Source: a virus | Lineage: Duplodnaviria > Heunggongvirae > Uroviricota > Caudoviricetes | Virus record (IMG/VR): IMGVR_UViG_2548876696_000013 | Strand: one strand, 5' to 3' | DNA length: 16,659 nucleotides | In this document: in pieces, positions 1-16,659 of the stretch | Layout of the letters: every line of letters starts with the position of its first letter | Position numbering within the stretch: the first letter of the stretch is position 1 | Translations under genes and position numbers: made by a program | Notes under the pieces: generated by a model | Databases searched by the model: none | Told to the model about the DNA's origin: nothing | The model's input: only the letters and a program-made list of their open reading frames with translations

Positions 1-1461
1 ATGAAAAAATTACTGCGTCTTTTTTTCCCGCTCTCGCTGCGGGTACGTTTTCTGTTGGCAACGGCAGCGGTAGTACTGGTGCTTTCGCTTGCCTACGGAA
101 TGGTCGCGCTGATCGGTTATAGCGTCAGTTTCGATAAAACTACGTTTCGGCTGTTACGTGGCGAGAGCAATCTGTTCTATACCCTTGCGAAGTGGGAAAA
201 CAATAAGTTGCATGTCGAGTTACCCGAAAATATCGACAAGCAAAGCCCCACCATGACGCTAATTTATGATGAGAACGGGCAGCTTTTATGGGCGCAACGT
301 GACGTGCCCTGGCTGATGAAGATGATCCAGCCTGACTGGCTGAAATCGAATGGTTTTCATGAAATTGAAGCGGATGTTAACGATACCAGCCTCTTGCTGA
401 GTGGAGATCATTCGATACAGCAACAGTTGCAGGAAGTGCGGGAAGATGATGACGACGCGGAGATGACCCACTCGGTGGCGGTAAACGTCTACCCGGCAAC
501 ATCGCGGATGCCAAAGTTAACCATTGTGGTGGTGGATACCATTCCGGTGGAGCTAAAAAGTTCCTATATGGTCTGGAGCTGGTTTATCTATGTGCTCTCA
601 GCCAATCTGCTGTTAGTGATCCCGCTGCTGTGGGTCGCCGCCTGGTGGAGTTTACGCCCCATCGAAGCCCTGGCAAAAGAAGTCCGCGAACTGGAAGAAC
701 ATAACCGCGAATTGCTCAATCCAGCCACAACGCGAGAACTGACCAGTCTGGTACGAAACCTGAACCGATTGTTAAAAAGCGAACGCGAACGTTACGACAA
801 ATACCGTACAACGCTCACCGACCTGACCCATAGTCTGAAAACGCCACTGGCGGTGCTGCAAAGTACGCTGCGTTCTCTGCGTAGTGAAAAGATGAGCGTC
901 AGTGATGCTGAACCGGTAATGCTGGAGCAAATCAGCCGCATTTCACAGCAAATTGGCTACTACCTGCATCGTGCCAGTATGCGCGGCGGGACATTGCTCA
1001 GCCGCGAGCTGCATCCGGTCGCCCCACTGCTGGACAATCTCACCTCGGCGCTGAACAAAGTGTATCAACGCAAAGGGGTCAATATCTCTCTCGATATTTC
1101 GCCAGAGATCAGCTTTGTCGGTGAGCAGAACGATTTTGTCGAGGTGATGGGCAATGTGCTGGATAATGCCTGTAAATATTGCCTCGAGTTTGTCGAAATT
1201 TCTGCAAGGCAAACCGACGAGCATCTCTATATTGTGGTCGAGGATGATGGACCCGGTATTCCATTAAGCAAGCGAGAGGTCATTTTCGACCGTGGTCAAC
1301 GGGTTGATACTTTACGCCCTGGGCAAGGTGTGGGGCTGGCGGTAGCCCGCGAAATCACCGAGCAATATGAGGGTAAAATCGTCGCCGGAGAGAGCATGCT
1401 GGGCGGTGCGCGGATGGAGGTGATTTTTGGTCGCCAGCATTCTGCGCCGAAAGATGAATAA
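1..1461 (+). CDS. phoQ: Sensor histidine kinase PhoQ, complete (486 aa)
   Basis: Full-length ORF. Translation shows two TM segments flanking a periplasmic sensor domain with the acidic patch EDDDDAE, an H-box ([10 protein letters not shown]) and ATP-binding G-boxes ([15 protein letters not shown]). Recognised from memory as enterobacterial PhoQ; not verified by search. Confidence 0.95.
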
Positions 1462-1583
1462 ATATGTCCTTTTATCATTACACCAGGTCAAGTCATTGAT
1501 TTAATTAAACAATTATCATTGAAAAAGTGCCAAAAATCGCAAATTGACTACACCATTAACTACACCGTTCGGTGCACTGTATG

Positions 1584-1609
1584 AAACAACGTGGAACAAA
1601 TAGACACAA
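1584..1609 (+). repeat. Three 10-bp-phased NNACAA hexamers (AAACAA-cgtg-GAACAA-atag-ACACAA); candidate recombination-directionality-factor or regulator binding array near the island terminus
   Basis: Hexamers at 1584, 1594 and 1604 with exact 10-bp spacing. The 14-mer ACAACGTGGAACAA at 1586-1599 is identical to the one at 9161-9174. Confidence 0.5.
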
Positions 1610-1895
1610 GAAATATACAGGCGGGTAATCTTTCCAGGGGGAAGCGCACCAATTCATGAGGGGCGTTAATGTCGATATGGGGATCCCCATAACGGGGCTA
1701 CCGGATTTTTTTTCCGGTTAACATTTAATCAGGCTGGTGGGTTTTACATACCCTTGATCACCGTAATGATGATCCAGATGTGCACCTTTTCCACCAATGG
1801 CGGAAAGCTCCAACCGTAACGATGATCGCTATGGTTGCCTCGATGGCCTGCGTGGTCATTATGACCATTCAGAATGTGAGGGATGATGTTTCCGC

Positions 1896-2291
1896 TCTCC
1901 TCAAATTGAGGTTACCGGAAATATCAACTACTTAACGATAAACTGGCGAGTAATTAAACTGCGAAAATTTCGTAGCTTGTGACTATCTGAAAGATCGTCG
2001 GTTGTTCCGGCCTCAACCGTTGGCTGTTTCCGAGAATATCAACGGGTTAGCAAAGCGCAATTTTGCACTTTGCTTTAAGTTCAACCAGTTACCGCCAGCT
2101 TCCCCCAATGGGGGATTGTGGAATAATCAACGGTTTAGGCCTTAATCATCTGCGTAAACATAAGTAATCATAATGATCATTCAGCCAGCGCAAATTTGAG
2201 CTTTGCTTTAAGTTCAGCGAGTTACAGCGCCGACTTCCTCAAATTGAGGTTGCCGGAAATATCAACCAGTTACGAGGCTCAAAATTGAGCC
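1896..2291. repeat. Terminal non-coding repeat cluster: palindromes of the form CTCAA-A-TTGAG and degenerate copies of a 12-mer GGAAATATCAAC
   Basis: Palindromes CCTCAAATTGAGG at 1899-1911 and 2237-2249, GGCTCAAAATTGAGCC at 2276-2291, degenerate GCGCAAATTTGAGC at 2188-2201. 12-mer copies at about 1917, 2031, 2118 and 2255. Two roughly 40-45 bp segments are duplicated (1896-1937 vs 2234-2275; 2051-2096 vs 2185-2228). No ORF of 60 aa or more lies in 1462-2308. Confidence 0.6.
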
Positions 2292-2308
2292 GCCTTTAAA
2301 TCAACACG

Positions 2309-2590
2309 TTACCGCCGTAACCGCTCCGGCTTCTTCCAGTGATACGTGATTTTCTCCTTCTCCCGATACAGTTCAACGCGGCGATTGTAGGCCAGCATTT
2401 CCAGAACGCGGATCCGTATGTCGCGCATATCCGCATCATTAAGCTGGATACCATCACGGCGCATCACCTCAGCAACAACACGCGCATAATTTTCGGCTGT
2501 CACGCTGTCCGGCTGCGTGGTCTGTTCGTCAGCCTGCTGGCTGATTCCAGAGACGCGGCGGATTAATCGCAGTATTTCGGCTTCTGTCAT
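2309..2590 (-). CDS. Hypothetical protein (93 aa), last gene of the packaging operon
   Basis: ORF begins 13 nt downstream of the TerL stop on the same strand, with a GAGG motif 9 nt upstream of the ATG. No family recognised. Confidence 0.55.
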   Translation of the reverse strand: MTEAEILRLIRRVSGISQQADEQTTQPDSVTAENYARVVAEVMRRDGIQLNDADMRDIRIRVLEMLAYNRRVELYREKEKITYHWKKPERLRR

Positions 2591-2603
2591 GCTGCTGACC
2601 TCA

Positions 2604-4265
2604 TTACACCCCGCTAAATTCTTCCAGTTTCTGGCGGTGGCTGTCGCTTATATCAAAAGCAAAATCCTCATGCTCTGCCTGGAATGTACCAAACGCCATC
2701 AGCGCCGCTACGCTCGGGTCTATCTTGTTCGGTGATTTTTTCTTGTTCGGCTTGATATTGGCGTTCGCGTCACTCTGCATCACGACGTTACTCATCGACC
2801 AGGACAACACCGGATCGCCACGATGCACAATCACCCTGCGGTTAACAAAAACTTCGAACGATTTCGCCGCCGGACTGAATCTGAGGTAGGTTTGCGGGAA
2901 CGGCTCCACCTCAAAACCAGCCCCCTGTAATTGCGTCCTGAGATGCGTGGCGTTCCACGTATCAAAGCCCACCAGCCTGATATTAAATTTCTCCGCATCC
3001 TGCATGATGTCATCTCTGATCCGGTCGTAATCAATGCAGTCACCTGGCGTTGTGCGTATCCAGCCCGCTTTAGCCCACTGGCGATAGACAGCGCGGTTTT
3101 TATTGGCGGGGTTCTGTAGCTGGAACTCCGGCAGATAATGACGGGAAACCAGCATGATATTTTTACCGACCGGAAAGGCATAGCACACGCTGGAAATATC
3201 GCTGGTTGATGATAAGTCCAGCCCCGCGTAACACTCCTGCCCGTGTAAATCTTCCTCCGTGAACGTTCCGGCACACTCAGCCCATGCGCCGTTACCCATC
3301 CACGGGGTAGCCCCCTGGCACCAGATATTAAATCGCTTTGTCATCATCTCCACCCATTGCGACGGAATACCCCGCGCTTTCTGGATGGTTGAGGCCAGTT
3401 TTTCACGATCCACGGAAACATCGATGTTAGGGTTAGCCTTTATCCACATCGCCGGATCATCAACCTCGTTTTCGTCGTCCAGCTCGTAAATCAGCACAAA
3501 AATTGAATCGTTGACCTCTTCGCCGTCCAGGATCTGGCAGCAATAATCATAGTGCTGTTTACAGGTTGAAACGACGTTACTGCCCGATGTGGTAATGGCA
3601 AATAACAGCCCTTCGGGACGTGCGCCCATCCCCAGCTCAAGCGCGGAATAAACGCCGTTATCGGGGTGTAGGTGGTATTCGTCCACGATGGAAAGGCTGG
3701 GGTTTGTTCCCTCGATGGTTGCCGCTTTTGCTGCCAGCGGCTTTAACAGGCTGTTGCTTTTCGGGTGCATCACCTTGTGGGCCTGAATATTCACCCGCCT
3801 GCGTAACGGTCGGGATAAAAGGCACATCTGACGCGCATCATCAAAAACGATCCGCGCCTGGTCACGGCTCACCGCTGCGGTGTAAATATCCTGCTGCCCG
3901 TTCTCCATAATCAGAAACCAGTTAGCCAGAATCGCGGCGGTCGTGGATTTCGCATTTTTGCGCGGCACTTCGATAAAGGCGCTCGTGTATTTGCGCCGTC
4001 CGGTGGCCTTAACCTTAAAGCCGAGGATGCACGCAAAGGCGAACTGCTGCCACGGCTCCAGCTCAATGGGTCTGCCACGCATCGGCCCTTTTACGTGCGG
4101 GCACACCCTGGAAAAGGCAATAAACCGCTCCACAACCTCACGATCGAACGTGTAAAGGGGGCTTTCAAGGTCCGAAAAGTACCGTTTAACGGCCTGTTTC
4201 AGCCGTTTACAGGCCGGAATTTTGCCCGTTTTTACGTCTTCTGCGTACTTATTCCAGGCGGTCAA
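2604..4265 (-). CDS. terL: Terminase large subunit (553 aa)
   Basis: N-terminal ATPase with Walker A-like VPRKNAKST and a C-terminal nuclease region; its start overlaps the 3' end of the TerS gene. Confidence 0.9.
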   Translation of the reverse strand: MTAWNKYAEDVKTGKIPACKRLKQAVKRYFSDLESPLYTFDREVVERFIAFSRVCPHVKGPMRGRPIELEPWQQFAFACILGFKVKATGRRKYTSAFIEVPRKNAKSTTAAILANWFLIMENGQQDIYTAAVSRDQARIVFDDARQMCLLSRPLRRRVNIQAHKVMHPKSNSLLKPLAAKAATIEGTNPSLSIVDEYHLHPDNGVYSALELGMGARPEGLLFAITTSGSNVVSTCKQHYDYCCQILDGEEVNDSIFVLIYELDDENEVDDPAMWIKANPNIDVSVDREKLASTIQKARGIPSQWVEMMTKRFNIWCQGATPWMGNGAWAECAGTFTEEDLHGQECYAGLDLSSTSDISSVCYAFPVGKNIMLVSRHYLPEFQLQNPANKNRAVYRQWAKAGWIRTTPGDCIDYDRIRDDIMQDAEKFNIRLVGFDTWNATHLRTQLQGAGFEVEPFPQTYLRFSPAAKSFEVFVNRRVIVHRGDPVLSWSMSNVVMQSDANANIKPNKKKSPNKIDPSVAALMAFGTFQAEHEDFAFDISDSHRQKLEEFSGV

Positions 4266-4605
4266 GCTCGTCCTCTTCTTCTGTTTCCGGTGGATTTTTA
4301 CGGCGGCTTATCGGGTCAAAACCGAGCAAAGAGGCCATTTTTATCATCACTCTTTCAGCGTCGGATTTTGCGCTTAATGCGGGGTTTCTGCTCTCGCCGC
4401 CCTGACTGTTAACAATGCTGAACCCGCGCGCCGCAAGGTCTGCAACGGCTTTCCGGTAAATGGAGTAGTTGACACAATACAGTTCCAGATTGCTCCAGTC
4501 GGCGGGGGTCAGGTCTCCCCGTTCCGCAAGCTGCCTAGATTTTTCCCGCCACTGCTTCACGGCGATATCATCCAGGTAGGCGGGGGCTTTCGGTGGTCTT
4601 GCCAT
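4249..4605 (-). CDS. terS: Terminase small subunit, P27-like family (118 aa)
   Basis: Small basic protein immediately upstream of and overlapping TerL. Sequence pattern resembles the P27 small-terminase family (from memory). Confidence 0.75.
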   Translation of the reverse strand: MARPPKAPAYLDDIAVKQWREKSRQLAERGDLTPADWSNLELYCVNYSIYRKAVADLAARGFSIVNSQGGESRNPALSAKSDAERVMIKMASLLGFDPISRRKNPPETEEEDELDRLE

Positions 4606-4893
4606 GCTTATTTTTCGCCAGATTATTTTTCAAAAAATTCCCGTGCATAAAAATTTGAGGAGGCGTTCGGTGCCCGGCGGGGTCGGGTTTGTCCTGAAAA
4701 CGCCCCCCACCCCGTCATACAGCCTCATCAGCGATTGCGGAAACATTCCATAACCTCGCGGTCACGGTCGGTTAATCGCTTCGCTGTGATGCGTTCTGCG
4801 CGTCCTGACGCTTTATCTTTATGCCCTGTTTCCTGTGTCTTCCATGCGTCACGCTGCCTTATAAGTCCACGGATAAGGCGGTTTTGTTCCCGC
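4606..4893 (-). other. Candidate cos / packaging-initiation region (non-coding gap between HNH and terS)
   Basis: 288-bp gap in an otherwise tightly overlapping operon. Contains a GC-rich stretch (4664-4720: gtgcccggcggggtcgggtttgtcctgaaaacgccccccaccccg). In HK97-like cos phages the cos site sits between the HNH gene and terS. Confidence 0.35.
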
Positions 4894-5334
4894 TCATTCA
4901 TCGGCGTCATACATCCAGTTATTGCGGTTAGCGGCCCGTTCTTCCTCTTCACGAAATCCACCTGCGGCACGCTTGCTTTTTGTTGCCGGATCAAGCCATT
5001 TCGTTTTCTGGTTATGACACGCCTGGCACAATGGCTGATGGTTCCATTCGGGCCAGAAGAGAACATCATCACCGCCATTAATCGGGATAATGTGATCCAC
5101 CACCACGGCGGGCGTATATATCCCCTTCTCAAGGCATCGCACGCATAACGGGTTTTTACTCAGATACATGGCGCGGTATTTGTCCCACTGTCTGGAATAT
5201 CCACGCGCGCGGCGGTGTCCTCGTCTGGCATCCTCTGCACGCCATGCCGCCCGCCTGTGCTCCTCACACTTGCCGGATTTAACGCGCCTGTTACAGCCTG
5301 GTTCTGTGCATCGTCTTAATGGTTGCCACGGCAT
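4894..5334 (-). CDS. HNH endonuclease, packaging-associated (146 aa)
   Basis: Cys-rich zinc-finger-like segments (CTEPGCNRRVKSGKCEEH, CVRCLEKG, CQACHNQK) and an HNH-like core (VVDHIIPI...WNHQPLC). Position directly upstream of the terminase genes. Confidence 0.85.
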   Translation of the reverse strand: MPWQPLRRCTEPGCNRRVKSGKCEEHRRAAWRAEDARRGHRRARGYSRQWDKYRAMYLSKNPLCVRCLEKGIYTPAVVVDHIIPINGGDDVLFWPEWNHQPLCQACHNQKTKWLDPATKSKRAAGGFREEEERAANRNNWMYDADE

Positions 5335-5630
5335 CAGTACACCCCCACATCACGGTAAGCCGTCCAGAGTGCGCCAATCGTCATGGGTACGCGTGTTTTT
5401 GCGTTATCCGCGACAATCTGGCGATTCTCATACAGGTGAGCGATAAACATCATGCAGCCAATCTTTATGGCTGGCGTGAACTCCAGCCCGTCATCAAAGC
5501 GCCTGCCTATATGTATCTGGCACGCCTCAAGCGATGCGGCAATGTATCCGCTGATTAACTGGTCTTCCTCGTCGCCATCGATACGGCAATGGAGTTTCAC
5601 TTCTTCCAGGGTGATAAGTTCTTCTGTCAT
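5334..5630 (-). CDS. Head-tail connector protein, gp6-like (98 aa)
   Basis: Size, position after the head-closure gene, and N-terminal LEEVKLHCRID motif typical of gp6-like connector proteins. Start overlaps the upstream stop by 4 nt. Confidence 0.7.
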   Translation of the reverse strand: MTEELITLEEVKLHCRIDGDEEDQLISGYIAASLEACQIHIGRRFDDGLEFTPAIKIGCMMFIAHLYENRQIVADNAKTRVPMTIGALWTAYRDVGVY

Positions 5631-5965
5631 TTTTCCGCGCCCTCACGACAAAGAATTTCAAGGCGTGTCCTGGCGGCATCCGGCAGCGGCTGCCCGATGA
5701 TATTCAGTACACGCCCCGCCAGCGGCCCCGTATTGACCTTTATCCGGCTGGTGGCGCTGATGTCCTTCCGGTACCGTATCCAGATCCTTACGGTACCAAT
5801 CGCCAGCTCTGCACCCGATGAAATGGCCTCCTTGCTGCTGACCATGTTCACGCTTGCCCAGAGTGTGTGACTGTCCTCCCACGTTTCGAGTATTTCGCCA
5901 GTTATATCCCTGGTCTGTTTCAGGGTCTGAATCGTTACCCTGTCACGCAGTCGCCCTATGTTCAT
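5627..5965 (-). CDS. Head closure / head-tail adaptor protein (112 aa from the internal start MNIGRLRDRVTIQ)
   Basis: The start chosen is the ATG overlapping the portal stop (ATGA at 5962-5965). The GRLRDRVTIQ motif is typical of this family. The longer ORF reaching 6007 would overlap the portal gene. Confidence 0.65.
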   Translation of the reverse strand: MNIGRLRDRVTIQTLKQTRDITGEILETWEDSHTLWASVNMVSSKEAISSGAELAIGTVRIWIRYRKDISATSRIKVNTGPLAGRVLNIIGQPLPDAARTRLEILCREGAEK

Positions 5966-7173
5966 TCCGGTTTTTCTCCCTCGCTGATTTTTACTTCCTG
6001 TTTCCATGCCTGGCTGAACTCATCACCACCATCACGCGGGGACAGCCCTTCACGTTCGCGGGCTTCGTTCGGGCACATAACGCCGGATTTGATACCGCGC
6101 TCATAGGTGGCAAAGCGTTCGCCAGGTGTGGCCCGTAACAGGTCCGCGCTGTCAAACTCCACCTGATACCGGATACCAGGTACAGGCGAGGCCACCAGCA
6201 GGGCGTTTTTTATCTGCTGCTCAAAGTTCGCCAGCCACGGGCGCATCGTCATGGTGAGAAATGCGCGGCTTGCCTCGCTGAAATTGCTGTAGGTGCTGTT
6301 GCTGTATTCCTGCAAAAAAATCGGCGAGACGTTGAACATTCGGGCGATGTCTTCAATGGTGAAGCGACGGGAGGCCAGCCATTCAGCATCCTGGTTACTC
6401 ATGCCCAGCTGCTGGTAACTCATGCCACCTTCAAGGATGGGCGTTTTTCCGGCGTTTCTGGCCCCTTTATAGCGTTCCAGTGCGGCTAATGCCTGTTTGC
6501 CCTTCACGCCGTCCAGCCATTCGCCTGACGTGATAACCCCTGCCGCCATCATGCCATCACGCATCACGCTCGCGCCGTGGCGTTGTTGGGCCAGCCCAAG
6601 CCCCAGCGATTCGCGGCAGATGGTTACAGGTGAGCGCCCCATAAAACCGTCATCCGTGGAGTAACGAAGGTGGAGAACCTCCCACGGTAAATAGTTGCGG
6701 GTGTTTCCGGTGTAGGCGTCAGTGATGCAGTAGCGCCAGTTATGCTCACCTGTCTGCTCCACGTTCACCGACTGCGGCGGGTAAGGATGTAAAGCCACCG
6801 GAAAACCATCACGCCCCCACTGAATCACCGCATAAGCATTACCGTTTAACAGGCAGTGGCGGATCATCATTCGCTTAAACTGGTAGGGGGTTTGCCATGC
6901 GTTCGGGCGCTCGTTGAGGATGTGATCGACCGGATGAGAATCAAGCCACTCGCGGGCCACCTTCCCCTTCTCATTGCGTACCAGGTACAGGTAACACGGC
7001 ATGGTAGCCACCGCCTCAGAGATGACCGTGACGGCGTTCATGACGGCGGGCAGTGATTCCGCTGTCCCCGATGATACGTACTCACCCGCCCCCGTGTTCG
7101 ATGTGCCAGCCAGCGCCATAAATTCATCAAGCGTCATGCTGCGCTGCTCTTTTTTTCTTCTGAAAGGCCACAT
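5962..7173 (-). CDS. Portal protein, HK97 family (403 aa)
   Basis: Size and position between the protease and adaptor genes; HK97-type portal sequence pattern from memory. Confidence 0.85.
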   Translation of the reverse strand: MWPFRRKKEQRSMTLDEFMALAGTSNTGAGEYVSSGTAESLPAVMNAVTVISEAVATMPCYLYLVRNEKGKVAREWLDSHPVDHILNERPNAWQTPYQFKRMMIRHCLLNGNAYAVIQWGRDGFPVALHPYPPQSVNVEQTGEHNWRYCITDAYTGNTRNYLPWEVLHLRYSTDDGFMGRSPVTICRESLGLGLAQQRHGASVMRDGMMAAGVITSGEWLDGVKGKQALAALERYKGARNAGKTPILEGGMSYQQLGMSNQDAEWLASRRFTIEDIARMFNVSPIFLQEYSNSTYSNFSEASRAFLTMTMRPWLANFEQQIKNALLVASPVPGIRYQVEFDSADLLRATPGERFATYERGIKSGVMCPNEAREREGLSPRDGGDEFSQAWKQEVKISEGEKPE

Positions 7174-7174
7174 A

Positions 7175-7747
7175 TCACACCCCCGCTAAATCCACCCACC
7201 AGCGGCGATTATCCGCACGCGGCATTTTTTCGGGGTGCTGCTCATACAGGGAACGGCGGGCCAGCTCCACGCCGGAATCAGGGTAAGCCGGAACGGATGT
7301 AACGGTAATTTCGTACAGTTCCGCCACCAGCACGGTGCGCACGCATGGTTCTGTTGTGGTATCCCATACATCCTTACGGGAACGAAAGCCAAAGCTCATG
7401 CCGGATATATCACCACGTTTAACCAGTTCGATAACGTCCCGCCCTGTGCTGGTATCCGGTGGGGTCAGTTCAAAGCGTAACCCTGTTTCGTCCTCTTCCA
7501 GTTTCAGCGTGCCGGAACGGGTACGCCCCAGTAACATGCTGTGGTCATGCTCATACAGGCCGCGAACGTCATTACCCGCCGCAAGCCATTCAGTAAACGC
7601 TCCCCGCTGGAATTTTTCGTAAAACTCACCCCATAACAGTTCTGAAAGCTTATCCCAGCGAACAACGTAGCCCGTCAGCGTACCGGCTCCGCTGGTGGTG
7701 ATTTCCGATGACCGGATTTCCATACTCTTCATAATTTTTTCACCCAT
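7175..7747 (-). CDS. Prohead maturation protease, HK97 family (start ambiguous among ATGs at 7747, 7732 and 7723)
   Basis: Conserved protease-family pattern (GYVVRWDK ... HD ... LLGRT ... GLRFE ... ISGMSFGF). The first ATG lies inside the upstream terminator tract, so the true start is probably one of the next two. Confidence 0.8.
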   Translation of the reverse strand: MGEKIMKSMEIRSSEITTSGAGTLTGYVVRWDKLSELLWGEFYEKFQRGAFTEWLAAGNDVRGLYEHDHSMLLGRTRSGTLKLEEDETGLRFELTPPDTSTGRDVIELVKRGDISGMSFGFRSRKDVWDTTTEPCVRTVLVAELYEITVTSVPAYPDSGVELARRSLYEQHPEKMPRADNRRWWVDLAGV

Positions 7748-7756
7748 AAAACACTA

Positions 7757-7776
7757 AAGGGGCTTTTAAGCCCCTT
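7757..7776 (-). terminator. Intra-operon hairpin (GGGGCTT-AAGCCCC) followed by a U-rich tract, between the capsid and protease genes
   Basis: Hairpin directly seen in sequence. On the minus-strand transcript it is followed by UUUAGUGUUUUAU. Likely a partial terminator that sets capsid-to-downstream stoichiometry. Confidence 0.5.
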
Positions 7777-7786
7777 CTGTATGCTG

Positions 7787-8944
7787 TTAATCGTCGTCCT
7801 GTGGCAGTTCCAGAATCTTGATCGCGTTCGAATCCACCACGCCACCGCCTAAATATTTCTGCGTGAAAATTTTGATGAAGCCCGGCTCTGTGAGGTTGTC
7901 CGGTCTGGTGCGAACACCTGTTTCGTGATCAACAATGTAGTAACCGCGTTTGAAGTCACCCAGGGCAATAACGTTATCAGGCATAAACTCCAGATATTCG
8001 ACCGGAAGGCCCAGCAACGTATCAGGATCACCCGCCTGTAAACGGTCGCGCCAGATGTAATCACCGTTCGCGTTCTTCACCTTCTGAAGTTTTGCCGCCG
8101 TCGTGGAGTTAACCACCCAGACCGCGTTTTTGCGGTATTTTTTACGTAATGCAAATTTCAGGTCGATCAACGGGTCCGCAGATGTCCACGCCAGAGATTC
8201 GGAAGGTTTAATTACCTGCAACGTACCAAAATCACGCTCTTTGTCGTTCTTCTCTGCACGGGGTACGGATAAAAAGCCTTTTGCTTTTTTGTCACCGTCG
8301 CCCACAACCAGATCGCTTTCTTCGGTTTCCGTGAAGGTGTCGCCAATCTCACCCGTCAGCCATGAAAGGATGTCCACATCGGAAAAATCCACGATTTCCT
8401 GTGTGGTGCGCGGGTACGCATAGACCGGATACAGCTTAATGCTCACCTCGTTAATCTGCGGGGTGCTGGTCTGTTCGCGTGTCTTACCCTCTTCACCGTG
8501 GTTAACGGTCGCACCGCCAGCGGAAACAAGCTGCTTAAACTCGTTGCTGCTGATTTTCTTCACGGTACAGATGCGGCGCATGGTGGACTCATCCGCCAGC
8601 ATTCGCATGATTTCGGTGTTCAGCTCGGGGATAACGGTATAACCACCATCAGCGGGAACGCCTGTACTTAATGCGCGGGTTTCACCCGTCAGAATGTAGT
8701 TTCGTAGTTCTGCGGGGTCAGTGGTCTGACTGCTTTTACCTGGCTTGCTGCGCTCTTCGTCTGCAATGGCTTCAAGGCGGGAAATGTCTTTATCGAGGGA
8801 TTCAGCTTTAGCGCGTAATTCGTCAAATTTTGCGCCCTCAGCATCGTTAAGACTGCGGTTTTCTTTTTCCGCGTTCTCCAGCATGTCGCGCATCTGATTT
8901 TTAATGGCGGTTTTCTGCTGGCGTAATTCGATTATTCTCGGCAT
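7787..8944 (-). CDS. Major capsid protein, HK97 fold, with N-terminal coiled-coil delta (scaffold) domain (385 aa)
   Basis: N-terminal 100 aa are charged and helical (delta-domain-like), followed by a capsid-like body. First gene of the head operon. Confidence 0.9.
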   Translation of the reverse strand: MPRIIELRQQKTAIKNQMRDMLENAEKENRSLNDAEGAKFDELRAKAESLDKDISRLEAIADEERSKPGKSSQTTDPAELRNYILTGETRALSTGVPADGGYTVIPELNTEIMRMLADESTMRRICTVKKISSNEFKQLVSAGGATVNHGEEGKTREQTSTPQINEVSIKLYPVYAYPRTTQEIVDFSDVDILSWLTGEIGDTFTETEESDLVVGDGDKKAKGFLSVPRAEKNDKERDFGTLQVIKPSESLAWTSADPLIDLKFALRKKYRKNAVWVVNSTTAAKLQKVKNANGDYIWRDRLQAGDPDTLLGLPVEYLEFMPDNVIALGDFKRGYYIVDHETGVRTRPDNLTEPGFIKIFTQKYLGGGVVDSNAIKILELPQDDD

Positions 8945-8981
8945 AAAAAAAGTCCTGGGGTTAAGTAAGGAACTCCAGGAC
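8945..8981 (-). promoter_or_regulatory. Leader hairpin plus 7-nt A/U tract directly abutting the capsid start codon
   Basis: Stem GTCCTGG (8952-8958) pairs with CCAGGAC (8975-8981). On the mRNA the hairpin is followed by U7 and then the AUG at 8944; the only purine-rich SD-like element sits in the 3' arm of the stem. Confidence 0.5.
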
Positions 8982-9157
8982 GCGGCAAAAACTCAACCGT
9001 TTTTCATAAGGGAATCAGCAATCGCACCGATCGTTTTCCCGCCTGGTAATGAATATTGGCGAGCACATTAACAGGCGGGAAAGTGGCCCCAGCGTCCTGG
9101 CACCACGGGCGAGAATAATCATGATTCAGTTCGGGTAAAATATGCCGATCCGCTCAG

Positions 9158-9205
9158 TGAACAACGTGGAACAACCACGAACAAATAATTTACAAAAAAT
9201 AACAA
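9158..9205 (+). promoter_or_regulatory. Array of 10-bp-phased GAACAA hexamers upstream of the capsid operon; candidate activator-binding site
   Basis: GAACAA at 9159, 9169 and 9179 with spacers CGTG, CCAC and ATAA; two weaker ACAA copies follow at 9192 and 9202. Same motif family as 1584-1609 and 15338-15383. Confidence 0.5.
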
Positions 9206-9225
9206 AAAGCCGGATTGCTCCGGCT
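9192..9225 (-). terminator. Rho-independent terminator after the 74-aa gene
   Basis: Hairpin AGCCGGA-ttgc-TCCGGCT (9208-9225) followed on the minus strand by a U-rich tract; the gene's stop codon is at 9236. Confidence 0.7.
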
Positions 9226-9235
9226 GTATGGGTGC

Positions 9236-9460
9236 TCAGTCCCTGATCCCTTTCAGAAATTCTATCAATGCATCTGTCTGTTCAGGATTTACCGCCAGCA
9301 TTTCACCGGATAGCGCGCAACGAACAAAACCATGATGATCCTTTTCAATCAGCGCCCCCGTTTCCAGGAATGCTCGGTAATCAGTGATGTTCATCGTCTC
9401 CATGTTGTCAGCATGGTATTTATCACGCTGTTTTAATATCTCATCAAATTTCGTCGGCAT
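9236..9460 (-). CDS. Hypothetical protein (74 aa), insulated monocistronic gene
   Basis: Start chosen at the internal ATG (9458-9460), which has GAGGA 7 nt upstream. Flanked on both sides by near-identical terminator hairpins. Confidence 0.55.
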   Translation of the reverse strand: MPTKFDEILKQRDKYHADNMETMNITDYRAFLETGALIEKDHHGFVRCALSGEMLAVNPEQTDALIEFLKGIRD

Positions 9461-9554
9461 TGTTTTTTCCTCTGTTGTGTCTGTTTGTTTCAGATAGTAA
9501 CTATGCCGGACCGTGACGAAAAGCCAGTAGTGCGCCATACCATTTCAAATGACG

Positions 9555-9578
9555 CAAAAAAGCCGGATTGCTCCGGCT
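9555..9578 (-). terminator. Rho-independent terminator after the PerC-like gene (same hairpin sequence as 9208-9225)
   Basis: Hairpin AGCCGGATTGCTCCGGCT at 9561-9578 preceded on the plus strand by A6 (U6 on the minus-strand transcript). Upstream stop codon at 9601. Confidence 0.7.
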
Positions 9579-9600
9579 GCGTGGTGTGGTTCTGATATTC

Positions 9601-9849
9601 CTACTCAGCTAATTTGCTCAGCCCCATGTCTGCATAAGTGCGATTTACTGCATTTCTCAGGTCTGCGTAGTTCTCCGTTGGCGGCTCCGGTGGCCTCTGT
9701 GCCTTCCTGGAACATTCCAGCCGTCGCATCGTAACCTGATGCCGTTCCTTGTCTGTCTCCACCAGCTGCATGACTTCACCCCATCGCGCCGCCGCCCTCC
9801 GGTAAAATCCTTTCGCCTCGAGTTCCTCCGCTATGCGGTCATGTACCAT
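9601..9849 (-). CDS. PerC/ANR-like small transcriptional regulator (82 aa from the internal start MVHDR)
   Basis: Start chosen immediately after the SSB stop, with a strong SD (GAGGGGGTGAGG then ATG). The motif AEELEAKGFYRRAAARWGEV resembles the PerC-family core from memory. The longer ORF to 9969 would overlap SSB. Confidence 0.45.
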   Translation of the reverse strand: MVHDRIAEELEAKGFYRRAAARWGEVMQLVETDKERHQVTMRRLECSRKAQRPPEPPTENYADLRNAVNRTYADMGLSKLAE

Positions 9850-9859
9850 CCTCACCCCC

Positions 9860-10270
9860 TCAGAACGGAATACCATCACCGTAAGGGTCATCGCCTCCCG
9901 CTGGTGGCTGATTACCCTGTGTGCCTGTGGTTTTGCGTCTGTTCCCGCCTGGACGTGCCGCGCGGGCACTGATTACGCTGTCTGCGATAACCTGCCAGCC
10001 CTGCCGCGTTTCGCCGTTCTGGCCTGTCCACTGGCTTACCTGCATCGTGCCGGATACGCTGGCAACATCGCCTTTTTGATGTTTAGCCAGGAAGTCGGCC
10101 TGTTTGCCAAATGCGATGACCGATAACCATAACGTCGCCTGTCCGTCCTGTGCCTGGCTGCATGGCAAAGATACCGCCATACGCGCCAGCGTCATCGGTG
10201 TGCCCTTGCTGGTCTGTTTTACCTGCGGGTCGTCCACCAGCCGCCCGTAAGCGGCTATCTGTGCCGTCAT
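9860..10270 (-). CDS. ssb: Single-stranded DNA-binding protein (136 aa)
   Basis: OB-fold-like N-terminus (YGRLVDDPQVKQTSKGTPMTLARMAV), Gly/Pro/Gln-rich linker and acidic C-terminal tip DDPYGDGIPF characteristic of SSB. ATGA overlap with the upstream gene. Confidence 0.8.
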   Translation of the reverse strand: MTAQIAAYGRLVDDPQVKQTSKGTPMTLARMAVSLPCSQAQDGQATLWLSVIAFGKQADFLAKHQKGDVASVSGTMQVSQWTGQNGETRQGWQVIADSVISARAARPGGNRRKTTGTQGNQPPAGGDDPYGDGIPF

Positions 10271-10518
10271 AATTCCACCTCTCCGGTTTTAACGTTGATG
10301 GTTGTTACCTGTTCCGCTTCGGCAATCTCCCGTTCTGTCAGCGTGGCAAAGTTTGCCGCTGCTGTGGTCATGAATGCGCTTATCAGGTCGGGATGTTCTT
10401 TCGCGTATCCTTCCCCCGCGTGGCGGTCTATCGTTCTGATTGCCACCTTTAAGGCGTGCTCTGTCATGTCTAATGCTTTATATTTTGGCGCTGTCTTATC
10501 TCTGGTTTTTCTGTTCAT
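10267..10518 (-). CDS. Hypothetical protein (83 aa), first gene after the origin
   Basis: ORF translationally coupled to ssb (ATGA overlap). Start abuts the iteron array. No family recognised. Confidence 0.5.
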   Translation of the reverse strand: MNRKTRDKTAPKYKALDMTEHALKVAIRTIDRHAGEGYAKEHPDLISAFMTTAAANFATLTEREIAEAEQVTTINVKTGEVEL

Positions 10519-10716
10519 TCCCCACTACTCCCCACTTTTGCTCCCCACTTTTTGAAATTACCCACCGTCTCCCCACCTCTTTTTTTTGTGATTCTAACGT
10601 TATGTTTTTCAATATGTTTTTTACTCCCCACTTTTTTGGGTGTATACAGGTGGGAAAGTGGGTAATTATGTTTCAATTTTGTTAAATTCCCCACTCTCCC
10701 CACTTTTACTCCCCAC
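10519..10716. repeat. Iteron-type replication origin: 8 direct TCCCCAC repeats, 1 variant, 2 inverted copies and an AT-rich spacer
   Basis: TCCCCAC at 10519, 10529, 10542, 10570, 10625, 10688, 10697 and 10710; variant ACCCACC at 10560; inverted copies at 10649-10664; AT-rich stretch at 10577-10624. Lies directly 3' of the replication ATPase gene. Confidence 0.7.
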
Positions 10717-10719
10717 TTT

Positions 10720-12129
10720 TTACAGCGGGCGCACGTCATCACCGTCAATAACGATTACGCCATCATTTTCCAGCTTGTACAGCCAGCGCCGGAAGTGCTT
10801 CATCTCATACCCCAGCTTTTTCATATCATCGCGGAGAAGGGCGATAGTGCACGCCTCCCCGTGTGCTGTTCGTGTTCTGATGCACTGCCATAGCGCGGCG
10901 TGATTCTCCGTCTTGTTCCCTGCCTCCTCGATGCGCTCCAGTTCAACGGGAGGGCGCGGCTTATCCACCACCACCAGCGACGTGATTAACTCCCCGTCAG
11001 CGTCGGTAAAAAGCTCCACCACCCGCAAATCATAGGCAGCCTCTTTGAGTTCCTCCGCGTCCTTCATTTTGGTGCATGAGATAACCAGCGCTTCGCTTCC
11101 TGCGTCCTCCCTGCGTATCCGGTATTCAGCATCCAGTGATGCACGAAATGCACTGGAACCGCGCGCGCCTTTCGTCTCATCCTTGCCGGAATGGTGAACC
11201 ACCAGCACCGTGGCCCCTGTGCGCCGTTTCAGTTCGTCACACCCACGGATAAACGCCCCCATGTCACGGGAATCATTTTCGTCATTGCCGCCAAAGCAAC
11301 GCGCCAGCGTGTCCAGAATAATCATGCGAACAGGTTTACCCGTTTCCCGCTCAACCTGGCTGGCAGCAATAACCAGTTCATCAACATCAAGCGGGACAGC
11401 CGGAAAGATGGGACGGTTTACAAGGTAAAGATTTTTCACCTGCTCCCCGTGCACAACCTCCCAGGCTTTTACACGACGCGGAACGCCAATACCGCCTTCA
11501 CCAACCACATAGAGAACAGCGCCATGCGCCACCCTGCGGCCTCCCCACTGGCGGCCCGTGGAAACGTGACACGCCCACGATCCGGCAAGGAATGATTTAT
11601 AGGAACCGCTCGCCCCGTATATGCTGCAAAGCGACGATGCCGGAATAATCCCCTTTACCACGTAATCAAGCTGTGTGTCGTATCCGGTAGATCCAACGCT
11701 CATCGGTAGCGTGGTTTTTCGCTGGGGGATTTTTTTCATGACCAGGCTTTCCCCGCGTTCCCATGCCTCCCTAAGCCGTGGAAGCTGGTCGTTCCATTCC
11801 TCCAGCAATTCGAAATTTTCAGAAAGTAGCCGCGCCTCCTGGACTCCGGCGATCGCCAGTTTCGTGGCGATGGTTAACAGCTGCGGCTCTTCAATATTTC
11901 CGGCGCGTATCACCGTCGCCCTGTATCGCCCATCATCAACAATCTGGAGGTTATCCAGTTCGCTTAACTGATAACGCCCCAGATAAACGGGAGGGACTGG
12001 ATCGCCTGCTTTTTTGGCCTGTGCAATGATGTAGTGCTCTGCAAATGAGTGCGCATTATTCCCCGCGAAAATAATTGCTTCGGTGTATTTGTCTTTCGGT
12101 AATAGTTTTACGTTCGGTGCAAGTTTCAT
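10720..12129 (-). CDS. Replication initiation ATPase / helicase-like protein, RecA-fold AAA type (469 aa)
   Basis: Walker A motif GASGSYKS, Walker B-like MIILDTLARCF, and a C-terminal putative winged-helix region. Position immediately upstream of the iterons. Confidence 0.8.
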   Translation of the reverse strand: MKLAPNVKLLPKDKYTEAIIFAGNNAHSFAEHYIIAQAKKAGDPVPPVYLGRYQLSELDNLQIVDDGRYRATVIRAGNIEEPQLLTIATKLAIAGVQEARLLSENFELLEEWNDQLPRLREAWERGESLVMKKIPQRKTTLPMSVGSTGYDTQLDYVVKGIIPASSLCSIYGASGSYKSFLAGSWACHVSTGRQWGGRRVAHGAVLYVVGEGGIGVPRRVKAWEVVHGEQVKNLYLVNRPIFPAVPLDVDELVIAASQVERETGKPVRMIILDTLARCFGGNDENDSRDMGAFIRGCDELKRRTGATVLVVHHSGKDETKGARGSSAFRASLDAEYRIRREDAGSEALVISCTKMKDAEELKEAAYDLRVVELFTDADGELITSLVVVDKPRPPVELERIEEAGNKTENHAALWQCIRTRTAHGEACTIALLRDDMKKLGYEMKHFRRWLYKLENDGVIVIDGDDVRPL

Positions 12130-12425
12130 TTTTTACCCCTGAATACGTTCAACATCTTTCTTATTTCCTGAATATTGGCGCGTGCTTTCTCCCTGCTGGT
12201 GGGCACGTTACGCGGTACAGCCTGCACCAGAGAAAAATCACGGTCGAACTGATAAACAGGCATAACGCAATCATATTCGTAGCCTTCACGGCGGTAAGTT
12301 ACGCGCCGTTCCTCCACGCCCTTAATCATTACCGTGCCGCCGTACTGGTCGCGGTAAATATCACCGCGCGTAAATTTAGGGTGAGTGTTGCCACTGGCAG
12401 TTAAGCCAGGATATTTAAGTTTCAT
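12126..12425 (-). CDS. DUF4222-like small protein (99 aa)
   Basis: The pattern GDIYRDQYGGTVMIKGVEERRVTYRREGYEYDCVMPVYQF resembles the DUF4222 family often found next to satellite or prophage replication genes (from memory). ATGA overlap with the rep gene. Confidence 0.55.
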   Translation of the reverse strand: MKLKYPGLTASGNTHPKFTRGDIYRDQYGGTVMIKGVEERRVTYRREGYEYDCVMPVYQFDRDFSLVQAVPRNVPTSREKARANIQEIRKMLNVFRGKK

Positions 12426-12430
12426 TATTT

Positions 12431-12658
12431 TTATTCTCCGGTGTGGGGCGCTTTATTATTTTCGTGAATTGCCATCGCCTTATCCAGTTCATCAATTACA
12501 GGCGATAGTAATGTCTGAACGGCGGCAAATATTAATGATGCAGGTTCTCCACCATCTTCCGGCACGTCTATTAACTTAATTAACAGCGCATTCATTTCAC
12601 GCGCTTTAATTAATGCGTTTTCAGAATGAATAAGAACATCATAGGGTATTTTATGCAT
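12431..12658 (-). CDS. Hypothetical protein (75 aa)
   Basis: ORF whose start overlaps the stop of the upstream small gene by 8 nt (ATGCATAA). No family recognised. Confidence 0.5.
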   Translation of the reverse strand: MHKIPYDVLIHSENALIKAREMNALLIKLIDVPEDGGEPASLIFAAVQTLLSPVIDELDKAMAIHENNKAPHTGE

Positions 12659-12821
12659 GACTCACCCCCTGACGAATACGGGCGACAAAAATCAGATGTG
12701 CGCGCGGCAACTGGGCGCGGGCTTCGCGTTCAGTGGCTGCGGTAACGGTGTAAATATCAATGCTGCTGTGGTGGCACTGCATAAAGCGCCAGACAAAGTA
12801 AGGGCGTGCGGATACAGCCAT
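12651..12821 (-). CDS. Small protein, paralog B (56 aa core; possibly Icd-like). A longer 150-aa form starting at 13115 is also possible
   Basis: Shares FVWRF, TEREAR and ARIRQG motifs with paralog A. A synonymous codon difference in the shared ARIRQG segment supports coding on this strand. Start is ambiguous. Confidence 0.45.
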   Translation of the reverse strand: MAVSARPYFVWRFMQCHHSSIDIYTVTAATEREARAQLPRAHLIFVARIRQGVSHA

Positions 12822-13107
12822 GTGAAAGGCTCCCAGATGAAATTTAAGGAGTCTCGCTACTACGCTGCTAAACGGGGTGGCGAGACGTAACAGGGTTAGC
12901 AGACTGGTCATCTGGAAACCAGCGAGCGCAAAGGCTCCCCCGTTACGCCCCGCCATAATGCGGGTATGGGTAGGTTTACGGACACAAAAAAACCGCTTAT
13001 CGGATATGGGCGGCTGTCCGCCAGATGTATTCAGGCTGCTAAACCCGGTCGCCATGTGGGCGACGGGTGAAGCATACAGCCCCGTTATAATTTTTTGCAA
13101 GCGGCTT

Positions 13108-13305
13108 TTACTCATGATGTGACCCCTGACGAATACGAGCGGCAAATACAGCAACACAACCGGACGGGCAACGGTTACGCGCTTCGCGTTCCGTCCAGGC
13201 GGTGACGTGGATGATTTGAGATTCTCCGGCACTCAGGGCCAGAAAACGCCACACAAAGGCCGTTTGTGTGTGTACAAGGTGTGGTATATGATTTACGGCA
13301 ACCAT
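13108..13305 (-). CDS. Small protein, paralog A (65 aa); possible host cell-division-inhibitor Icd-like protein
   Basis: Strong SD (GAGGAG 6 nt upstream of the ATG). Paralogous to 12651-12821. The Icd-like call rests on an uncertain memory of the family pattern. Confidence 0.5.
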   Translation of the reverse strand: MVAVNHIPHLVHTQTAFVWRFLALSAGESQIIHVTAWTEREARNRCPSGCVAVFAARIRQGSHHE

Positions 13306-13336
13306 AACGGCTCCTCGTTTACGTTGTTGGTTAGAA

Positions 13337-13377
13337 GCCCCGTATGTGTTCCAGCACTGCGGGGTTTCGTCTTTTCT
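13337..13377 (+). terminator. Hairpin (ccccg / cgggg stem, conserved 17-nt loop) with a U-rich tail; plus-strand terminator-like element, copy 1
   Basis: Seen in sequence. A near-identical element, including the loop, occurs at 14083-14124. Confidence 0.45.
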
Positions 13378-13394
13378 GTACCTTGCATCAACAA

Positions 13395-13476
13395 GGTGTA
13401 AGACACAATGTAAAATAACGGTGTCTTACACGTCAACCCTTCAAAATATTTTTTTTTCGTGTATATTGTCTTACAC
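13395..13476. promoter_or_regulatory. Divergent promoter/operator region with three GTCTTACAC sites (one inverted pair and one direct copy)
   Basis: GGTGTAAGACAC at 13395-13406 is the reverse complement of GTGTCTTACAC at 13421-13431; a third copy lies at 13467-13476. A possible sigma70 promoter (TTCAAA, 16-nt spacer, TATATT) sits at 13440-13467. Confidence 0.5.
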
Positions 13477-13497
13477 CAAAAACATGAGGGGTTAAAC

Positions 13498-13677
13498 ATG
13501 GCAACGGGGCCAAAGAATGCAAAATCACAATCTGTAACTGCACGTATTGCCCATGAAATTATTGAAGGCATGGAGAACGTGAAAGAAGAAGGTGAAAGCA
13601 CGGGGCAGTTTATAAACGCAGCCATGCGCGGCGAAATCAAACGCCGCCAGCGTCGCAAGGCCAAAGAATCAGAATAA
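13498..13677 (+). CDS. Ribbon-helix-helix (CopG/Arc/MetJ-like) DNA-binding protein (59 aa); candidate repressor
   Basis: GAGGGG SD 7 nt upstream of the ATG. Beta-strand/helix/helix pattern (QSVTARIAHEIIEGMENVKEEGESTGQFINAAMRGEI) and a basic C-terminal tail. Confidence 0.55.
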   Translation: MATGPKNAKSQSVTARIAHEIIEGMENVKEEGESTGQFINAAMRGEIKRRQRRKAKESE

Positions 13678-13734
13678 TCACTATCAGCGCCGTGGTGTGA
13701 GGTACTACGGCGCATTGCTTTACAGGGCAGTATC

Positions 13735-13962
13735 ATGACCAACAACACACTATCACCAATACAAGACACGCAAACGCAAGATGATGAAATCATCCGGCAA
13801 AGGCAGTCAGAAGCCTGCGCCAGACTTGAGGAAGAACTAACCAGAACAAAAATACCACCACCAGCGCCGCGCTTAGTGCCACCAGAAAAATTTGCCCTTG
13901 AAGATTTTGTCGATAAATACCCACGGCGGCTTAAATCCGGCAAAAACCGACCGCCAGGATGA
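13735..13962 (+). CDS. Small hydrophilic protein (75 aa), partner of the RHH protein, module 1
   Basis: Paralogous to 14420-14623 (both start MTN; shared motif F-x-L-[ED]-[DE]-F-[VL]-x-K-Y-[PS]-R). Weak SD. Confidence 0.4.
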   Translation: MTNNTLSPIQDTQTQDDEIIRQRQSEACARLEEELTRTKIPPPAPRLVPPEKFALEDFVDKYPRRLKSGKNRPPG

Positions 13963-14082
13963 GTGCACAAAACCGAACTATGAAACGGATTATTCCGTTT
14001 CCGGGGCGTTTGTGTGTGTATAAAGAGTAAGCTATGCTCTTTTATAGCCATAATCGTTACCTCAATTAATGGTTTGGTTAGA

Positions 14083-14124
14083 CGCCCCGTATGTGTTCCC
14101 ATCACTGCGGGGCGTTGTTTTTTG
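14083..14124 (+). terminator. Rho-independent terminator-like hairpin (CGCCCCG / CGGGGCG) plus TTGTTTTTTG, copy 2
   Basis: 7-bp stem, 18-nt loop nearly identical to the loop at 13343-13359, then a T-rich tract. Confidence 0.5.
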
Positions 14125-14130
14125 TGCTAG

Positions 14131-14164
14131 TTGTGTGTAATGTGTATATACACATAAACACATT
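14131..14164. promoter_or_regulatory. Operator-like 16-bp perfect palindrome ATGTGTATATACACAT (14140-14155) overlapping a putative -10 element
   Basis: Perfect palindrome seen directly. Possible promoter TTGTGC (14122-14127), 17-nt spacer, TATATA (14145-14150). Confidence 0.45.
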
Positions 14165-14182
14165 ATATGGGGTGTAATTGAC

Positions 14183-14362
14183 GTGTCAACACACAAGAAT
14201 GAAAGGCGTGGTAATCCTCCTTTCCAGTTCCGTTTAGATCCTGACTTACGGGAAAAGATGGAAAAAGCACAACAACAAGACGGTGATGACTCTTTAGCTG
14301 CTTGGATAAAACGAATAATCCGAAAAGAATTACAGCAACGCGGTATTGAACCCAAAGAATAA
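14183..14362 (+). CDS. Arc-like ribbon-helix-helix protein (59 aa, GTG start)
   Basis: Absent from the supplied ORF track because it is only 59 aa. GGGGTG SD 8 nt upstream of GTG at 14183. The pattern PPFQFRLDPDLREKMEKAQQQDGDDSLAAWIKRIIRKEL matches the Arc/RHH fold. Confidence 0.5.
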   Translation: MSTHKNERRGNPPFQFRLDPDLREKMEKAQQQDGDDSLAAWIKRIIRKELQQRGIEPKE

Positions 14363-14419
14363 AAAACATCAGCGCCGTGGCGTGAGGAACTCCGGCGCAT
14401 TGCTTTACAGGTACACACA

Positions 14420-14623
14420 ATGACCAATAAAGAATCAACCAATACACCATCGCAAAAAACGAACAGAGAGCACGAAAATATGGCGCTCGAGCATGAATCA
14501 GAAAGATTCGCTCCATGCGCTTTTGTCCTTGATGAGTTTCTAAAAAAATATTCACGTTCTGAACGGATGAAAATGGCAGCACAATACGGCCCCAACAAGC
14601 AAGGTAATTGCCCACCAGCCTGA
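14420..14623 (+). CDS. Small hydrophilic protein (67 aa), partner of the RHH protein, module 2
   Basis: Paralog of 13735-13962; preceded by the same conserved hairpin element. Confidence 0.4.
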   Translation: MTNKESTNTPSQKTNREHENMALEHESERFAPCAFVLDEFLKKYSRSERMKMAAQYGPNKQGNCPPA

Positions 14624-14697
14624 TAGCGGCTATCATTCCCGTGCTTATGTTTGGGATCACATACACATAAGGCGCAGCAGGTTAATTGTTCAGAAAG

Positions 14698-14726
14698 GCG
14701 GCTCCATATCGGGGCCGCTTTTTTTA
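14698..14726 (+). terminator. Strong Rho-independent terminator (GCGGCTCC-atatc-GGGGCCGC then T7)
   Basis: 8-bp GC-rich stem with one G-U pair, 5-nt loop, seven T's. Ends the plus-strand modules and lies convergent with the alpA 3' end. Confidence 0.75.
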
Positions 14727-14866
14727 TGCCTGAAAAACCCCAATTTTGTTGTTTTTCAGTTTCACCAGGGCGAACGAATCCCCGCCCACGTTCGGGCGCA
14801 TATTCAATCTTCATAGTTATATCTCTGTATTAGTGGATGTGTGGCGACTGTGTGCCGCCAGTCTTT

Positions 14867-15055
14867 TTAGTGAACTGCCTTGCAGCTATCCTTCCAGGCC
14901 AAAACCTCAGATAAAGACCAGCCAACAGAACGCCCACCAAGTTTACGACGTGATGGGAATTGTCCGGCCTTTTCCAGGCGGTAGCGGCATGAGCGGCTAA
15001 GGCCTGTTAGCTTTTCGCATTCTTTTTCACGTATAAACCGATCAGTGCTTAACAC
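14867..15055 (-). CDS. alpA: AlpA-family phage regulatory protein / excisionase-like HTH (62 aa, GTG start)
   Basis: Motif KLTGLSRSCRYRLEKAGQFPSRRKLGGRSVGWSLSEVLAWK is typical of the AlpA/Vis family. SD AAGGGGG lies 7 nt upstream of the GTG. Confidence 0.85.
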   Translation of the reverse strand: MLSTDRFIREKECEKLTGLSRSCRYRLEKAGQFPSRRKLGGRSVGWSLSEVLAWKDSCKAVH

Positions 15056-15214
15056 TATTGCCCCCTTTCGTTTCTTAAAGAGTTATTTCGTGTTCTATTG
15101 CGTTGGGATGTGTCTGATTGTGTCAGGATGATTCAGAGTTGGCAAATGTTGGTGTCGCATGGTTTACAGAAAGAGGAATAATCAGGATAAAATCATTTAA
15201 ATTCATATCAATAC

Positions 15215-15246
15215 AAAGGCATAAAATCTTGTTTTATGCCTTTTTT
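15215..15246. terminator. Bidirectional hairpin terminator between int and alpA (AAAGGCATAAAA-tcttg-TTTTATGCCTTT then T6)
   Basis: 12-bp stem seen in sequence. T-tract on the plus strand and an A/U-rich flank on the minus strand. Confidence 0.6.
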
Positions 15247-15337
15247 CGCACGCTTTAACGCGTAATTCACTAATGTATAAAAAACCAGCTAAGCATTAAA
15301 AATCAGTAACTTATAAATCTGTATTCTTTTTGGCCTC

Positions 15338-15383
15338 TTGTTCGTGATTGTGTCACGTTGTTGCACATTGTTTCACGTTGTAT
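15338..15383 (-). promoter_or_regulatory. Five exactly 10-bp-phased NNACAA hexamers (minus-strand orientation) with CGTG/TGTG spacers
   Basis: Plus-strand TTGTTC, TTGTGT, TTGTTG, TTGTTT and TTGTAT at 15338, 15348, 15358, 15368 and 15378. Located 47-92 bp downstream of the int stop codon. Confidence 0.55.
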
Positions 15384-15429
15384 CTGTGCACTTATCCAGT
15401 ATGCGCATACTGAAAAAACACGAAAAAAA

Positions 15430-16659
15430 TTATTTTATTCTGGTTACTGGTAGCGTGGTTACGTTTTCATGTGTTCCCGCCAGTATCTCCAACCGCTCCA
15501 CCCACATATCAAGCGCATTGCGTTTCGCATCAATATAGCGGGAATGGTTGTACACGCGTTGCATTCCTGGCATCTGGTGGCCTGTAAGCTGCTCCACGAC
15601 GTGAGGATCAACGCCTAAATCGTTCAGCATGGTTGTAAAGGTGCGCCGGATGTCATGCAGTGACCAGTGAGGGTGTTTAAGCCTCCTGTGCACCAATCTG
15701 CCGTACTGCGATACGCTGGTTTCCTGTTTCACTTCCCCCAGCAATAAGCCCGTGTGCCTGTTCTGCTCCACCAGCTGCGTGACGAACGGCAGTATCGCTT
15801 CCGGTATGGGCCGGAATATGGCTACCTTCGTTTTGCTGTGCTCCTTCGGAACGGTCCAGAGCATTTCGGTAAAATCCCACTCGCCGATCTCCGATAACCT
15901 CAGTTCTACTGTCCGGCATCCGAAAACAATCAGGAGGCGGATTAGTGCGACGTAGTAAGGGGAAAATATTTTTTTGTCCAGTGCCTGCAATAATTCGCCA
16001 AGTTCTTTGTTACTTAAGACACGCTCACTTATATCCGGTTTTTTCCCAACGTCCGCCACACTCATATCATCAAGAACGTTGCTGATTGCATAGCGCCGCT
16101 TCCTGCAGAACTTAAGCGCCTGCTTGCATGTCTGTAGCAGGAACCCGGCGGAAACAGGGGCTTTCTTTGCCACCCGATCAAAACAGGCCAGCCAGTGCCG
16201 TAGCTCGCATTTATCCAGCGGCATAGGGCCAATGTGCTGTATTACGTGATTATTTAGCCGCTTTTTCAGTGGGTCATAATCCACACGGTTTTCCTTTGCG
16301 TACGACTCAAGCCAGTAGGTGAGCGCATCGCCAACCGTTACCGGCTTTAACGCTTCCTGTACGGTGTAATTCATTTCATGACGTGGATTTTTCCCCTCTG
16401 CCAGCCATGCGCGACACTGGGCGGCTTTTTCCCTGGCTGATTTCAGGCTCAGATCAGGATAATTTCCCAGCTTAATGCGTTCCGGTGGTGCCCCCCTTCC
16501 CGTTCCGGCCCTGTAAGTGAAATACCAGGTTAAAAGGCCACTGGTTGAATGCCTGACGCTCAGGTTTCCACCGTCATTAAGAAAGGCTGTTTTTTGGGCG
16601 GGTGTGCCGTTGATTTTCCTCAGCTGTGTATCGCTCAGTTTGTTAAGTGCTCTGCTCAT
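15430..16659 (-). CDS. int: Tyrosine site-specific integrase, P4-like (409 aa; start codon is the last three bases of the window)
   Basis: N-terminal arm-binding-like region (LSDTQLRKI ... DGGNLSVRHSTSGLLTWYFTYR) and a C-terminal catalytic region with conserved R, HxxR and Y (HDIRRTF ... YNHSRYID). The upstream RBS is outside the window, so the true start could lie further out. Confidence 0.9.
   Translation of the reverse strand: MSRALNKLSDTQLRKINGTPAQKTAFLNDGGNLSVRHSTSGLLTWYFTYRAGTGRGAPPERIKLGNYPDLSLKSAREKAAQCRAWLAEGKNPRHEMNYTVQEALKPVTVGDALTYWLESYAKENRVDYDPLKKRLNNHVIQHIGPMPLDKCELRHWLACFDRVAKKAPVSAGFLLQTCKQALKFCRKRRYAISNVLDDMSVADVGKKPDISERVLSNKELGELLQALDKKIFSPYYVALIRLLIVFGCRTVELRLSEIGEWDFTEMLWTVPKEHSKTKVAIFRPIPEAILPFVTQLVEQNRHTGLLLGEVKQETSVSQYGRLVHRRLKHPHWSLHDIRRTFTTMLNDLGVDPHVVEQLTGHQMPGMQRVYNHSRYIDAKRNALDMWVERLEILAGTHENVTTLPVTRIK

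Follow-up and report, generated by a model that had tools for sequence, protein, structure and literature searches.

The roughly 15-kb block downstream of phoQ in this stretch of DNA (16,659 nucleotides, hereafter the window) raises the question of what kind of element carries a complete set of phage head and packaging genes and no tail or lysis genes. The initial annotation proposed a tail-less capsid-forming PICI (cf-PICI), and that proposal has held up: the capsid protein is identical at 384 of 385 residues to PDB 9GYI, which according to the depositors' paper is the cryo-EM structure of the EcCIEDL933 T=4 capsid, the packaging-module proteins match their counterparts in the O157:H7 island, which occupies the same phoQ-roxA site, at 93 to 100% identity, and 11 of the 11 core components of the SatelliteFinder cfPICI model, as assigned by Pfam, are present with none of its forbidden tail/holin genes. 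The island is very probably a cf-PICI, a mosaic variant of EcCIEDL933 (CP-933C, OI-51, Sp7), the prototype from E. coli O157:H7, at the attB between phoQ and roxA. Its type is already known, and this copy is a close variant of a laboratory-studied E. coli satellite rather than a new one. The core gene content first read from the block, namely a P4-type integrase, AlpA, a RepA-type helicase with an iteron origin, SSB and a full, intact HK97-type head and packaging set (capsid, protease, portal, head closure, adaptor, HNH, TerS, TerL), is borne out by the Pfam matches and the iteron count. Nearly every gene lies on the minus strand; those matched by Pfam, at scores above curated cut-offs, and the Icd-like pair are all on that strand and have no internal stops.

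The features that define the site and the integration functions are as follows.

1460-1469, no strand: att core AAATATGTCC at the phoQ-side junction, where homology to the empty K-12 site ends
1547-1567, plus strand: two ACTACACC repeats, probable arm-type integrase sites, a repeat pair being found at both island ends
1898-2316, no strand: array of about seven short hairpins, each then (A/T)TCAACnnGTTA, by sequence pattern
14867-15055, minus strand: AlpA regulator (PF05930, E 5e-18)
15430-16659, minus strand: P4-type tyrosine integrase with arm-binding domain (PF13356, PF00589)

Comparison with an island-free strain had been suggested as a way to define the junction. Homology to the empty K-12 site, whose attB reads AAATATGCCC, stops at 1469, and the core is duplicated in relatives, as anticipated; the limits themselves had to be moved, with the island starting at 1470 and its integrase-side end lying about 170 bp past the window edge, as placed from two related islands, L001 and L003. 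The core takes in the final two letters of the phoQ stop and leaves phoQ intact, and the same 10-mer recurs in L001 and L003 172 bp beyond the integrase start, a position that falls outside this window. Taken with the arm repeats and the empty-site comparison, the att core gives a size of about 15.4 kb, equal to that published for EcCIEDL933. Tail or lysis genes just beyond the window had been named as a finding that would count against a satellite. In islands whose integrase is 99.5 to 100% identical, the second att core lies 172 bp and roxA begins 248 bp beyond the integrase gene, which leaves no room for such genes. A second ACTACACC pair is found at the opposite island end, between the integrase gene and attR, and the block around the arm repeats (1532-1695) has a 95.7% identical counterpart in a cf-PICI that occupies yifB; that the repeats act as arm sites is made probable by the Arm-DNA-bind_3 domain of the integrase. 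Copy number of the hairpin array differs among islands, and six of the eight matches to CA[AG]C..[GT]TTA in the window fall within 2040-2311. The integrase matches that of L001 at 100% identity and the O157 and CFT073 island enzymes at 95%, and AlpA is 98.4% identical to the O157 copy. The position next to phoQ had been singled out as notable; the location is correct, but it is the known attB of this integrase, on record since the O157 genome papers (PMC3378721), and is also used by the classical PICI EcCICFT073.

The features of the head and packaging module, all on the minus strand, are listed next.

2309-2590, minus strand: last island gene, 93 aa (phrog_1561, E 1.5e-55)
2604-4265, minus strand: TerL, with ATPase and nuclease domains (PF03354, PF20441)
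4249-4605, minus strand: TerS, P27 / Terminase_4 family (PF05119, E 1.3e-23)
4606-4727, minus strand: candidate cos site 5' of terS, with a G-rich block ACGGGGTGGGGGGCG (4715-4701), then A/T tracts
4728-4910, minus strand: conserved basic 60-aa ORF between HNH and terS (phrog_3173, E 7.5e-37)
4894-5334, minus strand: HNH endonuclease (PF01844)
5334-5630, minus strand: gp6-like head-tail adaptor Ad1 (PF05135; phrog_40)
5627-5965, minus strand: head closure / connector Hc1 (PF05521; phrog_25)
5962-7173, minus strand: portal (PF04860, E 1e-90)
7175-7747, minus strand: prohead serine protease, S78, HK97 family (PF04586, E 9e-48)
7787-8944, minus strand: major capsid protein, HK97 fold (PF05065 over residues 100-379)
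8945-9207, minus strand: putative control region of the head/packaging operon, with three phased TTGTTC repeats GTTCGTGGTTGTTCCACGTTGTTC

Against the O157:H7 island the packaging module shows 159 synonymous and 31 non-synonymous differences (pooled dN/dS 0.05); the head genes are under strong purifying selection, the opposite of the degradation that had been named as a sign of a decayed prophage. TerS and Ad1 are 100%, portal 99.3% and TerL 98.2% identical to the O157 proteins (TerL dN/dS 0.04). The weakest constraint among the head genes is seen in Hc1 (92.9% identity, dN/dS 0.50), in which 8 of 112 residues are substituted relative to EcCIEDL933; these substitutions could alter tail compatibility. 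Capsid residues before about 100, outside the Pfam capsid domain, are taken as the N-terminal delta domain. A terminator-like hairpin follows the capsid gene (7777-7756), and the TTGTTC block is kept even in the yifB cf-PICI, which is 80% identical, but was not found in the classical EcCICFT073. Among 5426 complete E. coli genomes, 413 carry at least 80% of the packaging module; the terminal 93-aa gene is present in 1304 of the 5426, CFT073 among them, and is common to classical PICIs. The nearest "phage" records are themselves 15- to 16.5-kb entries, and full-size phages reach at most 40% capsid identity.

The head order had been called unusual. It does differ from that of HK97, but it is the conserved order of cf-PICIs, with capsid, protease and portal arranged identically in the yifB element despite its different att site. 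Two details required correction: Pfam and PHROGs place Hc1 and then Ad1 after the portal, not adaptor then connector, and the supposed gap between HNH and TerS holds the 60-aa ORF (4728-4910), annotated across all related islands, followed by a 122-bp non-coding stretch. This stretch (4606-4727) is almost invariant in three cf-PICIs, one of which is only about 80% identical overall. HNH proteins are packaging cofactors of HK97-type cos terminases, and HK97-type cos phages carry cos beside the HNH gene and upstream of terS, in agreement with the candidate position. Packaging by cf-PICIs is of the cos type (10.1101/2025.02.11.637232), and cos probably lies at 4606-4727, with both its position and its exact cut site predicted from these comparisons.

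The replication and early module lies between the capsid operon and alpA.

9236-9460, minus strand: 74-aa protein (phrog_1957, E 1.5e-39)
9601-9849, minus strand: PerC-family regulator, PchE-like (PF06069, E 2e-35)
9860-10270, minus strand: SSB (PF00436)
10267-10518, minus strand: 83-aa protein (phrog_1231, E 1.3e-51)
10509-10721, no strand: predicted replication origin, with (C)TCCCCAC(TTTT) iterons and inverted copies, by iteron counts
10720-12129, minus strand: RepA-family replicative helicase, AAA_25, 469 aa (PF13481, E 8.6e-44; phrog_2850)
12126-12425, minus strand: DUF4222 protein, orthologue of RgdR (ECs1581) (PF13973)
12431-12658, minus strand: 75-aa protein (phrog_2196)
12651-12821, minus strand: Icd-like ORF 2 (NF033153, 55 bits, cut-off 25)
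12873-12960, minus strand: C4-type antisense (immunity) RNA (Rfam RF01695, 71.6 bits, full length)
12986-13077, minus strand: leader with a1/b1-type C4 target sites and an isrK-like terminator hairpin (RF03163, RF01394)
13108-13305, minus strand: Icd-like ORF 1 (NF033153, 64.8 bits)
13459-13677, plus strand: YlcI/YnfO-family small protein (NF041551, 64 bits; phrog_949)
14183-14362, plus strand: possible Arc-like small ORF (phrog_228 Arc-like repressor, E 1.5e-6)
14420-14623, plus strand: possible 67-aa small ORF (phrog_21027)

The motif TCCCCAC occurs eight times in 10519-10717 against once in the remainder of the 16.6-kb window, and the iterons form two clusters around an AT-rich centre directly 3' of the rep gene. 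RepA is 78% identical to that of L001 and L003, and its similarity to the replication proteins in the O157 and CFT073 islands is confined to the first 121 residues (46%). SSB retains its C-terminal tip, GIPF. The PerC-family gene, which is missing from the gene list of the initial annotation, encodes a protein 100% identical to the copy in the CFT073 PICI; the OI-51 copy has been named PchE (PMC3378721). The RgdR orthologue is 89% identical to the O157 copy and keeps R20-G21-D22 and K35; RgdR is an activator of LEE type III secretion (PMC3378721). A terminator-like hairpin lies 3' of the 74-aa gene (9225-9208).

The C4 RNA scores well above the RF01695 gathering score of 45 and is also present in L001 and L003, whereas RF01695 found none in the O157 island. 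In the leader, RF03163 reaches 44.4 bits, below its gathering score of 46.7, and RF01394 36.8 bits, compared with 62 to 66 bits in L001 and L003. The Shine-Dalgarno sequence of Icd-like ORF 2 is overlapped by the complement of a C4 loop, and this ORF is a predicted C4 target; the start of the 75-aa ORF in turn overlaps its stop. Icd-like ORF 1 is 95% identical to the O157 island copy. Long minus-strand ORFs originally drawn in 12651-14814 lack family support, and one overlies the RNA genes. The YlcI/YnfO gene is annotated in L001, L003 and L005, with a start that corresponds to 13498. The two plus-strand ORFs at 14183-14362 and 14420-14623 are weakly supported as coding, and a sigma-70 consensus promoter (14189-14162, 12 of 12 positions) points in the opposite direction to the small plus-strand ORFs.

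Judged by the cf-PICI definition of Alqurainy et al. (2022/2023) and the SatelliteFinder cfPICI model, the island has the integrase at one end, att repeats (the right one seen in L001 and L003) and a length of about 15.4 kb within the expected ~10 to 17 kb; an AlpA-type regulator adjoining the integrase; its own replication protein and origin, on Pfam and PHROG grounds the AAA_25 helicase and adjoining iterons; and its own capsid, protease, portal, adaptor, head closure, HNH, TerS and TerL. No ORF of the window matched a tail, fibre, holin or endolysin family in scans of Pfam, NCBIfam and PHROGs, in keeping with the absence of tail, tail-fibre and lysis genes first reported, and the islands of relatives are bounded by phoQ and roxA. 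A complete temperate HK97-like prophage, with a tail module and lysis cassette in about 40 kb, was rejected on the distance between the att sites and the lack of those families. The classical PICI class (EcCICFT073 type) was rejected on the portal, adaptor, head closure and TerL, which the SatelliteFinder PICI model forbids.

The island is most like EcCIEDL933, with which it shares attB, the integrase family (95%), AlpA (98%), length, SSB, PerC/PchE, RgdR/DUF4222, Icd-like 1 and the content and order of the head/packaging operon. It differs in the replication protein (a 710-aa DUF927 primase-helicase there, related to RepA in the first 121 aa alone), in having a C4 RNA, an a1b1 leader and a second Icd-like ORF, all of them missing from the O157 island, in the region downstream of alpA, and in Hc1. 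EcCICFT073 shares attB, a related integrase and AlpA (95%), the identical PerC protein, SSB (98%), DUF4222, Icd-like, YlcI/YnfO and the terminal 93-aa gene; unlike the present island, it has only a lambda-type capsid and decoration-like module, lacks portal, protease, adaptor, HNH and TerL, and needs helper capsid proteins and terminase. HK97-like cos siphophages (HK97 and the helper HK106) have in common the HK97-fold capsid with delta domain, S78 protease, portal, gp6-like adaptor, head closure and HNH-assisted TerS/TerL cos packaging, whereas the island has no tail, lysis or lysogeny-switch genes, orders its genes capsid-protease-portal-Hc1-Ad1-HNH-cos-TerS-TerL rather than TerS-TerL-portal-protease-capsid-Ad1-Hc1, and by the prototype structure would have a T=4 rather than a T=7 capsid. 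The putative immunity region resembles P1/P7 immI (c4-icd-ant), with a C4 RNA between a1b1 and a2b2 targets, the downstream one overlapping the ribosome-binding site that precedes an Icd-like ORF; in the island the genes downstream are the 75-aa ORF, RgdR/DUF4222 and RepA, with no antirepressor.

These comparisons suggest how the island may work. The P4-type integrase would recombine at the core AAATATG(T/C)CC just 3' of the phoQ stop, probably with help from the arm repeats. As established for the prototype, the island would stay silent until a helper phage switches on alpA, which in EcCIEDL933 is needed for induction and transfer; in this variant the Icd-like/RgdR/RepA operon is probably blocked by the C4-type RNA as well. 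Gene content points to excision and then copying from the iteron origin with RepA helicase and SSB. Because RepA stands in place of the DUF927 protein and a C4 RNA has been added relative to the tested prototype, how this copy is induced and replicates is extrapolated. Capsid protein, protease and portal would then build a small T=4 capsid of about 47.5 nm, as they do in the prototype, whose capsid protein differs by one residue; TerS, TerL and HNH would cut the island's own cos (probably 4606-4727) to package 15.4-kb monomers, self-packaging being exclusive in the prototype; and adaptor and head closure would complete the neck, to which helper-made tails join, as for the prototype with phage HK106. 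High-frequency mobilisation is documented for EcCIEDL933, which forms small capsids of its own and depends on its helper for tails, and mutating each packaging-module gene, HNH included, abolished its transfer, with the hypothetical gene 1792 as the sole partial exception. Helper-dependent induction and transfer, small capsids of its own protein and the use of helper tails only are extrapolated to this copy from the 93 to 100% protein identity.

Two other readings of the gene content find little room. The historical annotation (PMC3378721) treats head genes of this kind as functionless leftovers, and the missing tail and lysis genes, together with early-region pseudogenes flagged by PGAP in relatives, could be cited in its favour. 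One such "pseudogene", however, overlies the C4 and isrK RNA genes, all ten head, packaging and neighbouring ORFs here are full length, the packaging-module dN/dS is that of constrained genes, islands at different att sites keep the same compact gene set, and the prototype, with near-identical proteins, moves at high frequency in capsids of its own. We regard this reading as very unlikely and already largely refuted. Still less probable is a satellite of the P4 kind, or a genuine P4/cf-PICI hybrid, which would divert the capsid assembly of its helper and borrow the helper terminase. P4 does share a P4-type integrase, an AlpA-like regulator, a C4/CI-class immunity RNA upstream of its replication genes and reliance on a helper for virion parts, and Icd-like ORFs here and an "ash family" fragment called by PGAP in relatives lean the same way. 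The left-hand genes nevertheless also occur in EcCICFT073 at the same site and are therefore general features of enterobacterial PICIs, so the hybrid flavour first attributed to the island falls away. P4 lacks capsid, portal and terminase genes, reshapes P2 capsids by means of Sid and Psu and employs the cos and terminase of P2, whereas the island has its own capsid, portal, terminase and candidate cos. Scans of the ORFs with Pfam, NCBIfam and PHROGs found no Psu, Sid or Delta/Ogr, and in the replication protein only the AAA_25 helicase domain was detected, with no primase domain and hence no alpha primase-helicase; on these absences the P4-like class was rejected.

A further reading accepts the cf-PICI architecture and proposes that this copy persists chiefly because its RgdR and PchE-like proteins make it a regulatory island for the host, and that it may be immobile by now. 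Deletion of OI-51 reduces LEE expression and sheep colonisation via RgdR (PMC3378721), the orthologue here retains the RGD motif, and the 17 prophages resident in EDL933 all failed to mobilise the prototype efficiently. We consider this improbable, though less so than the other two, since purifying selection on the head genes and their wide spread argue that mobility is still selected. For the cf-PICI that we favour, the regulatory and mobile roles are compatible with each other.

The island belongs to a published family of capsid-forming satellite islands (cf-PICIs), which build their own heads and take tails from a helper phage, and it occupies that family's type locus. Its capsid protein is identical at 384 of 385 residues to chain B of PDB 9GYI, the EcCIEDL933 capsid, described in the depositors' paper as a T=4 shell of 47.5 nm with a 15.5 kb genome inside, and E. 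coli O157:H7 ATCC 35150 carries this head operon too, in an island located between phoQ and roxA. The interpretation offered by the initial annotation, a tail-less capsid-forming PICI, was therefore correct. Identity to the proteins of the O157 island is 98.2% for TerL, 100% for TerS, 99.3% for HNH, 100% for the adaptor, 92.9% for head closure, 99.3% for the portal, 96.8% for the protease, 99.7% for the capsid, 99.3% for SSB, 98.4% for AlpA and 95.4% for the integrase. The portal has no closely matching solved structure (best match, E 1e-38). The family, its prototype at this exact locus, the capsid structure and the life cycle are all published. The locus is O-island 51, CP-933C in EDL933 and Sp7 in Sakai (PMC3378721), and the EDL933 element, EcCIEDL933, serves as the cf-PICI prototype: alpA is required for it to be induced and transferred, mutation of each packaging-module gene abolishes transfer except for gene 1792, which is required only in part, its small capsids are made from its own proteins, and it needs only the tail genes of helper HK106 (Alqurainy et al.).

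Family searches bore out the gene content read from the sequence alone, with small corrections. Pfam assignments exceed the curated cut-offs, and the smaller ORFs are backed by PHROGs and NCBIfam. From 1470 to the window end the minus strand holds nearly all of the credible genes, and none has an internal stop.

Features of the window
1-1461: PhoQ
15430-16659, minus strand: P4-type tyrosine integrase (Pfam)
14867-15055, minus strand: AlpA (Pfam)
13459-14623, plus strand: poorly coding stretch with small opposite-strand ORFs
13108-13305, minus strand: Icd-like ORF 1
12873-13077, minus strand: RNA module
12651-12821, minus strand: Icd-like ORF 2
between Icd-like ORF 2 and the DUF4222 gene, minus strand: 75-aa ORF
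12126-12425, minus strand: DUF4222 protein
10720-12129, minus strand: AAA_25/RepA helicase
10509-10721: iterons
after the helicase and iterons in transcription order, before SSB, minus strand: 83-aa ORF
9860-10270, minus strand: SSB
9601-9849, minus strand: PerC-family regulator
after the PerC gene in transcription order, before the capsid gene, minus strand: 74-aa ORF
7787-8944, minus strand: HK97-family capsid, opening the head and packaging operon
between capsid and TerL, minus strand, in this order: S78 protease, portal, head closure, gp6-like adaptor, HNH, 60-aa ORF, TerS
2604-4265, minus strand: TerL
2309-2590, minus strand: terminal 93-aa ORF

In Pfam, PHROGs and NCBIfam searches, the ORFs of the window gave no match to any tail, fibre, holin or endolysin family. 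The iterons noticed earlier are real, with eight copies of TCCCCAC in the 200 bp adjoining the rep gene and one elsewhere in the window. Three long minus-strand ORFs (12651-13232, 13293-14105 and 14062-14814) were treated as spurious; except for the Icd-like tail of the first, they had no Pfam, PHROGs or NCBIfam match. Across 14327-14814, differences from the O157 island are spread evenly over codon positions and indels are many, in a codon-position test that does not resolve strand. A tandem duplication within 13300-14850 was considered and dropped, as only a stretch of 56 bp is repeated (13671-13726 and 14356-14411, 87.5%) and the ORF pairs are barely alike (28% over 42 aa). The small plus-strand ORFs between alpA and the early operon comprise a YlcI/YnfO family member, an Arc-like ORF and two unknowns, and a perfect TTGACA-16-TATAAT promoter at 14162-14189 (minus strand), directed at the early operon, shares bases with the 5′ end of the Arc-like ORF; these putative ORFs and the opposing promoter could form a small genetic switch. 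In the ORFs of unknown function PADLOC detected no defence system, and its marginal Cas8g match on a 67-aa ORF (E 6e-4) was taken as noise.

The borders agree with integration at the 3′ end of phoQ. Homology to the empty K-12 site ends at 1469; the phoQ-roxA spacer of K-12 reads ...TAAATATGCCCATACTTCACG, and at the window junction ...TAAATATGTCC leads into island DNA. Two related islands (L001 and L003), whose integrases are 100% and 99.5% identical to this one, repeat AAATATGTCC-ATACTTCACG 172 bp past the integrase start codon, with the start of roxA 248 bp past the integrase gene. Comparison of these junctions gives an att core of ~10 bp, which reaches into the final two bases of the phoQ stop codon and so leaves phoQ unaltered, and since the window has no tRNA gene, the att site is not a tRNA. 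With the right-hand junction, which lies outside the window, taken from the relatives, the island would be about 15.4 kb long. The initial annotation had held that tail or lysis genes just past the window would speak against a satellite; the integrase-to-roxA spacing in L001 and L003 leaves no room for any. Pairs of the repeat ACTACACC lie near both island ends, at 1547-1567 and, in the relatives, directly upstream of the integrase gene; because the integrase has an arm-binding domain, these are probably arm-type sites. The location beside phoQ is real but not notable in itself, being simply the attB of this integrase, where the classical PICI EcCICFT073 is inserted as well.

Three rival readings do not fit. 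The locus was long annotated as a degraded P4-like cryptic prophage (PMC3378721), but descent from a decaying prophage does not fit genes that are intact and under purifying selection: the eight packaging genes differ from those of the O157 island by 159 synonymous and 31 non-synonymous changes, a pooled dN/dS of 0.05. Among the eight, the head-closure gene alone is relaxed (dN/dS 0.50; 8 substitutions relative to EcCIEDL933), which fits the evolution of adaptor and connector proteins toward different tails published in the capsid-structure paper. A P4-like satellite could be suspected from the P4 flavour noted earlier; the features behind that impression are present, but enterobacterial PICIs and cf-PICIs have them in common as their left half, and the genes that define P4-like satellites are missing: family searches of the ORFs found no Sid, Psu, Delta or primase.

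The classical PICI EcCICFT073 shares the attB and a 95%-identical integrase, as well as AlpA, PerC, SSB, DUF4222, Icd-like and terminal 93-aa genes, but the island has components forbidden for that class and does not fit it. Assignment to the cf-PICIs also accounts for the head-gene order (capsid, protease, portal, head closure, adaptor, HNH, candidate cos, TerS, TerL), which had been called unusual. It does differ from that of HK97, as already noted in a published comparison (Alqurainy et al.), but it is the conserved cf-PICI order, and it is unchanged in L006, a ~80%-identical cf-PICI inserted in yifB. Capsid identity to full-size phages is at most 40%, in agreement with the description of the family as distinct from phages (Alqurainy et al.). 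The nearest-capsid records labelled as phages, LR881103.1 (16.5 kb), OR544139.1 (15.3 kb) and PQ793804.1 (16.5 kb), at 34-65% identity, are probably packaged cf-PICIs. All 5426 complete E. coli genomes match the window in part, the common part being phoQ; the packaging module is at least 80% present in 413 of them and the whole window, at the same threshold, in 50. The closest islands occur in non-O157 STEC strains, which is probably the host background here as well.

Several noncoding elements accompany these genes. The 122-bp gap upstream of terS (4606-4727), almost invariant in three cf-PICIs including the ~80%-identical one, contains a G-rich block (4701-4715) and then A/T tracts, and makes the best candidate for the cos site, a likely assignment on sequence grounds. 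Upstream of the capsid gene, at ~9140-9200 (minus strand), three TTGTTC repeats in roughly 10-bp phase (GTTCGTGGTTGTTCCACGTTGTTC) are kept in L006 and absent upstream of the EcCICFT073 capsid-like operon; they may bind an activator of the head operon. A hairpin with a T-run lies 3′ of the capsid gene (7777-7756). Two identical terminator-like hairpins (AGCCGGAGCAATCCGGCT, then a T-run; 9561-9578 and 9208-9225, minus strand) stand after the PerC gene and the 74-aa ORF, and EcCICFT073 has the same hairpin. An array at 1898-2316, placed after the att-proximal region and before the last gene, consists of about seven short hairpins (e.g., CCTCAAATTGAGG or CCCCCAATGGGGG), with (A/T)TCAACnnGTTA behind each one, and its copy number varies among related islands; it has no Rfam match and no T-runs, so no intrinsic terminators are seen there.

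Relative to the prototype, the block 10525-13120 is a mosaic. For replication this copy has a RepA-family helicase of 469 aa that shares 78% identity with its counterpart in L001 and L003. Only the N-terminal 121 aa of the helicase resemble (46%) the N-termini of the otherwise unrelated O157 DUF927 protein and EcCICFT073 primase, and this segment has the look of a common module attached to replication machineries of different kinds. The module at 12873-13077 (minus strand), between the two Icd-like ORFs and upstream of the replication gene, contains a full-length Rfam match to C4 antisense RNA (RF01695, 71.6 bits vs a gathering score of 45), preceded by an a1b1/isrK-like leader that scores 44.4 bits for RF03163 (gathering score 46.7). 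The RepA-type islands L001 and L003 also have a C4 module, with isrK scores of 62-66 bits, and in the O157 island Rfam detects neither C4 nor isrK, with E values up to 1 allowed. In L001 (21817-22155) and L003 (20849-21187), PGAP places an 'ash family protein' pseudogene on top of the C4 and isrK RNA genes; this is probably a mistaken annotation and not the remnant of a gene.

The arrangement is the classical immI layout of P1. The C4 loop CCAGAUGA (12915-12908) is an exact 8-nt complement of UCAUCUGG (12840-12833), which overlaps the GGGAG Shine-Dalgarno of Icd-like ORF 2 (ATG at 12821), and CUGCUAACCC (12902-12893) stands opposite GUUUAGCAG (12873-12865) downstream and GGGUUUAGCAG (13046-13036) upstream, with a second copy of CAUCUGG at 13027-13021. 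Complementarity of C4 to the downstream stretch exceeds that to 500 shuffles of the stretch (z = -4.0); whole-length duplex folding against the upstream leader was uninformative (z = -2.4), so the case for pairing rests on the downstream value and the loop. Because the Icd-like ORF 2, 75-aa ORF, DUF4222 and RepA genes overlap or abut, control at the first ribosome-binding site could spread along the operon. We speculate, tentatively, that in the RepA-type branch of the EcCIEDL933 family C4 is an immunity factor in the style of P1 and P4: by base-pairing at the ribosome-binding region of Icd-like ORF 2 it would, through translational coupling and polarity, silence the tightly packed operon until arrival of a helper phage ended the repression. 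We know of no master repressor for PICIs of Gram-negative bacteria. A literature search that combined PICI with C4 antisense RNA gave no match, and a broader one gave a single sentence on C4 and isrK matches in Gram-negative PICIs, without experiments (PMC10111431).

The same operon carries a host regulator. The DUF4222 protein is the orthologue of RgdR (ECs1581), 89% identical to the O157 copy and retaining the RGD motif (R20-G21-D22) and K35; RgdR of OI-51 activates LEE1 (type III secretion) and represses motility (PMC3378721). The PerC-family gene corresponds to PchE (PMC3378721), so the satellite carries two homologues of host virulence regulators, intact orthologues of LEE regulators in a probable non-O157 STEC background. 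As self-packaging satellites, cf-PICIs matter for their wide spread via the tails of different phages. The additions made by this copy are modest: besides the LEE-regulator orthologues, it shows that the EcCIEDL933 head module pairs with at least two replication and early-control modules, DUF927 without C4 RNA and RepA with C4 RNA, and in the latter it provides a candidate for RNA-based immunity that is open to testing as a means of PICI repression in Gram-negative bacteria. If C4 does act in this way, it would constitute an RNA-based layer of repression not previously characterised for cf-PICIs and would make the expression of RgdR, a virulence regulator, follow the induction state of the satellite.

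Follow-up and report, generated by a model that had tools for sequence, protein, structure and literature searches.

A 10-bp phased ACAA array in the integrase-distal attachment arm of a capsid-forming PICI is a candidate binding site for AlpA

An array of ACAA units in exact 10-bp phase was found in the integrase-distal attachment (att) arm of a capsid-forming PICI (cf-PICI), within the 16,659 nucleotides that were analysed here and are referred to as the window. The arm is built like that of P4, and it is likely that AlpA, the candidate directionality factor of the island, docks on the phased units and promotes excision, and the same arrays at other loci would couple further functions to it. 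This kind of site is already known from P4 and from the dual-purpose design of other directionality factors; it is now located for this island family and introduces no new principle.

The window starts with phoQ (1-1461, + strand). All ORFs to the right of phoQ are encoded on the - strand and, according to Pfam matches, code for TerL, a P27-type TerS, an HNH nuclease, a portal protein, a prohead protease and the major capsid protein, as well as for an SSB, a RepA-like helicase, a 62-aa Phage_AlpA protein and a tyrosine integrase. The candidate directionality factor and activator is encoded by alpA (14867-15055, -; Pfam Phage_AlpA, E = 5e-18). The integrase gene int (15430-16659, -) encodes a protein with an N-terminal arm-DNA-binding domain (Arm-DNA-bind_3, PF13356, 7.8e-18) and a catalytic domain (Phage_integrase, PF00589, 4.7e-17), which is the domain organization of a heterobivalent integrase. 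The element thus combines int, alpA and a replication module with genes for capsid, protease, portal, HNH nuclease, TerS and TerL, lacks tail and lysis genes, comprises about 15 kb and has a PICI-specific att site, in agreement with the published definition of cf-PICIs (bioRxiv 10.1101/2022.09.08.507074). The window therefore consists of phoQ and a cf-PICI of the EcCIEDL933 type of ~15 kb that is located between phoQ and roxA. An element with 96-97% identity and the same annotation is present between phoQ and roxA in E. coli STEC2017-197 (L001), and the same phoQ/roxA site is occupied by EcCICFT073 (strain CFT073; L004) and by the O157:H7 island EcCIEDL933/Sakai Sp7. In an Rfam scan the sole match was a C4 antisense RNA (RF01695), the P1/P7/P4-type immunity RNA, in the early region at 12873-12960 (-; 71.6 bits, E = 1.5e-12), and no RNA family was matched within 1462-2300.

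The island boundary was determined by comparison with E. coli genomes. The phoQ part of the query was matched in all 5426 complete E. coli genomes, and in those free of the island the match to the window ends at 1466-1469. The empty site in strain 55989 consists of GATGAATAAATATGTCC joined to ATACTTCACG, while the left junction in the window reads GATGAATAAATATGTCC followed by TTTTATCA and the right junction, as seen in L001, TTGATAAAATATGTCC followed by ATACTTCACG. The 7-bp overlap at which crossover takes place, TATGTCC (1463-1469, +), is identical in the left junction of the window, in the right junction of L001 (32660-32666) and in the empty site of strain 55989. It comes just after the phoQ stop codon and forms the left island boundary; chromosomal homology ends at 1469, and island-specific DNA begins at 1470. 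The overlap is preceded by the chromosomal core half-site B (TGAATAAA, 1455-1462, +), which includes the phoQ stop codon and is conserved in island-free strains, and is followed by the island core half-site C' (TTTTATCA, 1470-1477, +). C' is a perfect inverted repeat of the island half-site C (TGATAAAA), which is located before the overlap at the opposite end (L001 32652-32659) and is like half-site B at 6/8 positions. The deduced attP core, TGATAAAA-TATGTCC-TTTTATCA, is a perfect 8-bp inverted repeat around the 7-bp overlap, and attB reads TGAATAAA-TATGTCC-ATACTTCA. This agrees with a P4-type attP core, in which inverted core sites of Int enclose a short overlap that recurs identically in attB.

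In relatives inserted in tqsA, the DNA in common with the window starts at about 1478-1491, and the segment 1470-1700 travels with related islands that are inserted in tqsA, at clpS/cspD and elsewhere. The initial annotation, which was made from the letters of the window, had placed the junction between about 1462 and 1580, and the crossover indeed lies in this interval, 115 bp from the array. It had also named two observations that would speak against its reading, namely a junction far from the array and conservation of 1462-1700 as chromosomal DNA in strains lacking the island. Neither was made: homology to island-free E. coli stops at the overlap, and 1470-1700 is absent from island-free genomes and mobile with islands. 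A duplicate of the att core, which the initial annotation proposed to look for beyond int, is present as TATGTCC at the right junction of L001.

The array itself reads AAACAA (1584-1589) cgtg GAACAA (1594-1599) atag ACACAA (1604-1609) on the + strand of the window, with an exact spacing of 10 bp. Its start was measured to be 123 bp past the phoQ stop codon (TAA, 1459-1461), confirming the three units, the 10-bp phase and the distance of about 120 bp described initially, and it is positioned 115-140 bp inside the phoQ-side end of the island. The initial remark on the lack of an island gene between array and junction was likewise correct, as the nearest island ORF is found at 2309-2590 (-). The 16.6-kb window was searched with the pattern RMACAA-N4-RMACAA-N4-RMACAA, allowing at most one mismatch. 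Four matches were obtained, at 1584-1609 (+), at 9159-9184 (+) and, overlapping each other, two at 15338-15373 (-), whereas 0.01 were expected from dinucleotide-preserving shuffles and none of 200 shuffles reached four. The phased motif, which had been implied to occur more than once, is thus real and recurrent. Placing the array in register with its counterpart in the other arm revealed a fourth, degenerate unit (GCACTG, 1574-1579). The complete array of GCACTG, AAACAA, GAACAA and ACACAA (1574-1609, +), proposed to be the AlpA binding sites of the integrase-distal arm, shows the sequence features of a directionality-factor array: three perfect and one degenerate direct repeat are spaced by exactly 10 bp, they are located within the att arm of the element next to Int arm-type sites and less than ~150 bp from the crossover, and the element encodes, with alpA, a candidate for the cognate factor. 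A PhoP box ((T/G)GTTTA, 11-bp period) was considered for the same letters and rejected, since the array has a period of 10 bp, its units read TTGTGT, TTGTTC and TTGTTT in reverse and it is mobile far from phoPQ.

Rightward from the core, the arm consists of the C' half-site, an IHF-like site, an A-rich conserved block, two 12-mers, a 7-bp linker and the array. The IHF-like site (AATCAATGACTTG, 1489-1501, -) matches the consensus WATCAANNNNTTR exactly and has an A/T-rich flank; it is a probable bend site for IHF. The ATTGATTTAATTAA block is kept in the arms of phoQ-site and tqsA-site islands and of L061, which is inserted at one further site, and is degraded in the L064 group. The two tandem 12-mers, ATTGACTACACC and ATTAACTACACC (1543-1566, +; repeat family D8), follow the consensus ATTrACTACACC and are the proposed arm-type sites of Int; the initial annotation had passed over them. 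Conserved palindromes (GGGGATCCCC-ATAACGGGGC and ACCGGATTTTTTTTCCGG), present in most related arms, were observed at 1673-1717, at a distance of about 65-110 bp on the right-hand side of the array.

The window stops at the int start codon, and the sequence of the opposite end of the island was therefore taken from L001, a close relative with a 100% identical Int. There the same module occurs in the same orientation: its 12-mers occupy 32508-32531 and lie 26 bp upstream of the start codon of int, its array units GCACAA, CTACAA, AAACAA and GAACAA follow at 32539-32574, and the overlap comes next. Tandem 12-bp arm repeats are therefore present on both sides of the core; between pair centre and overlap centre there are 141.5 bp in the int-side arm and 90.5 bp in the distal arm. 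A 12-mer pair with a 4-unit array in the same orientation and register was found at both ends of L001, L003, L004, L005, L009 and L010. This combination is confined to the island ends, and the pair is absent elsewhere in the islands. The proposal that the array marks the integrase-distal att arm thus held in so far as it sits in this arm beside Int arm-type repeats; its specificity for this arm did not, because an equivalent array is present in the integrase-proximal arm. The arrangement was also found in an 11,098-bp metagenomic contig (L059, IMGVR_UViG_3300045988_152974) with an intact attP. The ends of L059 overlap exactly over 119 bp, which implies that a tqsA-type relative was assembled here in circular or concatemeric form. 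Both modules flank TGATAAAA-TGCTGTT-ATATATAA and the distal array is identical to that of the window; L059 carries a natural attP of the predicted structure.

To the right of the arm, in the non-coding region between the att arm and the last island ORF (1890-2316), a composite repeat is dispersed in five copies. It consists of a short palindrome (CCTCAAATTGAGG, CCCCAATGGGGG or GCTCAAAATTGAGC), ~10 nt and the sequence (A/T)ATCAACnnnnTTA. The latter matches the IHF consensus exactly; in total, 7 exact matches to this consensus are present in the window, compared to 0.73 expected. Similar AATATCA-N-GTTA repeats are located at the equivalent place in L009 and L010. It is possible that the cf-PICI has its packaging region (cos/terminase-IHF) at 1890-2316.

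Conservation was analyzed in an alignment of 21 distinct distal arms from islands at a minimum of five insertion sites. Compared with islands of the L064 group, the 12-mers and the linker are 100% identical and the array 92%, while the next 60 bp are 58% identical. Array conservation amounts to 92-97% where the following 60 bp are 58-68% identical, and it stops right after the last ACAA. Substitutions within the array affect the 4-bp spacers and the first two bases of the units and leave the ACAA cores intact. The island at clpS/cspD (L010) has another linker and other units (CGAACAA x3) and keeps the register to the 12-mers. All related loci of sufficient length have an array at their distal end. 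The arm is carried by 886 of the 5426 E. coli genomes, and its position is kept there and in dozens of IMG/VR loci; the alpA group is carried by 955 genomes, a number close to that of the arm. Among the 30 records listed of the 886, no annotated feature was located under the arm.

To which protein the 12-mers and the ACAA units belong can be read from their covariation with Int and AlpA. When the N-terminal residues of Int change, the 12-mers change in type too, TTA being replaced by GTG or by CTGACCACAC. In tqsA-type islands all four 12-mers are AGTGACTACACC instead of ATTAACTACACC, and the N-terminal 100 residues of Int are 80% identical. In the same islands the DNA-binding core of AlpA is identical or differs in one residue (S/T), and the ACAA arrays are essentially identical. 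In thiM/rcnR islands the Int N-terminus is 59% identical, and the 12-mers are AACTGACCACAC at both ends. A natural chimeric Int was observed in L051 (IMGVR_UViG_2859821903_000003), with residues 1-55 identical to the tqsA-type and the remainder of phoQ-type. This island is inserted at phoQ/roxA, yet carries arm 12-mers of the tqsA-type (GTG), providing comparative evidence for a joint modular exchange of the arm-binding domain and its presumed sites. Since the 12-mers switch with the Int N-terminus, including the case of L051, they follow the arm-binding domain of Int and neither its core specificity nor AlpA. As far as sequence can assign a binding protein, the covariation shows the 12-mers to be Int arm sites that track the first ~55 residues of Int. 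The ACAA array stays constant while the Int N-terminus and the 12-mers switch, and the ACAA units are therefore not Int arm sites.

Further arrays were found by pattern match upstream of alpA and of the capsid/packaging operon. The array at alpA comprises 5 units (15338-15383, -) and is located 283-328 bp upstream of the start codon. Among 65 IMG/VR loci with an AlpA of at least 90% identity, 64 have an array at -273 to -351 of alpA. The array upstream of the capsid/packaging operon (9159-9205, +) has 3 strong and 2 weak units, and in cf-PICI relatives the capsid-operon array is found 4.8-6.8 kb downstream of alpA. Both arrays are without 12-mers. The capsid-operon array is located directly downstream of an intrinsic terminator (9225-9208, -, plus T-run). 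In a promoter scan, no sigma-70 consensus promoter was detected between this array (9159-9225 region) and the capsid gene, which suggests that the promoter of the capsid operon is activator-dependent. Directly upstream of its start codon, alpA has another, degenerate array in 10-bp phase (15085-15150, -; ACACAA, ACACAT, ACGCAA, ACAC..), which overlaps the -10 element of a promoter-like sequence, TTGCCA-17-CACAAT with TG (15145-15117). With the arrays at 15338-15383 and 15085-15150, alpA therefore has a distal and a proximal array.

AlpA shares 47% identity with P4 Vis (E = 4e-17) and matches PDB entry 8c3t, an AlpA family protein. Both the recognition helix (SR-x-x-RY) and the wing (GGRSVGW) are retained in AlpA variants of 49-69% identity, as is GAACA(A) in the arrays of these variants, which would fit AlpA and other binders alike. 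AlpA acts as activator of its own promoter, and its overexpression leads to int-dependent excision of EcCICFT073 (PMC6092414). The Sakai relative Sp7 has been found to circularise (PMC2669165). Operators of directionality factors are typically direct repeats one helical turn apart, to which the proteins bind cooperatively and where they bend the DNA; several of these factors double as transcription regulators, and their operators are reused at promoters in 186, P2 and P4 (PMC7498355). Because the array recurs at alpA and at the capsid operon, AlpA overexpression causes excision of EcCICFT073, AlpA is a homologue of Vis and the layout is that of such an operator, AlpA is the best candidate for the ACAA units, and we infer that it is most likely the protein that binds the array. 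A literature search yielded no description of AlpA binding to PICI DNA, of an AlpA operator or of PICI/cf-PICI arm sites in the searchable literature, and AlpA binding-site data were absent from a paper on the AlpA of Shewanella CP4So. The binding element of P. aeruginosa AlpA, a single GGGACG between -35 and -10, was considered as well and set aside as a different motif, the likeness being in name only. P. aeruginosa AlpA is a 21Q-like antiterminator with DNA-contacting residues up to H142 (PMC9371919); going by this published description it is much larger than the 62-aa Phage_AlpA protein of the window and incompatible with it.

The following sequence of events is proposed. A helper phage would turn on alpA, and small winged-helix AlpA monomers, homologues of Vis, would line one face of the helix by cooperative binding to the phased units and thereby bend the arm. 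AlpA and IHF could then help the N-terminal domains of Int, sitting at the adjacent 12-mers, to bridge to the core, and the excisive complex assembled in this way would recombine both junctions at TATGTCC. Binding at 1574-1609 would thus promote excision. With arrays at the int-side 12-mers, at alpA and at the capsid operon, one protein could couple excision with control of int, self-activation and late-gene expression.

Several other explanations of the array were weighed against this proposal. It could be a purely transcriptional operator, bound by AlpA or another regulator, for a leftward promoter that would read antisense into phoQ in the integrated state and across attP into int in the excised circle, without any architectural role in recombination. 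In favour of this, the capsid operon and int, both transcribed leftwards, each have the same (+) array on their right, the modules of the left arm and of the int side are nearly copies of each other, and Pint of P4 is repressed by Vis and Int (PMC7286903). No sigma-70-like promoter was detected near 1470-1620 on either strand, in a scan that misses Pint too. Moreover, distance and register of the array to the 12-mers and the core are fixed across insertion sites in a P4-like geometry, which is a requirement of a recombination complex and not of a promoter. A purely transcriptional role is therefore considered rather unlikely. Tandem Int arm sites may be ~10-11 bp apart in lambda attP, and the array adjoins the 12-mers in both arms, so the ACAA units might be taken for extra arm-type sites of the integrase, comparable to lambda P'1-P'3. 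This is quite improbable, because it is the 12-mers that covary with the Int N-terminal domain whereas the ACAA units are constant across Int types, and because the arrays in the alpA and capsid-operon regions lie 1.3-7 kb from any core and have no 12-mers.

A host winged-helix response regulator is a further potential binder, since phased direct repeats also serve as sites of OmpR- and PhoP-like proteins, and TGAAACA and TGGAACA among the units presumably resemble OmpR-type half-sites. Another island or helper protein, for example the inducer of alpA, would be a comparable candidate, given the array upstream of alpA and a helper inducer of this gene that is still to be named (PMC6092414). Either binder would tie the behaviour of the island to a signal of the host or the helper. 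The array, however, has a period of 10 bp compared to 11 bp in PhoP boxes, and it is carried along by islands inserted at tqsA, thiM and clpS, which makes the neighbourhood of phoPQ incidental. A host or helper activator would also leave unexplained why arrays stand in register with the Int sites of both att arms, and we give binding by such a protein a very small probability. Units as short as these may arise by chance or be a non-functional leftover, but the four matches obtained against 0.01 expected, and an arm position that is kept in 886 E. coli genomes while the flanks diverge, make this explanation next to negligible.

The reading preferred here, an AlpA-bound array that promotes excision, has difficulties of its own. 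The int-side array is located 54 bp upstream of the int start codon, although AlpA had no effect on Pint in EcCICFT073 (Fillol-Salom et al., PMC6092414), and a directionality factor binds one arm only in lambda-type systems, while in this island the array is present in both arms. On which strand the array stands also varies, being that of the gene at the alpA promoter and the opposite one at the capsid operon and int, an unusual arrangement for a simple activator. More tentatively, and with some doubt on our part, the phased (G/A)AACAA motif could be an undescribed AlpA box of Gram-negative PICIs, whose four arrays would couple excision, integrase control, self-amplification and late expression. 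If true, arrays in both arms would imply that AlpA forms filaments on attL as well as attR in the excisive complex, and in the circle the two modules would be ~232 bp (~22 helical turns) apart and could act as a circle-specific switch of int. What is most interesting about the array is that both arms carry it and that it is reused at four loci. PICIs and cf-PICIs are widespread satellites that move virulence and defence genes, with AlpA as master switch. A map of the arm at base resolution gives exact island boundaries for annotation, and the array is a concrete operator that can be mutated in order to separate the role of AlpA in excision from its role as activator.

The closest known relatives, EcCIEDL933, EcCICFT073 and Sakai Sp7 (L004, L005), share insertion site, int, alpA, arm module and arrays with the window island, which is 85-97% identical to them in the arm region and not the same isolate. 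Excision or circularisation has been demonstrated experimentally for these relatives (PMC6092414; PMC2669165; bioRxiv 10.1101/2022.09.08.507074), in published work that does not include arm sites or an AlpA operator. For helper-embedded PICIs, which are AlpA-encoding Gram-negative PICIs, a doubled motif TGTATTGC with an 8-bp core at 12-bp period was described (Mageeney et al. 2023, PMC10111431). Its two co-oriented copies are located 81 and 132 bp from the attP centre, it was reported to be absent from other PICIs, and either the Int arm domain or AlpA was left open as its binder (PMC10111431). The motif differs in sequence from the one found here, where the equivalent 12-mers are assigned to the N-terminal domain of Int and a separate ACAA array lies beside them. 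The arm map thereby offers an explanation for the orphan doubled motif of helper-embedded PICIs.

In lambda, three phased Xis sites (X1-X1.5-X2) lie in the P arm (attR) beside Int arm-type sites and sites of host bending proteins, and serve excision only. The array of the window island resembles them in having three phased sites in the integrase-distal arm that adjoin Int arm-type sites. To our knowledge, lambda Xis has neither a role as transcriptional activator nor sites in the P' arm. The orientation of int also differs, as it points towards att in lambda and away from it in the island. The sites of 186 Apl and P2 Cox are like the array in that direct repeats about one helical turn apart are located in an att arm and at promoters (PMC7498355). 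Apl and Cox, however, belong to another protein family and are not members of Phage_AlpA; their sites are found in one arm and repress promoters of the lysis-lysogeny switch, whereas the arrays described here are present in both arms and at AlpA-activated promoters.

A further parallel is provided by the satellite phage P4. P4 Int is a full-length homologue of the island Int with the same N-terminal arm-binding domain (23% identical, E = 2e-15), and Vis, the homologue of AlpA, is an excisionase as well as a regulator of late promoters and of Pint (P4 record; PMC7286903). The P4 record lists 12-bp "attP arm sequence repeats" in tandem pairs at 3942-3965 (int side) and 4151-4174 (distal) and the core at 4078-4097. 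The P4 pairs are thus 134 bp (int side) and 75 bp from the core centre, and the island exceeds P4 by about one helical turn in each arm. The repeats are not the same in sequence, with ATGCCCCCAA in P4 and ACTACACC in the island, and P4 integrates in a tRNA-Leu gene, whereas the island occupies the phoQ-roxA intergenic region and overlaps the phoQ stop codon. In P4 (L091), a 10-bp phased triplet of GGACAA, GGAAGA and GGACGA was observed at 3975-4010, following the int-side pair of arm repeats and mirroring the PICI module; by analogy, this triplet may be a site for Vis.

What the first reader, a model, noticed from the sequence alone, without database searches (positions are those of the whole stretch)
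1896..2300. Repeat-dense 0.85 kb non-coding terminus with CTCAA-TTGAG palindromes and GGAAATATCAAC 12-mers
Seen in sequence: no ORF of 60 aa or more; three near-perfect 13-16 bp palindromes sharing half-site CTCAA(A), at least four copies of a 12-mer, and duplicated 40-45 bp blocks in shuffled order. There are also hairpins at 1640-1720 (GGGGATCCCC; CCGGA-T8-TCCGG). This is too organised for spacer DNA. Candidates include integrase or IHF arm sites of the att region, TerS recognition sites, a binding array for a helper-phage protein, or a structured non-coding RNA.
Basis: seen in the sequence. Interest (0 to 1): 0.5.

Follow-up and report, generated by a model that had tools for sequence, protein, structure and literature searches.

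The report
IHF-site and palindrome array ending satellite
The stretch is a real, non-coding array of seven repeat units, each a short palindrome followed at a fixed distance by a match to the binding consensus of the host DNA-bending protein IHF. It starts at the stop codon of the last late gene of a phage satellite (a capsid-forming PICI), it has not been described in the papers I could search, and its function has not been tested.

Summary
Window 1471-2308 is island DNA of an EcCIEDL933-like capsid-forming PICI inserted just after phoQ. K-12 has none of it.

Positions 1891-2311 hold seven co-oriented units. Each is an AT-centred palindrome whose centre lies 16-17.5 bp upstream of a 13-mer. 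Five of the seven 13-mers match the IHF consensus WATCARNNNNTTR exactly.

Across 50 distinct units from 34 satellites, only the IHF-critical bases (TCA, TTA) are invariant. The palindrome arms change by compensatory substitutions.

The array always abuts the stop codon of a 93-aa satellite-specific gene ("hyp93"). It has 1-7 copies and occurs nowhere else in the islands. It travels with hyp93 through at least four satellite types with different packaging, replication and integration modules.

Morganellaceae relatives carry the same motif plus a hairpin directly after the terL stop.

It is not the ori (iterons at 10509-10721). It is not the cos (a conserved site upstream of terS). It is not the Int arm sites (1543-1566). 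It is not a known RNA family.

Best reading, by inference only: an IHF-bound, BIME-1/RIP-like boundary element at the 3' end of the late operon. IHF binding and function are untested. I rate it a new variant of a known kind, of moderate interest.

The parts
1460..1469 (.). att core (AAATATGTCC), directly after the phoQ stop. The island begins at about 1471.
   Evidence: Three-way alignment of the window attL, the K-12 empty site and the attR of an O157 island. K-12 has only a 76-bp phoQ-roxA spacer.
1489..1501 (-). Core-proximal exact IHF consensus (AATCAATGACTTG). Likely the intasome IHF site.
   Evidence: IHF binding is inferred.
1543..1566 (+). Tandem ATTGACTACACC / ATTAACTACACC. Likely Int arm-type sites.
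   Evidence: The same ACTACACC pair sits on the int side of attR in L002 and next to the att of a Pectobacterium island.
1679..1717 (+). Conserved hairpin cluster: GGGGATCCCC, CCCCATAACGGGG and CCGGA-T8-TCCGG.
   Evidence: Identical in islands inserted at other sites. Function unknown.
1891..2311 (+). The array: seven co-oriented units, each a palindrome plus an IHF-consensus 13-mer.
   Evidence: A profile HMM built from the units finds them only here in the window.
1899..1934 (+). Unit 1: palindrome CCTCAAATTGAGG (1899-1911) and TATCAACTACTTA (1922-1934, exact IHF consensus).
2009..2049 (+). Unit 2: weak palindrome inside GGCCTCAACCGTTGGCTG (2009-2026) and TATCAACGGGTTA (2037-2049, exact).
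2049..2091 (+). Unit 3: palindrome AGCAAAGCGCAATTTTGCACTTTGCT (2049-2074) and GTTCAACCAGTTA (2079-2091). TCA and TTA are kept, the WA positions are lost.
2101..2137 (+). Unit 4: palindrome TCCCCCAATGGGGGA (2101-2115) and AATCAACGGTTTA (2125-2137, exact).
2187..2224 (+). Unit 5: decayed palindrome AGCGCAAATTTGAGCT (2187-2202), which is intact as GCGCAATTTTGCGC in L001, and GTTCAGCGAGTTA (2212-2224, partial consensus).
2237..2272 (+). Unit 6: palindrome CCTCAAATTGAGG (2237-2249) and TATCAACCAGTTA (2260-2272, exact).
2276..2311 (+). Unit 7: palindrome GGCTCAAAATTGAGCC (2276-2291) and AATCAACACGTTA (2299-2311, exact). Its TTA (2309-2311) is the reverse complement of the hyp93 stop codon.
   Evidence: A unit sits in this position in all 31 islands examined.
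2309..2590 (-). hyp93: a 93-aa protein specific to these satellites and always adjacent to the array. Function unknown.
   Evidence: Matches phrog_1561, has no Pfam hit, and has 965 homologues, all of those listed being E. coli. It is absent from phage records. The model is three helices at pLDDT 69 with no fold match.

Best explanation
The array is a set of tandemly amplified copies of one cis-element that marks the 3' end of the satellite's late (packaging) operon.

Each unit offers a binding site for host IHF (WATCARNNNNTTR). An AT-centred palindrome abuts the other half of the expected IHF footprint. The palindrome can form a hairpin in the read-through late transcript, or extrude as a cruciform in the DNA.

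Proposed mechanism (inferred, not shown). IHF binds and sharply bends each unit, building a compact nucleoprotein block between the heavily transcribed late operon and what lies beyond it. In the integrated state that is the converging host gene phoQ. In the excised circle it is attP followed by int. The block would act as a boundary: a transcriptional and topological insulator. The hairpins would also cap the 3' end of the late mRNA. This is how E. coli BIME-1/RIP elements, which are IHF sites flanked by palindromic units at the 3' ends of operons, are thought to work.

Shown here: the anatomy, the conservation pattern, the compensatory palindromes, the fixed position at the stop codon, and the independence from the ori, cos, Int type and TerS type.

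Inferred: IHF occupancy and the boundary function.
For: 1. Five of the seven 13-mers are exact IHF consensus matches on one strand. The window has 8 matches against 1.19 expected. The consensus itself is taken from 10.1101/382655.

2. In 50 distinct units from 34 satellites, the only invariant columns are T, C, A and T, A at 2.0 bits, with the neighbouring T at 1.86 bits. These are the IHF-critical bases. The N4 spacer and the flanks vary. 36 of 50 units match the consensus exactly.

3. The palindrome centre is fixed 16-17.5 bp upstream of the 13-mer, while there are 32 different perfect-stem strings. In the 18-unit subset, 77% of cells pair. The covariation score is 0.394, against 0.142 in shuffles (0 of 500 reach it) and at most 0.136 when partners are slid.

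4. The units occur only next to hyp93, in one orientation and at 1-7 copies. The first unit always overlaps the stop codon.

5. Independent lineage. In 18 Morganellaceae cf-PICI loci, where terL is the last gene, the stop codon is followed at +0 or +4 by TAACNNNTTGATT. Several of these loci continue with an AT-rich spacer, a variable GC hairpin and AATCAANNNGTTA.

6. The module is shared by satellites with different packaging genes, unrelated primases and different insertion sites.

7. BIMEs sit between genes and can act as barriers to supercoil diffusion (PMC6907758).
Against: - No binding data exist. The IHF assignment rests on a consensus match and on the conservation profile.
- The AT-rich palindrome centre lies about 5 bp further out than the A-tract of the lambda H' site, by my register from the recalled H' sequence. 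The palindrome is therefore probably not simply the other half of an IHF site.
- Two window units, and 14 of 50 overall, deviate at the W and A positions.
- C at position 6 and G at position 9 are conserved beyond what IHF needs, which could point to another protein.
- No canonical terminator or promoter is present, so the boundary function has no direct sequence support.
- Copy number ranging from 1 to 7 shows that extra copies are dispensable.
- cf-PICIs of other Enterobacteriaceae genera carry cargo genes here and no array.
Confidence: 0.4

Rival explanations
1. RNA-level element only. The palindromes are hairpins in the 3' UTR of the late operon that protect the mRNA from 3' exonucleases or are processing sites. 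The conserved 13-mer would be an RNA motif, or be constrained by its overlap with the stop codon, and its match to IHF would be incidental.
For: The array begins at the hyp93 stop and lies on the path of late transcription, with no terminator before it. Both strands fold far better than shuffles, with z-scores of -4.6 and -5.4. Stems are kept by compensatory change. In Morganellaceae the whole element is a roughly 61-nt imperfect hairpin directly after the stop.
Against: There is no excess of G.U over A.C at stem edges on either strand. Complementarity often runs to within 1-2 nt of the centre, which an RNA loop does not need. Internal units keep TTA although only the first one is a stop codon. 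The conserved and variable columns reproduce a dsDNA protein consensus. There is no Rfam match.
Confidence: 0.15
2. A binding array for hyp93, or for another satellite or helper protein. hyp93 and the array would form a cis/trans pair, for example an autoregulatory or interference module, with IHF acting at most as a cofactor.
For: hyp93 and the array are strictly linked across at least four satellite architectures. C6 and G9 are conserved beyond the IHF consensus, and the palindrome arms share a loose sCNCA form. hyp93 has a basic C-terminal tail.
Against: hyp93 gives a low-confidence three-helix model with no DNA-binding fold or family match. Palindrome arm sequences and half-site spacing vary, which is unusual for a sequence-specific dimer. 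Morganellaceae islands show the motif directly after terL with no intervening gene, and no hyp93-like match was found in those loci.
Confidence: 0.12
3. Non-functional amplification. One functional, or merely tolerated, terminal unit has been duplicated by slippage or unequal crossing-over, and the extra copies are neutral passengers in the variable accessory region.
For: Copy number ranges from 1 to 7 and block order is shuffled between islands. Only 314 of 422 nt align between the window and O157. One window palindrome has decayed (unit 5). Other genera have no array.
Against: Internal copies that have diverged to about 60-70% identity still keep TCA/TTA invariant and keep their palindromes through double substitutions. 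That argues for selection on each copy.
Confidence: 0.12
4. Extended attP arm. The IHF sites help fold a very large intasome for the P4-type integrase during integration or excision.
For: In the excised circle the array lies on the arm facing int. IHF is the classic intasome cofactor.
Against: The array lies 430-850 bp from the core. It is separated from the core by about 330 bp that are conserved between islands, and by the real arm-type repeats and a core-proximal IHF site. Arm motifs are absent from the array. The array itself is highly variable between islands.
Confidence: 0.08
5. Packaging element. A cosB-like set of TerS and IHF sites, or a decoy for the helper TerS.
For: The arm of the commonest palindrome, CCTCAAATT, also occurs in the conserved cos-region candidate upstream of terS (4652-4660 on the minus strand). 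Lambda cosB combines TerS sites with an IHF site (PMC9026076).
Against: The array lies downstream of terL, about 2.3 kb from the probable cos. HK97 TerS binds 15-29 bp from the cut. The array occurs with three unrelated TerS families and in a satellite type with no annotated terminase gene. Morganellaceae hairpins lack CTCAAATT. There is no similarity to phage DNA and no lambda cosN.
Confidence: 0.06

Closest known systems
BIME-1 / RIP (RIB) elements of E. coli (IHF site flanked by REP palindromic units at the 3' ends of transcription units)
   Same: Extragenic, and placed at the 3' end of an operon. An IHF consensus is combined with short imperfect palindromes. Copy number varies. Structure is conserved more than sequence. 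A plausible role as an mRNA-end or topological boundary.
   Different: No sequence relation to REP/PU units. One palindrome per IHF site, on one side only (on both sides in Morganellaceae), rather than two inverted PUs around the site. Not dispersed in the chromosome: confined to one position in phage satellites, and anchored on a stop codon.
Lambda-type attP and cosB nucleoprotein sites (IHF sites H1, H2, H' and I1)
   Same: Exact WATCARNNNNTTR cores in a mobile element that relies on IHF. The sites are adjacent to sites for other proteins.
   Different: Seven sites in 420 bp, all in one orientation. They are far from both the att core and the probable cos, and there are no arm-type or R-type repeats between them.
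Integron attC sites and CRISPR repeats (repeats whose hairpin is conserved in structure rather than sequence, next to short conserved boxes)
   Same: Variable-stem palindromes kept by compensatory change, each next to an invariant short motif, arranged as an array.
   Different: No R''/R' box pair and no cassettes between units. No spacers of fixed length. No integron integrase or cas genes. Units never flank cargo genes.

Membership tests
IHF binding site | Match to the consensus WATCARNNNNTTR | tested here: met
   5 of 7 window units and 36 of 50 distinct units match exactly. The consensus is as given in 10.1101/382655.
IHF binding site | The conservation profile follows the consensus: TCA and TT fixed, N4 free | tested here: met
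   Columns T, C, A and T, T, A carry 1.76-2.0 bits. The N4 columns carry 0.27-1.28 bits and the flanks at most 1.46 bits. The same pattern appears in Morganellaceae.
IHF binding site | [quoted passage not shown] | tested here: not met
   At the H'-equivalent position (-14 to -9) the units read GNGGTT. The AT-rich palindrome centre lies at -19 to -15. The register is taken from my memory of the H' 35-mer.
IHF binding site | Physical binding and bending by IHF | not testable with these tools
   Needs EMSA, footprinting or ChIP.
BIME-1 / RIP element | Extragenic position at the 3' end of a transcription unit | tested here: met
   The array starts at the stop codon of the last late gene in all 31 islands.
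BIME-1 / RIP element | REP/PU palindromic units of the chromosomal family, in inverted pairs around the IHF motif | tested here: not met
   4,465 of 5,426 complete E. coli genomes give no megablast match to the terminus. The 961 that match have 1-4 places each, and every place examined lies in a satellite. Each unit has a single palindrome on one side. I did not align the units to a PU consensus.
BIME-1 / RIP element | Dispersed in many copies around the chromosome | tested here: not met
   The units are found only next to hyp93 in 34 satellite loci.
Lambda-like cos (cosN plus cosB) | Adjacent to the cleavage site and upstream of terS | tested here: not met
   The array lies downstream of terL. 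A cos-like block conserved across genera lies upstream of terS at about 4620-4725. There is no lambda cosN.
attP arm region of a tyrosine integrase | Arm-type Int repeats and IHF sites within about 150 bp of the core | tested here: not met
   The core is at 1460-1469, an IHF consensus at 1489-1501 and arm-type repeats at 1543-1566. The array begins at 1891 and has no arm-type motif.
Satellite replication origin (iterons bound by Pri-Rep) | Iterons next to the primase gene that co-vary with it | tested here: not met
   TCCCCAC iterons lie at 10509-10721. The array is 420/422 identical in an island with an unrelated primase.
Known structured RNA (Rfam) | A covariance-model hit | tested here: not met
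   No relevant hit at E up to 5 in 1300-2700. No gathering-threshold hit in six related loci.
Integron attC array | R''/R' boxes bounding each imperfect palindrome, with cassettes between the sites | tested here: not met
   The conserved box lies on one side only. No ORFs lie between units and no units flank cargo.

The most novel reading that the evidence does not exclude
hyp93 plus the IHF-site/palindrome array form a dedicated cis/trans module common to E. coli phage satellites. When the satellite replicates to high copy, the module acts as a protein-free weapon or switch. One version: it sequesters IHF from lambdoid helpers, which use IHF at cosB and attP. Another version: it forms an IHF roadblock that stops antiterminated late transcription from running around the excised circle into attP and int. 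My evidence excludes neither version.
Probability: 0.07. Interest if true: 0.75.

Novelty: new variant of a known kind. Interest (0 to 1): 0.45.

Why it matters
Capsid-forming and classical E. coli PICIs are intensively studied model satellites, yet about 0.85 kb at one end of them carries no annotation. The papers I could search do not mention it.

If the array binds IHF, it adds a host-factor-dependent cis-element to the satellite life cycle. It could control where late transcription ends, how the excised circle is organised next to attP, or how the satellite competes with IHF-dependent helper phages.

It would also be a compact, naturally varying (1-7 copies) example of an operon-end element built from an IHF site plus a palindrome, outside the chromosomal BIME family. 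The predictions are cheap to test with EMSA, deletion constructs and transfer assays.

Tried and rejected
- Rfam scans of the terminus and of six related loci: nothing.
- Promoter and terminator scan: one weak promoter-like site outside the array and no terminator.
- blastn against phage records: only three short, marginal matches (E about 3e-3) inside unrelated genes. Plasmid records gave a few partial matches, which I did not inspect.
- Replication origin or a P4 crr-like iteron set: rejected. The real iterons are at 10509-10721, and the array is identical beside an unrelated primase.
- cos or cosB: rejected on position and on the mixture of TerS families.
- Cassette-junction (attC-like) sites: rejected because units never flank cargo.
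- Fis sites (GNTYAAAWTTTRANC). The palindrome arms resemble the half-sites, but the spacing is 1-2 bp too short and G/C at positions ±7 are missing. This was checked by eye.
- Tus-Ter, dif/Xer, DnaA boxes, and mimicry of the CRISPR I-E repeat and leader. I considered these from memory and dropped them for lack of a real match. They were not formally tested.
- Deciding the RNA strand from G.U versus A.C counts: uninformative.
- hyp93 function from structure prediction, Foldseek against the PDB, a PDB sequence-profile search and permissive Pfam: nothing usable.
- Literature searches by sequence strings, PICI plus IHF, and EcCIEDL933/SpLE2: no description of the array.
- My first regular expression for the reverse-complement motif was wrong. 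It was corrected.

Full report
**Context**

Window 1-1461 is phoQ. Everything from about 1471 onward is a phage satellite whose genes all lie on the minus strand:
- hyp93, a 93-aa protein (2309-2590)
- TerL (2604-4265)
- P27-family TerS (4249-4605)
- HNH (4894-5334)
- head-tail connector and head-closure genes
- portal, protease and capsid genes
- PerC and SSB
- a primase (10720-12129)
- a P4-type integrase (15430-16659)

These assignments come, and from the RefSeq annotation of near-identical islands. This is the EcCIEDL933-type capsid-forming PICI of Alqurainy et al. (10.1101/2022.09.08.507074).

A three-way alignment of the window, the empty K-12 site and the far junction of an O157 island places the att core at AAATATGTCC (1460-1469). 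K-12 has only a 76-bp phoQ-roxA spacer.

The whole 0.85-kb non-coding stretch is therefore island DNA. It also travels with the island to tqsA, to the clpS region and to a tRNA-Ile site.

**Checking the observation**

All the listed elements exist. The 12-mer turned out to be part of a longer repeat.

In the O157 version the unit is plainer. It is about 48 nt long and two copies lie in strict tandem. Anchoring on the conserved core aligns the units without gaps.

The window has seven units between 1891 and 2311. Each is a palindrome followed 8-10 nt later by a 13-mer.

**The 13-mer matches the IHF consensus**

The IHF consensus is WATCARNNNNTTR.
- The window holds 8 exact matches against 1.19 expected. 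None of 200 shuffles reach 8. Five of the eight are in the array and on one strand.
- A profile built from the units finds them nowhere else in the window, and nowhere else in 33 further satellite loci, on either strand.

**What is conserved**

From 31 islands I collected 51 distinct units and analysed 50 of them.

*The 13-mer.* The information profile is sharply uneven.
- T, C, A at positions 2-4 and T, T, A at positions 10-12 carry 1.76-2.0 bits.
- A at position 1 and the purine at position 5 are intermediate.
- The four N positions and both flanks vary.
- 36 of 50 units match the consensus exactly.

This is the profile expected of sites kept for IHF. It is not what recent duplicates that simply have not diverged would show.

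*The palindrome.*
- The palindrome centre sits at a fixed distance, 16-17.5 bp upstream of the 13-mer.
- The arm sequences differ: there are 32 distinct perfect-stem strings.
- Mean stem length is 5.8 bp, against 3.5 bp in shuffles.
- On 18 units that share one register, 77% of cells pair.
- Two stem positions change on both sides in 8 of 18 units.
- The covariation score is 0.394, against 0.142 in shuffles and at most 0.136 with slid partners.

The palindrome is therefore maintained as a structure or a symmetry, not as a sequence.

I could not tell whether it acts in DNA or in RNA.
- Both strands fold well: z = -4.6 on the minus strand and -5.4 on the plus strand.
- Stem edges show no excess of G.U over A.C on either strand.
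- Complementarity often reaches to within 1-2 nt of the centre. This leans slightly towards DNA.

**Position and linkage**

- The last unit's TTA is the reverse complement of the hyp93 stop codon. A unit occupies this position in every island examined.
- Copy number runs from 1 to 7.
- hyp93 is specific to these satellites. It matches phrog_1561 and has no Pfam hit. It has 965 homologues, all of those listed being from E. coli, and no match in 50,697 phage records.
- The hyp93-plus-array module ends satellites of at least four architectures:
  - HK97-like cf-PICIs;
  - islands with a lambda-like capsid, a decoration protein and a phrog_57 TerS;
  - islands with a phrog_141 TerS;
  - islands with only a protease-capsid fusion, including one embedded in a prophage terminase gene.
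- The window and an island inserted at tqsA have arrays that are 420/422 identical. Their primases are unrelated beyond the first roughly 140 residues.
- The O157 array aligns over only 314 of 422 nt with the window.

So the array is a hypervariable, recombining region in which only the core motif and the palindromic character persist.

**An independent lineage**

cf-PICIs of other Enterobacteriaceae genera carry cargo ORFs at this position and have no array.

In 18 Morganellaceae loci (Xenorhabdus, Providencia, Proteus) terL is the last gene, at 75-78% amino-acid identity. There the stop codon is followed at +0 or +4 by TAACNNNTTGATT (one mismatch allowed). This is the same motif in the same orientation relative to the gene.

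In several of these loci the element continues with an AT-rich spacer, a GC-rich hairpin of variable sequence, and the inverted copy AATCAANNNGTTA. It is sometimes repeated twice.

The three bases between TAAC and TTGAT are not complementary between the two arms. The arms are therefore conserved as sequence, not only as a stem.

This association of the last late-gene stop codon, an IHF-type motif and a variable hairpin is the strongest argument that the element is functional.

**What it is not**

- *The ori.* The origin is a block of TCCCCAC iterons directly downstream of the primase gene (10509-10721).
- *The cos.* The probable cos lies in the HNH-terS gap (about 4620-4725). This non-coding block is conserved across seven genera, consistent with the HK97 arrangement in which TerS binds 15-29 bp from the cut. 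Classical PICI cos sites likewise lie upstream of rpp (PMC9026076).
- *The Int arm sites.* The likely arm-type repeats (GACTACACC twice) and a core-proximal IHF consensus lie at 1489-1566. The same repeat pair appears on the int side of attR and in a Pectobacterium island.
- *A known RNA, or copied phage DNA.* There is no Rfam family, no usable promoter or terminator, and no meaningful similarity to phage DNA.
- *A described feature.* The literature I could search does not mention it.

One loose end keeps the packaging idea alive at low probability. The arm of the commonest palindrome, CCTCAAATT, also occurs in the conserved cos-region block.

**Mechanism**

I commit to the following at about 0.4 confidence.
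- IHF binds each unit.
- Together with the palindromes, this forms a boundary at the 3' end of the late operon.
- The boundary separates strong late transcription from phoQ in the integrated state, and from attP and int in the excised circle.

The closest analogues are E. coli BIME-1/RIP elements. BIMEs lie between genes and can block supercoil diffusion.

Only the anatomy and the selection pattern are shown. Occupancy by IHF and the boundary role are inference.

Points against this reading:
- The AT-rich centre is about 5 bp out of register with the H' A-tract.
- Two extra positions are conserved beyond the IHF consensus.
- Extra copies are plainly dispensable.

The rivals are an RNA-only 3' UTR element, a site array for hyp93 or another protein, neutral amplification, an extended attP arm, and a packaging site. 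They are listed with their tests.

hyp93 itself gave no functional clue. The model is three helices at pLDDT 69, with no fold, PDB or Pfam match.

**Verdict**

The feature is real, conserved in kind and not described in the papers I could search. It is best filed as a new, satellite-private variant of the IHF-site-plus-palindrome operon-end elements known from the E. coli chromosome. Interest is moderate. It gives PICI biologists a concrete and cheap set of experiments, but nothing yet shows an unusual mechanism.

Noticed in passing
window 1733-15775 (16 sites; listed): Chi (GCTGGTGG) is strongly over-represented. There are 16 exact sites in 16.7 kb against 0.61 expected from shuffles. Fifteen are inside the satellite, about one per kb: 11 on the minus strand and 4 on the plus strand. 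This suggests protection of the satellite's linear or rolling-circle DNA from RecBCD. The site at 1733-1740 lies in the conserved part of the terminus and is kept in most islands.
   Followed up: partly
window 4620-4725 (minus strand): The non-coding block upstream of terS (GGGGTGGGGG ... GGCACC ... CCTCAAATTTTTATGCACGG ... TTTTTTGAAAA) is conserved across seven genera. It is probably the cos site with its TerS-binding A/T tract. It shares the 9-mer CCTCAAATT with the commonest array palindrome.
   Followed up: partly
window 10509-10721: At least eight TCCCCAC(T) iterons in two 45-nt blocks lie directly downstream of the primase gene. This is the likely satellite replication origin.
   Followed up: partly
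window 15430-16659 versus L001:29811-31040: Integrases that are 90% identical sit in islands inserted at different sites: after phoQ in the window and inside tqsA in L001. The differences cluster in the N-terminal third. This may be a recent switch of att specificity.
   Followed up: no
L030:5659-5810, L021:2075-2215 and 16 other Morganellaceae loci: A symmetric element follows the terL stop: two inverted IHF-consensus 13-mers 48 bp apart around a variable GC hairpin, sometimes in tandem with a 76-nt period.
   Followed up: partly
L083:400-560, L148:600-740, L164 (twice): A different hairpin-rich conserved non-coding block (TACCCCAAATTTGGGTA ... AGTAAGCCCCAAAATCTGGGTGTTACTCTTACT ... GAGTTGCAGATCTGCAACTC) sits between the array and att in many E. 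coli satellites, but not in this window. It has no Rfam match.
   Followed up: no
window 1682-2178: There are six GATC sites in about 500 bp, about two being expected. Several are in TGATCA or TGATCG form, inside small direct repeats (ACCGTAATGATGATC twice) and inside the palindrome AATGATCATT.
   Followed up: no
L206:1896-3632: A satellite with a hyp93 remnant and one array unit is inserted inside a prophage terminase (gpA) gene. This appears to be an example of the helper-embedded satellites described in 10.1101/2022.07.18.500453.
   Followed up: no
PMC6907758, Table 2, as held in the library: In the stored text of this review the motif WATCAANNNNTTR is printed on the H-NS row and TCGATAAATT on the IHF row. 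The two appear to be swapped. I took the IHF consensus from 10.1101/382655 instead.
   Followed up: yes

Follow-up and report, generated by a model that had tools for sequence, protein, structure and literature searches.

A candidate HK97-type cos site between the HNH and terS genes of an Escherichia coli cf-PICI

Organization of the packaging operon

The window, the whole stretch of 16,659 nucleotides analysed here (IMG/VR record IMGVR_UViG_2548876696_000013), is an E. coli capsid-forming phage-inducible chromosomal island (cf-PICI) that adjoins phoQ and is close to the copies found in O157:H7 strains. Islands of this type are defined as elements of 10-18 kb that carry an integrase, a replication module and genes for capsid, protease, portal, connectors, HNH, TerS and TerL, without tail or lysis genes (Alqurainy et al. 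2022 and He et al. 2025, preprints). The window contains the packaging module together with RefSeq-annotated genes for a RepA-family helicase, SSB and PerC, and a check of its gene content revealed no tail or lysis genes. Its organization matches that of the cf-PICIs EcCIEDL933 and KpCIDSM30104, which display the same capsid-protease-portal-connectors-HNH-terS-terL order with int at the other end, again without tail and lysis functions. Of 5426 complete E. coli genomes, 515 contain the stretch extending from HNH through the gap to terS; the O157:H7 copies share 97 % identity with the window in the region compared. Coordinates of the genes and of the features described below are presented in Table 1.

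Table 1. Genes and sequence features of the window, ordered by position
Feature	Position	Strand	Basis or remark
phoQ	1-1461		
Hypothetical protein, 93 aa	2309-2590	minus	
terL, 553 aa, HK97-type large terminase	2604-4265	minus	Pfam TerL_ATPase and TerL_nuclease
terS, 118 aa, P27 family/Terminase_4	4249-4605	minus	Pfam Terminase_4, E 1.3e-23; phrog_83
True intergenic region, 122 bp, holding the candidate cos site	4606-4727	minus	
Conserved element (candidate cos), ~90 nt	4624-4713	minus	Alignment of 71 non-identical copies
Right arm of imperfect dyad, CGGGAATTTTTTGAAAA	4627-4643	minus	Inverted repeat, 17 nt, 71 % complementary
Predicted TerS-binding site, ATGCACGGGAATTTTTTG	4631-4648	minus	Aligns with HK97 +15..+29, CTAACCCGATTTTTT
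Predicted cleavage region (cosN), junction of C-rich block GCACCGAACGCCTCC and TCAAATTTTT	4655-4670		HK97 alignment, dyad, lysate-contig gap
Left arm of imperfect dyad, TTTTCAGGACAAACCCG	4684-4700	minus	Inverted repeat, 17 nt, 71 % complementary
G-run, GGGGTGGGGGG, upstream boundary block	4703-4713	minus	Aligns with G-run 45-55 nt upstream of HK97 nick
Small conserved gene, 57 aa, start ATGAATGAG	4728-4901	minus	phrog_3173; RefSeq-annotated
HNH endonuclease, 146 aa, homologue of HK97 gp74	4894-5334	minus	Pfam HNH, E 1.8e-08
Head-tail connector	5334-5630	minus	
Head closure	5627-6007	minus	
Portal	5962-7173	minus	
Prohead protease	7175-7747	minus	
Major capsid	7787-8944	minus	First in transcription order
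ORF, 409 aa, taken as integrase	15430-16659		Position and size only

The initial annotation had singled out the 288-bp interval between HNH and terS (4606-4893) as the only sizeable gap in an operon of overlapping or closely spaced genes, and the gene coordinates agree with both statements: this spacing is the largest of the operon and all other junctions are of 39 bp or less, or overlap. The GC-rich segment noted within the interval is likewise real, since positions 4664-4720 comprise 68 % GC compared with 33 % in 4606-4663 and 51 % in the whole window. In contrast, the description of the gap as non-coding has to be corrected, as more than half of it is occupied by a small conserved gene whose product matches phrog_3173 (function unknown) over the full 57-position profile (E 7.5e-37), and which is also annotated in RefSeq. 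At its start the gene overlaps the end of HNH, stop codon included, by 8 nt; the RefSeq pipeline PGAP places the start at 4910, giving a protein of 60 aa. The true intergenic stretch is thus 122 bp long, which is still the largest spacing in the operon.

The 57-aa protein is basic, and a homologue search using its sequence returned exclusively matches termed "hypothetical protein", with no functional lead. The gene is kept in many Enterobacterales genera, where the C-terminus (..RDRE..ECFRNR-stop) is retained and the middle of the protein has diverged. Its stop codon usually precedes the conserved G-run of the intergenic region by 15 nt (range 2-22 nt). The gene is missing from most Xenorhabdus and Photorhabdus islands as well as from those of Gilliamella and Pasteurella, and in islands lacking it HNH ends right before the G-run. 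In EcCIEDL933, mutation of "hypothetical gene 1792" lowered island transfer; the small gene described here may or may not be its equivalent.

Anatomy and conservation of the intergenic element

The 150 nt upstream of terS were collected from 80 species-representative genomes identified through a TerS alignment, from the Pasteurella island Pmp8 and from diverged E. coli lineages, yielding 71 non-identical copies that align readily and define a conserved element of ~90 nt. The element is located upstream of terS in ~70 islands of Enterobacterales, Pasteurellales, Orbales and Aeromonas, including the genera Escherichia, Klebsiella, Citrobacter, Serratia, Erwinia, Xenorhabdus, Photorhabdus, Proteus, Gilliamella, Avibacterium, Pasteurella and Aeromonas, and it begins directly after the preceding gene, be it HNH or the small ORF. 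Its consensus reads GGGGTGGGGG..TTTCAGGAC/TCAAAAATGAC-AAA-(~15 variable)-GGMACCGCCCCCTCCTCAAATTTTTAYGCACGGYA-TTTTTTTGAAAATA. Four blocks are strongly conserved, namely the G-run, GAC.AA, GGMACCGCCCCCTCCTCAAATTTTTAYGCACGG and TTTTTTTGAAAATA, with the ~15 nt between GACAAA and GGMACC varying freely. In the window the intergenic sequence, written in the direction of transcription, is GGGGTGGGGGGCG TTTTCAGGACAAACCCG ACCCCGCCGG GCACCGAACGCCTCC TCAAATTTTTATG CACGGGAATTTTTTG AAAAATAA ... ATG(terS), and its element differs from the O157:H7 copy solely by one A within a run close to terS. In this sequence the C-rich block spans 4659-4673, TCAAATTTTT spans 4646-4658 and the T-tract, inside the predicted TerS site, spans 4632-4637.

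Over a 54-column core, the copies display a mean identity to the window of 76 %, which equals the amino-acid identity of TerS (76 %), compared with 51 % at terS third-codon positions. These identities indicate purifying selection on the intergenic element. A single copy is present in the window (nhmmer, 72 bits at 4624-4713), and the next match scores 8.9 bits. This second-best match, weak and partial, at 12356-12398 on the minus strand (E 0.021), comprises the half of the element assigned below to TerS, as TTACGCGCGGTGATATTT, and lies in the replication and regulation part of the island; it is probably a chance similarity.

Two arms of an imperfect dyad flank the middle of the element, with the centre of symmetry at position 4663.5. 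In other lineages shorter arms, TTTTCA/TGAAAA or TCAAAAA/TTTTTGA, are visible by eye. ATCAA motifs were considered by eye as possible IHF sites; they do not match the consensus WATCAANNNNTTR.

Several lineage-specific features were observed around the element. In the window, two copies of GAAAAATAA, spaced 15 nt apart, are located in the interval from the conserved core to the terS ATG (4608-4631, minus strand). This repeat was observed in no lineage but the E. coli one to which the window belongs; that lineage is also devoid of the AAGGA ribosome-binding motif that most lineages display ~10 nt before the terS ATG. In Xenorhabdus hominickii, the G-run upstream of terS is expanded to five tandem GGGGTA units (GGGGTAGGGGTAGGGGTAGGGGTAGGGG), which could form a G-quadruplex. 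The island of Shigella flexneri SFBU1023 carries a 90-bp deletion between two CCCCGCC repeats that removes the cos core and the first ~8 codons of terS; the remainder of this copy is 99 % identical to the window, and the island is probably decayed and immobile.

The location of the element directly upstream of terS, followed in most lineages by the AAGGA motif, would also suit a sequence that serves exclusively in the control of terS and terL and not in packaging, either as a leader or as a terminator or attenuator in which G-run/C-run pairing is followed by a U-tract. The G-run and the C-rich block can indeed pair, and UCAAAUUUUUA follows. Such a role is nonetheless very unlikely as the sole function. 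The RNA strand folds no better than shuffled sequences (z = -0.45), RNAalifold identified only a 5-bp stem (-2.9 kcal/mol) and no helix supported by covariation, and a terminator and promoter scan gave no match on the coding strand. In addition, it is the primary sequence that is conserved, including blocks unable to pair, and a control element would leave unexplained both the co-linear match to HK97 cos and the breaks in lysate-derived contigs described in the following section. A secondary regulatory role may exist alongside packaging.

Comparison with HK97 cos and with lysate-derived records

HK97 provides a mapped reference for the arrangement. Its genome record starts at the cos nick, with terS beginning at +50 and HNH ending 319 nt before the right end; the TerS site was mapped to +15..+29 (CTAACCCGATTTTTT, with an A-tract) and a 10-nt overhang was reported. 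A profile HMM built from the 71 island elements was searched against the whole HK97 genome, rotated such that the junction was internal, on both strands. The best match genome-wide was the mapped cos junction, on the correct strand and co-linear over model positions 3-82 (E 0.017), with a similarity that is low on an absolute scale (10.3 bits). Of 300 genomes simulated with the dinucleotide content of HK97, 7 attained the score of the junction at any position; considering that the match falls at the one expected place and strand, a chance similarity is very unlikely.

The blocks aligned with HK97 are the G-run, ATCAAA..CAAAAC, GACCGCCGCC and GAATTT.ACGC..CGATTTTTTT, the last of which is the mapped HK97 TerS site; it aligns with ACGCACGG.AATTTTTT at 4631-4648 of the window. 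The HK97 nick aligns between the two C residues of GCCTC/CTCAAA, corresponding to window position 4660/4659, where the alignment posterior allows a shift of ~5 nt and the predicted cleavage position is uncertain by ~8 nt. In both systems the site lies at the junction of HNH with terS-terL, with the small ORF intervening between HNH and the site in the island, and the nick is located 49 nt before the terS ATG in HK97 compared with ~54 nt predicted in the island. The order of blocks is also shared, comprising a G-run, ~45 nt, a C/G-rich nick region and an A/T-tract site 15-30 nt downstream.

Two of the three packaging enzymes are homologous to those of HK97 (Hendrixvirinae). The island TerL is 27 % identical to HK97 gp2 (E 5e-47); in the PDB, its sequence matches HK97 TerL (6Z6D) alone. 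The island HNH is 39 % identical to gp74 over 85 aa (E 2e-19). In contrast, comparison of the island TerS, a member of the P27/Terminase_4 family, with HK97 TerS revealed no detectable similarity (phrog_83 and phrog_5601, respectively), and the similarity of the two sites is marginal. As the two TerS proteins are unrelated, the TerS site transferred to the island by alignment with that of HK97 is a putative one. The systems differ further in that HK97 termini have been mapped, whereas the island site is predicted from sequence comparison, and in that the island presents capsid...HNH-cos-terS-terL in one operon of a tail-less satellite.

The resemblance to HK97 cos raises the question of whether the site could be a copy of the cos of a helper phage, used by the helper terminase as in P4 or in cos-type SaPIs. 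The helper HK106, with its HK97-style gene numbering, may well be an HK97-like phage. This explanation is nevertheless extremely improbable. The resemblance amounts to 10 bits and the TerS-site halves differ (ACGCACGGCA-T7 in one and CTAACCCGA-T7 in the other), and the element adjoins island-type terS in distant genera. HNH, terS and terL of EcCIEDL933 are each needed for island transfer, which is abolished in the island mutants, while their helper counterparts are not needed, helper terminase and HNH mutants leaving transfer unaffected. In Staphylococcus aureus, the work of Quiles-Puchalt et al. from 2014 is said to describe, for phi12/phiSLT and SaPIbov5, a cos adjoining terS and an HNH-dependent packaging that is exploited by the satellite. 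SaPIbov5 carries the cos of its helper and uses the helper's enzymes, in contrast to the cf-PICI, which has its own enzymes and, on the reading preferred here, its own site.

Records obtained from lysates of Klebsiella suggest where such islands are opened. GenBank LR881103 (vB_KppS-Ant, hereafter Ant) is a 16,548-bp linear record derived from a lysate on K. pneumoniae DSM 30104 through a Nextera XT library and SPAdes assembly, with no re-orientation step described, and was published as a filamentous ssDNA prophage of a novel genus with MF417951 as its closest relative (PMC8006926). The genes it carries, for capsid, protease, portal, connectors, HNH, TerS and TerL, identify it as a cf-PICI, so the published description as filamentous ssDNA is wrong. 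Judged by the host strain, after which KpCIDSM30104 is named, Ant is most likely that island. The record is an unedited SPAdes contig that starts 22 nt before terS and ends ...GGTTTTCAGGAC. In the chromosome of K. pneumoniae ATCC 13883, which we take to be the same strain as DSM 30104, both flanks are 100 % identical to Ant (1409/1409 and 1876/1876) and 69 nt, GAACACGAGGGCGCCAGGCACCACCCGCCCCCTCAAATTTTTTCGCACGGTGATTTTTTTGAAAATAAA, are found in addition between the two record ends. The absent nucleotides correspond to window positions 4628-4690, the right end of Ant corresponding to 4691 and the left end to ~4627. The mid-record position of the integrase indicates that the sequenced molecules were excised islands that had been opened within the gap rather than at att. 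In tagmentation libraries, the terminal tens of bases of linear DNA go missing. A terminus at the predicted nick would produce the nearly symmetric loss seen here, of 31 and 38 nt on its two sides, with the reservation that contig ends from such a library place termini only within ~70 nt.

A second record, PQ569648 ("Klebsiella phage P12620-1", 106.5 kb), contains a cf-PICI 88 % identical to Ant in its last 15.9 kb (90645-106503). This segment begins at terS codon 2 and reaches the final codons of the small ORF, such that the same intergenic stretch is absent. Exactly at terS codon 2 the island gives way to unrelated phage sequence, and the record as a whole looks chimeric. In these Klebsiella relatives the lysate-derived contigs are interrupted no further than ~35 nt from the predicted nick. 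The breaks do not reflect a sequencing failure, as the element is traversed without interruption in ~70 bacterial genomes, draft and complete, and in ~60 metagenome contigs.

Other contig collections were less informative. Scans of IMG/VR using the TerS protein and a DNA pattern of the core, performed for viral contigs ending in the element, gave no informative ends, the matches being mostly prophage regions excised from isolate genomes. A metagenome scan yielded ~60 true copies, nearly all of them continuous across the element, and no clear group of contigs sharing a single terminal nucleotide. The retrieved stretch of one metagenome contig, JAEHJW020008655.1, ends at CAAATTTTTAC, a possible contig end at most 11 nt before GCACGG and within 1-3 nt of the predicted nick. 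Draft contigs of Xenorhabdus khoisanae that start 25-45 nt before terS were rejected as evidence for termini because that genome holds several copies, and the starts are attributed to repeat-induced assembly breaks. Acinetobacter phage AbIPP1 was likewise set aside, its record having been rotated so as to begin at terS.

Contig breaks alone cannot separate a sharp pac cut from cos, and small-terminase recognition sites are often located in or near terS, so that headful packaging could in principle start from a pac site at this position without defined cohesive ends. This alternative is highly improbable in view of the enzymes and of the records. TerL is of the HK97 type, with HK97 TerL as its sole sequence relative in the PDB, and a packaging HNH gene, the hallmark of HK97-like cos systems, is present. 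Comparison of the record ends of Ant revealed no terminal overlap or redundancy; the contig misses the junction sequence rather than assembling as a circle, and its lack of overlap together with the 69 missing nt indirectly contradicts the terminal redundancy and circular permutation of a pac genome. Finally, packaged KpCIDSM30104 DNA displays a high-molecular-weight band that its authors ascribed to annealed cohesive cos ends, which implies concatemers.

Proposed packaging mechanism and its meaning

Position, conservation, the match to HK97 cos, the breaks in lysate-derived contigs and the published genetics together favour the proposal, already put forward in the initial annotation, that the gap holds the island's own cos. 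We estimate a probability of about 0.8 that the 122-bp stretch carries an HK97-type cos site belonging to the island itself. The predicted site comprises more than the GC-rich block, with the nick expected at the GC/AT boundary (~4655-4670). The AT-rich half (4624-4658) is probably the part bound by TerS. In the preprints on EcCIEDL933 and KpCIDSM30104 (Alqurainy et al. 2022 and He et al. 2025), no mapping or description of the site was found; they show self-packaging and speak of cos ends, and the position is proposed in the present analysis.

The following sequence of events can be envisaged. After excision, replication of the island would generate concatemers, on which the island TerS (P27 family) would bind the AT-rich half, ..ACGCACGG..TTTTTTT.., at ~4624-4648. 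Bound TerS would position the island TerL, assisted by HNH, to introduce staggered nicks ~15 nt upstream, where the C-rich block meets TCAAATTTTT (~4655-4670). The DNA would then be pumped into the small capsid made by the island in the order terS, terL and onwards to HNH, and cleavage at the next cos would release unit-length molecules of ~15-16 kb bearing short cohesive ends. Of the sequences flanking the nick, the G-run and the TTTTCA../..TGAAAA dyad are probably part of a recognition or termination signal. Within this model we infer the exact nick positions, the overhang, the pairing of each protein with its block and the activity of the copy in the window.

A more far-reaching proposal, which we regard as rather unlikely, is that the element constitutes a family-wide, cf-PICI-specific cos whose nick half would descend from an HK97-like ancestor, and whose TerS half would have been re-tuned for an unrelated P27-type TerS, rendering helper and satellite packaging mutually exclusive. 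The phrog_3173 protein would then be a lineage-specific accessory factor acting at this site.

For the window itself, the analysis places an expected site at the expected place in a known satellite family. The wider interest lies in the broad distribution of cf-PICIs, satellites that produce capsids of their own and pass between species. A defined consensus with predicted nick and TerS sites would help to find active islands and to tell them from decayed ones, such as the Shigella copy with its 90-bp deletion, and would aid the correct reading of the ends of virome contigs. The consensus would also allow the design of cos plasmids for cf-PICI-based DNA delivery, as well as tests of how satellite and helper packaging are kept separate despite related cos sites.

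Follow-up and report, generated by a model that had tools for sequence, protein, structure and literature searches.

The stretch of DNA analyzed here (16,659 nucleotides, IMG/VR record IMGVR_UViG_2548876696_000013; hereafter the window) is a capsid-forming PICI (cf-PICI), an Escherichia coli phage satellite of the OI-51/CP-933C/Sp7 type. The island lies between roxA and phoQ and contains int, alpA, repA, ssb, and perC/pchE, as well as the genes for capsid, protease, portal, connectors, HNH, terS, and terL; this gene set is shared with EcCIEDL933, the prototype cf-PICI. An identical copy of the leader described below was found in E. coli 00-3076, where the island is located between roxA and phoQ. 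The 00-3076 island also contains a small HTH gene (AlpA), genes for an Icd-like protein, DUF4222, the RepA helicase, SSB, and PerC, and one hypothetical gene; tail and lysis genes are absent. The counterpart in the Sakai genome is prophage Sp7, identical to OI-51/CP-933C, with pchE, ECs_1589, and the major head gene ECs_1590. Earlier work ties this island of EHEC to colonisation. Satellites of this kind have been described as very prevalent, and a preprint reports that cf-PICIs, EcCIEDL933 among them, form packaged capsids lacking tails when no helper is induced (bioRxiv 10.1101/2025.02.11.637232). In the cf-PICI literature searched, the promoter, the terminators, the leader, and the switching-on of the packaging operon are not discussed.

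The packaging operon extends from the capsid gene to terL. Its first gene, located on the minus strand at 7787-8944, encodes the major capsid protein of 385 aa and is followed directly, on the same strand, by a terminator-like hairpin (7777-7756). In loci with other leader types, the hairpin after the capsid gene has the canonical form, with a GC stem, a UUCG loop, and U5-6. Upstream of the capsid gene, a 74-aa ORF (phrog_1957, 9460-9236) ends at a minus-strand stop codon at 9236. It is followed by an intrinsic terminator, AGCCGGAGCAAUCCGGCU with a U-run (9225-9208, minus strand), detected by both the terminator scan and the repeat search; a second identical copy of this terminator is located at 9578-9561. 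The 9225-9208 terminator ends the upstream unit, which comprises replication and accessory genes together with the 74-aa ORF. Since this strong terminator closes the upstream unit, the packaging operon forms a separate transcription unit with its own promoter.

Related loci were collected from E. coli genomes and, by means of the 17-mer TTGTAAATTATTTGTTC, from viral contigs; a scan of genome contigs with the capsid alignment yielded 5 loci only. A promoter-like element was found on the minus strand of the window, with the -35 hexamer TTTACC at 9139-9134 and the -10 hexamer TATTCT at 9117-9112. The layout of this element (-35, 16-nt spacer, -10, 5 nt, and then the first G of the 5'-terminal hairpin, HP1) is constant in 46 distinct variants. 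TTTAC[T/A/C] was found at the fixed -35 position in 39 of these 46 variants, and TAnnnT with the same spacing in all of them, including six different -10 hexamers (TATCTT, TATGTT, TATTCT, TACCTT, TAAATT, and TATATT). The window reads TTTACC/TATTCT/GTGGTG, i.e., the family promoter followed by a 5' hairpin with a GACG loop. The element matches the consensus at 8 of 12 positions and falls under the threshold of the promoter scanner. Because the variation spares only the key -10 positions and the spacing is fixed, as a sigma-70 promoter predicts, the segment 9139-9112 is, on sequence comparison, a weak sigma-70 promoter of the capsid operon and not a part of the leader. From the geometry of this promoter, transcription is expected to start at about 9106/9105, the first bases of HP1, giving a leader of about 160 nt (9106-8945).

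Upstream of the promoter, the conserved TTGTAAATTATTTGTTC is followed by three TTGTTC repeats with a 10-bp period (9195-9159, minus strand), at approximately -54 to -90 relative to the predicted start site; 4 matches to the repeat were found, vs. 0.54 expected. A near-identical cluster of five repeats is located in the int-alpA spacer (about 15335-15385, plus strand), and a third cluster was found at the phoQ end of the island (1574-1608), adjoining two GGTGTAGT repeats, which are possible arm sites of the integrase. The same three-cluster pattern was found in the related loci L042 and L122, and locus L082 has the int-alpA and leader clusters. Phased direct repeats next to such possible arm sites are typical of excisionase sites. 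The AlpA protein of the island (62 aa, PF05930, 5e-18) is a winged-helix protein of the excisionase type, and published work has demonstrated that AlpA is required for induction of this element. Since the repeats resemble excisionase sites and AlpA is the excisionase-type protein of the island and is needed for induction, the TTGTTC repeats are probably sites for AlpA acting as the excisionase/activator of the island, and initiation at the capsid promoter is probably AlpA-dependent.

The leader contains three main structural elements, all on the minus strand. HP1 (GUGGUGCCAGGACGCUGGGGCCAC, consisting of GUGGUGCCAG-GACG-CUGGGGCCAC; 9106-9083, -15.6 kcal/mol) forms the 5' end. It is directly adjoined by HP2 (9082-9035, -22.6 kcal/mol), which represents the long second hairpin of the leader family and has the arms CCCGCCTG/CAGGCGGG; in the inverted-repeat search these arms (9035-9051 and 9066-9082) are 17 nt long and 94% complementary. 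Approximately 50 nt of weaker structure separate HP2 from the terminal hairpin. The 271-nt stretch that was folded has a predicted energy of -93 kcal/mol vs. -69.2 +/- 5.2 for shuffled sequences, and 0 of 200 shuffles were as good (z = -4.6). A further perfect inverted repeat of 11 nt connects 8930-8940 with 9110-9120.

Immediately before the capsid gene, the transcript reads GCGUCCUGGAGUUCCUUACUUAACCCCAGGAC (8983-8952), UUUUUUU, and AUG (8944-8942). The terminal hairpin (8981-8952, minus strand, -13.0 kcal/mol) is formed by 7 bp, an A/C mismatch, and 3 bp, with a loop of 8 nt; its arms (8952-8962 and 8971-8981) are 11 nt long and 91% complementary in the inverted-repeat search. The 7-bp stem contains 5 G-C pairs. 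Including the flanks, the energy is -14.1 kcal/mol, a value reached by 3.6% of the 40-nt windows on the minus strand. The U7 tract (8951-8945, minus strand; U8 in some relatives) starts from the base directly after the stem, so that stem and tract together have the complete geometry of an intrinsic terminator; the tract would serve both as the terminator tail and as the spacer between the SD and the AUG. Within 20 nt of the AUG, AGGA (8956-8953) is the sole purine-rich stretch, and it is located inside the 3' arm CCAGGAC (8958-8952). A simple terminator scanner omitted the hairpin, probably because the scanner does not allow a mismatched stem. A leaderless mRNA starting from a promoter inside the hairpin was also considered and rejected, as no -10-like hexamer was found at -12 to -7 of the AUG.

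For the RNA up to U7, the predicted fold consists of HP1, HP2, and the terminator (-64.0 kcal/mol), with a pair probability of 0.995 for the terminator; in folding prediction, the closed form of the terminal hairpin thus predominates. These results bear on a first-pass annotation of the region, made from the sequence alone. The 7-bp stem at 8952-8981, the U7 tract, and the AUG at 8944 were found as described there, with the stem extended by the mismatch and three pairs, and the placement of the sole SD-like element inside the 3' arm was also correct. The second upstream hairpin, HP2, is real and longer than claimed (9082-9035, with arms of 17 nt, vs. about 9036-9077). The proposal that the whole of 8945-9157 is a structured leader is valid for 9106-8945; the segment 9112-9157 is promoter and upstream DNA and lies outside the transcript.

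An alternative is an explanation by translation or RNA stability only, in which the hairpin reduces capsid translation, sets its timing, or protects the mRNA, with little termination. The U7 tract would then act as a spacer or be bound by ribosomal protein S1, and the terminator look would be incidental. The 8-nt loop and the internal mismatch are indeed not ideal for a terminator, and capsids are made without any known antiterminator. Nevertheless, a GC-rich stem of -13 kcal/mol flush with seven or eight U is the defining geometry of an intrinsic terminator. Additionally, just three T runs of at least 6 nt on the minus strand directly adjoin a hairpin that reaches -10 kcal/mol, and the two besides U7 follow identical AGCCGGAGCAATCCGGCT hairpins located after genes. 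The U tract (U7 or U8) is retained in 24 of 24 distinct relatives. What the leader family has in common, as described below, is a hairpin that covers the ribosome-binding site and has no U tract, which fits the translation-only explanation; on balance, we regard this explanation as unlikely, though it deserves more weight than the antitermination, small-RNA, DNA-site, and leftover explanations discussed below.

In total, 61 distinct leaders were found in about 100 related loci, and they share a common plan of HP1, HP2, and a hairpin over the ribosome-binding site. These leaders form three groups: the window type (15 distinct leaders in the first collection and 24 distinct longer segments), the main type (38 distinct leaders in the first collection), and a third clade typified by L015. 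RNAalifold analysis of the 38 main-type leaders demonstrated that HP1 is almost invariant and that most of the 9 pairs in the outer stem of HP2 have 10-13 double-sided compensatory changes; the inner helix of the third hairpin, HP3, covaries as well. In single-sequence folds, the main-type HP3 (GGUUUC-A-CGU...ACG-GAAACC) ends 5-6 nt upstream of the AUG. In 8 of 8 folded leaders of the main type and the L015 clade, the SD-like purines are located in the 3' arm with an unpaired probability of 0.0. None of the main-type and L015-clade leaders has a U tract, the U7/terminator form being limited to the window lineage. Because most members of the leader family are without a U tract, termination cannot be the common function of the family.

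A covariance model built from the main-type leaders recognizes the L015 clade, which was not used for building, with scores of 85-131 bits. The window leader was missed by this model under default filters; with the filters off, it scored 12.2 bits (E = 0.0025 in 401 nt). The 12.2-bit alignment spans HP1, HP2, and a relic start only, and places the capsid start on AUGAAAAAC at 9007. By this weak match, the segment AUGAAAAACGGUUGA (8993-9007, minus strand) is probably a relic of the ancestral capsid start. The terminal hairpin of the window type is not homologous in sequence to the main-type hairpin; it has the same two properties, an SD in the 3' arm and a 5' arm complementary to the apex of HP1. 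Thus, the window leader appears to be a divergent member of the family whose last 65 nt or so, including the hairpin and U7, are a lineage-specific replacement, and the terminal hairpin would be one lineage's stronger version of the family-wide hairpin over the ribosome-binding site. No Rfam 15 family matches the leader at E <= 10, and searching the literature for the exact sequences of the leader and for small RNAs of Sp7 gave nothing. The leader had no match in 50,697 phage records, so an origin as copied phage DNA was rejected. The family is therefore absent from Rfam and undescribed in the papers searched; its kind, a leader attenuator or translational operator, is known.

The terminal 68 nt were found in 359 of 5426 E. 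coli genomes and, among the matches listed, occur directly ahead of this capsid gene and in no other context. Among 24 distinct close relatives, nucleotide diversity is 0.012 in HP1, 0.020 in the hairpin with U7, 0.020 in the promoter, 0.022 in HP2, 0.040 in the middle segment, and 0.054 at the third codon positions of the capsid gene. Hence, the diversity of the hairpin with U7, HP1, and HP2 is 2.5 to 4.5 times below that of the third codon positions. The close relatives bearing the hairpin are at least 95% identical and have no compensatory change in the terminal stem; three variants, with a G.U pair, a bulge, and a mismatch, respectively, make the stem weaker. One could suppose from these weakening variants, from the lineage-specific nature of the segment, and from the alignment of the relic AUGAAAAAC to the ancestral start codon that the terminal 65 nt arrived with a recombination that replaced the 5' end of the capsid gene, and that the hairpin and U7 are a functionless leftover. 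The diversity below that of synonymous-like sites, the retention of the segment in the 359 genomes, and its perfect 9-nt match to a co-changed HP1 apex all argue against such a neutral origin, which we consider very improbable.

The 9-nt match connects the two ends of the leader. The apex of HP1, CCAGGACGC (9100-9092), is perfectly complementary to GCGUCCUGG (8983-8975, minus strand), which consists of the terminal hairpin's 5' arm and two further bases; the duplex has a predicted energy of -17.1 kcal/mol. An equivalent match was found in both other groups: in the main type, AGACGUGA (the HP1 loop and 3' side) complements UCACGUCU in the 5' arm of HP3, and in the L015 clade, GACGGGA complements UCCCGUC. 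The matches in the three clades are 9, 8, and 7 nt long and were equaled in 4, 32, and 117, respectively, of 5000 trials in which the 3' segment was shuffled. In the anchored alignment of apex and arm, 80.9% of the cells pair, vs. at most 48% with the partner slid, and the covariation score is 0.179 vs. 0.089 +/- 0.014. For the pair next to the HP1 loop, the three clades have U-A, C-G, or G-C, and the two positions are never unpaired. This covariation across the three clades represents two independent changes only, and the structure was derived from the same sequences. As a test, 5' arms with a base other than A at that position were searched for, and 12 of 12 loci found had C in the arm and, as predicted, G in HP1. 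Of the searches for further HP1 or arm variants, one gave zero matches and another gave four chance matches. The HP1 apex may thus pair with the 5' arm and open the terminal hairpin. When this pairing is forced, the predicted energy is -55.8 kcal/mol; since the closed form is favored over it by about 8 kcal/mol, refolding would need a factor or a kinetic route.

The same complementarity could instead reflect repeated DNA sites. CCAGGAC/GTCCTGG occurs three times in this region and AGACGTGA/TCACGTCT in relatives, and these repeats might be sites at which a regulator loops or blocks the promoter-proximal DNA, the RNA pairing being a by-product. HP1 spans +1 to +24, a common position for an operator, both partner sequences are nearly invariant within each clade, and repeated sites covarying with a changing protein specificity would mimic RNA pairing. 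The sites are, on the other hand, asymmetric and about 100 bp apart, no candidate protein tracks the three clades, and HP2, located between them, varies freely in sequence yet keeps its pairing, which is a signature of RNA structure rather than of a protein site. Regulation through such DNA sites therefore seems highly unlikely to be the explanation. A function of HP1 as a cos site was also considered; it is unlikely since HNH-terminase systems have cos placed next to terS. In the cf-PICI paper, cos was not mapped.

The explanation that we prefer, with a probability of about one half, is a default-off attenuator that also occludes the ribosome-binding site and is transcribed from the island's own promoter. 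According to this model, the last hairpin of the leader was rebuilt in the window lineage as a GC-rich stem with U7. By default, a large share of the transcripts would be stopped at 8951-8945, and in the transcripts that read through, the SD would stay paired. The output would be set by the island through the weak promoter beneath the phased TTGTTC repeats, which are probably AlpA sites. The hairpin may open through pairing of the apex (9100-9092) with the 5' arm (8983-8975), by which the terminator would be lost and the SD released at the same time. Several points speak against this model: the missing U tract in most of the family, the weakening variants and the lack of compensatory change in the stem, the lower predicted stability of the refolded form, the small number of independent changes behind the three-clade covariation, the possible origin of the apex-arm complementarity in DNA sites, and the odd fit of a strong block with the high output demanded of a capsid gene. 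A related and bolder explanation, which we hold to be possible and distinctly less probable than the attenuator, is that the leaders constitute an undescribed riboregulator family. In this case, the sequence-invariant 5' hairpin would be the lock, its loop and flank being able to pair with the 5' arm of the hairpin that covers the ribosome-binding site and here doubles as the terminator; a signal from the island or the host would flip the pairing and thereby time capsid production.

The first-pass annotation had suggested that expression of the head genes is gated by antitermination or by opening of a structure sequestering the ribosome-binding site, possibly through a helper-phage factor. The sequestering part agrees with the buried SD-like element in all eight main-type and L015-clade leaders folded and with the closed form predicted here. 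The antitermination part is only partially consistent with the data: the intrinsic-terminator geometry is complete, and the terminator is restricted to one lineage, no Q or N gene is present, and the AlpA of the island is unrelated to the Q-like protein of that name. A helper factor is not required; because cf-PICI capsids are reported to form without helper induction (10.1101/2025.02.11.637232), the block has no strict dependence on a helper product.

RefSeq annotation and Pfam scans found no antiterminator gene of the Q or N type in the island. The genes upstream of the promoter encode PerC (PF06069) and the phrog_1957 protein, with no Q-family gene beside the promoter. Such a gene was found in the relative L004/L005, a satellite of Symbiopectobacterium with a 66% identical capsid, where a PF06530 Q antiterminator gene (2e-36) is located directly upstream of a leader with a hairpin and a T6 run before the capsid gene. 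This terminator-type leader downstream of a Q gene is one argument for processive antitermination resembling the control of the lambda late promoter, in which either a protein or the nascent HP1-HP2 RNA (similar to HK022 put) would modify the polymerase so that it reads through both the leader terminator and the post-capsid terminator. The second terminator after the capsid gene, present in all leader types checked, and the two adjacent stem-loops starting at +1 are also in line with this mechanism. The island itself has no protein of the Q/N families, however, and its AlpA differs from the Q-like protein of Pseudomonas; HP1 and HP2 occur without a leader terminator in most of the family; and leaky terminators after capsid genes commonly serve to set protein ratios. 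We consider processive antitermination improbable.

Several candidate partners of the leader were rejected. The 74-aa phrog_1957 protein is absent from 6 of 15 window-type and at least 9 main-type loci. PerC/PchE is encoded upstream in 15 of 15 window-type loci and also in some loci without the terminator, so it is not a terminator-specific partner. For pairing of a C4 antisense RNA with the leader, 142 of 300 shuffles were as good, the method being ill-suited to long RNAs. The AlpA of the island and the Pseudomonas AlpA-type antiterminator belong to different families with no detectable similarity; among solved structures at E <= 1, the sole AlpA-named match of the island protein is 8c3t, "AlpA family phage regulatory protein". 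The 74-aa phrog_1957 protein is 45% identical between divergent islands.

Finally, the terminated leader could itself be the product, i.e., a stable small RNA of about 160 nt that acts in trans, similar to lambda 6S RNA or StxS. A hairpin at the 5' end, a long one inside, and a terminator hairpin with a U tail at the 3' end constitute the usual form of a stable, chaperone-bound small RNA, and in some related islands a ProQ/FinO protein is encoded just upstream. No target was found for such an RNA, no match was found in Rfam or in the papers searched, and the family members without a terminator cannot release it. A small-RNA function, which we find doubtful to about the same degree as processive antitermination, is compatible with the attenuator and does not exclude it.

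The analysis locates the promoter of the cf-PICI packaging operon, whose control at the DNA level is likely exerted through the AlpA-type repeats. A leader RNA that is conserved and covaries was defined as well; its alignment is a starting point for a new RNA family, and its base pairs can be tested. These base pairs allow one to ask whether capsid output is set at initiation, termination, or translation. If the riboregulator explanation is true, the leader decides when the satellite makes its own capsids.

Known regulatory systems resemble the leader in various respects. In Pseudomonas aeruginosa, a protein named AlpA acts by antitermination at intrinsic terminators just upstream of the first gene of its target operons; it has eight helices, a Q21-like fold, and a DNA site between -35 and -10 (PMC7969949, PMC9371919). 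The name is shared with the master regulator of PICIs and is misleading, as the protein of the island is the 62-aa winged-helix protein of PF05930. The HK022 put RNA is similar in layout, with two adjacent stem-loops in the nascent leader upstream of terminators. It differs in that put acts in early operons, and most relatives of the leader analyzed here are without a leader terminator.

Lambda-type late control involves the Q gene, the promoter PR', the short 6S leader, and the terminator tR', and in Stx phages the terminated late leader is the small RNA StxS. The packaging operon shares with this system a dedicated promoter and a short structured leader with an intrinsic terminator ahead of the structural genes, and the related satellite L004 has exactly this module, including its Q gene. 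The differences are that the island has no Q gene and that most members of the leader family have no terminator. Additionally, the terminator here directly abuts the AUG and includes the SD, so that translation would not follow from read-through alone.

Long-range pairing between the 5' end and the ribosome-binding site is known from the upstream complementary sequence of the MS2 maturation gene and from the tac, ucb, and fbi elements of hok mRNA. As in these RNAs, a 5'-terminal element of the leader complements a strand at the ribosome-binding site, and the formation of a local hairpin at the 5' end is in competition with this distant pairing. The effect differs from that in MS2, where the SD is closed by the long-range pairing; here it would be opened. 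No processing step is known for this leader.

Two-output attenuators are exemplified by the trp leader of B. subtilis, which has a terminator and a hairpin sequestering the trpE SD, and by the expression platforms of riboswitches. No ligand, leader peptide, tRNA, or binding protein was identified for the leader in this analysis. The competing strands are about 110 nt apart here and the open form is predicted to be less stable, in which the leader differs from these attenuators. In common with them, the leader has two possible and mutually exclusive pairings, HP1 with the terminator or the HP1 apex with the 5' arm, and one hairpin would govern both termination and access to the SD.

A perfect 11-nt inverted repeat connects positions 8930-8940 of the window with positions 9110-9120. 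The arm at 9110-9120 corresponds to the -10 region of the capsid-operon promoter (GATTATTCTCG), and the arm at 8930-8940 to capsid codons 2-5 (CGAGAATAATC). Both arms would be expected solely in RNAs transcribed through from upstream, and in such read-in transcripts their pairing could mask the capsid start region. Single-base changes within the repeat were found in some close relatives, and the repeat is absent from leaders of the main type, one of the three leader groups.

Upstream of this promoter, a 28-nt direct repeat is present in two copies, at 9557-9584 and 9204-9231, which are 93% identical. Identical terminators lie inside both copies and flank a 74-aa phrog_1957 gene (9460-9236); where relatives lack the gene, just one terminator is present. 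The phrog_1957 gene looks like a cassette acquired or lost via recombination between the terminator copies. Another terminator-like hairpin (7756-7777, minus strand) is located directly 3' of the capsid gene, before the protease gene. Equivalent hairpins were found in the related loci L002 (7380-7428), L010, and L008; their position is conserved, and the stem sequence covaries across leader types.

Two related loci, L004 and L005, occupy different places on one contig of Symbiopectobacterium sp. RP and are identical across the 631 nt read. Each encodes a P4-type primase and a Q antiterminator (PF06530), with the Q gene followed by a leader containing a hairpin and a T6 run, and then by a capsid gene 66% identical to that of the window. 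These loci look like a capsid-forming satellite under Q control.

In some main-type islands, a gene for a ProQ/FinO-domain protein (PF04352, 9e-25; L002 5178-5717, also in L014, L021, and L116) is located two genes upstream of the leader. This protein is a candidate RNA-binding partner of the structured leader. In the window, a PerC-family gene (9601-9849, minus strand) lies directly upstream and corresponds to PchE of EHEC Sp7. A 99-aa DUF4222 protein (12126-12425, minus strand) is, from its size and location only, probably RgdR (ECs1581). To our knowledge, neither PchE nor RgdR has a known role inside the island. Their published effects are on virulence or motility genes of the host.

Clusters of TTGTNN repeats with a 10-bp period were found in the int-alpA spacer (15335-15385, plus strand) and near the phoQ end of the island (1574-1608, minus strand). 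The latter cluster is adjoined by two GGTGTAGT repeats, 12 nt apart (1547-1566, minus strand). These clusters and GGTGTAGT repeats probably serve as sites for the excisionase AlpA and as arm sites for the integrase.

The sole perfect sigma-70 consensus promoter in the window (14162-14189, minus strand; TTGACA, 16 nt, TATAAT; 12/12 matches) is oriented toward the region of the C4 RNA and an Icd-like gene. Here, at 12873-13077 (minus strand), Rfam matches were found for a C4 antisense RNA (RF01695, 71.6 bits, exceeding the gathering score) and its a1/b1 target (RF03163, 44.4 bits), with the Icd-like gene downstream. The C4 and a1/b1 pair in the early region of the island is an RNA immunity switch of the P1/P7 type.

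Follow-up and report, generated by a model that had tools for sequence, protein, structure and literature searches.

We propose with moderate confidence that the phased array upstream of the capsid operon (array A2) is an operator for the AlpA protein of the island itself, and that cooperative binding of AlpA to it activates the late promoter of the capsid and packaging genes. A preliminary description of this DNA had read the array as a set of binding sites for an AlpA-like protein of the island, or for a Cox/Vis-type protein of a helper phage, that turn on the packaging operon. All computational tests able to refute the AlpA-operator reading, which are tests on sequence, gave results that support it. 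As to the choice between the two proteins, published work on EcCIEDL933 fits an island-encoded activator better. Specifically, an alpA mutant of EcCIEDL933 shows no induction and no transfer (10.1101/2022.09.08.507074), EcCIEDL933 capsids are produced by alpA overexpression, and capsids of capsid-forming PICIs (cf-PICIs) form without a helper (10.1101/2025.02.11.637232). In the searchable literature we found no description of an AlpA operator of PICIs and no binding or expression data on one.

The window, i.e. the whole stretch of 16,659 nucleotides that was analysed, is an EcCIEDL933-type cf-PICI inserted between phoQ and roxA. This identity follows from the phoQ/roxA site, the gene content and a 98% match of the region around A2 to O157:H7 islands. 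The phoQ gene occupies positions 1–1461, homology to island-free E. coli ends at 1463–1469, and roxA lies on the far side of the island in relatives. The region around A2 (8900–9300) is 98% identical in O157:H7 islands with the same insertion site, and A2 of the O157:H7 island is identical to that of the window. Cf-PICIs have been defined as islands of ~15 kb with int, alpA, a replication module, their own HK97-type head and packaging genes and a dedicated att site, in which tail and lysis genes are absent (10.1101/2022.09.08.507074); all these features of the EcCIEDL933 family are found in the window. The island genes lie on the − strand in the order int, alpA, a variable zone, DUF4222, a RepA-type helicase, SSB, PerC and the head/packaging operon, where the capsid gene is followed by genes for protease, portal, head completion/connectors, HNH, TerS and TerL, reaching position 2604. 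The alpA product matches PF05930 with 65.2 bits (Pfam; curated cut-off 21, E = 5e-18) and is homologous to PDB 8c3t, 'AlpA family phage regulatory protein' (E = 2.6e-6); a search for literature on entry 8C3T gave nothing relevant. Coordinates of the features are collected in Table 1.

Table 1. Features of the window that bear on the phased arrays (positions in the whole stretch; promoters, operator and integrase sites are predicted or putative)
Feature	Position	Strand	Remarks
att core/island junction ATATGTCC	1462..1469	+	directly after the phoQ stop codon
Doublet GGTGTAGTTAAT GGTGTAGTCAAT	1543..1566	-	putative integrase arm-type sites, 13 bp from A1
A1: TTGTGTCTAT TTGTTCCACG TTGTTTCATA	1580..1609	-	att arm, 111-140 bp inside the island end
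HK97-type major capsid gene	7787..8944	-	opens the packaging operon, ATG at 8944
Structured 5' leader of the capsid operon	8945..9104	-	ends in a GTCCTGG...CCAGGAC hairpin + U7 right before the AUG
Predicted late promoter	9112..9139	-	-35 TTTACC (9134-9139), 16-bp spacer, -10 TATTCT (9112-9117)
A2: three 10-bp units TTGTTCGTGG TTGTTCCACG TTGTTCACTG	9155..9184	-	putative AlpA operator
AT-rich block TTTTGTAAATTAT (13 bp)	9185..9197	-	kept in lineages A, B and L205; DNA further upstream differs
Intrinsic terminator of the upstream gene	9198..9225	-	hairpin 9208-9225 + T-tract; a duplicate copy lies at 9561-9578
74-aa accessory ORF	9236..9460	-	annotated in relatives
Two further units TTGTGTCTGT TTGTTTCAG	9475..9493	+	just upstream of the 74-aa ORF, similar to the alpA-proximal two-unit site
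alpA	14867..15055	-	62-aa AlpA-family protein, proposed binder
Predicted PalpA	15109..15145	-	-35 TTGCCA (15140-15145), 17-bp spacing, extended -10 TGaCACAAT
A3: five units in the orientation opposite to A1 and A2	15338..15387	+	int-alpA spacer
int	15430..16659	-	tyrosine integrase, Arm-DNA-bind_3 + phage-integrase domains

In A1, A2 and A3 the GAACAA/TTGTTC units are exactly 10 bp apart. The units of A2, which are of the TTGTTCNNNN type, occupy 9175–9184, 9165–9174 and 9155–9164 on the − strand, and GAACAA is read on the + strand at 9159, 9169 and 9179, as the preliminary description had it. It was also correct about the 14-mer ACAACGTGGAACAA, found at both 9161–9174 and 1586–1599, about the distance to the capsid gene (215–240 bp upstream of the ATG) and about a five-copy array in the opposite orientation near 15338, which is A3, situated 43 bp beyond the int stop codon and ~280–330 bp upstream of the alpA start. 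Two weaker copies fared differently. The copy near 9192 corresponds to TTGTAA on the − strand (9190–9195), at 11 bp and not 10 bp from unit 1 on its upstream side. Since it is part of TTTTGTAAATTAT, a block that is conserved across lineages, it could represent a genuine, if degenerate, fourth unit. The copy near 9202 is part of the terminator T-tract and is not kept in the second lineage. The three arrays had been recognised as one set, but the proposed jobs of A1 at the att arm and of A3 in the alpA region had been missed.

The phasing is far from what chance would give. The pattern TTGT-N6-TTGT-N6-TTGT has 5 matches in the window versus 0.01 expected (≤1 in 200 shuffles), and all 5 fall within A1, A2 and A3. 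When spacings from 6 to 15 bp were scanned with a weight matrix, three-unit arrays appeared at the 10-bp spacing only. The 51 unique arrays have 3 to 6 units each, those of the window having 3, 3 (+1) and 5. Among relatives the motif is found in four fixed places: on both att arms, in the int–alpA spacer and upstream of the HK97-type capsid operon. The fourth full array, A4, lies outside the window, past its right end and on the upstream side of int, and is seen in the close relatives L001, L183 and L263; it reads TTGTTCCAGC TTGTTTCACG TTGTAGCCCT TTGTGCAACG and is followed after 3 bp by the doublet GGTGTAGTTAAT GGTGTAGTTAAT.

All 21 loci that encode a window-type capsid have A2. Of the 8 loci with the other cf-PICI capsid type, 6 have it, and in the remaining two the middle unit is degenerate. 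A2 was not found in any of the 21 CFT073-type or the 5 L010-type late modules. Lineages A and B have capsids that are 74% identical, and the DNA on either side of the A2 block, that is the promoter and the leader, is unrelated between them. The ~44 bp made up of TTTTGTAAATTAT and the three units have ~97% identity between the same two lineages. Judged by these alignments, the A2 block is a phylogenetic footprint.

The late promoter is predicted between A2 and the leader, with transcription starting at ~9104–9106. Its placement (9139–9112, start ~9105) rests on two observations. In lineages A and B and in L205, a further diverged island, the last unit is followed by 17–18 bp, TTTAC(C/A), 16 bp, TAT(NN)T, 7 bp and the start of the conserved leader, the counterpart promoters being TTTACA-16-TATGTT in lineage B and TTTACA-16-TATCTT in L205. 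L004 has the near-consensus TTGCGA-16-TATAAT instead, and its homology to the window resumes exactly 7 nt past the −10. Relative to the predicted start the A2 hexamers would be at about −79 to −54, with units centred at about −56, −66 and −76; for the degenerate unit the range would be about −90 to −85 (centre about −87). A consensus promoter scan around A2 called no promoter, the predicted late promoter being below threshold. Since the consensus scan misses it, this promoter fits activator dependence. The place of this short array, immediately before a weak −35, is one that activators classically occupy. A late promoter of the P2 Ogr/P4 Delta type, with a TGT-N12-ACA dyad near −55, was rejected; the region from −45 to −90 consists of direct repeats in which the dyad cannot form.

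In the mechanism that we propose, AlpA, a 62-aa winged-helix protein of the excisionase type (recombination directionality factor, RDF), would recognise the 10-bp unit TTGTTC(N4) as its operator half-site. AlpA would bind head-to-tail and cooperatively to at least three units one helical turn apart, in the manner of P2 Cox, 186 Apl, P4 Vis and lambda Xis. At A1 and A4, beside the integrase doublets, binding would serve excision, and at A3 together with the two-unit promoter site it would serve auto-activation of AlpA. At A2, directly past the terminator and 18 bp upstream of the weak sigma-70 −35, it would start capsid and packaging transcription; the bound AlpA presumably contacts or positions RNA polymerase, or bends the DNA. 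Note that A2 is missing from EcCICFT073, although this island shares the AlpA of the window and has arrays A1, A3 and A4; the late genes there have a near-consensus promoter with a hairpin after it. Therefore A2 is not generally required for AlpA-dependent late expression, and late control differs between classic and capsid-forming PICIs.

AlpA could also bind A2 and act there as a repressor, as an insulator or roadblock, or in a purely architectural way. Most characterised RDF promoter operators repress, such as those of Apl at pR/pL, Cox at Pc and TorI at PintS (PMC7498355; PMC2951348). The location of A2 directly past the terminator also speaks for a role of this kind. Real control could reside in the leader, which is highly structured (MFE −65.8 kcal/mol, z = −4.9; kept in L004 and L001). 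We consider all these roles unlikely. The units all lie before the −35 and outside the core promoter, the promoter is weak, and islands without A2 have a near-consensus promoter in the same register. Moreover, capsids are produced upon alpA overexpression (10.1101/2025.02.11.637232).

Comparison across AlpA and Int types points to AlpA as the binder of the motif. Islands with an AlpA of the window clade contain 143 three-unit arrays in 1.2 Mb: 133 in 0.93 Mb with window-, L009- and L010-type AlpA, and 10 in 0.28 Mb of loci with L003a and L003b. No array was counted in the 1.35 Mb from satellites and prophages whose AlpA is of another type. This zero does not depend on the derivation of the position weight matrix from the same arrays that it scores; the motif logo does. 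The chromosomal flanks of L008–L010 contain no arrays either. A search for AlpA loci in a collection of species-representative genomes gave 3, and scans of IMG/VR proved far more informative. The preliminary description had called for a search for the phased motif in this and related islands and had named a similar density in unrelated chromosomal DNA as a refutation; the motif turned out to be abundant only where AlpA is of the window clade and absent from the 1.35 Mb of unrelated satellite and prophage DNA.

Individual island types separate the candidate proteins further. EcCICFT073 (L008) and the yifB-inserted cf-PICI L002 have near-identical AlpA proteins and both carry A1, A3 and A4, A3 having six units. 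L009- and L010-type islands, with AlpA 56–66% identical, have TTGTTCG arrays; these are kept in the L009 type, where the arm doublet is TGTGTGGTCAGT and not GGTGTAGTTAAT. In an L004-type island and 29 relatives AlpA and Int are unrelated (24% identity), the arm doublets are TTTAGTTATACG and TTGTTC arrays are absent; in the equivalent positions, at the att arm and immediately before alpA, CACCGG(A) repeats at 10-bp spacing are found. Helper-embedded islands of the L003 type have a 43% identical Int, other arm doublets and no TTGTTC arrays at the att arms, and A2 is kept. They carry two AlpA genes, of which the L003b paralog is 55% identical and has the TGLSRSxR helix and the SVxW wing in common with the window protein. 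L003b occurs only in helper-embedded PICIs (HE-PICIs) with A2 and a capsid-forming late module; 62 other HE-PICI loci have neither a close L003b nor the arrays. As far as such comparisons can tell, the motif tracks the AlpA clade and not Int, PerC or the host. It is because of the L009 and L003 cases that we assign it to AlpA rather than Int; AlpA and Int mostly travel together, so their covariation separates them only partly. The arrays display the traits expected of RDF operators: direct repeats of 10 bp, at least three units, att-arm sites next to putative Int sites, reuse at promoters away from att and a cognate small wHTH RDF that co-varies with the motif.

The physiological binder that switches the island on could be an RDF of the Xis/Cox type, or another early protein, from the helper phage. 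P2 Cox, which activates P4 PLL (as cited in PMC7498355), sets a precedent, and helper phages induce alpA expression in EcCICFT073 by way of an unidentified factor (PMC6092414). We find a helper protein in this role quite improbable, as the motif follows the AlpA clade of the island itself, a search of 50,697 phage records with the A2 block gave no match, and capsid formation needs no helper and is promoted by alpA overexpression (10.1101/2025.02.11.637232). Cross-recognition of the arrays by a helper RDF is possible and would be compatible with binding by AlpA.

Two of the four arrays are on att arms, and Int and AlpA usually co-vary, so that the arrays might be arm-type sites of the island integrase (Arm-DNA-bind_3), their internal copies being decoys or relics. 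Lambda, too, has tandem arm sites (P'1–3). What makes this very unlikely is the presence of separate 12-bp doublets, four half-sites in all, that are limited to the att arms and change with the Int type (GGTGTAGTTAAT, TGTGTGGTCAGT, TGTGTATTGCAC, TTTAGTTATACG) while TTGTTCG persists. L003-type islands with their 43% identical Int keep A2 and have no TTGTTC arrays at att, and the conservation of A2 and A3 in position and sequence is at odds with relics. In our reading, the four half-sites of the doublets are integrase arm sites and the arrays are RDF sites.

The GGTGTAGTYAAT doublet beside each att-arm array is probably the integrase arm site. In relatives a second doublet is found upstream of int, outside the window, and in L001 doublets are confined to the two att arms; the att-arm arrays are 3–13 bp from the doublets. 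GGACATAT is found again at the int-side junction in relatives. The same doublet stands beside A1 and A4, and therefore identical, co-oriented modules would flank the core ATATGTCC in the excised circle, with three or four TTGTTC units and then the doublet on each side of the core. This arrangement resembles the 'doubled motif' of HE-PICIs, which also consists of co-oriented 12-bp doublets, placed to both sides of the attP core at set distances (PMC10111431). Measured between the centres of doublet and core, the distances are ~89 and an estimated 145 bp in the window family and 81 and 132 bp in HE-PICIs (PMC10111431). The doubled motif was termed unique to HE-PICIs and its binder was left open (PMC10111431). 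The att arms of HE-PICIs differ in having no TTGTTC arrays, which flank the doublets of the window family.

As binder one might also think of PerC, DUF4222, another island protein or a host response regulator, or take the A2 block for a recombination junction between modules. A PerC gene closely precedes A2 in the window, TGTAAATTATTTGTTC bears a loose likeness to an ArcA box, and mosaic modules do meet at the block. OmpR/PhoB-family response regulators recognise direct repeats of 10–11 bp. All of these are highly improbable in our estimation: lineage B islands with A2 lack PerC, some islands that encode DUF4222 carry no TTGTTC array at all, the period is strictly 10 bp as opposed to 11 bp in PhoP/ArcA boxes, and the restriction of the arrays to islands of one AlpA clade and their recurrence at att arms fit neither a host regulator nor a junction. 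Host PhoP/ArcA boxes as such were rejected on the 10-bp period and on the lack of arrays in the 1.35 Mb of other satellite and prophage DNA and in the flanks of L008–L010. Iterons of a replication origin were rejected as well: a separate set, TCCCCACT, lies at 10509–10721 directly downstream of the RepA helicase gene, and the TTGTTC arrays are spread over four loci instead of a single rep-adjacent one. The Q-like antiterminator AlpA of Pseudomonas aeruginosa, which contacts DNA through residues 128–142, forms a ring at the RNA exit channel and binds GGGACG between −35 and −10 (PMC9371919), has only the name in common with the PF05930 protein of the window, because the contact residues R128–H142 (PMC9371919) are impossible in 62 aa.

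Regarding the alpA region, A3 is present in 67 of 68 loci with window-type AlpA. It is separated from the −35 of the predicted PalpA, ~190 bp downstream, by a conserved hairpin that resembles a bidirectional terminator. A two-unit site, CCTGACACAATCAGACACA (15109–15127), overlaps the predicted −10 of PalpA, and the predicted PalpA region is invariant in five diverged islands. This site may matter instead of or besides A3. Reading of the sequence from A3 into the 3' end of int gave no convincing −35/−10 in the geometry of A2. Experimentally, PalpA of EcCICFT073 is activated by AlpA, and Pint of the same island does not respond to it (PMC6092414), even though A4 abuts Pint there.

P4 Vis and AlpA of CP4-57 and CP4So are small excisionases that regulate promoters of their elements. 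They belong to the same family as the window protein (PF05930) and are likewise encoded beside a P4-type integrase. P4 and CP4-57 differ in having no counterpart to the control of a complete HK97-type capsid/packaging operon. P2 Cox with its cox boxes is similar in being a small excisionase-type protein that acts on direct repeats one helical turn apart at both att and promoters, and at P4 PLL a Cox-bound array activates a satellite promoter (as cited in PMC7498355). Here, in contrast, a protein of the satellite itself, from the AlpA family, is proposed, the motif is TTGTTC(N4) and arrays are present on both att arms.

RDFs generally bind direct repeats 10–11 bp apart, and Apl of phage 186 needs at least three adjacent operators (PMC7498355), which matches the three to six units found here. 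Apl, too, is both an RDF and a regulator; its repeats, spaced 10–11 bp, number five at att and seven in a promoter region far from it (PMC7498355). It differs in two respects: Apl represses face-to-face promoters, whereas A2 precedes just one weak promoter and is placed as an activator site would be, and Apl is an outlier HTH protein, whereas AlpA of the window belongs to PF05930. RdfS of ICEMlSym R7A and TorI of KplE1 are winged-helix RDFs that bind att DNA by the int promoter and control transcription (PMC11963761; PMC2951348). RdfS oligomerises and activates PintS and PrdfG (PMC11963761), and the TorI study concerns regulation of the integrase gene intS (PMC2951348). These two belong to an ICE and a prophage, recognise other motifs and have no array at a structural-gene operon. 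The arrays described here are a further example of the familiar operator arrays of excisionase-type dual regulators, and their specific feature is that one of them marks a cf-PICI late promoter.

AlpA is regarded as the master switch of Gram-negative PICIs, and the putative operator, at least three TTGTTC-N4 units in 10-bp phase at four positions, would provide its wiring diagram, in which excision is served from the att arms and auto-activation from the alpA region, with the late-promoter array added in capsid-forming PICIs only. A2 would offer an explanation for the DNA-filled cf-PICI capsids that are obtained when alpA alone is expressed and sets cf-PICIs apart in their regulation from classic PICIs, EcCICFT073 among them. 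With the motif, PICIs and their att arms can be annotated and binding and reporter experiments designed.

A wider reading, which we offer tentatively and hold to be doubtful, joins these elements into a self-starting satellite with a four-site AlpA regulon, in which L003a and L003b split the jobs and the arrays are a possible entry point for Xis/Cox-type proteins of the helper. If this is true, one 62-aa excisionase would couple excision, self-amplification and expression of capsid and packaging genes, and the regulon would account for the helper-independent tail-less capsids. In the helper-embedded relatives L003a, encoded beside int, would be the RDF and L003b the activator of the late operon. 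Helper proteins of the Xis/Cox type, which would be the inducers of Gram-negative PICIs that have so far escaped identification, could also enter through the arrays.

A minor observation concerns the stretch 13293–14814. A Pfam search with its long − strand ORFs gave no match. The + strand of the same stretch has four small ORFs; the one at 14183–14362 scores under the NCBIfam cut-off, and NCBIfam identifies the one at 13459–13677 as YlcI/YnfO (64 bits).

The capsid-operon leader, roughly 160 nt long (8945-9104, minus strand), shows strong secondary structure (MFE -65.8 kcal/mol, z = -4.9). Its 3' end is closed by a GTCCTGG...CCAGGAC hairpin followed by U7, which abuts the AUG and holds the ribosome-binding site AGGA within its stem. 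In addition, the 5' segment CCAGGACGC (9092-9100) has a perfect complement in GCGTCCTGG (8975-8983). With AGGA enclosed in a stem and this pairing available, it seems possible from the sequence that the leader contains an attenuator or a translational switch. In classic PICIs the late promoter is near-consensus (TTGCTC-N16-TATAAT), and directly 3' of it, ahead of the first late gene, lies a hairpin with a T-run (CATAACTGGATGAACATCCAGTTATGATTTTTT); EcCICFT073 shows this at 17860-17935, and L154-L180 show it too. This arrangement recalls lambda PR'-tR' and by analogy suggests that their late genes are under antitermination control instead of an AlpA array.

Further observations concern A2, the array of three TTGTTC units upstream of the capsid operon, its surroundings and its counterpart in another island. 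The terminator AAAAAGCCGGATTGCTCCGGCTG is duplicated around a small accessory ORF, for which the ATG at 9460, preceded by GAGGAA, is the probable true start. The cassette carrying this ORF has its own two-unit TTGT site (9475-9493) and is absent from the related island L001; it has the look of a segment inserted between A2 and the PerC terminator. In L205 (region 9990-10900), a diverged, helper-embedded island of the cf-type, three AlpA-like proteins are encoded consecutively and the units of the capsid-upstream array have diverged (TTGTGCGTCA TCTTTCAAGA CTGTTCGGAG). This natural variant would be useful for specificity studies.

Coordinates of additional features
Feature	Position	Strand	Remarks
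att-arm doublets, 12 bp, co-oriented	1543-1566; L001 15998-16021; att arms of L003, L004, L009
Composite repeat	1898-2316		hairpin such as CCTCAAATTGAGG, then GGAAATATCAAC; at least 4 copies, spacing 88-135 bp
Terminator, two copies	9204-9231; 9557-9584		one each side of accessory ORF
Accessory ORF	9236-9460		74 aa (100 aa in ORF listing)
Iterons, CTCCCCACTTTT and variants	10509-10721		clusters about 84 bp apart; between RepA-helicase gene and next ORF
C4 antisense RNA	12873-12960	-	RF01695 (Rfam), 71.6 bits vs gathering score 45
Small genes, two tandem pairs	13459-14623	+	strand opposite to rest of island

The iteron region is probably the replication origin of the island. The composite repeats, which lie in the gap separating the last ORF from the end of the island, are a candidate for the cos/packaging site used by the HNH-TerS-TerL machinery. 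In all the PICI families examined, the att core has co-oriented doublets on either side, and their sequence varies with integrase type. A doubled motif of this kind has been stated to be unique to helper-embedded PICIs (PMC10111431), which on these sequences appears too narrow.

The plus-strand small-gene unit is duplicated (13671-13745 and 14356-14430), and one ORF (13459-13677) belongs to the YlcI/YnfO family (64 bits). Long minus-strand ORFs of 250 and 270 aa, which overlap these small genes, gave no family matches and are probably spurious. Transcripts of the small genes would run antisense across alpA and then reach a bidirectional hairpin (15218-15240), which is conserved, with compensatory stem changes from island to island. 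The C4 antisense RNA, matched in the variable zone of the island, is of the same family as the immunity RNAs of P1/P7 and P4 CI.

Follow-up and report, generated by a model that had tools for sequence, protein, structure and literature searches.

Morons of lambdoid phages, as described by Hendrix and co-workers, are reportedly promoter-gene-terminator units lying between conserved genes. The SaPI products Ppi and PtiA are short interference proteins, encoded between replication and packaging genes, that bind helper-phage proteins. Capsid-forming PICIs are a recently recognized route of interspecies gene transfer, and their prototype, EcCIEDL933 (10.1101/2022.09.08.507074; 10.1101/2025.02.11.637232), has been dissected gene by gene only in its packaging module. 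This module comprises nine genes starting at capsid gene 1786; mass spectrometry of purified EcCIEDL933 found the capsid to be composed of the gene 1786 product, and no decoration protein was reported in the capsid bonding network (10.1101/2025.02.11.637232). [quoted passage not shown] Just outside the module, and not counted among its nine genes, lies a 74-aa gene that goes unmentioned in both Alqurainy et al. (10.1101/2022.09.08.507074) and He et al. (10.1101/2025.02.11.637232). EcCIEDL933, which carries this gene, does not lower helper titers (10.1101/2022.09.08.507074).

The DNA analyzed here (the window; 16,659 nt) holds an EcCIEDL933-type island with 99 to 100% DNA identity to the roxA-phoQ island of E. 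coli 00-3076. Pfam assignments (capsid, protease, portal, RepA, SSB, PerC, and AlpA) together with RefSeq annotation identify it as a capsid-forming PICI, a phage satellite of ~15 kb integrated between roxA and phoQ in E. coli. On the minus strand, the order begins with the integrase, AlpA, and Icd-like genes with a C4 antisense RNA, followed by a DUF4222 gene and a replication block with the RepA helicase gene (10720-12129), an 83-aa gene, and the SSB gene (9860-10270). The perC-family gene (pchE type; 9601..9849, minus strand; Pfam PerC E value of 2e-35; coordinates from RefSeq for a near-identical island) is the final gene of an 83-aa gene/ssb/perC operon. Next come a first terminator (T1), the 74-aa gene, a second terminator (T2), a 290-bp control region, and the HK97-type major capsid gene (7787..8944, minus strand; Pfam Phage_capsid E value of 2e-61), which leads the packaging module and corresponds to EcCIEDL933 gene 1786 (10.1101/2025.02.11.637232). 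Protease, portal, head closure, connector, and HNH genes follow, and then a ~60-aa open reading frame (ORF), TerS, TerL, and a 93-aa gene. A sequence-only reading of this DNA had placed the 74-aa gene between the replication block and the head operon, and the RepA and SSB genes on one side and the capsid, protease, and portal genes on the other bear this out. Rfam contained no RNA family matching positions 8850 to 9700.

In our reading, to which we assign a probability of roughly 55%, the 74-aa gene and its terminators form a self-contained small-gene unit in an EcCIEDL933-type PICI, with the gene an old, optional one encoding a dispensable protein-binding accessory factor. The gene occupies 9236..9460 on the minus strand (read from 9460 to 9236) and, by translation and profile match, encodes an acidic alpha/beta protein of the PHROG 1957 family, MPTKFDEILKQRDKYHADNMETMNITDYRAFLETGALIEKDHHGFVRCALSGEMLAVNPEQTDALIEFLKGIRD; its orthologue is EDL933_RS08695 / ECs1589. 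Its ribosome-binding site, GAGG, lies at 9472-9469, 8 nt 5' of the ATG. These coordinates, and a Shine-Dalgarno (SD) sequence belonging to the gene itself, agree in full with the sequence-only reading, which had left the strand unstated. A 100-aa ORF starting at 9538 was rejected as the true gene because its extension is unconserved (the ORF is shorter in island L003) and because distant homologues share the MP... start of the 74-aa form.

The two terminators share the hairpin AGCCGGATTGCTCCGGCT, which occurs in exactly two copies of 18 nt each in the window (9208-9225 and 9561-9578); with up to three mismatches allowed, 0.04 occurrences are expected by chance, and none of 200 shuffles gave two or more. 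A terminator scan called both copies, on the minus strand only, as intrinsic terminators: the 7-bp stem has five GC pairs, the loop has 4 nt, and the T-run is at least 4 to 5 long. The RNA loop of each is GCAA, a GNRA tetraloop, and the hairpin has a predicted free energy of -12 kcal/mol. Both lie within a 28-nt direct repeat (9204-9231 and 9557-9584) whose copies are 93% identical and 353 bp apart. T1 (9556..9578, minus strand; hairpin 9578-9561, U-run 9560-9556) begins 22 nt past the perC stop codon and follows perC in all E. coli islands examined, whether or not they have the 74-aa gene. T2 (9200..9225, minus strand; hairpin 9225-9208, U-rich tail) begins 10 nt past the stop codon of the 74-aa gene. 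By sequence criteria, both are predicted Rho-independent terminators, and the scan and repeat search concur with the earlier proposal that the same hairpin sits in two terminators around the gene.

The loop base of the hairpins varies among islands, being GCAA or GAAA, both of the GNRA type, and T1 and T2 are not always alike; in EcCIEDL933 itself, the two differ by this one base (GAAA versus GCAA). Concerted evolution of the hairpins was considered and rejected: the window has G/G and islands L002 and L003 have T/T, but those of EDL933 and JEONG-1266 have one of each. An integron cassette was likewise rejected, as the flanking elements are perfect 7-bp terminator stems with U-runs rather than attC sites and the sole recombinase is a phage-type integrase.

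The simplest role for T1 is to terminate the 83-aa gene/ssb/perC operon. In O157:H7, pchE (ECs1588) belongs to a polycistronic transcript with ECs1586 and ECs1587 that starts 10 nt before ECs1586, ~675 to 680 nt upstream of pchE (PMC7369912; mapped by experiment at its 5' end only), and this geometry fits the spacing seen here, which suggests the assignment. Between T1 and the ATG is a leader of ~95 nt (9461..9555, minus strand) in which, apart from the SD sequence, a weak promoter-like TTTTCG-17-TACTAT can be read. No sigma-70-like promoter reached the scan threshold within 8000 to 11000, and blastn found no second copy of the T1-to-ATG spacer elsewhere in the window. Six alleles are nearly identical over the 60 nt next to the ATG and also over the first third of the coding sequence, and this near-invariance of the leader may reflect a recombination tract rather than promoter constraint.

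Published expression data bear on whether the gene is active in the resident island. ECs1589, a hypothetical gene flanked by pchE (ECs1588) and the major head gene ECs1590, was detected by RNA-seq in uninduced O157:H7 (strain PA20, mapped to Sakai) and was down ~5-fold (log2FC of -2.3) after a 12-h strong SOS-inducing treatment (PMC5931665 S2 Table). The false-discovery rate (FDR) for ECs1589 is printed as 0, the smallest in the island, compared with 0.004 for pchE and 3.6e-5 for the capsid gene (PMC5931665 S2 Table); these values are fold changes and FDRs rather than counts and come from a strain other than that of the window. The 74-aa gene thus appears to be transcribed in uninduced O157:H7, and its having the smallest FDR suggests, without proving it, robust transcription beyond T1, an abundance above that of its upstream neighbor, and hence a promoter of its own. 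Alternatively, since the stretch from T1 to the start codon holds no convincing promoter, the transcripts could arise by read-through of T1. The sequence-only reading had called this an independently transcribed accessory gene; because no promoter reached the scan threshold, independent transcription is something that we infer rather than observe, and it is the accessory part of the claim, discussed below, that stands. In two islands that lack perC (L016 and L021), the homologue adjoins the replication genes in the same orientation, an arrangement that, judged from gene order, suggests expression on induction rather than from the quiescent island.

A presence/absence comparison, which the sequence-only reading had proposed as a check, revealed that the locus is polymorphic. 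Five near-identical islands (L004, L005, L006, L007, and L035) are missing precisely the 353-bp unit and retain a single terminator, a hybrid that is flanked like T2 on the left and like T1 on the right. Among islands with this junction, that of RM10809-3 is almost identical to the window's. In the IAI39 island (L035), the 74-aa gene is missing from an intact island with no pseudogenes, and in L005, the same exact junction occurs with a lambda-type head module. Empty sites thus occur with both head-module types, and empty and occupied sites are both present in each of three perC allele groups. We sampled 60 evenly spaced genomes among 840 matching E. coli genomes; of the resulting rows, 25 spanned the junction with coverage of 87% or more of the query, and 11 of these (~44%) were empty and 14 occupied. 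The cassette was present in at least 539 of 5,426 complete E. coli genomes, a count inflated by clonal sampling of O157:H7. From these comparisons, the 74-aa gene is evidently dispensable for the upkeep of an apparently intact island. Recurrent recombination between the 23- to 28-bp repeats probably accounts for the polymorphism, and since empty sites are found in three perC lineages, recurrent loss fits better than repeated identical insertions; synteny likewise favors loss, and the junctions themselves fit loss or gain.

Where the flanks suffice, homologues lie after a replication/ori module and before a morphogenesis module, a slot common to islands of at least 10 genera and three different head-gene modules, which marks the 74-aa family as an old resident. 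Homologues are directly upstream of an HK97-type capsid gene in Gilliamella, multispecies Enterobacteriaceae islands, Xenorhabdus, and Rosenbergiella (L009, L016 to L018, L021/22, and L024). In L010 and in Citrobacter amalonaticus (L025), one or two opposite-strand cargo genes separate the homologue from the capsid gene; in Klebsiella (L019/20), it precedes a ClpP-capsid fusion module; and in O157:H7 JEONG-1266 (L008), the family gene precedes a lambda E/D/Nu1-type module. In a sample seeded with the capsid, taking one genome per species and thus unbiased with respect to the 74-aa gene, four of five close islands carried a family gene, the exception being Erwinia psidii. PerC and SSB were found only in E. 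coli/Shigella islands. In Xenorhabdus, the gene immediately before the family member is a homologue of the window's 83-aa gene, and because of this adjacency, the ssb-perC-T1 block may be an addition made upstream in the E. coli lineage. No such relationship to the 83-aa gene was detectable for the 84-aa gene found before the L016 homologue. Collectively, these points suggest that the 74-aa gene is ancestral to its slot.

These observations bear most directly on a classical moron, that is, a foreign promoter-gene-terminator unit recently recombined between the replication and head modules with duplication of the terminator, which is close to what the sequence-only reading had proposed. In keeping with such an origin, the gene has a terminator on either side, T2 being its own, it is present or absent among relatives with breakpoints within the terminator repeat, and its transcripts occur in uninduced cells. 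The GC content of the cassette is 0.445, compared with 0.57 to 0.61 in the neighboring perC/ssb block, and in C. amalonaticus, too, an unrelated terminator and an AT-rich stretch resembling a promoter lie before the homologue. However, homologues of 30 to 47% identity fill this slot in distant satellites, both capsid-forming and other PICIs, from Gilliamella, Xenorhabdus, Klebsiella, Citrobacter, Rosenbergiella, and other hosts, and no phage record matched the three family members searched. The cassette resembles the capsid side in GC content, leaving the perC/ssb block as the local compositional outlier, and the Xenorhabdus arrangement makes ssb-perC-T1, rather than the gene, look like the added part. 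Neither the empty sites in three perC lineages nor the failure of any promoter to reach the scan threshold favors such a unit. We therefore consider a classical moron unlikely. The term moron-like still describes the gene insofar as it is insulated, optional, and expressed without induction, but the recent foreign insertion that it implies is contradicted, as the conserved slot and purifying selection are not those of a recent foreign arrival. Nor does the gene appear to be universal with a core function, or silent, the two findings that the sequence-only reading had named as telling against it; it is optional, has no Pfam match, and is detected by RNA-seq in O157:H7.

The protein itself belongs to a conserved family. 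The profile phrog_1957 (function unannotated) matches residues 1 to 74, its full length, with an E value of 1.5e-39, and searches of Pfam, NCBIfam, and the PADLOC defense models returned no matching family. Close relatives occur only in E. coli and Shigella. Exhaustive HMMER and profile searches, which gave 23 cluster representatives and 68 clusters, respectively, all named "hypothetical," add ~60 clusters to these and extend the family to Gilliamella, Arsenophonus, Klebsiella, Morganella, Proteus, Xenorhabdus, Citrobacter, Enterobacter, Salmonella, and Rosenbergiella. Two HMMER matches, to 1383-aa and 178-aa repeat proteins (P0024 and P0029), were taken as chance similarity because both are repeat proteins of unrelated sequence. 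With three family members searched against 50,697 phage records without a match, the family is, as far as database comparison can tell, restricted to phage satellites. The alignment shows conserved residues Y28, D41, A56, Q61, and L69 within a core of Y28 ... D41-x-H-G-F ... LSGE-x-LA ... EQ-x-D-x-LIE-x-L, and dN/dS values of 0.08 to 0.17 among E. coli alleles indicate purifying selection. The 74-aa protein has a pI of 5.0 and a net charge of -5, and all 20 aligned family members are acidic (pI of 4.6 to 6.7; net charge of -0.3 to -8). Structure prediction, also proposed by the sequence-only reading, was carried out with AlphaFold2 (AF2); the model built from the alignment (pLDDT of 79.7) is helix-helix-helix-strand-strand-strand-helix, with short strands and the last helix C terminal, and had no significant structural neighbor in PDB or BFVD. 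The single-sequence model was poor (pLDDT of 60).

Downstream of T2 lies the control region of the packaging operon, outside the cassette. It contains the conserved element TTTGTAAATTATTTGTTC (9196-9179, minus strand, within 9159..9196) and three TTGTTC repeats with 10-bp spacing (9184-9179, 9174-9169, and 9164-9159, minus strand); across seven aligned capsid-forming PICIs, a TTTGTAA core does not vary. A putative packaging-operon promoter, TTTACC-16-TATTCT (9112..9139, minus strand), falls below the scan threshold and was recognized by columns conserved between the window and L016. The TTTGTAAAT/TTGTTC element keeps with the capsid operon where cargo genes intervene (L010, L025, and L026), and its sequence is the same in occupied and empty islands. 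In L021, L024, L025, and L026, an unrelated terminator-like hairpin lies just upstream of the putative late promoter.

The proximity of this element raises the question of whether the 74-aa protein is a small DNA-binding regulator, perhaps winged-helix-like, that acts on the packaging operon through it. The element follows the stop codon by 1 to 20 nt in L016, L021, L024, and L009, and the predicted fold has three helices followed by a beta-hairpin. A weak profile match covers part of the DNA-recognition domain of N.BspD6I (full-sequence E value of 0.0018; best-stretch E value of 0.38), and the third helix carries the invariant Y28 and, at position 29, mostly R or K. The uniform acidity of the family argues against DNA binding, however, and in ~44% of E. 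coli islands and in that of Erwinia, the element and an intact packaging module are present although the gene is absent. That the element does not differ between occupied and empty islands, and that cargo genes part it from the gene in L010 and L025, further weakens what is the main rival for function, and we consider such a regulator quite improbable.

Two other explanations give the position of the gene more weight than its product or tie that product to the capsid. In the first, the tandem terminators would be the functional unit, forming a double barrier that keeps early or basal transcription from entering the head operon and may be relieved by a helper or island antiterminator, with the ORF incidental. 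Two strong GNRA hairpins in series do stand right before the packaging control region, and other capsid-forming PICIs have their unrelated hairpins near the putative late promoter. However, purifying selection acts on the ORF, whose product is a member of a conserved family, many islands have a single terminator, and neither an antiterminator nor a nut/qut-like site was found in support of the barrier, which we judge very unlikely. In the second, the protein would be a morphogenetic helper (an assembly chaperone, size determinant, or scaffold-like protein) for the downstream capsid, directly upstream of whose gene it is encoded in most capsid-forming PICIs. Against this role, the family co-occurs with three unrelated head modules, many intact islands lack the gene, and terminators part it from the capsid operon; it is also outside the experimentally defined nine-gene packaging module, and neither the published composition of the capsid nor its bonding network leaves an evident place for it. 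A morphogenetic helper is thus the least probable of these alternatives, and the 74-aa protein is probably neither a structural nor an essential packaging component.

Returning to the self-contained unit, we propose the following model. The 83-aa gene/ssb/perC operon would end at T1, beyond which the ~95-nt leader with its ribosome-binding site would introduce the 74-codon gene. T2 would end the transcript of this gene and would also shield the activator-type control region and promoter of the packaging operon, which begin 4 nt past the T2 tail. The 23- to 28-bp terminator repeats would permit exact loss, or exchange, of the 353-bp unit, events that have recurred in E. coli. The quiescent island would produce the 74-aa protein, which would bind a helper-phage or host protein, not DNA. 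This protein-binding role is suggested by the acidity of the protein and by a gene that is independent of the modules on either side, is expressed from the quiescent island, and does not belong to the packaging set; we hold with low confidence that the protein is a dispensable accessory factor acting on the helper or host in this way. A bolder version, which we regard as speculative and rather unlikely, is that of a satellite-specific effector with a fold new to PDB and BFVD, expressed from the quiescent island against a helper or host target, for which the repeats would act as a shedding switch. If this were true, the effector could sense or modulate the helper, or it could be an anti-defense factor that aids establishment in new species.

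The locus leaves current ideas in place; the feature is tidy but ordinary and of a familiar type, and the gene itself had not been characterized before. The 74-aa gene is nevertheless conserved, transcribed, and selected, and it lies just outside the packaging module of the prototype. Islands with an empty site constitute natural isogenic "knock-outs" of it. In addition, the perC-operon terminator marks the joint between replication modules and at least two head modules and so informs how satellites are assembled from parts.

Comparison with the systems introduced above places the gene more exactly. It resembles gene 1792 in being small, uncharacterized, and part of the same island type, and the identity of the two was considered and rejected, as the 74-aa gene is upstream of the capsid gene and outside the operon and would be numbered ~1785. 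Since the capsid gene is 1786 and 1792 falls within the nine-gene module, gene 1792 is the ~60-aa ORF between the HNH and TerS genes, six genes past 1786 (window 4728-4910, minus strand). SaPI Ppi and PtiA may share the mode of action proposed here for the 74-aa protein, but they have no sequence or fold similarity to it, and EcCIEDL933 spares helper titers. As with the variable region of PICIs, at whose edge it lies upstream of the packaging operon, the gene has cargo for neighbors, with opposite-strand cargo genes in L010, L019/20, L025, and L026; unlike these, it is conserved, oriented with the backbone, and without a match to PADLOC models. Lambdoid morons are similarly small, terminator-insulated genes, optional among syntenic relatives and transcribed without induction, whereas the 74-aa gene has no clear promoter, a position conserved across genera, and a copy of the terminator on both sides, and is not foreign to its element. 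The closest counterpart remains EcCIEDL933, which differs in carrying a DUF927 primase where the window has a RepA-type helicase and in having hairpins that are not identical, as the window's are, but which shares the roxA-phoQ site, the gene order, EDL933_RS08695 between perC and capsid gene 1786, and both terminators.

The packaging operon of the island has a control region that combines multiple elements on the minus strand (window 9035-9196 and 8945-8985). A TTTGTAAATTATTTGTTC motif in this region has a TTTGTAA core that is invariant across capsid-forming PICIs (cf-PICIs) of several genera, and the region further contains three TTGTTC copies with 10-bp phasing, a putative promoter (TTTACC-16-TATTCT), and an inverted repeat with 17-bp arms (9035-9051/9066-9082, minus strand). 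The SD of the capsid gene sits inside a hairpin, GTCCTGG...CCAGGAC, which is followed by T7. Judged from sequence, such an arrangement looks activator-dependent.

Cf-PICIs without perC carry an unrelated terminator-like hairpin approximately 35 nt past the TTTGTAAAT motif, immediately ahead of the putative late promoter, as seen in the islands of Xenorhabdus (L021, about 9290-9330), Rosenbergiella (L024, 3965-3985), Citrobacter amalonaticus (L025, about 5820-5845), and Erwinia psidii (L026, about 5812-5835). Insulation of the packaging promoter by a terminator is thus a recurrent design in cf-PICIs. Control of this promoter by antitermination is conceivable.

The perC terminator marks the joint between a shared arm and differing head modules. 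Another satellite type occupies the same roxA-phoQ site in O157:H7 JEONG-1266 (L008, 5970-9290) and in a second locus, L005, and has the integrase-to-perC arm in common with the window-type island, with the HK97-type packaging module replaced by a lambda-type module comprising a 68-aa ORF, capsid E, decoration protein D, a 137-aa ORF, and a Nu1-type TerS. The 74-aa cassette is also present in JEONG-1266, and L005 represents the empty site, with a single terminator at the junction.

The ssb-perC block (window 9601-10270, minus strand) has a GC content of 0.57-0.61, markedly above that of its neighbours. The examined cf-PICIs outside E. coli/Shigella lack it, so the block was probably acquired later. 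The perC gene in it is the counterpart of pchE, which has been reported to regulate curli and flagella in O157:H7. Over the perC 3' end, RefSeq places either a "hypothetical protein" of 42 aa or a "trigger factor" pseudogene with a frameshift, spanning the hairpin of T1, the terminator that follows perC (L002, 3602-3717; L003, 3603-3731; L015, 37451-37566); these entries are almost certainly annotation noise.

Cargo genes on the opposite strand separate the capsid control region from either the 74-aa family gene or the replication gene (L010, 6164-7470; Klebsiella L019, 9294-9806; C. amalonaticus, 5307-5717; E. psidii, 4577-5685). The C. amalonaticus cargo gene encodes a repetitive protein, and three cargo genes scanned from L010 and L019 had no match among PADLOC models. 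Iterons are arrayed right behind the replication gene in the Gilliamella island (GTGTTCACC / GGTGAACA; L009, 7690-7920) and in the Enterobacteriaceae island (GTGCGGCA; L016, 8520-8720), and these arrays place the origin of the island immediately upstream of the position taken by the small gene.

Within the Icd-like/ash region of the island, Rfam detected a C4 antisense RNA (RF01695; window 12873-12960, minus strand; 71.6 bits, E = 1.5e-12), an immunity RNA of the P1/P7/P4 type carried by a capsid-forming PICI. Between HNH and TerS, an ORF of approximately 60 aa matching phrog_3173 (4728-4910, minus strand) is, going by gene numbering, the homologue of "hypothetical gene 1792" of the prototype EcCIEDL933, mutation of which severely reduced transfer.

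Follow-up and report, generated by a model that had tools for sequence, protein, structure and literature searches.

A probable RepA-bound iteron origin directly downstream of the helicase gene in an Escherichia coli-type capsid-forming PICI

In Gram-negative PICIs, two sets of iterons flank an AT-rich region immediately 3' of the initiator gene, and EcCICFT073's pri-rep-ori segment was shown by plasmid maintenance to be a replicon (Fillol-Salom et al. 2018, PMC6092414). In the SaPIs, the Rep protein is a helicase whose C-terminal winged helix recognises iterons located directly after rep; the origins of SaPIbov1, SaPI1 and SaPI5 contain 6-12 short iterons, AT-rich DNA at the centre and iterons of opposed orientation on the two sides, and are bound and melted by the Reps without ATP (PMC9371898). 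The prototype of the capsid-forming PICIs (cfPICIs), EcCIEDL933, replicates after induction by the helpers HK106 and HK446, and the paper that describes cfPICIs mentions neither origin nor iterons (bioRxiv 10.1101/2022.09.08.507074). Here we describe a repeat array at positions 10519-10716 of a cfPICI which, we are confident, is the replication origin of the island and is bound by the island's helicase, RepA.

The stretch of DNA analysed here, called the window in the following, is 16,659 bp long (IMG/VR record IMGVR_UViG_2548876696_000013) and is an E. coli-type cfPICI inserted next to phoQ; the carrier of the array is this satellite and not a plasmid. Everything to the right of phoQ forms one island on the minus strand (Table 1). 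The att core of the roxA(ycfD)-phoQ site, AAATATGTCC, lies at 1460 and overlaps the end of phoQ; the published core of the ycfD-phoQ site is GGACATATTT, whose complement is found at this same position (PMC6092414 Table S1). Based on Pfam assignments, the island carries int, alpA, rep and its own genes from capsid to TerL in about 15 kb, as expected of a cfPICI. After the SSB region the morphogenesis genes follow in the order capsid, prohead protease, portal, head completion/connectors, HNH, TerS and TerL, with no tail genes. The SSB is likely a replication accessory. No primase was recognised in the island among the Pfam, PHROG and NCBIfam assignments, and PADLOC and NCBIfam searches with the ORFs lacking an assignment returned nothing related to replication. 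Of 5,426 complete E. coli genomes, 538 have a match to the packaging module, and in 416 of these the match extends over 80% or more of the module. The whole window is found at near-identity in none of the 5,426 (the best matches reach 96-97% identity over 91-94%), and a 2-kb query across repA and the origin has up to 8 matching places per E. coli genome.

Table 1. Features of the window, from phoQ and then along the island from int towards the capsid gene.
Feature	Position	Strand	Remarks
phoQ	1-1461		window start
integrase (int)	15430-16659	-	cut by window end
AlpA	14867-15055	-	
two ORFs, 270 and 250 aa	13293-14105, 14062-14814	-	between alpA and the icd-like gene
Icd-like ORF with C4 antisense RNA inside	12651-13232	-	
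75-aa ORF	12431-12658		between the Icd-like gene and DUF4222
DUF4222 gene			directly upstream of repA
repA, 469-aa AAA_25 helicase	10720-12129	-	
winged-helix domain of RepA, aa 408-469	10723-10908	-	proposed iteron reader; His445 codon 10795-10797
rep-proximal arm, 3 direct iterons	10710-10716, 10697-10703, 10688-10694	-	spacing 13 and 9 bp
inverted imperfect iteron pair	10650-10664	+	opposed to all others; inverted copy here in 78/78 related loci
palindrome TGTATACA	10641-10648		flanked by the inverted iterons and the single direct one
single direct iteron	10625-10631	-	rep-proximal edge of the AT-rich spacer
AT-rich spacer, presumed DNA-unwinding element	10577-10624		48 bp, G+C 0.24
far spacer edge, 2 iterons	10570-10576 (GTGGGGA), 10559-10565 (variant GTGGGTA)	-	
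rep-distal arm, 3 direct iterons	10542-10548, 10529-10535, 10519-10525	-	last copy abuts the ATG of the next gene
83-aa gene, phrog_1231	10267-10518	-	always follows this origin type; downstream edge of the cassette
SSB gene	9860-10270	-	Pfam SSB, E 1.7e-16
Mor/PerC-like protein	9601-9969		activator-family PHROG matches only
100-aa ORF	9236-9538		between the Mor/PerC-like gene and the capsid gene

Several other features of the island are recorded here for completeness. The two overlapping ORFs between alpA and the icd-like gene occupy the slot where PICIs often have accessory or defence cargo, and have no match in Pfam, PHROGs, NCBIfam or PADLOC. A C4 antisense RNA (RF01695; 71.6 bits, E 1.5e-12), the only Rfam match reported, lies at 12873-12960 on the minus strand, inside the ORF whose C-terminal 48 aa match the Icd-like family of cell-division inhibitors, an arrangement that resembles the c4-icd region of phages P1 and P7; this 193-aa ORF is probably over-called, the true icd gene being short. 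Between attR and the end of terL, two non-coding repeat families are interleaved: four 37-nt units at 1898-2272, each composed of a short hairpin TCCTCAAATTGAGG followed by ATATCAAC-N4-TTA, and three copies of GCTTTAAGTTCAACCAGTTACCGCC at 2072-2316. This stretch may be the packaging (cos/pac) region of the island. Finally, a tandem 12-mer, ATTGACTACACC ATTAACTACACC, stands at 1543-1566, on the island side of the att core and about 80 bp from it, and its two units are possible arm-type sites of the integrase.

Nine exact copies of the heptamer TCCCCAC are found in the window, where 1.9 would be expected and 200 dinucleotide-preserving shuffles gave 6 at most; eight of the nine lie within 10519-10716 (starting at 10519, 10529, 10542, 10570, 10625, 10688, 10697 and 10710). 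With the variant TACCCAC (10559-10565) and two imperfect inverted copies, GTGGGAA (10650-10656) and GTGGGTA (10658-10664), the repeat count confirms the composition reported in the initial annotation of this DNA. That annotation gave the repeat word as plus-strand letters; since all genes here are on the minus strand, the iteron reads GTGGGGA in gene direction, usually with AAAA before it and mostly as AAAAGTGGGGA. It had also placed the start of the array 4 bp past the rep stop codon, and indeed 3 bases separate this codon (10720-10722) from the first iteron, which begins on the fourth. At the other end, the array was described as overlapping the start of the next gene, which has to be amended: it abuts the ATG at 10516-10518. 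The rep side holds four direct and two inverted iterons and the far side five direct ones, the variant included; the direct copy at 10625-10631 intervenes between the inverted pair and the spacer.

The 48-bp AT-rich spacer that splits the array was likewise found as annotated, with 77% A+T in a window of 51% G+C. By nearest-neighbour calculation it is the third least stable non-overlapping 48-mer in the 16.6 kb (-52.9 kcal/mol, compared with a mean of -67.5 and a standard deviation of 4.6), and only two 48-mers, both from the regulatory spacer between int and alpA, are less stable. The inverted pair and the two iterons at the far edge bracket the AT-rich spacer as a 19-nt inverted repeat, whose halves at 10556-10574 and 10649-10667 are 79% complementary. 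No DnaA box, with one mismatch allowed, and no IHF site were found in 10519-10716, and the counts of both over the whole window are at chance level, so that an opening assisted by host DnaA or IHF is unsupported. Rfam has no match in the origin. A 77-aa ORF (10515-10748) that covers the array had been regarded as spurious, and we reject it as a gene as well, the same frame being closed in five homologous regions by 3 to 8 stops (4-5 in L006, L007 and L010, 3 in L011 and 8 in L002). In E. coli UMNF18 (L009), RefSeq lists a 50-aa 'hypothetical protein' at 1823-1975, within the homologous origin, and this is a spurious ORF of the same kind.

We compared ten divergent E. coli copies of the locus and found 80 loci in other Enterobacterales with the RepA protein. 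In 78 of these, four or more direct repeat cores directly follow the stop codon of the helicase gene, and the layout is the same in all 78, from Escherichia, Xenorhabdus, Pantoea, Kosakonia, Pectobacterium, Morganella, Serratia and other genera. Counted from the stop codon, the common map consists of two or three direct copies, one or two inverted copies at about 55 bp, a direct copy about 30 bp past the inverted ones, a gap of about 50 bp, and a second direct arm. In most of the 78 loci the least G+C-rich 40 bp of the gap have 12-30% G+C; roughly one locus in four has its AT-richest stretch elsewhere and no marked dip in the gap. A TRTATAYA palindrome is present at the matching place in 40 of the 78 loci, including loci with another iteron word. 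The conservation of the palindrome (TGTATACA in the window) despite the change of the iteron word suggests that it has a role of its own, for example as the first melting point or as the centre of a double-ring assembly.

The positions of the iterons are fixed, and the word that occupies them varies by lineage. GTGGGGA is found in the window, in Pantoea and in Kosakonia; GTGAGGA in some E. coli (including L009) and in Xenorhabdus; GTGAGTA (L006) and GTGGGCA in other E. coli; GTGGGGG in Serratia, Pectobacterium and Morganella; and GTGCGGC in Kosakonia cowanii, Phytobacter, Enterobacter soli and Klebsiella. Within one element all copies, the inverted ones included, share one change, which is the signature of a single reader protein that changes together with its sites.

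One of the related elements is a circular 'plasmid' record of 16,971 bp from Klebsiella pneumoniae (CP018459.1, L093), with genes for an integrase, capsid and terminase, for a RepA-type helicase and, where alpA stands in the window, for a DNA-binding protein. The origin of this element follows the common map; its iteron word is GTGCGGC, it contains the palindrome TGTATACA, and the helicase has a Ser where RepA of the window has His445 (see below). This record fits an excised, self-replicating form of such an island, the alternative being an assembly of induced DNA. Of note, between terL and int it contains a 3.4-kb gene annotated as tail tape measure protein (10983-14390), which is unexpected for a satellite described as having no tail genes.

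RepA consists of three parts: some 130 aa form the N-terminal domain, a RecA-type AAA_25 core follows (approximately residues 150-320), and a winged helix lies at the C terminus (residues 408-469). The core is assigned to Pfam AAA_25 (E 8.6e-44), the RefSeq homologs of RepA are annotated 'helicase RepA family protein', and the Walker A motif is a variant, GASGSYKS, that is invariant in the family. A PDB sequence search with RepA gave no match at E ≤0.01. With the full-length model, Foldseek returned RecA-fold matches (RadA, Rad51 and a DnaB-type helicase), which are weak because the core is poorly modelled; the pLDDT of this model falls below 50 at residues 151-176 and 315-396. We modelled residues 398-469 separately with AlphaFold2 on a 31-sequence alignment. 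The resulting model has a mean pLDDT of 88.5 and predicts helices at 408-422, 429-438 and 446-455, followed by a beta hairpin at 459-468, that is, a winged helix. Its best Foldseek matches in the PDB are the winged helices of DtxR/IdeR (including DNA complexes), Fur, LexA, histone H1, MCM and RPA2, with TM scores of 0.62-0.69, rmsd of 2-3 Å and E-values of 0.04-0.2, which are weak because the domain is short (72 aa). In the model, residue 445 directly precedes helix 3, the predicted recognition helix. In Xenorhabdus, Serratia, Pectobacterium and others, fusion proteins of about 700 aa carry a zinc-ribbon/Toprim primase at the N terminus, ahead of the same core and winged helix.

Comparison of the iteron words with the RepA sequences points to the C-terminal domain as the reader of the origin. 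The E. coli RepA proteins are mosaics, in which two alleles of the N-terminal 130 aa and two alleles of the core both occur independently of the iteron word, whereas the last 60 aa sort exactly by it. The N-terminal domain and the helicase core, whose alleles are shuffled with respect to the iteron type in the E. coli set, were thus rejected as candidate readers. Between the window and L009, the last 62 residues differ at four positions only (H445N, N455S, V460A and D465Y), and GTGGGGA is changed to GTGAGGA in every iteron. In an unbiased scan of approximately 330 aligned C-terminal columns in 71 distinct sequences, residue 445 was the only column that fully predicted base 4 of the iteron (conditional entropy 0), the next best column, with many residue types, having a conditional entropy of 0.27. 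The pairs are His-G in 11 sequences, Lys-G in 27, Asn-A in 25 and Ser-C in 8, with no exceptions, and a simpler count of residue 445 against base 4 agrees in 81 of 81 loci. These pairs correspond to common amino-acid-to-base preferences in protein-DNA structures. A weaker hint links residue 446 (Phe, Leu or Met) to base 6 (G, C or T), in the E. coli lineages only. The sequences are related, and we estimate that the His/Asn switch took place independently in two or three lineages. This co-variation is strong comparative evidence that RepA binds the iterons.

The origins described in other satellites allow a closer comparison. The window shares its plan with the SaPIs, which are phage satellites as well: an origin after rep, in the position 3' of the initiator gene that is also known from Gram-negative PICIs, iteron sets around an AT-rich centre, opposed iterons and a helicase as initiator. 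Recognition of the iterons by a C-terminal winged helix, as in the SaPI Reps, is supported in RepA by the predicted fold and by the co-variation at residue 445. The differences concern the motor, the SaPI Reps belonging to AAA+ superfamilies 3 and 6 and RepA being a RecA-type AAA_25 protein (RepA/DnaB-like), as well as the iterons, which are 7 bp or longer with an A-tract in the window, and the host, which is Gram-negative. RepA is therefore not a member of the SaPI Rep family as defined by the AAA+ core; it would work like a SaPI Rep with a motor that is not homologous.

EcCICFT073 (L092), the only Gram-negative PICI whose origin has been tested, resembles the window in its roxA/ycfD-phoQ att site, in the DUF4222 gene upstream, in the small gene and the SSB gene downstream, and in the position of its origin. 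Its initiator is a 584-aa protein of the primase family which has only the first ~130 aa in common with RepA (45% identity) and whose body is unrelated to it, its iterons (CTGTCTACC / TATCTACC) are unlike those of the window, and it has no packaging module of its own. EcCIEDL933 (L096) has the same att site and the same order of packaging genes as the window; as initiator it encodes a 710-aa DUF927 protein, which has nothing but the N-terminal domain in common with RepA, and its iterons, TAACCCGCA, lie in a 370-bp spacer. EcCI11128, from E. coli O111:H- 11128, encodes a RepA-family helicase and has after it a near-identical origin, with GTGGGGA iterons, the same spacer and a variant of the palindrome, TGTATATA. 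This island, a classical PICI of 9.3 kb, is inserted at the yejM/tRNA-Pro site and lacks the full capsid module. EcCI11128 is listed as a PICI in Table S1 of PMC6092414, so that this type of origin has been present in a catalogued PICI since 2018, and it may be among the origins in Fig. 2a of that paper.

The N-terminal domain of about 130 aa common to RepA and to the initiators of EcCICFT073 and EcCIEDL933 (45-46% identity) corresponds to 11743-12129 in the window (RepA aa 1-129), 5242-5640 in L092 and 9039-9420 in L096. It is confidently modelled as an alpha/beta fold (pLDDT 75-92), has no match in Pfam or NCBIfam, and does not track the iteron type. This domain may serve for docking, either of the DUF4222 protein, whose gene always lies just upstream, or of a host or helper factor. 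The islands at this att site thus exchange a cassette that begins within the initiator gene and ends where the 83-aa gene starts, and the reader domain and its sites, being adjacent, are inherited together.

More distant systems are also instructive. In polyomaviruses and papillomaviruses, the initiator (large T antigen or E1) is itself the replicative helicase, and two hexamers assemble on an origin in which opposed short repeats surround a central palindrome beside an AT tract. The proteins are unrelated to RepA (superfamily 3, with another origin-binding domain) and the hosts are eukaryotic, so that the likeness is only an analogy. Iteron plasmids such as RSF1010, pPS10, F and R6K carry direct repeats that are bound by a plasmid initiator beside an AT-rich region, and the RepA of RSF1010 is the helicase that gave the AAA_25-type family its name. 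In these plasmids the binder (RepC, or a Rep of the WH1-WH2 type) is separate from the helicase, the iterons are 17-22 bp long and DnaA boxes are usual, whereas in the window binder and helicase form one chain, the origin has no DnaA box and the iteron core is 7-11 bp. We found no separate Rep (Rep_3 / WH1-WH2) in the window, which sets it apart from the classical iteron plasmids.

Repeats in such a place could serve other purposes than replication. The array takes up all the intergenic DNA that separates repA from the gene after it, right up to the ATG, transcription has to cross the repeats since all genes run one way, and a gene for a Mor/PerC-like activator lies just downstream, as would suit repeats that serve as an operator or a regulatory array, with RepA or a different island regulator as the binding protein, and that control whether transcription starts or reads through into the 83-aa gene, the SSB gene, the PerC/Mor-like gene and the morphogenesis operon. 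Against this, a scan of 10200-11000 detected no promoter, hence no sigma-70-like one in 10519-10716, and its only terminator-like elements were two hairpins on the non-coding strand outside the array, none being found on the coding strand within 10519-10716. Furthermore, the iteron word tracks the winged helix of the helicase itself and no regulator, an AT-rich centre and opposed iterons are features of origins, and the same plan is a demonstrated origin in the SaPIs and in EcCICFT073. We consider it improbable that the array is regulatory and not an origin; binding of RepA may nevertheless have a secondary regulatory effect. The repeats could also be thought to assist translation of the next gene, as Shine-Dalgarno-like standby sites on the mRNA, given that GGGGAG and AGGAG inside them look the part and that the last copies precede the ATG. 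Yet the lineages with GTGCGGC, which is not Shine-Dalgarno-like, retain the layout, and the inverted copies and the distant rep-proximal arm would be left without a role. This explanation, together with that of a chance low-complexity stretch, which the shuffles exclude, is the least probable of all.

Arrays of short direct repeats are typical of the recognition sites of TerS and of plasmid centromeres, and the island encodes a TerS and a TerL of its own, so that a packaging (pac/cos) or partition site, read by TerS or by a centromere-binding protein, also has to be considered. The array is 6 kb from terS, however, and a separate repeat family (1898-2272) is found next to terL. It stays with repA across islands whose packaging modules are quite different, as in EcCI11128, and also where the capsid is annotated as 'major capsid protein' or as a fusion of ClpP-like prohead protease and major capsid protein. 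Moreover, the array co-varies with RepA, and no par genes were recognised in the island. A packaging or partition site is in our opinion very unlikely, even more so than a regulatory array. We therefore retain the reading of 10519-10716 as a RepA-bound replication origin, in agreement with the initial annotation, which had proposed an iteron origin 3' of its initiator gene with an AT-rich unwinding element; the helicase gene, the conserved layout, the co-variation and the published plan of PICI and SaPI origins all support it.

Our current working model, which builds on the one developed for the SaPI Reps, is as follows. A helper phage would induce the island, leading to its excision and to the production of RepA. 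The winged helix of each RepA protomer would read one AAAAGTGGGGA iteron, His445, at the start of the recognition helix, reading base 4. Protomers gathered on both arms and on the opposed iterons that bracket the spacer would build helicase rings and melt the spacer, and the RecA-type ring would load itself and then unwind the DNA. The SSB of the island, with host primase and polymerase, would complete the fork, and concatemers would be packaged by the island's own terminase. No primase being recognised in the island, priming rests on an assumed host enzyme. What the analysis shows are the repeats with their conserved layout, the unstable spacer, the predicted winged-helix fold and the co-variation of protein and DNA; binding, melting, self-loading of the helicase, the use of host DnaG and replication itself are inferred.

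Three of these ideas can be combined: a code between residue 445 and base 4, a switch of origin specificity in a few steps that lets a satellite escape cross-talk, and an N-terminal domain that serves as a common docking module. The few-step switch is conceivable given that only 3 bp lie between the end of the reader domain and its sites. If true, such a switch would free a satellite from cross-talk with co-resident satellites. We put the combination forward tentatively, as a reading that might hold in full but on which we would not rely.

Both the kind of origin and the class of satellites to which it belongs are already known; the feature is well supported but ordinary, and it leaves the current picture of satellite replication unchanged. 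What is added here is the reader domain with a candidate single-residue code, the conserved inverted pair and palindrome, and a cassette common to three types of initiator. For annotation, spurious ORFs inside such origins, like the 77-aa ORF of the window and the 50-aa ORF of L009, can be removed. The results set the location of the origin for a widespread family of cfPICIs and name the winged-helix domain, and within it the single residue 445, as the likeliest reader of that origin, and they explain why initiator gene and origin travel together, as one cassette, among islands with a common att site.

Follow-up and report, generated by a model that had tools for sequence, protein, structure and literature searches.

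The window, i.e. the whole stretch of 16,659 nt of virus DNA analysed here, carries on its minus strand two small Icd-like genes, icd-1 and icd-2. They are separated by 286 nt, counted from the first stop to the second ATG (13107-12822); in the first-pass annotation this gap had been given as 285 bp. A divergent gene lies upstream of icd-1 and a series of further genes follows icd-2. All features discussed in the following are collected in Table 1.

Table 1. Features of the icd-1/icd-2 region, with positions in the window written in the direction of reading.
Feature	Position	Strand	Remarks
Divergent YlcI/YnfO family gene, 59 aa	13498-13677	+	NF041551, 64.1 bits
Operator-like repeats of GTGTAAGACAC	13476-13396	-	read from sequence; putative repressor-binding sites
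Candidate upstream promoter P_up	13436-13407	-	TTGACG 13436-13431, 18-nt spacer, TACATT 13412-13407
icd-1, 65-aa Icd-like protein	13305-13108	-	Shine-Dalgarno GAGGAG 13316-13311
Program-listed ORF, 193 aa	from GTG 13232	-	
Junction 1, ATGAGTAA	13115-13108	-	icd-1 stop overlaps long-frame start
Long Eta-like ORF, 154 aa	13115-12651	-	crosses the RNA elements, ends as icd-2
Residues 1-98 of the 154-aa form			before icd-2; include peptide IITGLYASPVAHMATGFSSLNTSGGQPPISDK
Candidate internal promoter	13100-13071	-	TTGCAA 13100-13095, 18-nt spacer, TATGCT 13076-13071
Upstream target motif c4-a1b1	13077-13021	-	RF03163; aligns with annotated P1 a1, b1
Site a1, TTAGCAG	13042-13036	-	
Site b1, CATCTGG	13027-13021	-	
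IsrK-like terminator hairpin	13014-12986	-	GCCGC...GCGG, then seven T 12992-12986
C4 antisense RNA gene	12960-12873	-	RF01695, full-length model match
Mature C4 RNA, predicted	~12954-12876	-	by alignment to P1 C4
C4 loop b', CCAGATG	12915-12909	-	RNA CCAGAUG
C4 segment a', CTGCTAA	12902-12896	-	RNA CUGCUAA
Downstream targets a2 + b2	12871-12830	-	align with annotated P1 a2, b2
Site a2, TTAGCAG	12871-12865	-	
Site b2, TCATCTGG	12840-12833	-	overlaps icd-2 Shine-Dalgarno GGGAG 12834-12830
icd-2, 56-aa Icd-like protein	12821-12651	-	corresponds to Icd of P1 and Kil of P4
Junction 2, ATGCATAA	12658-12651	-	icd-2 stop overlaps start of 75-aa ORF
75-aa ORF, coupled to icd-2	12658-12431	-	phrog_2196, function not assigned by PHROG
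DUF4222 protein	12425-12126	-	Pfam PF13973
Helicase/primase-like AAA_25 protein	12129-10720	-	Pfam PF13481; PHROG primase/helicase families

To assign the two small proteins, a profile search with the Icd-like family NF033153 of NCBIfam (curated cut-off of 25 bits) was carried out, as had been proposed with the first-pass annotation. It gave 64.8 bits for icd-1 and 55.2 bits for icd-2, and the same model scored 52.6 bits on P1 Icd and 76.1 bits on P4 Kil. The family call, tentative in the first-pass annotation, was thus correct. A BLASTP alignment of the paralogs covers 54 aa with 46% identity (E 1e-12). Both translated ORFs carry the motifs AFVWRF/YFVWRF, TEREAR and ARIRQG, in agreement with the shared FVWRF, TEREAR and ARIRQG that had been read before, and at the DNA level the two genes have direct repeats of 41 nt and 30 nt in common, at a spacing of 457-460 nt. 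Upon expression, P1 Icd and P4 Kil inhibit cell division or kill the cell.

Both stop codons are overlapped by the next start codon in the same 8-nt arrangement. This arrangement had been seen earlier, although its spacing is ATG-NN-TAA and not the ATG-NNN-TAA given at that time. Relatives of icd-1 with 82-100% identity were found in 80 IMG/VR loci, and most icd-1-type genes are single-copy. In most icd-1-type loci an ATG overlaps or abuts the stop (ATG-NN-TAA/TGA, or ATGA), and the downstream genes starting at this ATG vary from locus to locus. The 75-aa ORF itself directly follows a single icd-1-type gene in two loci (L111 and L140).

The downstream genes form an operon in which neighbours abut or overlap: from icd-2 through the 75-aa ORF and the DUF4222 gene to the helicase/primase gene, each start codon overlaps or abuts the preceding stop. 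On the other side, the divergent YlcI/YnfO gene is arranged in the same way in E. coli W24. Regarding the element as a whole, Pfam matches at 2604-8944 include capsid, protease, portal, connectors and TerS/TerL, with no tail genes among them. The replication genes are an SSB and the helicase, an integrase lies at 15430-16659, and phoQ flanks the element at 1-1461. This gene set and a length of ~15 kb are the ones by which a capsid-forming PICI is recognised. We regard the region as the likely immunity/early-control module of a capsid-forming E. coli phage satellite, present as an integrated element.

The interval between icd-1 and icd-2 is a C4-type antisense RNA gene together with its target sites. 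The Rfam model of C4, RF01695, matches over model positions 1-87 of 87 with 71.6 bits (E 1e-13, gathering score 45). The upstream target motif reached 44.4 bits with RF03163 (c4-a1b1; E 1.3e-9), for a gathering score of 46.7; this model gave 44.1 bits on the proven seqA region of P4 and 46.8 bits on the related locus L139. The interval folds with -113.8 kcal/mol (z = -4.5), and none of 200 dinucleotide shuffles was as good. Taken together, the Rfam match and a fold below the shuffles place the structure far beyond chance. The predicted C4 ends are visible as 3' GCCACC and an aligned 5' GGCGGGG. Members of the C4 family are cut by RNase P from a longer precursor and remain as a stable RNA of ~77 nt. 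The earlier suspicion of RNA structure in the interval has thereby become a C4 antisense RNA with a1/b1 and a2/b2 targets. As a side remark, it had been missed in the first pass that the family of this RNA is a named one and has been studied by experiment.

An internal repeat had also been noticed within the interval. It was recovered as GCTGCTAAAC at both 12864-12873 and 13035-13044 on the plus strand (an 18-nt repeat, 83%), and it is the a1/a2 target pair. On the RNA strand of the 16.6-kb window, TTAGCAG has just two copies, at a1 and a2, and CTGCTAA has a single copy, located between them; the a and b 7-mers are confined to their expected sites in the window, except for chance-level extra b 7-mers. 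Complementarity in the window extends over 7 nt for a'/a1, a'/a2 and b'/b1 and over 9 nt for b'/b2. Additionally, an inverted repeat makes 13 nt of the b' region complementary to b2 plus the Shine-Dalgarno sequence.

Important insight can be gained from comparing these sites between related loci. In all 54 intact ones the covariation of RNA loops and targets is perfect: a' pairs 7/7 with a1 and with a2, and b' pairs over 7 nt with b1. In the case of the satellite class, two a-alleles and six b-alleles were found, the three copies of each site were always matched, and b' pairs over 8-9 bp with b2. Duplex energies of C4 with the leaders were lowest or tied for the cognate pairs in most rows (the C4 of L012 was lower against P1 target-2), and being noisy, these cognate/non-cognate energies were not used as evidence.

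Two candidate promoters were located, both of them consensus-level calls. The putative P_up, with 9 of 12 consensus matches in a consensus scan, is situated between icd-1 and the YlcI/YnfO gene, in the intergenic region from which the two diverge. An inverted pair of GTGTAAGACAC (13431-13421 / 13406-13396) brackets its -10 element, and a third, direct copy lies at 13476-13467; these repeats may bind a repressor. The internal candidate is situated downstream of the junction ATG. It agrees with 8 of 12 consensus positions, was not called by the scan, and aligns in its -35 and -10 positions with the annotated P1 promoter P1c4/P51b (TTGACC-17-TATAGT). The terminator hairpin is conserved in P1 and present in the MFE fold. 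The isrK model RF01394 (gathering score 50) gave 36.8 bits (E 5e-6) over 13064-12986 and 60.8 bits on P4; since the former value is below the gathering score, the interval was not filed as an isrK family member.

The first-pass annotation had also pointed to a fused form of 150 aa. The frame is indeed open across the interval, with the correction that it measures 154 aa from the junction ATG at 13115. The accompanying ambiguity between 56 aa and ~150 aa reappears in RefSeq, where most records have 154-aa calls and another has 57-aa forms. In the satellite class the long frame is free of stops in 22 of 23 loci, the other two frames having 6-7 and 1-8 stops. An upstream ORF is lacking in the 33 P1-class loci, and the same frame is broken in 29 of them. 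In addition, 47 upstream variants were collected via an anchor independent of the interval. Forty-one of them are open over at least 294 nt and six are broken, and the other two frames usually contain 5-8 stops. The length of the long frame across the interval is constant at 294 nt. Two classes of frame-restoring indels were seen, in which a -1 at b1 is accompanied either by a +1 in the terminator loop or by a +1 in the b' loop; one indel class reads ~120 nt in another frame, with ~40 residues changed, and is still stop-free. In P4-like elements the eta frame is open in 57 of 60 variants, which have many immunity alleles. The compared loci are closely related (mostly E. coli, with interval DNA 80-99% identical), so that the open frame is partly inherited and these counts do not amount to many independent trials.

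Open segments of 230-403 aa upstream of icd-1-type genes elsewhere were first taken as Eta-like fusions and then rejected. They are antisense-of-gene artefacts with Ser/Arg/Cys-rich translations, and C4 is absent in 19 of the 20 single-copy icd-1-type loci scanned, L139 being the one that has it. Because such artefactual open frames occur, openness alone is weak evidence. The 98-aa N-terminal part had no match in Pfam or PHROG, and the opposite-strand ORFs at 12657-12890 and 12877-13122 had no match in Pfam. By BLASTP, nothing significant was obtained between the long ORF and P4 Eta. Their relation is visible only in a colinear MAFFT alignment (MxxxxLQK, SPxA, FFCV, then Icd/Kil) and in the phase of both RNA elements relative to the long frame, which is the same in P4 and in the window. 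Overall, judging from the sequence comparisons, the 154-aa fused frame is probably real, and RNA versus coding is probably not an either/or question at this locus.

The c4 region of P1/P7 is 75-79% identical to the window interval over 190 nt in 25 phage records. The order a1, b1, c4, a2, b2, icd is colinear, the terminator-like hairpin included, and the P1 icd ATG aligns with that of icd-2. In both systems b2 overlaps the Shine-Dalgarno sequence of the Icd-like ORF, the stop of this ORF overlaps the next gene, and the a and b alleles set the specificity. The a-allele of the window, TTAGCAG, is also present in the compared P1-class (P1/P7-like) loci, whereas P1 itself has TTGACAG. Unlike P1/P7, with the order c4 - icd - ant1/2, the window has no antirepressor; a small ORF, DUF4222 and the helicase/primase would be controlled in its place. 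Upstream it has, in contrast to P1, both an Icd-like gene and a start codon. Most P1-class loci have a closed frame across c4, whereas that of the window is open, and the host element is an integrated satellite as opposed to the plasmid prophage of P1/P7. P1 works without any open frame across c4.

The immunity region of satellite P4 has the order PLL/PLE, seqA, cI RNA, seqC and kil nested in eta. As in the window, a long ORF whose last ~60 residues are an Icd-like protein (Kil) encloses a C4-family RNA (74.9 bits) and a target of the isrK/a1b1 type, and replication genes follow downstream. P4 eta begins on the ORF88 stop codon and ahead of the internal promoter; the long ORF of the window likewise starts on the icd-1 stop, upstream of the candidate internal promoter. 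The distinctions concern the upstream coupling partner (the vis/alpA-like ORF88 in P4, a second Icd-like protein in the window), the overlap (ATGA in P4, ATGAGTAA in the window) and the seqA-cI spacer, which is ~80 nt longer in P4. The P4 RNA is only distantly similar in sequence to P1-type C4 and was missed by an nhmmer profile built from the latter; thus, the Rfam models were used. The passages of PMC10111431 on P4 describe, with reference to Forti et al. 1999, translation of both eta and the nested kil over the cI RNA gene. They further describe a promoter within eta, Kil as the truncated form of Eta, coupling of Eta to the upstream gene, and prevention of termination by Eta translation.

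A similar leader is found in the Salmonella IsrK/STnc1160 locus of Gifsy-1, with a1b1-like hairpins and a U-run terminator at its end; a processed RNA and ORFs with translational coupling come after it. Unlike our reading of the window, regulation there is activating and directed to an antiterminator, and its description includes no Icd-like ORF. C4 and isrK Rfam profiles match several GN-PICIs and helper-embedded PICIs, for which an immunity function is proposed in the PICI passages of PMC10111431. These passages place the RNA inside ‘Bro network’ genes and mention neither tandem Icd-like genes nor allele covariation.

The system is of a known kind in a new arrangement, in which it is overlaid by a conserved ORF, like eta/kil of P4. 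We consider it likely, for the explanation taken as a whole, that P1/P7 immI (c4-icd) and the P4 immunity module (seqA, cI, seqC, kil in eta) are combined here, an Eta-like bypass included. By homology to P1 and P4, the weak constitutive promoter inside the long frame would produce a leader transcript, of which a part would end at the IsrK-like terminator and the rest would be processed to C4. C4 would pair with a2 and b2 and block ribosome binding at icd-2, by which the coupled replication operon would be silenced and its RNA exposed to premature termination. Once the operator-controlled P_up fires, icd-1 would be translated, as suggested by the conserved open frame and by P4 eta. Ribosomes would then re-initiate at ATGAGTAA and read through a1/b1, the terminator, the C4 gene and a2/b2 to make the 154-aa form, and on this path they may override the terminator-like hairpin. 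Because translation would run from icd-1 straight through the RNA gene, expression would become insensitive to C4. With two transcripts, both the 56-aa and the 154-aa forms would be made, and what would count about the N-terminal 98 residues is the act of translating them and not their sequence.

Other explanations were weighed against this one. The interval could be a P1-like module only, non-coding, with the 56-aa Icd-2 as the only product and the 154-aa frame as a gene-caller by-product. The RNA elements of P1 are the same although no open frame spans them, the peptide is not conserved in sequence, and one allele class reads ~120 nt in another frame; however, the long frame has 0 stops against 5-8 in the other two, and its 294 nt are kept constant by compensated indels. 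The lack of any Pfam or PHROG family for the N-terminal 98 aa, the 6 of 47 interrupted variants and the artefactual long frames upstream of icd-1 in other loci fit a by-product, while a frame that links a start codon on the upstream stop to icd-2 does not, nor does its P4 homologue, reported as translated and functional in the P4 passages of PMC10111431. Overall we hold the P1-like module without coding to be rather unlikely. The interval could also act as an activator of the IsrK type, in which a short transcript from the internal promoter, ending in a U-run, opens the long transcript in trans and turns on translation further downstream, as in Gifsy-1 isrK-orf45-anrP. The isrK model does cover the leader up to its terminator, and the IsrK paper calls IsrK a structural homologue of P4 SeqA, with the processed RNA STnc1160 downstream. 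This appears improbable, considering the score below the gathering threshold, the absence of orf45/anrP-like genes downstream and a downstream RNA that is a full-score C4; as its loops match the ribosome-binding region, it fits repression, as in P1.

Following RefSeq, the region would be an ordinary CDS for a single 154-aa Icd-like protein with incidental RNA structure. Although PGAP calls the long CDS in most genomes and protein clusters of 152-155 aa number at least 120, we give hardly any credence to this reading: it is contradicted by the three-way covariation of loops and targets, by the Rfam match over the full model, by the homology of the DNA to an experimentally defined RNA gene and by the frame-shifted alleles that alter ~40 residues. 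Only slightly less remote is a simple tandem duplication, i.e. two redundant division-inhibitor genes with no regulatory connection. The identity of the paralogs and the 457-nt repeat period would agree with it, but the repeating unit is an icd + C4 cassette, and in other genomes 2-3 cassettes are found, whose specificity alleles are matched cassette by cassette. Moreover, most icd-1-type genes are single and coupled to various downstream genes, and the frame running across the RNA is precisely the one opened by the ATG at the icd-1 junction.

The repeating unit leads to a more tentative idea. The [leader, C4, icd] unit of ~457-461 nt might conceivably be a stackable, recombining ‘RNA lock’ cassette, with one translation event opening all of them. 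In E. coli satellites, between one and three such cassettes follow one another, and the a/b specificity is matched separately within each; strain 2012C-4502 is an example with tandem cassettes. Since all cassettes lie in one continuous frame, a single upstream translation event could open every lock. If true, this event would be launched here from an operator-controlled Icd-like gene, and the same DNA would be RNA gene, RNA target and translated ‘key’ with a freely drifting peptide.

In a broader sense, the combined module suggests how one capsid-forming PICI family may silence its replication genes and bypass the silencing on induction, and it would link capsid-forming PICIs mechanistically to P4 and P1. 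From the a/b combinations (2 x 6, in a small sample), a large number of satellite types with mutual heteroimmunity is predicted. With RNA structure and pairing on the one hand and an open frame on the other, one sequence would be under two constraints, which makes it a clean and testable case. Such dual-constraint sequences could be useful for tests of gene callers and for the study of translation as a regulatory act.

The survey drew on IMG/VR, metagenomes and E. coli genomes. The interval is present in 121 of 5,426 complete E. coli genomes, and the E. coli places number 146. In 11 of 12 sampled RefSeq records an ‘Icd-like protein’ CDS was annotated over it, and no RNA gene was listed at the interval in the RefSeq records examined, so that the real regulator is hidden. 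In PHROG the relatives carry the label ‘transcriptional repressor’, which probably goes back to the old P4 ‘cI protein’ ORF. A pattern scan of genome contigs returned a single match, on a ‘Bacillota MAG’ contig that is probably contaminated.

Regarding the two small minus-strand ORFs icd-1 and icd-2, the first-pass annotation had proposed tandem paralogs and, more tentatively, an Icd-like family, and both proposals held. The proteins share 46% identity (BLASTP, E 1e-12) and their DNA has common direct repeats of 41 and 30 nt at a spacing of 457-460 nt, so that they are paralogs as judged by sequence. In profile searches, icd-1 (64.8 bits) and icd-2 (55.2 bits) both exceeded the cut-off of 25 for NF033153 ('host cell division inhibitor Icd-like protein', NCBIfam), against which P1 Icd and the 65-aa P4 Kil sequence scored 52.6 and 76.1 bits. 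In Pfam, no model matched either ORF. A PHROG search placed them in families 1743, 6196 and 29966, labelled 'transcriptional repressor', which we infer to be a legacy of the P4 'cI gene product (AA 1-137)' CDS. NC_001609 still contains this CDS, even though it is an RNA that confers immunity in P4.

Each stop codon lies within an 8-nt junction, as had been claimed, but the spacing is ATG-NN-TAA and not ATG-NNN-TAA. Likewise, the interval between the two ORFs is indeed open in the icd-2 frame, but it measures 286 nt instead of 285, and the fused form starting from the junction ATG has 154 aa instead of 150. A mechanical ORF call starting at GTG 13232 has 193 aa.

Features of the Icd-like region and the ends of the window
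Feature	Position	Strand	Remark
phoQ	1-1461	plus	one end of window
icd-2, 56 aa	12821-12651	minus	ORF listing and translation
junction 2, ATGCATAA	12658-12651	minus	8-nt ATG-NN-TAA holding icd-2 stop
b2, TCATCTGG	12840-12833	minus	downstream target
a2, TTAGCAG	12871-12865	minus	downstream target
a', CTGCTAA	12902-12896	minus	C4 segment
b', CCAGATG	12915-12909	minus	C4 segment
b1, CATCTGG	13027-13021	minus	upstream target
a1, TTAGCAG	13042-13036	minus	upstream target
candidate internal promoter	TTGCAA 13100-13095, TATGCT 13076-13071	minus	aligns with P1 P51b; only 8/12 consensus positions
junction 1, ATGAGTAA	13115-13108	minus	8-nt ATG-NN-TAA holding icd-1 stop
icd-1, 65 aa	13305-13108	minus	ORF listing and translation
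candidate upstream promoter	TTGACG 13436-13431, TACATT 13412-13407	minus	consensus-level call
island integrase	15430-16659	minus	other end of window

The suspicion that the interval contains RNA was confirmed by a full-length Rfam match to the C4 antisense RNA of P1/P7 immunity (RF01695; 12960-12873, minus strand; 71.6 bits against a gathering score of 45, E 1e-13). Upstream of it, the c4-a1b1 target motif matched at 13077-13028 with 44.4 bits against a gathering score of 46.7, and a sub-threshold isrK match (13064-12986) covers a hairpin and U7 terminator. By blastn, 25 P1/P7-like phage records match 13052-12863 with their c4 region, at 75-79% identity. A three-way alignment with a fully annotated P1 record was colinear through the P51b hexamers, a1, b1, a terminator-like hairpin, C4, a2, b2 and the icd start, with the window ATG at 12821 aligned to the P1 icd ATG. 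The internal repeat noticed earlier, GCTGCTAAAC, is present at 12864-12873 and 13035-13044 and is the a1/a2 target pair, since its positions coincide with the P1-aligned sites; on the RNA strand, the a 7-mer has no further copy in the 16.6 kb. Altogether, the RNA belongs to the C4 family and the proteins to the Icd-like family. The interval folds well below shuffles (z = -4.5), and an alternative hairpin (12886-12851) displays a2 in its loop. Additionally, an exact 10-nt GGGAGCCTTT on the RNA strand occurs at 12930-12939, in the first C4 hairpin, and at 12825-12834, spanning the icd-2 Shine-Dalgarno and the next five bases; the C4 copy could be a Shine-Dalgarno mimic or chance.

In IMG/VR, a pattern scan returned 72 loci, which form two classes. 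One consists of P1-like plasmid prophages, in which a promoter and C1 operator, but no icd, precede the region; in the other, the satellite class, an icd-1-type gene and the ATG-NN-TAA junction lie upstream. The 54 intact unique loci all show 7/7 pairing of a' with both a1 and a2, and a 7-nt pairing of b' with b1. In the satellite class, the a site has two alleles (TTAGCAG, TTGACAG) and the b site six (CATCTGG, GCAAAG, CTACAG, AATTGG, CTGTAG, ACATAG), in several combinations. Here, loop and both targets change together without exception, with 8-9 bp to b2. Such three-way covariation is, at the level of sequence, the signature of a specificity-determining antisense RNA, and P1/P7 heteroimmunity offers a parallel. 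In one locus (L062), C4 is lost after the b' loop. The sole match among GTDB species-representative genomes, a 2.9-kb contig of a 'Bacillota bacterium' MAG (L004, JAFAFU010000019.1), has a P1-class (P1/P7-like) c4 region with the TTAGCAG a-allele and is most likely enterobacterial or phage contamination.

An open frame alone is weak evidence for a protein, and long open segments upstream of icd-1-type genes elsewhere were rejected as antisense-of-gene artefacts. Five observations argue that the 154-aa frame of the window stands apart from these. Over the 294 nt from the junction ATG to the icd-2 ATG, 22 of 23 satellite-class loci have no in-frame stop, the other two frames having 6-7 and 1-8 stops. 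In the P1 class, where no ORF lies upstream, 29/33 loci have an interrupted icd frame. In a second survey anchored on the icd-2 Shine-Dalgarno/ATG, and hence independent of the interval, 41 of 47 unique upstream variants from IMG/VR, a metagenome scan and fetched E. coli loci were open over 294 nt or more, the other 6 being broken; as the compared loci are closely related, such counts of variants and loci are not independent events. Length variants restore the frame, either by -1 at b1 with +1 in the terminator loop, or by -1 at b1 with +1 in the b' loop, in which case a stretch of about 120 nt shifts to another frame and still contains no stop. Openness is therefore kept, and the peptide is not. 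In the sole broken IMG/VR case (L068), the terminator run is T6 in place of T7 and the long frame is thereby displaced, and five metagenome variants have stops in frame (L246, L248, L265, L273, L280). Decayed copies, assembly errors or lineages able to dispense with the long form are possible explanations for these variants and for L062.

The same design is seen in P4. There, an ORF at 8812-8168 starts at ATGATGATG on the ORF88 stop codon, extends across both RNA matches (isrK/a1b1 and C4) and has Kil as its C-terminal part, and in P4-like elements the frame is open in 57/60 variants with many immunity alleles. The long ORF of the window is colinear with this Eta protein (MxxxxLQK, SPxA, FFCV over the U-run, then Icd/Kil), and by coordinate arithmetic both run in the same phase across the two RNA models. 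According to the second-hand summary of Forti et al. 1999 within PMC10111431, the transcript from a promoter internal to eta is terminated through CI/seqA and processed to CI, and Kil corresponds to a truncated form of Eta. In that summary, the full-length protein arises solely from transcripts of the upstream late promoter, by coupling to an upstream alpA homologue, and its translation prevents termination. The architecture here is a hybrid in which sequence and Shine-Dalgarno occlusion are of the P1 type, and the nested long/short ORF and replication operon of the P4 type.

The window holds the RNA gene, its targets, an overlap of b2 with the icd-2 Shine-Dalgarno (GGGAG, 12834-12830) and a tight operon of icd-2, orf75 (a coupled 75-aa ORF), DUF4222 and helicase/primase. 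By homology, the internal promoter would feed a leader that either ends at the U-run or is processed to C4, which would cover the ribosome-binding site of icd-2 and so shut down the coupled replication genes. Since the internal -35 element lies downstream of the junction ATG, transcripts from this promoter would give the 56-aa form only. The open frame and the P4 precedent suggest that icd-1, whose Shine-Dalgarno (GAGGAG) is strong, would be expressed from the upstream promoter; after re-initiating at junction 1, ribosomes would translate across the RNA elements into the 154-aa form, making expression insensitive to C4. Both promoters are consensus-level calls. Around the upstream one (13396-13476) lie three copies of GTGTAAGACA(C), of which an inverted pair (GTGTAAGACAC) brackets the -10 and the third is 36 nt further upstream; these repeats are probably an operator for a putative repressor. 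Promoter-like sites for the divergent YlcI/YnfO gene are found in this region too.

As to how the tandem arrangement arose, genes of the icd-1 type (82-100% identity) are present in 80 IMG/VR loci, of which only about 14 show the tandem form. In most (including L111, L140 and others in L078-L157) icd is single, and an ATG overlaps or abuts its stop (ATG-NN-TAA/TGA or ATGA) and opens various downstream genes. As at least five unrelated small genes are opened in this way, the junction behaves as a modular coupling/recombination joint. In L111 and L140, orf75 directly follows the single icd, and the window therefore looks as if a cassette of about 457 nt (leader, C4, icd-2) lies between icd-1 and orf75; it could have been inserted by recombination at the conserved icd 3' end. 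Consistent with this reading, E. coli 2012C-4502 (L238, 1160-2392) carries three tandem C4 genes at a spacing of about 461 nt and STEC2018-553 (L239) carries two, with an Icd-like ORF after each, different matched a/b alleles and a divergent first C4. PGAP annotation of 'Icd-like' CDSs in these loci is heterogeneous, with lengths of 57 and 154 aa as well as partial and frameshifted calls; both the 57-aa and the 154-aa form are called in 2012C-4502.

C4 and isrK matches in Gram-negative PICIs are already reported in PMC10111431, and a 2026 survey of Enterobacter satellites lists Icd-like genes in most elements. In the literature, we found no description of an Icd-like paralog as upstream coupling partner, of a conserved frame across a P1-type c4, or of tandem cassettes with distinct alleles. 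To specialists on P1 or P4 the arrangement would come as no surprise. Its value lies in annotation, in the regulation of cf-PICIs and in offering a testable example of a single sequence constrained both as RNA and by 'translate-through'. Of 5,426 complete E. coli genomes, 121 carry the interval, in each case on the chromosome. Of 12 sampled RefSeq rows, 11 have an 'Icd-like protein' CDS across it; the records examined list no RNA gene there, and proteins of the long form (152-155 aa) fall into at least 120 clusters.

Between phoQ and the integrase lies a full head and packaging module (TerL, TerS with adjoining HNH endonuclease, head-tail connector, head completion protein, portal, prohead protease, major capsid protein), along with SSB and helicase/primase genes, and NCBIfam and Pfam searches of the window found no tail genes. 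This fits a capsid-forming PICI, and by gene content the window is a satellite of this type adjoining phoQ. A 250-aa ORF (14062-14814, minus strand) had no match in Pfam, NCBIfam or PHROGs, and a 270-aa minus-strand frame (13293-14105) overlapping the opposite-strand YlcI/YnfO gene is probably spurious.

Follow-up and report, generated by a model that had tools for sequence, protein, structure and literature searches.

Ribbon-helix-helix cassettes set in an open antisense frame: a candidate protein layer in the switch that governs immunity and induction in an enterobacterial capsid-forming PICI

The island and the place of the cassettes

The stretch of DNA analysed here (IMG/VR record IMGVR_UViG_2548876696_000013, 16,659 nucleotides, hereafter the window) is a capsid-forming PICI flanked by phoQ and roxA, and the insertion site adjoining roxA is common to the window and its relatives. 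Pfam searches place TerL, TerS, portal, protease, capsid, a RepA-type helicase, AlpA and integrase all on the minus strand. The island thus corresponds to the EcCIEDL933 type, with int, alpA, a replication gene and its own capsid, portal, protease, TerS and TerL genes within ~15 kb, and with tail and lysis genes absent; the family has been described (bioRxiv 10.1101/2022.09.08.507074).

Within positions 13337-14726 a first-pass annotation, made from the letters alone, described two plus-strand modules, each an RHH (ribbon-helix-helix) gene followed by a small partner gene, lying between alpA and the replication genes. The four reading frames lie where it placed them (13498-13677, 13735-13962, 14183-14362 and 14420-14623), and PGAP calls the same plus-strand genes in relatives from E. 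coli whose identity with the window is ~95%. The layout is also general, with int and alpA on one side of the cassette and icd-like and RepA genes on the other in 78/78 loci examined. Most relatives hold a single cassette, including the prototype EcCICFT073, the O157:H7 (EDL933-type) island and that of strain 042, and the window holds two; different RHH families are combined within multi-cassette arrays. The RHH gene and the layout occur across the Enterobacterales, whereas the partner family is that of Escherichia. The neighbouring features are as follows.

12651-13305, minus: targets of the leftward promoters, found with Rfam; P4 has the same layout
12651-13232, minus: eta/kil-like ORF with an Icd-like C-terminus
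12873-12960, minus: C4 RNA (71.6 bits against a GA of 45)
12986-13064, minus: isrK-like element with terminator (36.8 bits)
13028-13077, minus: c4 a1b1 target (44.4 bits in Rfam, just under the cut-off of 46.7; E = 2.5e-9)
13108-13305, minus: icd-like ORF
14867-15055, minus: alpA, island activator, convergent with the cassettes (Pfam Phage_AlpA, E = 5e-18; role in PMC6092414)

A C4 RNA with its target upstream, on the same strand and downstream of an early promoter, is the arrangement of P4/P1-type RNA immunity, and the order and spacing of a1b1 and C4 match those of P4. This immunity cassette (12873-13077) lies outside the studied interval.

Cassette genes, operators and conserved blocks

The features of the two units, read along the plus strand, are listed below.

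13264-13292, plus: promoter-like element TTGTGT-17-TATGAT, with a putative ~80-nt RNA antisense to the icd-like translation start, ending at Block A
13327-13378, plus: Block A copy 1, with leader TTGGTTAGA, plus-strand terminator hairpin and T-tract
13395-13477: unit 1 control region, with three operators and leftward and rightward promoters
13395-13406, 13421-13431 and 13467-13477: candidate operators O1 GGTGTAAGACAC, O2 GTGTCTTACAC and O3 TGTCTTACACC
13436-13431 (-35) and 13412-13407 (-10), minus: unit 1 leftward promoter
13440-13467, plus: unit 1 rightward promoter
13498-13677, plus: RHH1, YlcI/YnfO-family ribbon-helix-helix protein, 59 aa
13683-13731, plus: Block B copy 1, intercistronic hairpin block reaching into the first partner codons
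13735-13962, plus: partner 1, type II, 75 aa (containing FALEDFVDKYPRRLKSGKNRPPG), an ORF conserved in relatives
13963-14073: spacer derived from an icd-like 5' end, whose minus strand reads MAIKEHSLLFIHTQT from ATG 14051
14010-14038: second promoter-like element, TTGTGT-17-TATGCT, of the same kind as the first, within the spacer
14074-14126, plus: Block A copy 2, terminator of unit 1 (-23.3 kcal/mol, z = -4.8)
14138-14189: unit 2 control region, with a palindrome and a consensus leftward promoter
14140-14155: unit 2 candidate operator, a perfect 16-bp palindrome, ATGTGTAT/ATACACAT
14189-14162, minus: unit 2 leftward promoter TTGACA-16-TATAAT (12/12 consensus matches), its -35 overlapping the RHH2 start codon
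14183-14362, plus: RHH2, Arc-like ribbon-helix-helix protein, 59 aa, GTG start
14368-14416, plus: Block B copy 2, a weak hairpin (z = -0.29)
14420-14623, plus: partner 2, type I, 67 aa (containing ERFAPCAFVLDEFLKKY), PHROG 21027 of unknown function (E = 2.2e-12)
14698-14726, plus: final intrinsic terminator of the array (-21.7 kcal/mol, z = -3.6, U7 tail)

RHH1 belongs to the YlcI/YnfO family (NCBIfam NF041551; 64.8 bits, E = 5.2e-18, curated cut-off 30 bits), and RHH2 is not filed there because it scores 20 bits, below that cut-off. It matches instead the PHROG 228 "Arc-like repressor" family (E = 1.5e-6); a Pfam search of RHH2 gave no Arc (PF03869) match at E <= 1, and 3/6 of its allelic relatives match PF03869, marginally at best (E = 0.0079). 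The MetJ/Arc organisation is a domain of ~45 residues in which two helices come after an N-terminal strand, and RHH1 is confidently modelled with the ribbon-helix-helix fold, its structural matches including TacA1 and MazE9. BLASTP found no similarity between RHH1 and RHH2, and hhalign relates RHH2 to the YlcI family (88% probability, E = 3e-6), so that the two are related at profile level only. The short RHH forms lack a C-terminal toxin-binding extension. Variable columns of the RHH genes concentrate at codon position 3 (for example 1,0,25; 1,1,14; and 17,3,35 at positions one to three, the second being the Arc-like RHH2 type with pN/pS 0.036), and sense-frame pN/pS (0.0-0.18) is below that of every antisense frame.

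In the second genes, Shine-Dalgarno sequences are weak, and outside the core of the type I partners (pN/pS 0.17; variable columns 6,3,12) constraint is weak, with pN/pS up to 0.74, partner 1 included. The two partners of the window share 25% identity around a single motif. An AlphaFold2 model of partner 1 predicts a helix at 8-37, a Pro-rich linker and a helix at 54-61, with no globular fold and a pTM of 0.35. The view that no family could be assigned to these proteins held up, and they form an orphan family of 120 clusters at 90% identity confined to Escherichia, Shigella and E. albertii: searches of Pfam, NCBIfam and PADLOC returned nothing significant and no toxin family match, PADLOC-DB 2.0 gave matches at noise level only (HEC-01B, E = 0.028; Cas8g, 6e-4 over a low-complexity stretch), and no PDB relative was found by sequence. 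Every pairing of RHH type with partner type is represented (57 combinations), and one partner is common to strain 042 and O157 behind different RHH families. Enterobacter and Pectobacterium carry an unrelated second gene, for a 79-aa protein or a lipoprotein-like 47-mer, so that the slot as a whole holds type I, type II, lipoprotein-like 47-50-mer or 79-aa proteins. Judged by sequence, the second gene is a variable slot and not a cognate partner of the RHH gene.

The operator-bearing promoters proposed upstream of the RHH genes were recovered as repeats in one control region and a palindrome in the other. Across the family, each of at least ten recognition-strand alleles is accompanied by a 10-mer of its own in two to four copies, with three or more copies for nine of the alleles; the copies lie mostly around -103, -75 and -30 relative to the ATG. 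Identical recognition strands in E. coli, Enterobacter and Pectobacterium go with an identical operator, GGTGTAAGAC, in three copies. Operator sequence therefore co-varies with the RHH allele, which lends indirect support to a model where an RHH dimer would insert its two-stranded sheet into the major groove at the repeated or palindromic sites. A leftward, minus-strand promoter occurs at a fixed place in 42/49 unique upstream regions, and the pattern was not found in the other 7/49; in Arc-type alleles the -35 TTGACA lies at +7 from the start codon in 15/16 unique regions. The leftward -10 of the O157 allele is poor (TGCTAT), and rightward promoters have 9/12 matches or weaker.

The non-coding elements flanking the genes had been reckoned about 90 percent identical between the units. 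Blocks A and B are indeed conserved, at other figures: 96% between 13327-13352 and 14074-14099, 79% between 13351-13378 and 14099-14126 (Block A), and 80% over the 75 nt of 13671-13745 and 14356-14430, with a near-identical core (Block B). Block A copy 1 folds at -23.3 kcal/mol on the plus strand (z = -5.4) vs -13.2 on the minus, and among Block A variants the stem is kept by compensatory changes in 19, the plus strand being the more stable in 18/19. The strong terminator proposed at the end of the array was borne out, the same segment folding as minus strand at only -13.2 kcal/mol (z = -1.1). T-tracts follow both Block A copies and the final hairpin, minus-strand folds are much weaker, and the terminators act on the plus strand. 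As to the conserved intercistronic hairpin, the conservation of Block B stands, but the unit 2 hairpin is not unusually stable. The Block B pattern recovered 72 IMG/VR contigs, and its conservation is strong, beyond what a repressor switch would account for. The promoter-like TTGTGT-17-TATG[AC]T element keeps a constant distance to Block A (-63/-64) in 30/30 unique sequences with three diverged classes of icd-like N-terminus, a constancy that suggests a function for the element and its putative antisense RNA.

The two units had been read as a tandem duplication, which proved misleading. Since the RHH pair lacks BLASTP similarity and the partners are 25% identical, and most related islands are single-cassette, the units are heterologous cassettes juxtaposed in one island, sharing two conserved non-coding blocks, and not the products of a recent duplication.

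An open frame on the minus strand

Two long minus-strand ORFs also occupy the interval and were missing from the first account of it.

14062-14814, minus: ORF A, 250 codons, starting 52 nt past the alpA stop
13293-14105, minus: ORF B, start probably ATG 14051, antisense through unit 1, its stop 10 nt after the icd-like ATG

ORF A is antisense to the terminator, partner 2, Block B, RHH2, the operators and Block A2, with its third codon positions falling on those of the sense frame. The ATG at 14051 has an SD, GAGG, that overlaps the stop of the upstream minus ORF, and both frames (14814-14062 and 14105-13293) are coupled to the icd-like gene, as are the nested ORFs of the P4 eta/kil type; eta in P4 shares sequence with the end of vis and encloses a1b1, isrK and C4. 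For P4, termination is said to be averted when the long ORF is translated on transcripts from the upstream promoter (PMC10111431).

This frame is free of stops in 38/38 RHH coding sequences and 40/41 partner coding sequences, where synonymous permutation expects 21 and 26.7, the antisense frame over the coding parts being open in 55-65% of permutations under this null. The non-coding segments are open in 25/37 cases vs 6.1 expected, and never in either alternative frame. All of 6/6 dissimilar representatives have the whole cassette open, with a joint P of ~6e-10, which is optimistic because the alleles are phylogenetically related and share conserved blocks. The longest single minus ORFs reach 607 codons, at least eight different right-hand contexts provide an ATG start for the frame, in several cases with an SD, and the frame is nested in or coupled to the icd-like gene in 53/56 loci, in O157 as a 314-aa ORF in frame with icd-like. 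In Enterobacter and Pectobacterium, minus ORFs of 428 and 389 aa extend across the cassette despite the unrelated second genes. The minus frame is thus kept open from alpA to the icd-like gene across every allele class and in other genera, and the amino acid sequences that it specifies are junk-like and not conserved. PGAP calls minus-strand "Icd-like" pseudogenes over the cassette in O157 and 042.

The first-pass annotation would have given up its plus-strand modules if clear minus-strand genes occupied the interval, and formally the conserved open frame touches this point, but amino-acid constraint is on the plus frame. In the Arc type the differences are 50 synonymous and 2 non-synonymous in the sense frame and 36 and 16 in the aligned antisense frame, and all four plus-strand ORFs are real genes. 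Both strands appear to matter, because the plus frame is constrained while the minus frame is conserved open.

A candidate switch and its relatives

The founding paper on Gram-negative PICIs described induction via the activator AlpA and did not settle whether they possess a global repressor (PMC6092414). By the published data a repressor is not strictly required, because AlpA over-expression alone induces EcCICFT073 (PMC6092414). We propose, at a probability of roughly 55%, that the interval is the protein layer of the enterobacterial PICI immunity and induction switch, here in two heterologous copies, with RHH proteins that repress and a minus frame that is read through. Each cassette would be a self-contained transcription unit of operators and promoter, RHH gene, spacer, small second gene and terminator. 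An RHH dimer would sit on its own allele-specific operators (three sites near -103/-75/-30 from the ATG in the YlcI type, palindromes in the Arc type), and since these overlap both the RHH promoter and the leftward sigma-70 promoter facing it, their occupancy would be expected to make the cassette autoregulatory and to close the leftward promoter. The latter would drive the icd-like and replication genes together with the a1b1-C4 RNA immunity cassette of P4/P1 type, so that shutting it would make the RHH proteins allele-specific maintenance repressors of a quiescent island; going by their sequences and placement, the RHH genes probably keep the island silent, and two cassettes may be two locks or two immunity specificities. 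The second gene would be co-transcribed with the repressor, its Escherichia version being an orphan protein of predicted helix, linker and short FALExF helix. On induction, AlpA-activated leftward transcripts may be translated through the minus frame, by analogy with P4 eta/kil, and this translation may shield them from premature termination; in crossing the convergent repressor operon, they may help to switch the island on by transcriptional interference.

A bolder form of the proposal is a true sense/antisense dual-coding switch. The minus frame would be stop-free only so that ribosomes can follow the polymerase on the AlpA-activated transcript, which would escape Rho- and C4-dependent termination and silence the repressor operon head-on; RHH and AlpA would form a bistable convergent-transcription switch deciding PICI induction, and the at least ten operator specificities would be heteroimmunity groups among Gram-negative PICIs. 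We hold this form as tentative and somewhat doubtful.

Other readings have to be weighed against the variable second slot. Its contents, and the rapid, genus-restricted diversification of the Escherichia family, would suit accessory cargo (superinfection exclusion, anti-phage or helper interference) expressed in the quiescent island like rexAB with lambda cI, from an operon that should be active while the island is silent, with the RHH protein merely a local regulator. We consider this unlikely, as PADLOC gives nothing above noise, the proteins are tiny and largely unstructured, and the overlap of operators with a conserved leftward promoter is left unaccounted for. Small modulators of phage repressors exist, such as P1 Coi and Lxc, and a partner that resembles a protein-binding peptide (a long helix and a conserved amphipathic FALExFLxxY helix) and shares an operon with the RHH gene could be an anti-repressor or co-repressor that binds RHH or AlpA and tunes the switch. 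The partner's conserved core, however, does not track the RHH family, its confinement to Escherichia contrasts with the spread of RHH and layout across Enterobacterales, and a repressor operon that also encoded the repressor's antagonist would defeat itself unless the antagonist were separately regulated, which makes this pairing quite improbable.

The earlier interpretation had offered a regulatory switch of the island or a two-gene system of toxin-antitoxin or defence type. The switch is the more plausible part; a cognate two-gene system is unsupported, because RHH and partner are shuffled, the second gene is replaced in other genera, and PADLOC, Pfam and NCBIfam gave nothing significant. 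A cognate type II pair, with the RHH protein as autoregulating antitoxin and a small downstream toxin serving island stabilisation or abortive infection, would explain the gene order, the palindromic or repeated operators at the promoter and a weak VapB-like NCBIfam match (E = 0.012, below cut-off). Yet the pairs are not co-inherited, the RHH proteins are short, the partner shows no toxin-family match in the three databases and no toxin-like fold in its model, and the operators also cover the leftward promoter of the island's early operon; we give this candidate the slightest credence. Little more likely is that only one strand matters. The long minus ORFs found everywhere, together with the PGAP pseudogenes, might mean that the minus strand alone codes (Icd-/eta-like) and the plus ORFs are shadows, but the constraint on the plus frame, the curated family and confident model of RHH1 and the co-variation of operators with the recognition strand argue against it. 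Conversely, the wobble-aligned frame is open often enough by permutation that its openness might be a functionless compositional by-product; this fits poorly with non-coding segments open in the continuing frame only, with whole cassettes open in all six representatives and in genera with unrelated second genes, and with frames that end at the icd-like start.

Both model islands, EcCICFT073 and the EDL933 type, carry the cassette, as do related satellites of other genera, and its anatomy is that expected of an allele-specific repressor with its own operators over an early promoter. If the proposed switch is correct, the cassette supplies the missing maintenance function of Gram-negative PICIs, immunity groups are predicted among co-circulating satellites, and operator swaps and RHH deletions become simple handles for engineering PICI-based delivery vehicles. 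The conserved antisense openness over real genes offers a rare testable case of selection on antisense translatability and would link PICIs mechanistically to P4. Annotation pipelines currently place minus-strand "Icd-like" pseudogenes on these cassettes.

Among known systems, type II toxin-antitoxin loci with RHH antitoxins (TacA, ParD, RelB, MazE) share an RHH gene first, a small gene second and an operator at the promoter, and differ in that pairs here are non-cognate, the second gene is replaceable, and both a toxin-family match and a toxin-binding extension are absent. Stl (Rpr) of SaPIs and Gram-positive PICIs is not known to be an RHH protein and is unrelated in fold. Like the RHH genes, it is a repressor set opposite to replication and packaging genes, adjoining int and with a shared control region (PMC6092414). 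Gram-negative PICI induction, in contrast, goes through AlpA, and derepression by a helper protein is without support here.

The switches of coliphages 186 and P2 use convergent promoters, with repressor and lytic transcripts converging. Here too, repressor and induction transcripts would run towards each other, and therefore one could interfere with the other. Unlike in 186 and P2, the overlap spans a whole operon of 0.7-1.4 kb, including an open reading frame on the incoming strand, and the interference is putative. In the P4 immunity region, as here, an alpA/vis-type gene is succeeded on its own strand by a long ORF, either overlapping the end of that gene or coming after it, with an early promoter inside (PLE in P4); the ORF runs on to a1b1, an isrK-like terminator, C4 RNA and an Icd/Kil-like C-terminus. 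In P4, however, this stretch has no opposite-strand genes and PLE is without a protein repressor, whereas the long frame here has real plus-strand genes with promoters and terminators, 0.7-1.4 kb in all, set antisense into it, and there is an extra icd-like copy.

P22 immI (Mnt/Arc, Pant/Pmnt) likewise has small RHH repressors and operators between or over opposed promoters, one direction yielding the repressor and the opposite one driving an operon kept off in maintenance. Its sar RNA, a short antisense RNA over a translation start, recalls the putative element ending at Block A, and RHH2 matches the PHROG family named for Arc-like repressors, although its sequence similarity to Arc is marginal. 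The repressed operon here would be the satellite's icd-like, C4 and replication genes and not ant, operator specificities are many, and the cassette is embedded in an antisense ORF.

Plus-strand cassettes between alpA and the replication genes

The window carries, after the host gene phoQ, a complete capsid-forming PICI whose genes lie on the minus strand except in one stretch of cassettes, to which the plus-strand genes of the island are confined. E. coli relatives about 95% identical to it sit between phoQ and roxA, the site of the prototype EcCICFT073.

Island genes, cassettes and shared non-coding blocks
1-1461, plus: phoQ, host gene, left end of the window
minus strand: PICI genes for TerL, TerS, portal, prohead protease, major capsid protein and RepA-type AAA_25 helicase
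14867-15055, minus: AlpA
15430-16659, minus: tyrosine integrase
13498-13677 and 13735-13962, plus: unit 1, ribbon-helix-helix protein RHH1 and partner 1 (type II)
14183-14362 and 14420-14623, plus: unit 2, RHH2 and partner 2 (type I)
13327-13378 and 14074-14126, plus: Block A, common to both units
13671-13745 and 14356-14430: Block B, common to both units

The four plus-strand ORFs proposed in the first-pass annotation were recovered at these positions, and PGAP annotates the same strand in relatives; their placement between alpA and the replication genes also holds, and every locus has its cassettes between int/alpA and the icd-like gene/RepA. Among allelic relatives the RHH genes vary overwhelmingly at codon position 3 (variable columns at positions 1, 2 and 3 of 1,1,14; 1,0,25; 17,3,35; 0,0,4; and 1,0,7), with a sense pN/pS of 0.0-0.18 that is below every antisense frame. 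The partners are under weaker overall constraint than the RHH genes (pN/pS 0.19-0.74) and have weak ribosome-binding sites; the type I core is constrained, its 12 DNA variants giving 7 proteins (variable columns 6,3,12; pN/pS 0.17). Judged from sequence, the plus-strand genes are real. PGAP also places minus-strand pseudogenes, named ‘Icd-like, missing C-terminus’ and ‘hypothetical’, over the cassette of O157:H7 TW14359 (L003, 2760-3353) and of strain 042 (L004, 2976-3423). The plus-strand RHH and partner of TW14359 are left unannotated, as is an intact partner 1 ORF in 2015C-3905.

RHH1 belongs to the YlcI/YnfO family (NF041551; 64.8 bits against a cut-off of 30), which is widespread in Enterobacterales, and RHH2 matches the PHROG ‘Arc-like repressor’ family and aligns with the YlcI profile over the entire length (88% probability, E = 3e-6). 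BLASTP gave no alignment between RHH1 and RHH2, a tblastn query with RHH1 found nothing in the phage collection, and Pfam, PADLOC and PDB sequence searches with all four cassette proteins returned nothing useful. K-12 ylcI (5752-5946 of L084, prophage DLP12) sits by itself on the opposite strand, right next to cos/nohD, and has no BLASTP similarity to RHH1, thus the family name spans very divergent RHH proteins in different contexts, and on the same grounds we rejected a tie between DLP12 YlcI and an immI-type region. Long YlcI-type variants of about 100 aa (L005, L008, L013, L034 and others) hold an extra C-terminal helical domain (..ARRQAEGSGENPLVSSLDALAQVEKIGIKAAEEIGQLV..), corresponding to PHROG 6522, before a conserved RRKAKESE tail.

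A Block B pattern retrieved 72 IMG/VR contigs, which with the annotated loci and the window made 90 cassettes, in which 38 distinct RHH ORFs are joined to 31 distinct partner ORFs, giving 57 combinations. Three RHH types, YlcI-short, YlcI-long with the extra C-terminal domain, and Arc-like, combine freely with both partner types. O157:H7 (EDL933 type), strain 042 and EcCICFT073 have one cassette each, and the first two have one and the same partner behind different RHH genes (Arc-type and YlcI-type, respectively). Twelve loci hold two cassettes; there, type II partners are invariably found in the alpA-distal cassette and type I partners in the alpA-proximal one, with varying RHH types; the idea that a type II partner implies a second cassette after it was rejected, as several single cassettes have type II. 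The earlier observation that the proteins have diverged between conserved non-coding flanks was borne out, the coding parts being far more diverged than Blocks A and B, and partners 1 and 2 share 25% identity around one motif. Two units with shared blocks are indeed present, as the proposal of a tandem duplication had it, but the spacer between them (13963-14073) is like the 5′ end of an icd-like gene (MAIKEHSLLFIHTQT vs MVAVNHIPHLVHTQT), hence the array seems to have arisen by recombination between islands rather than by local duplication.

The same annotation offered, as one of two readings, a two-gene cargo system; cognate pairing of RHH gene and partner is not supported, given the free mixing of types and the unrelated second genes of other genera: a 79-aa protein in Enterobacter and, in Pectobacterium and some E. 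coli cassettes, a lipoprotein-like 47-50-mer. In our reading, the gene behind the repressor occupies a variable slot that is transcribed together with it. The partners share the motif (R)FALExF[LV]xxY, continued by PRRLKxxKNRPPG in type II and by several alternative tails in type I, and the model of partner 1 (pTM 0.35) joins a long helix through a proline-rich linker to a short helix that covers the motif, and ends in a disordered tail. Among 5.8 billion proteins a profile search picked out 120 clusters, the named ones all from Escherichia, Shigella or E. albertii, nearly all called hypothetical and none with a Pfam domain. When 1.84 billion representatives were scanned exhaustively with HMMER, 28 relatives emerged, all with the shared motif and few of them additional; the ten most divergent, which were looked up, came from E. 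coli or read assemblies, and the scan gave no functional lead. An arginine-rich peptide acting on the Block B hairpin, in the manner of N and boxB, was rejected because neither window partner contains RKRRRRK and because unit 2 has a weak Block B hairpin. The 47-50-aa protein, of the same kind in E. coli and Pectobacterium satellites (L017 and L052, about +914..+1067 from Block B; L081, 4190-4333), begins with what resembles a signal peptide or lipobox (MLKLKKHVPMMVALIITIFLLISC.. and MKKILCWLGILLMALFLLKSC..) and is possibly an exclusion lipoprotein.

Operators, opposed promoters and terminators

Each recognition-strand allele of the YlcI type has its own 10-mer, mostly at about -103, -75 and -30 from the ATG, in at least ten operator classes with two to four repeats per class. 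In E. coli, Enterobacter hormaechei and Pectobacterium alike, strand KSQSVTARIAHEII is accompanied by GGTGTAAGAC, the Pectobacterium strand having one residue changed (IPHEII). Arc-type alleles have palindromes of their own, with ATGTGTAT|ATACACAT at 14140-14155 in window unit 2. A sigma-70-like minus-strand promoter (TTGA[CA]N, 16-18 nt, T[AG]NNNT) holds a fixed position in 42 of 49 unique upstream regions: YlcI cassettes have its -35 at -61, and in Arc cassettes the -35 overlaps the start codon. The rightward promoters are weak; in YlcI cassettes a plus-strand -10, TATA[CT]T, is found at -36 or -35, ahead of the third operator (26/33 unique regions). From these positions the operators cover both the RHH promoter and the opposed leftward promoter, and we infer that the RHH proteins are operator-specific repressors.

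Leftward promoters, their downstream elements and a putative Block A transcript
14189-14162, minus: leftward promoter of unit 2, perfect consensus
13436-13407, minus: leftward promoter of unit 1, sigma-70-like
13305-13108, minus: icd-like ORF downstream of the leftward promoter
13232-12651, minus: 193-codon ORF with an Icd-like C-terminus (second Icd-like domain), containing the next three elements
13077-13028, minus: c4 a1b1 target (Rfam, 44.4 bits, just under GA)
13064-12986, minus: isrK-like element with terminator
12960-12873, minus: C4 RNA (71.6 bits)
13264-13378 and 14010-14126, plus: promoter-like element through Block A

The icd-like ORF overlaps the start of the 193-codon ORF, and in P4 the a1b1, isrK-like and C4 elements occur in identical order inside the eta ORF; by its elements and their order, 12651-13305 (minus) is a P4/P1-type RNA immunity cassette. 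As the operators lie over the promoter leading to the icd-like gene, a1b1 and C4, the RHH cassette would add a protein repressor before this RNA immunity device.

The terminator proposed for the end of the array, 14698-14726, was supported by its plus-strand fold (-21.7 kcal/mol, z = -3.6) followed by a T-tract. Both Block A copies likewise fold on the plus strand (-23.3 kcal/mol each, z = -5.4 and -4.8) before a T-tract, and the minus-strand folds are clearly weaker in all three. Across 19 variants the Block A stem is kept through compensatory changes, the plus-strand fold being the more stable in 18. Block A as the target of C4 RNA was rejected, since Rfam puts a1b1 at 13028-13077 and Block A is a plus-strand terminator. 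Upstream of Block A, at a constant distance in 30/30 unique sequences, stands a promoter-like TTGTGT-17-TATG[AC]T, which is retained even where the overlapping icd-like codons give different amino acids. From this element would come an antisense RNA, about 80 nt long, against the ribosome-binding site and start codon of the icd-like gene, which recalls sar of P22. A DNA search of the phage collection with the whole region gave a sole match, 78 nt at 79.5% identity over the icd-remnant/second Block A copy (14046-14123), in Klebsiella phage P12620-1 (106 kb) and two ‘phage’ records of 2-3 kb.

The open minus-strand frame

Two long minus-strand ORFs run antisense to the cassettes.

Minus-strand ORFs over the cassettes
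14062-14814, minus: ORF A, 250 codons
13293-14105, minus: ORF B, 270 codons

Their sequences are junk-like and unconserved and no family membership was found for them. What is conserved, as far as the compared alleles and genera go, is the openness of the frame: in 88 of 89 cassettes one minus frame, whose third positions fall on sense third positions, has no stop codon across 95% or more of the RHH-plus-partner span. An antisense frame over coding parts is intrinsically likely to be open, and here it is so in 38/38 distinct RHH and 40/41 partner coding sequences, where synonymous permutation expects 21 and 26.7. Across the non-coding segments of promoter and Block A, 25 of 37 unique sequences leave this frame open, where dinucleotide shuffling predicts 6.1, and the other two frames are never open. 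Whole cassettes of 514-708 nt are open in 6/6 dissimilar representatives with null probabilities of 0.01-0.085 each, the joint P being optimistic because the alleles are related and share conserved blocks.

The longest single minus frames reach 607, 485 and 333 codons, and the frames start at an ATG immediately right of the cassette; at least eight unrelated contexts provide one, and several of them add a good Shine-Dalgarno sequence. Among 56 loci, 15 frames end in frame with the icd-like gene and 38 end within 60 nt of its start; in the window, the ORF A stop overlaps the Shine-Dalgarno GAGG 8 nt before the ATG at 14051, and that of ORF B is 10 nt past the icd-like ATG. An Enterobacter minus ORF of 428 codons starting inside the 3′ end of alpA, and a Pectobacterium one of 389 codons starting 20 nt after alpA, span the RHH cassettes despite their unrelated second genes. 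In P4, the eta ORF shares 49 nt with the end of vis, the alpA homologue, and full-length Eta is summarized as translated from the upstream late promoter only, coupled to the alpA homologue, its translation blocking termination (PMC10111431).

The interval from array terminator to alpA (14727-14866), almost invariant among the window, O157 and 042, contains the start of ORF A (MKIEYAPERGRGF..) and a second hairpin (14841-14863), and may carry AlpA-dependent control signals. In one Enterobacter island (L079), an AntA/ANT gene (Bro-network anti-repressor-like; 4709-5488, minus) lies between an HTH_17 regulator and the RHH cassette, in the spot held by the long minus ORF in other islands.

A proposed switch and its known relatives

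We infer RHH binding, repression, minus-frame translation and interference from sequence features, and propose the following model. In the quiescent island, RHH made from its own promoter would bind the operators, limit itself and shut the opposed leftward promoter, with leftward leakage caught by the a1b1/C4 device. Upon helper induction alpA is transcribed and AlpA activates its own gene (PMC6092414). The leftward transcript, translated through the open frame, would thereby escape termination and cross the repressor operon head-on into the icd-like, C4 and replication genes. Two cassettes would then be two locks or two immunity specificities.

For this zone, a later survey on how PICIs are organised reports Bro-network proteins and C4/isrK RNAs; its text, searched for RHH, Arc-type repressors, CopG, DUF3950 and opposite-strand genes, mentions none of these. 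In our literature search, no publication on an RHH repressor of these islands turned up, nor any functional work on YlcI/YnfO. The RHH repressor and operators are of the kind known from P22 immI, and the C4 immunity and eta-like frame of the kind known from P4. New would be their combination, and the embedding of the whole operon antisense in a frame whose openness is preserved between alleles and between genera.
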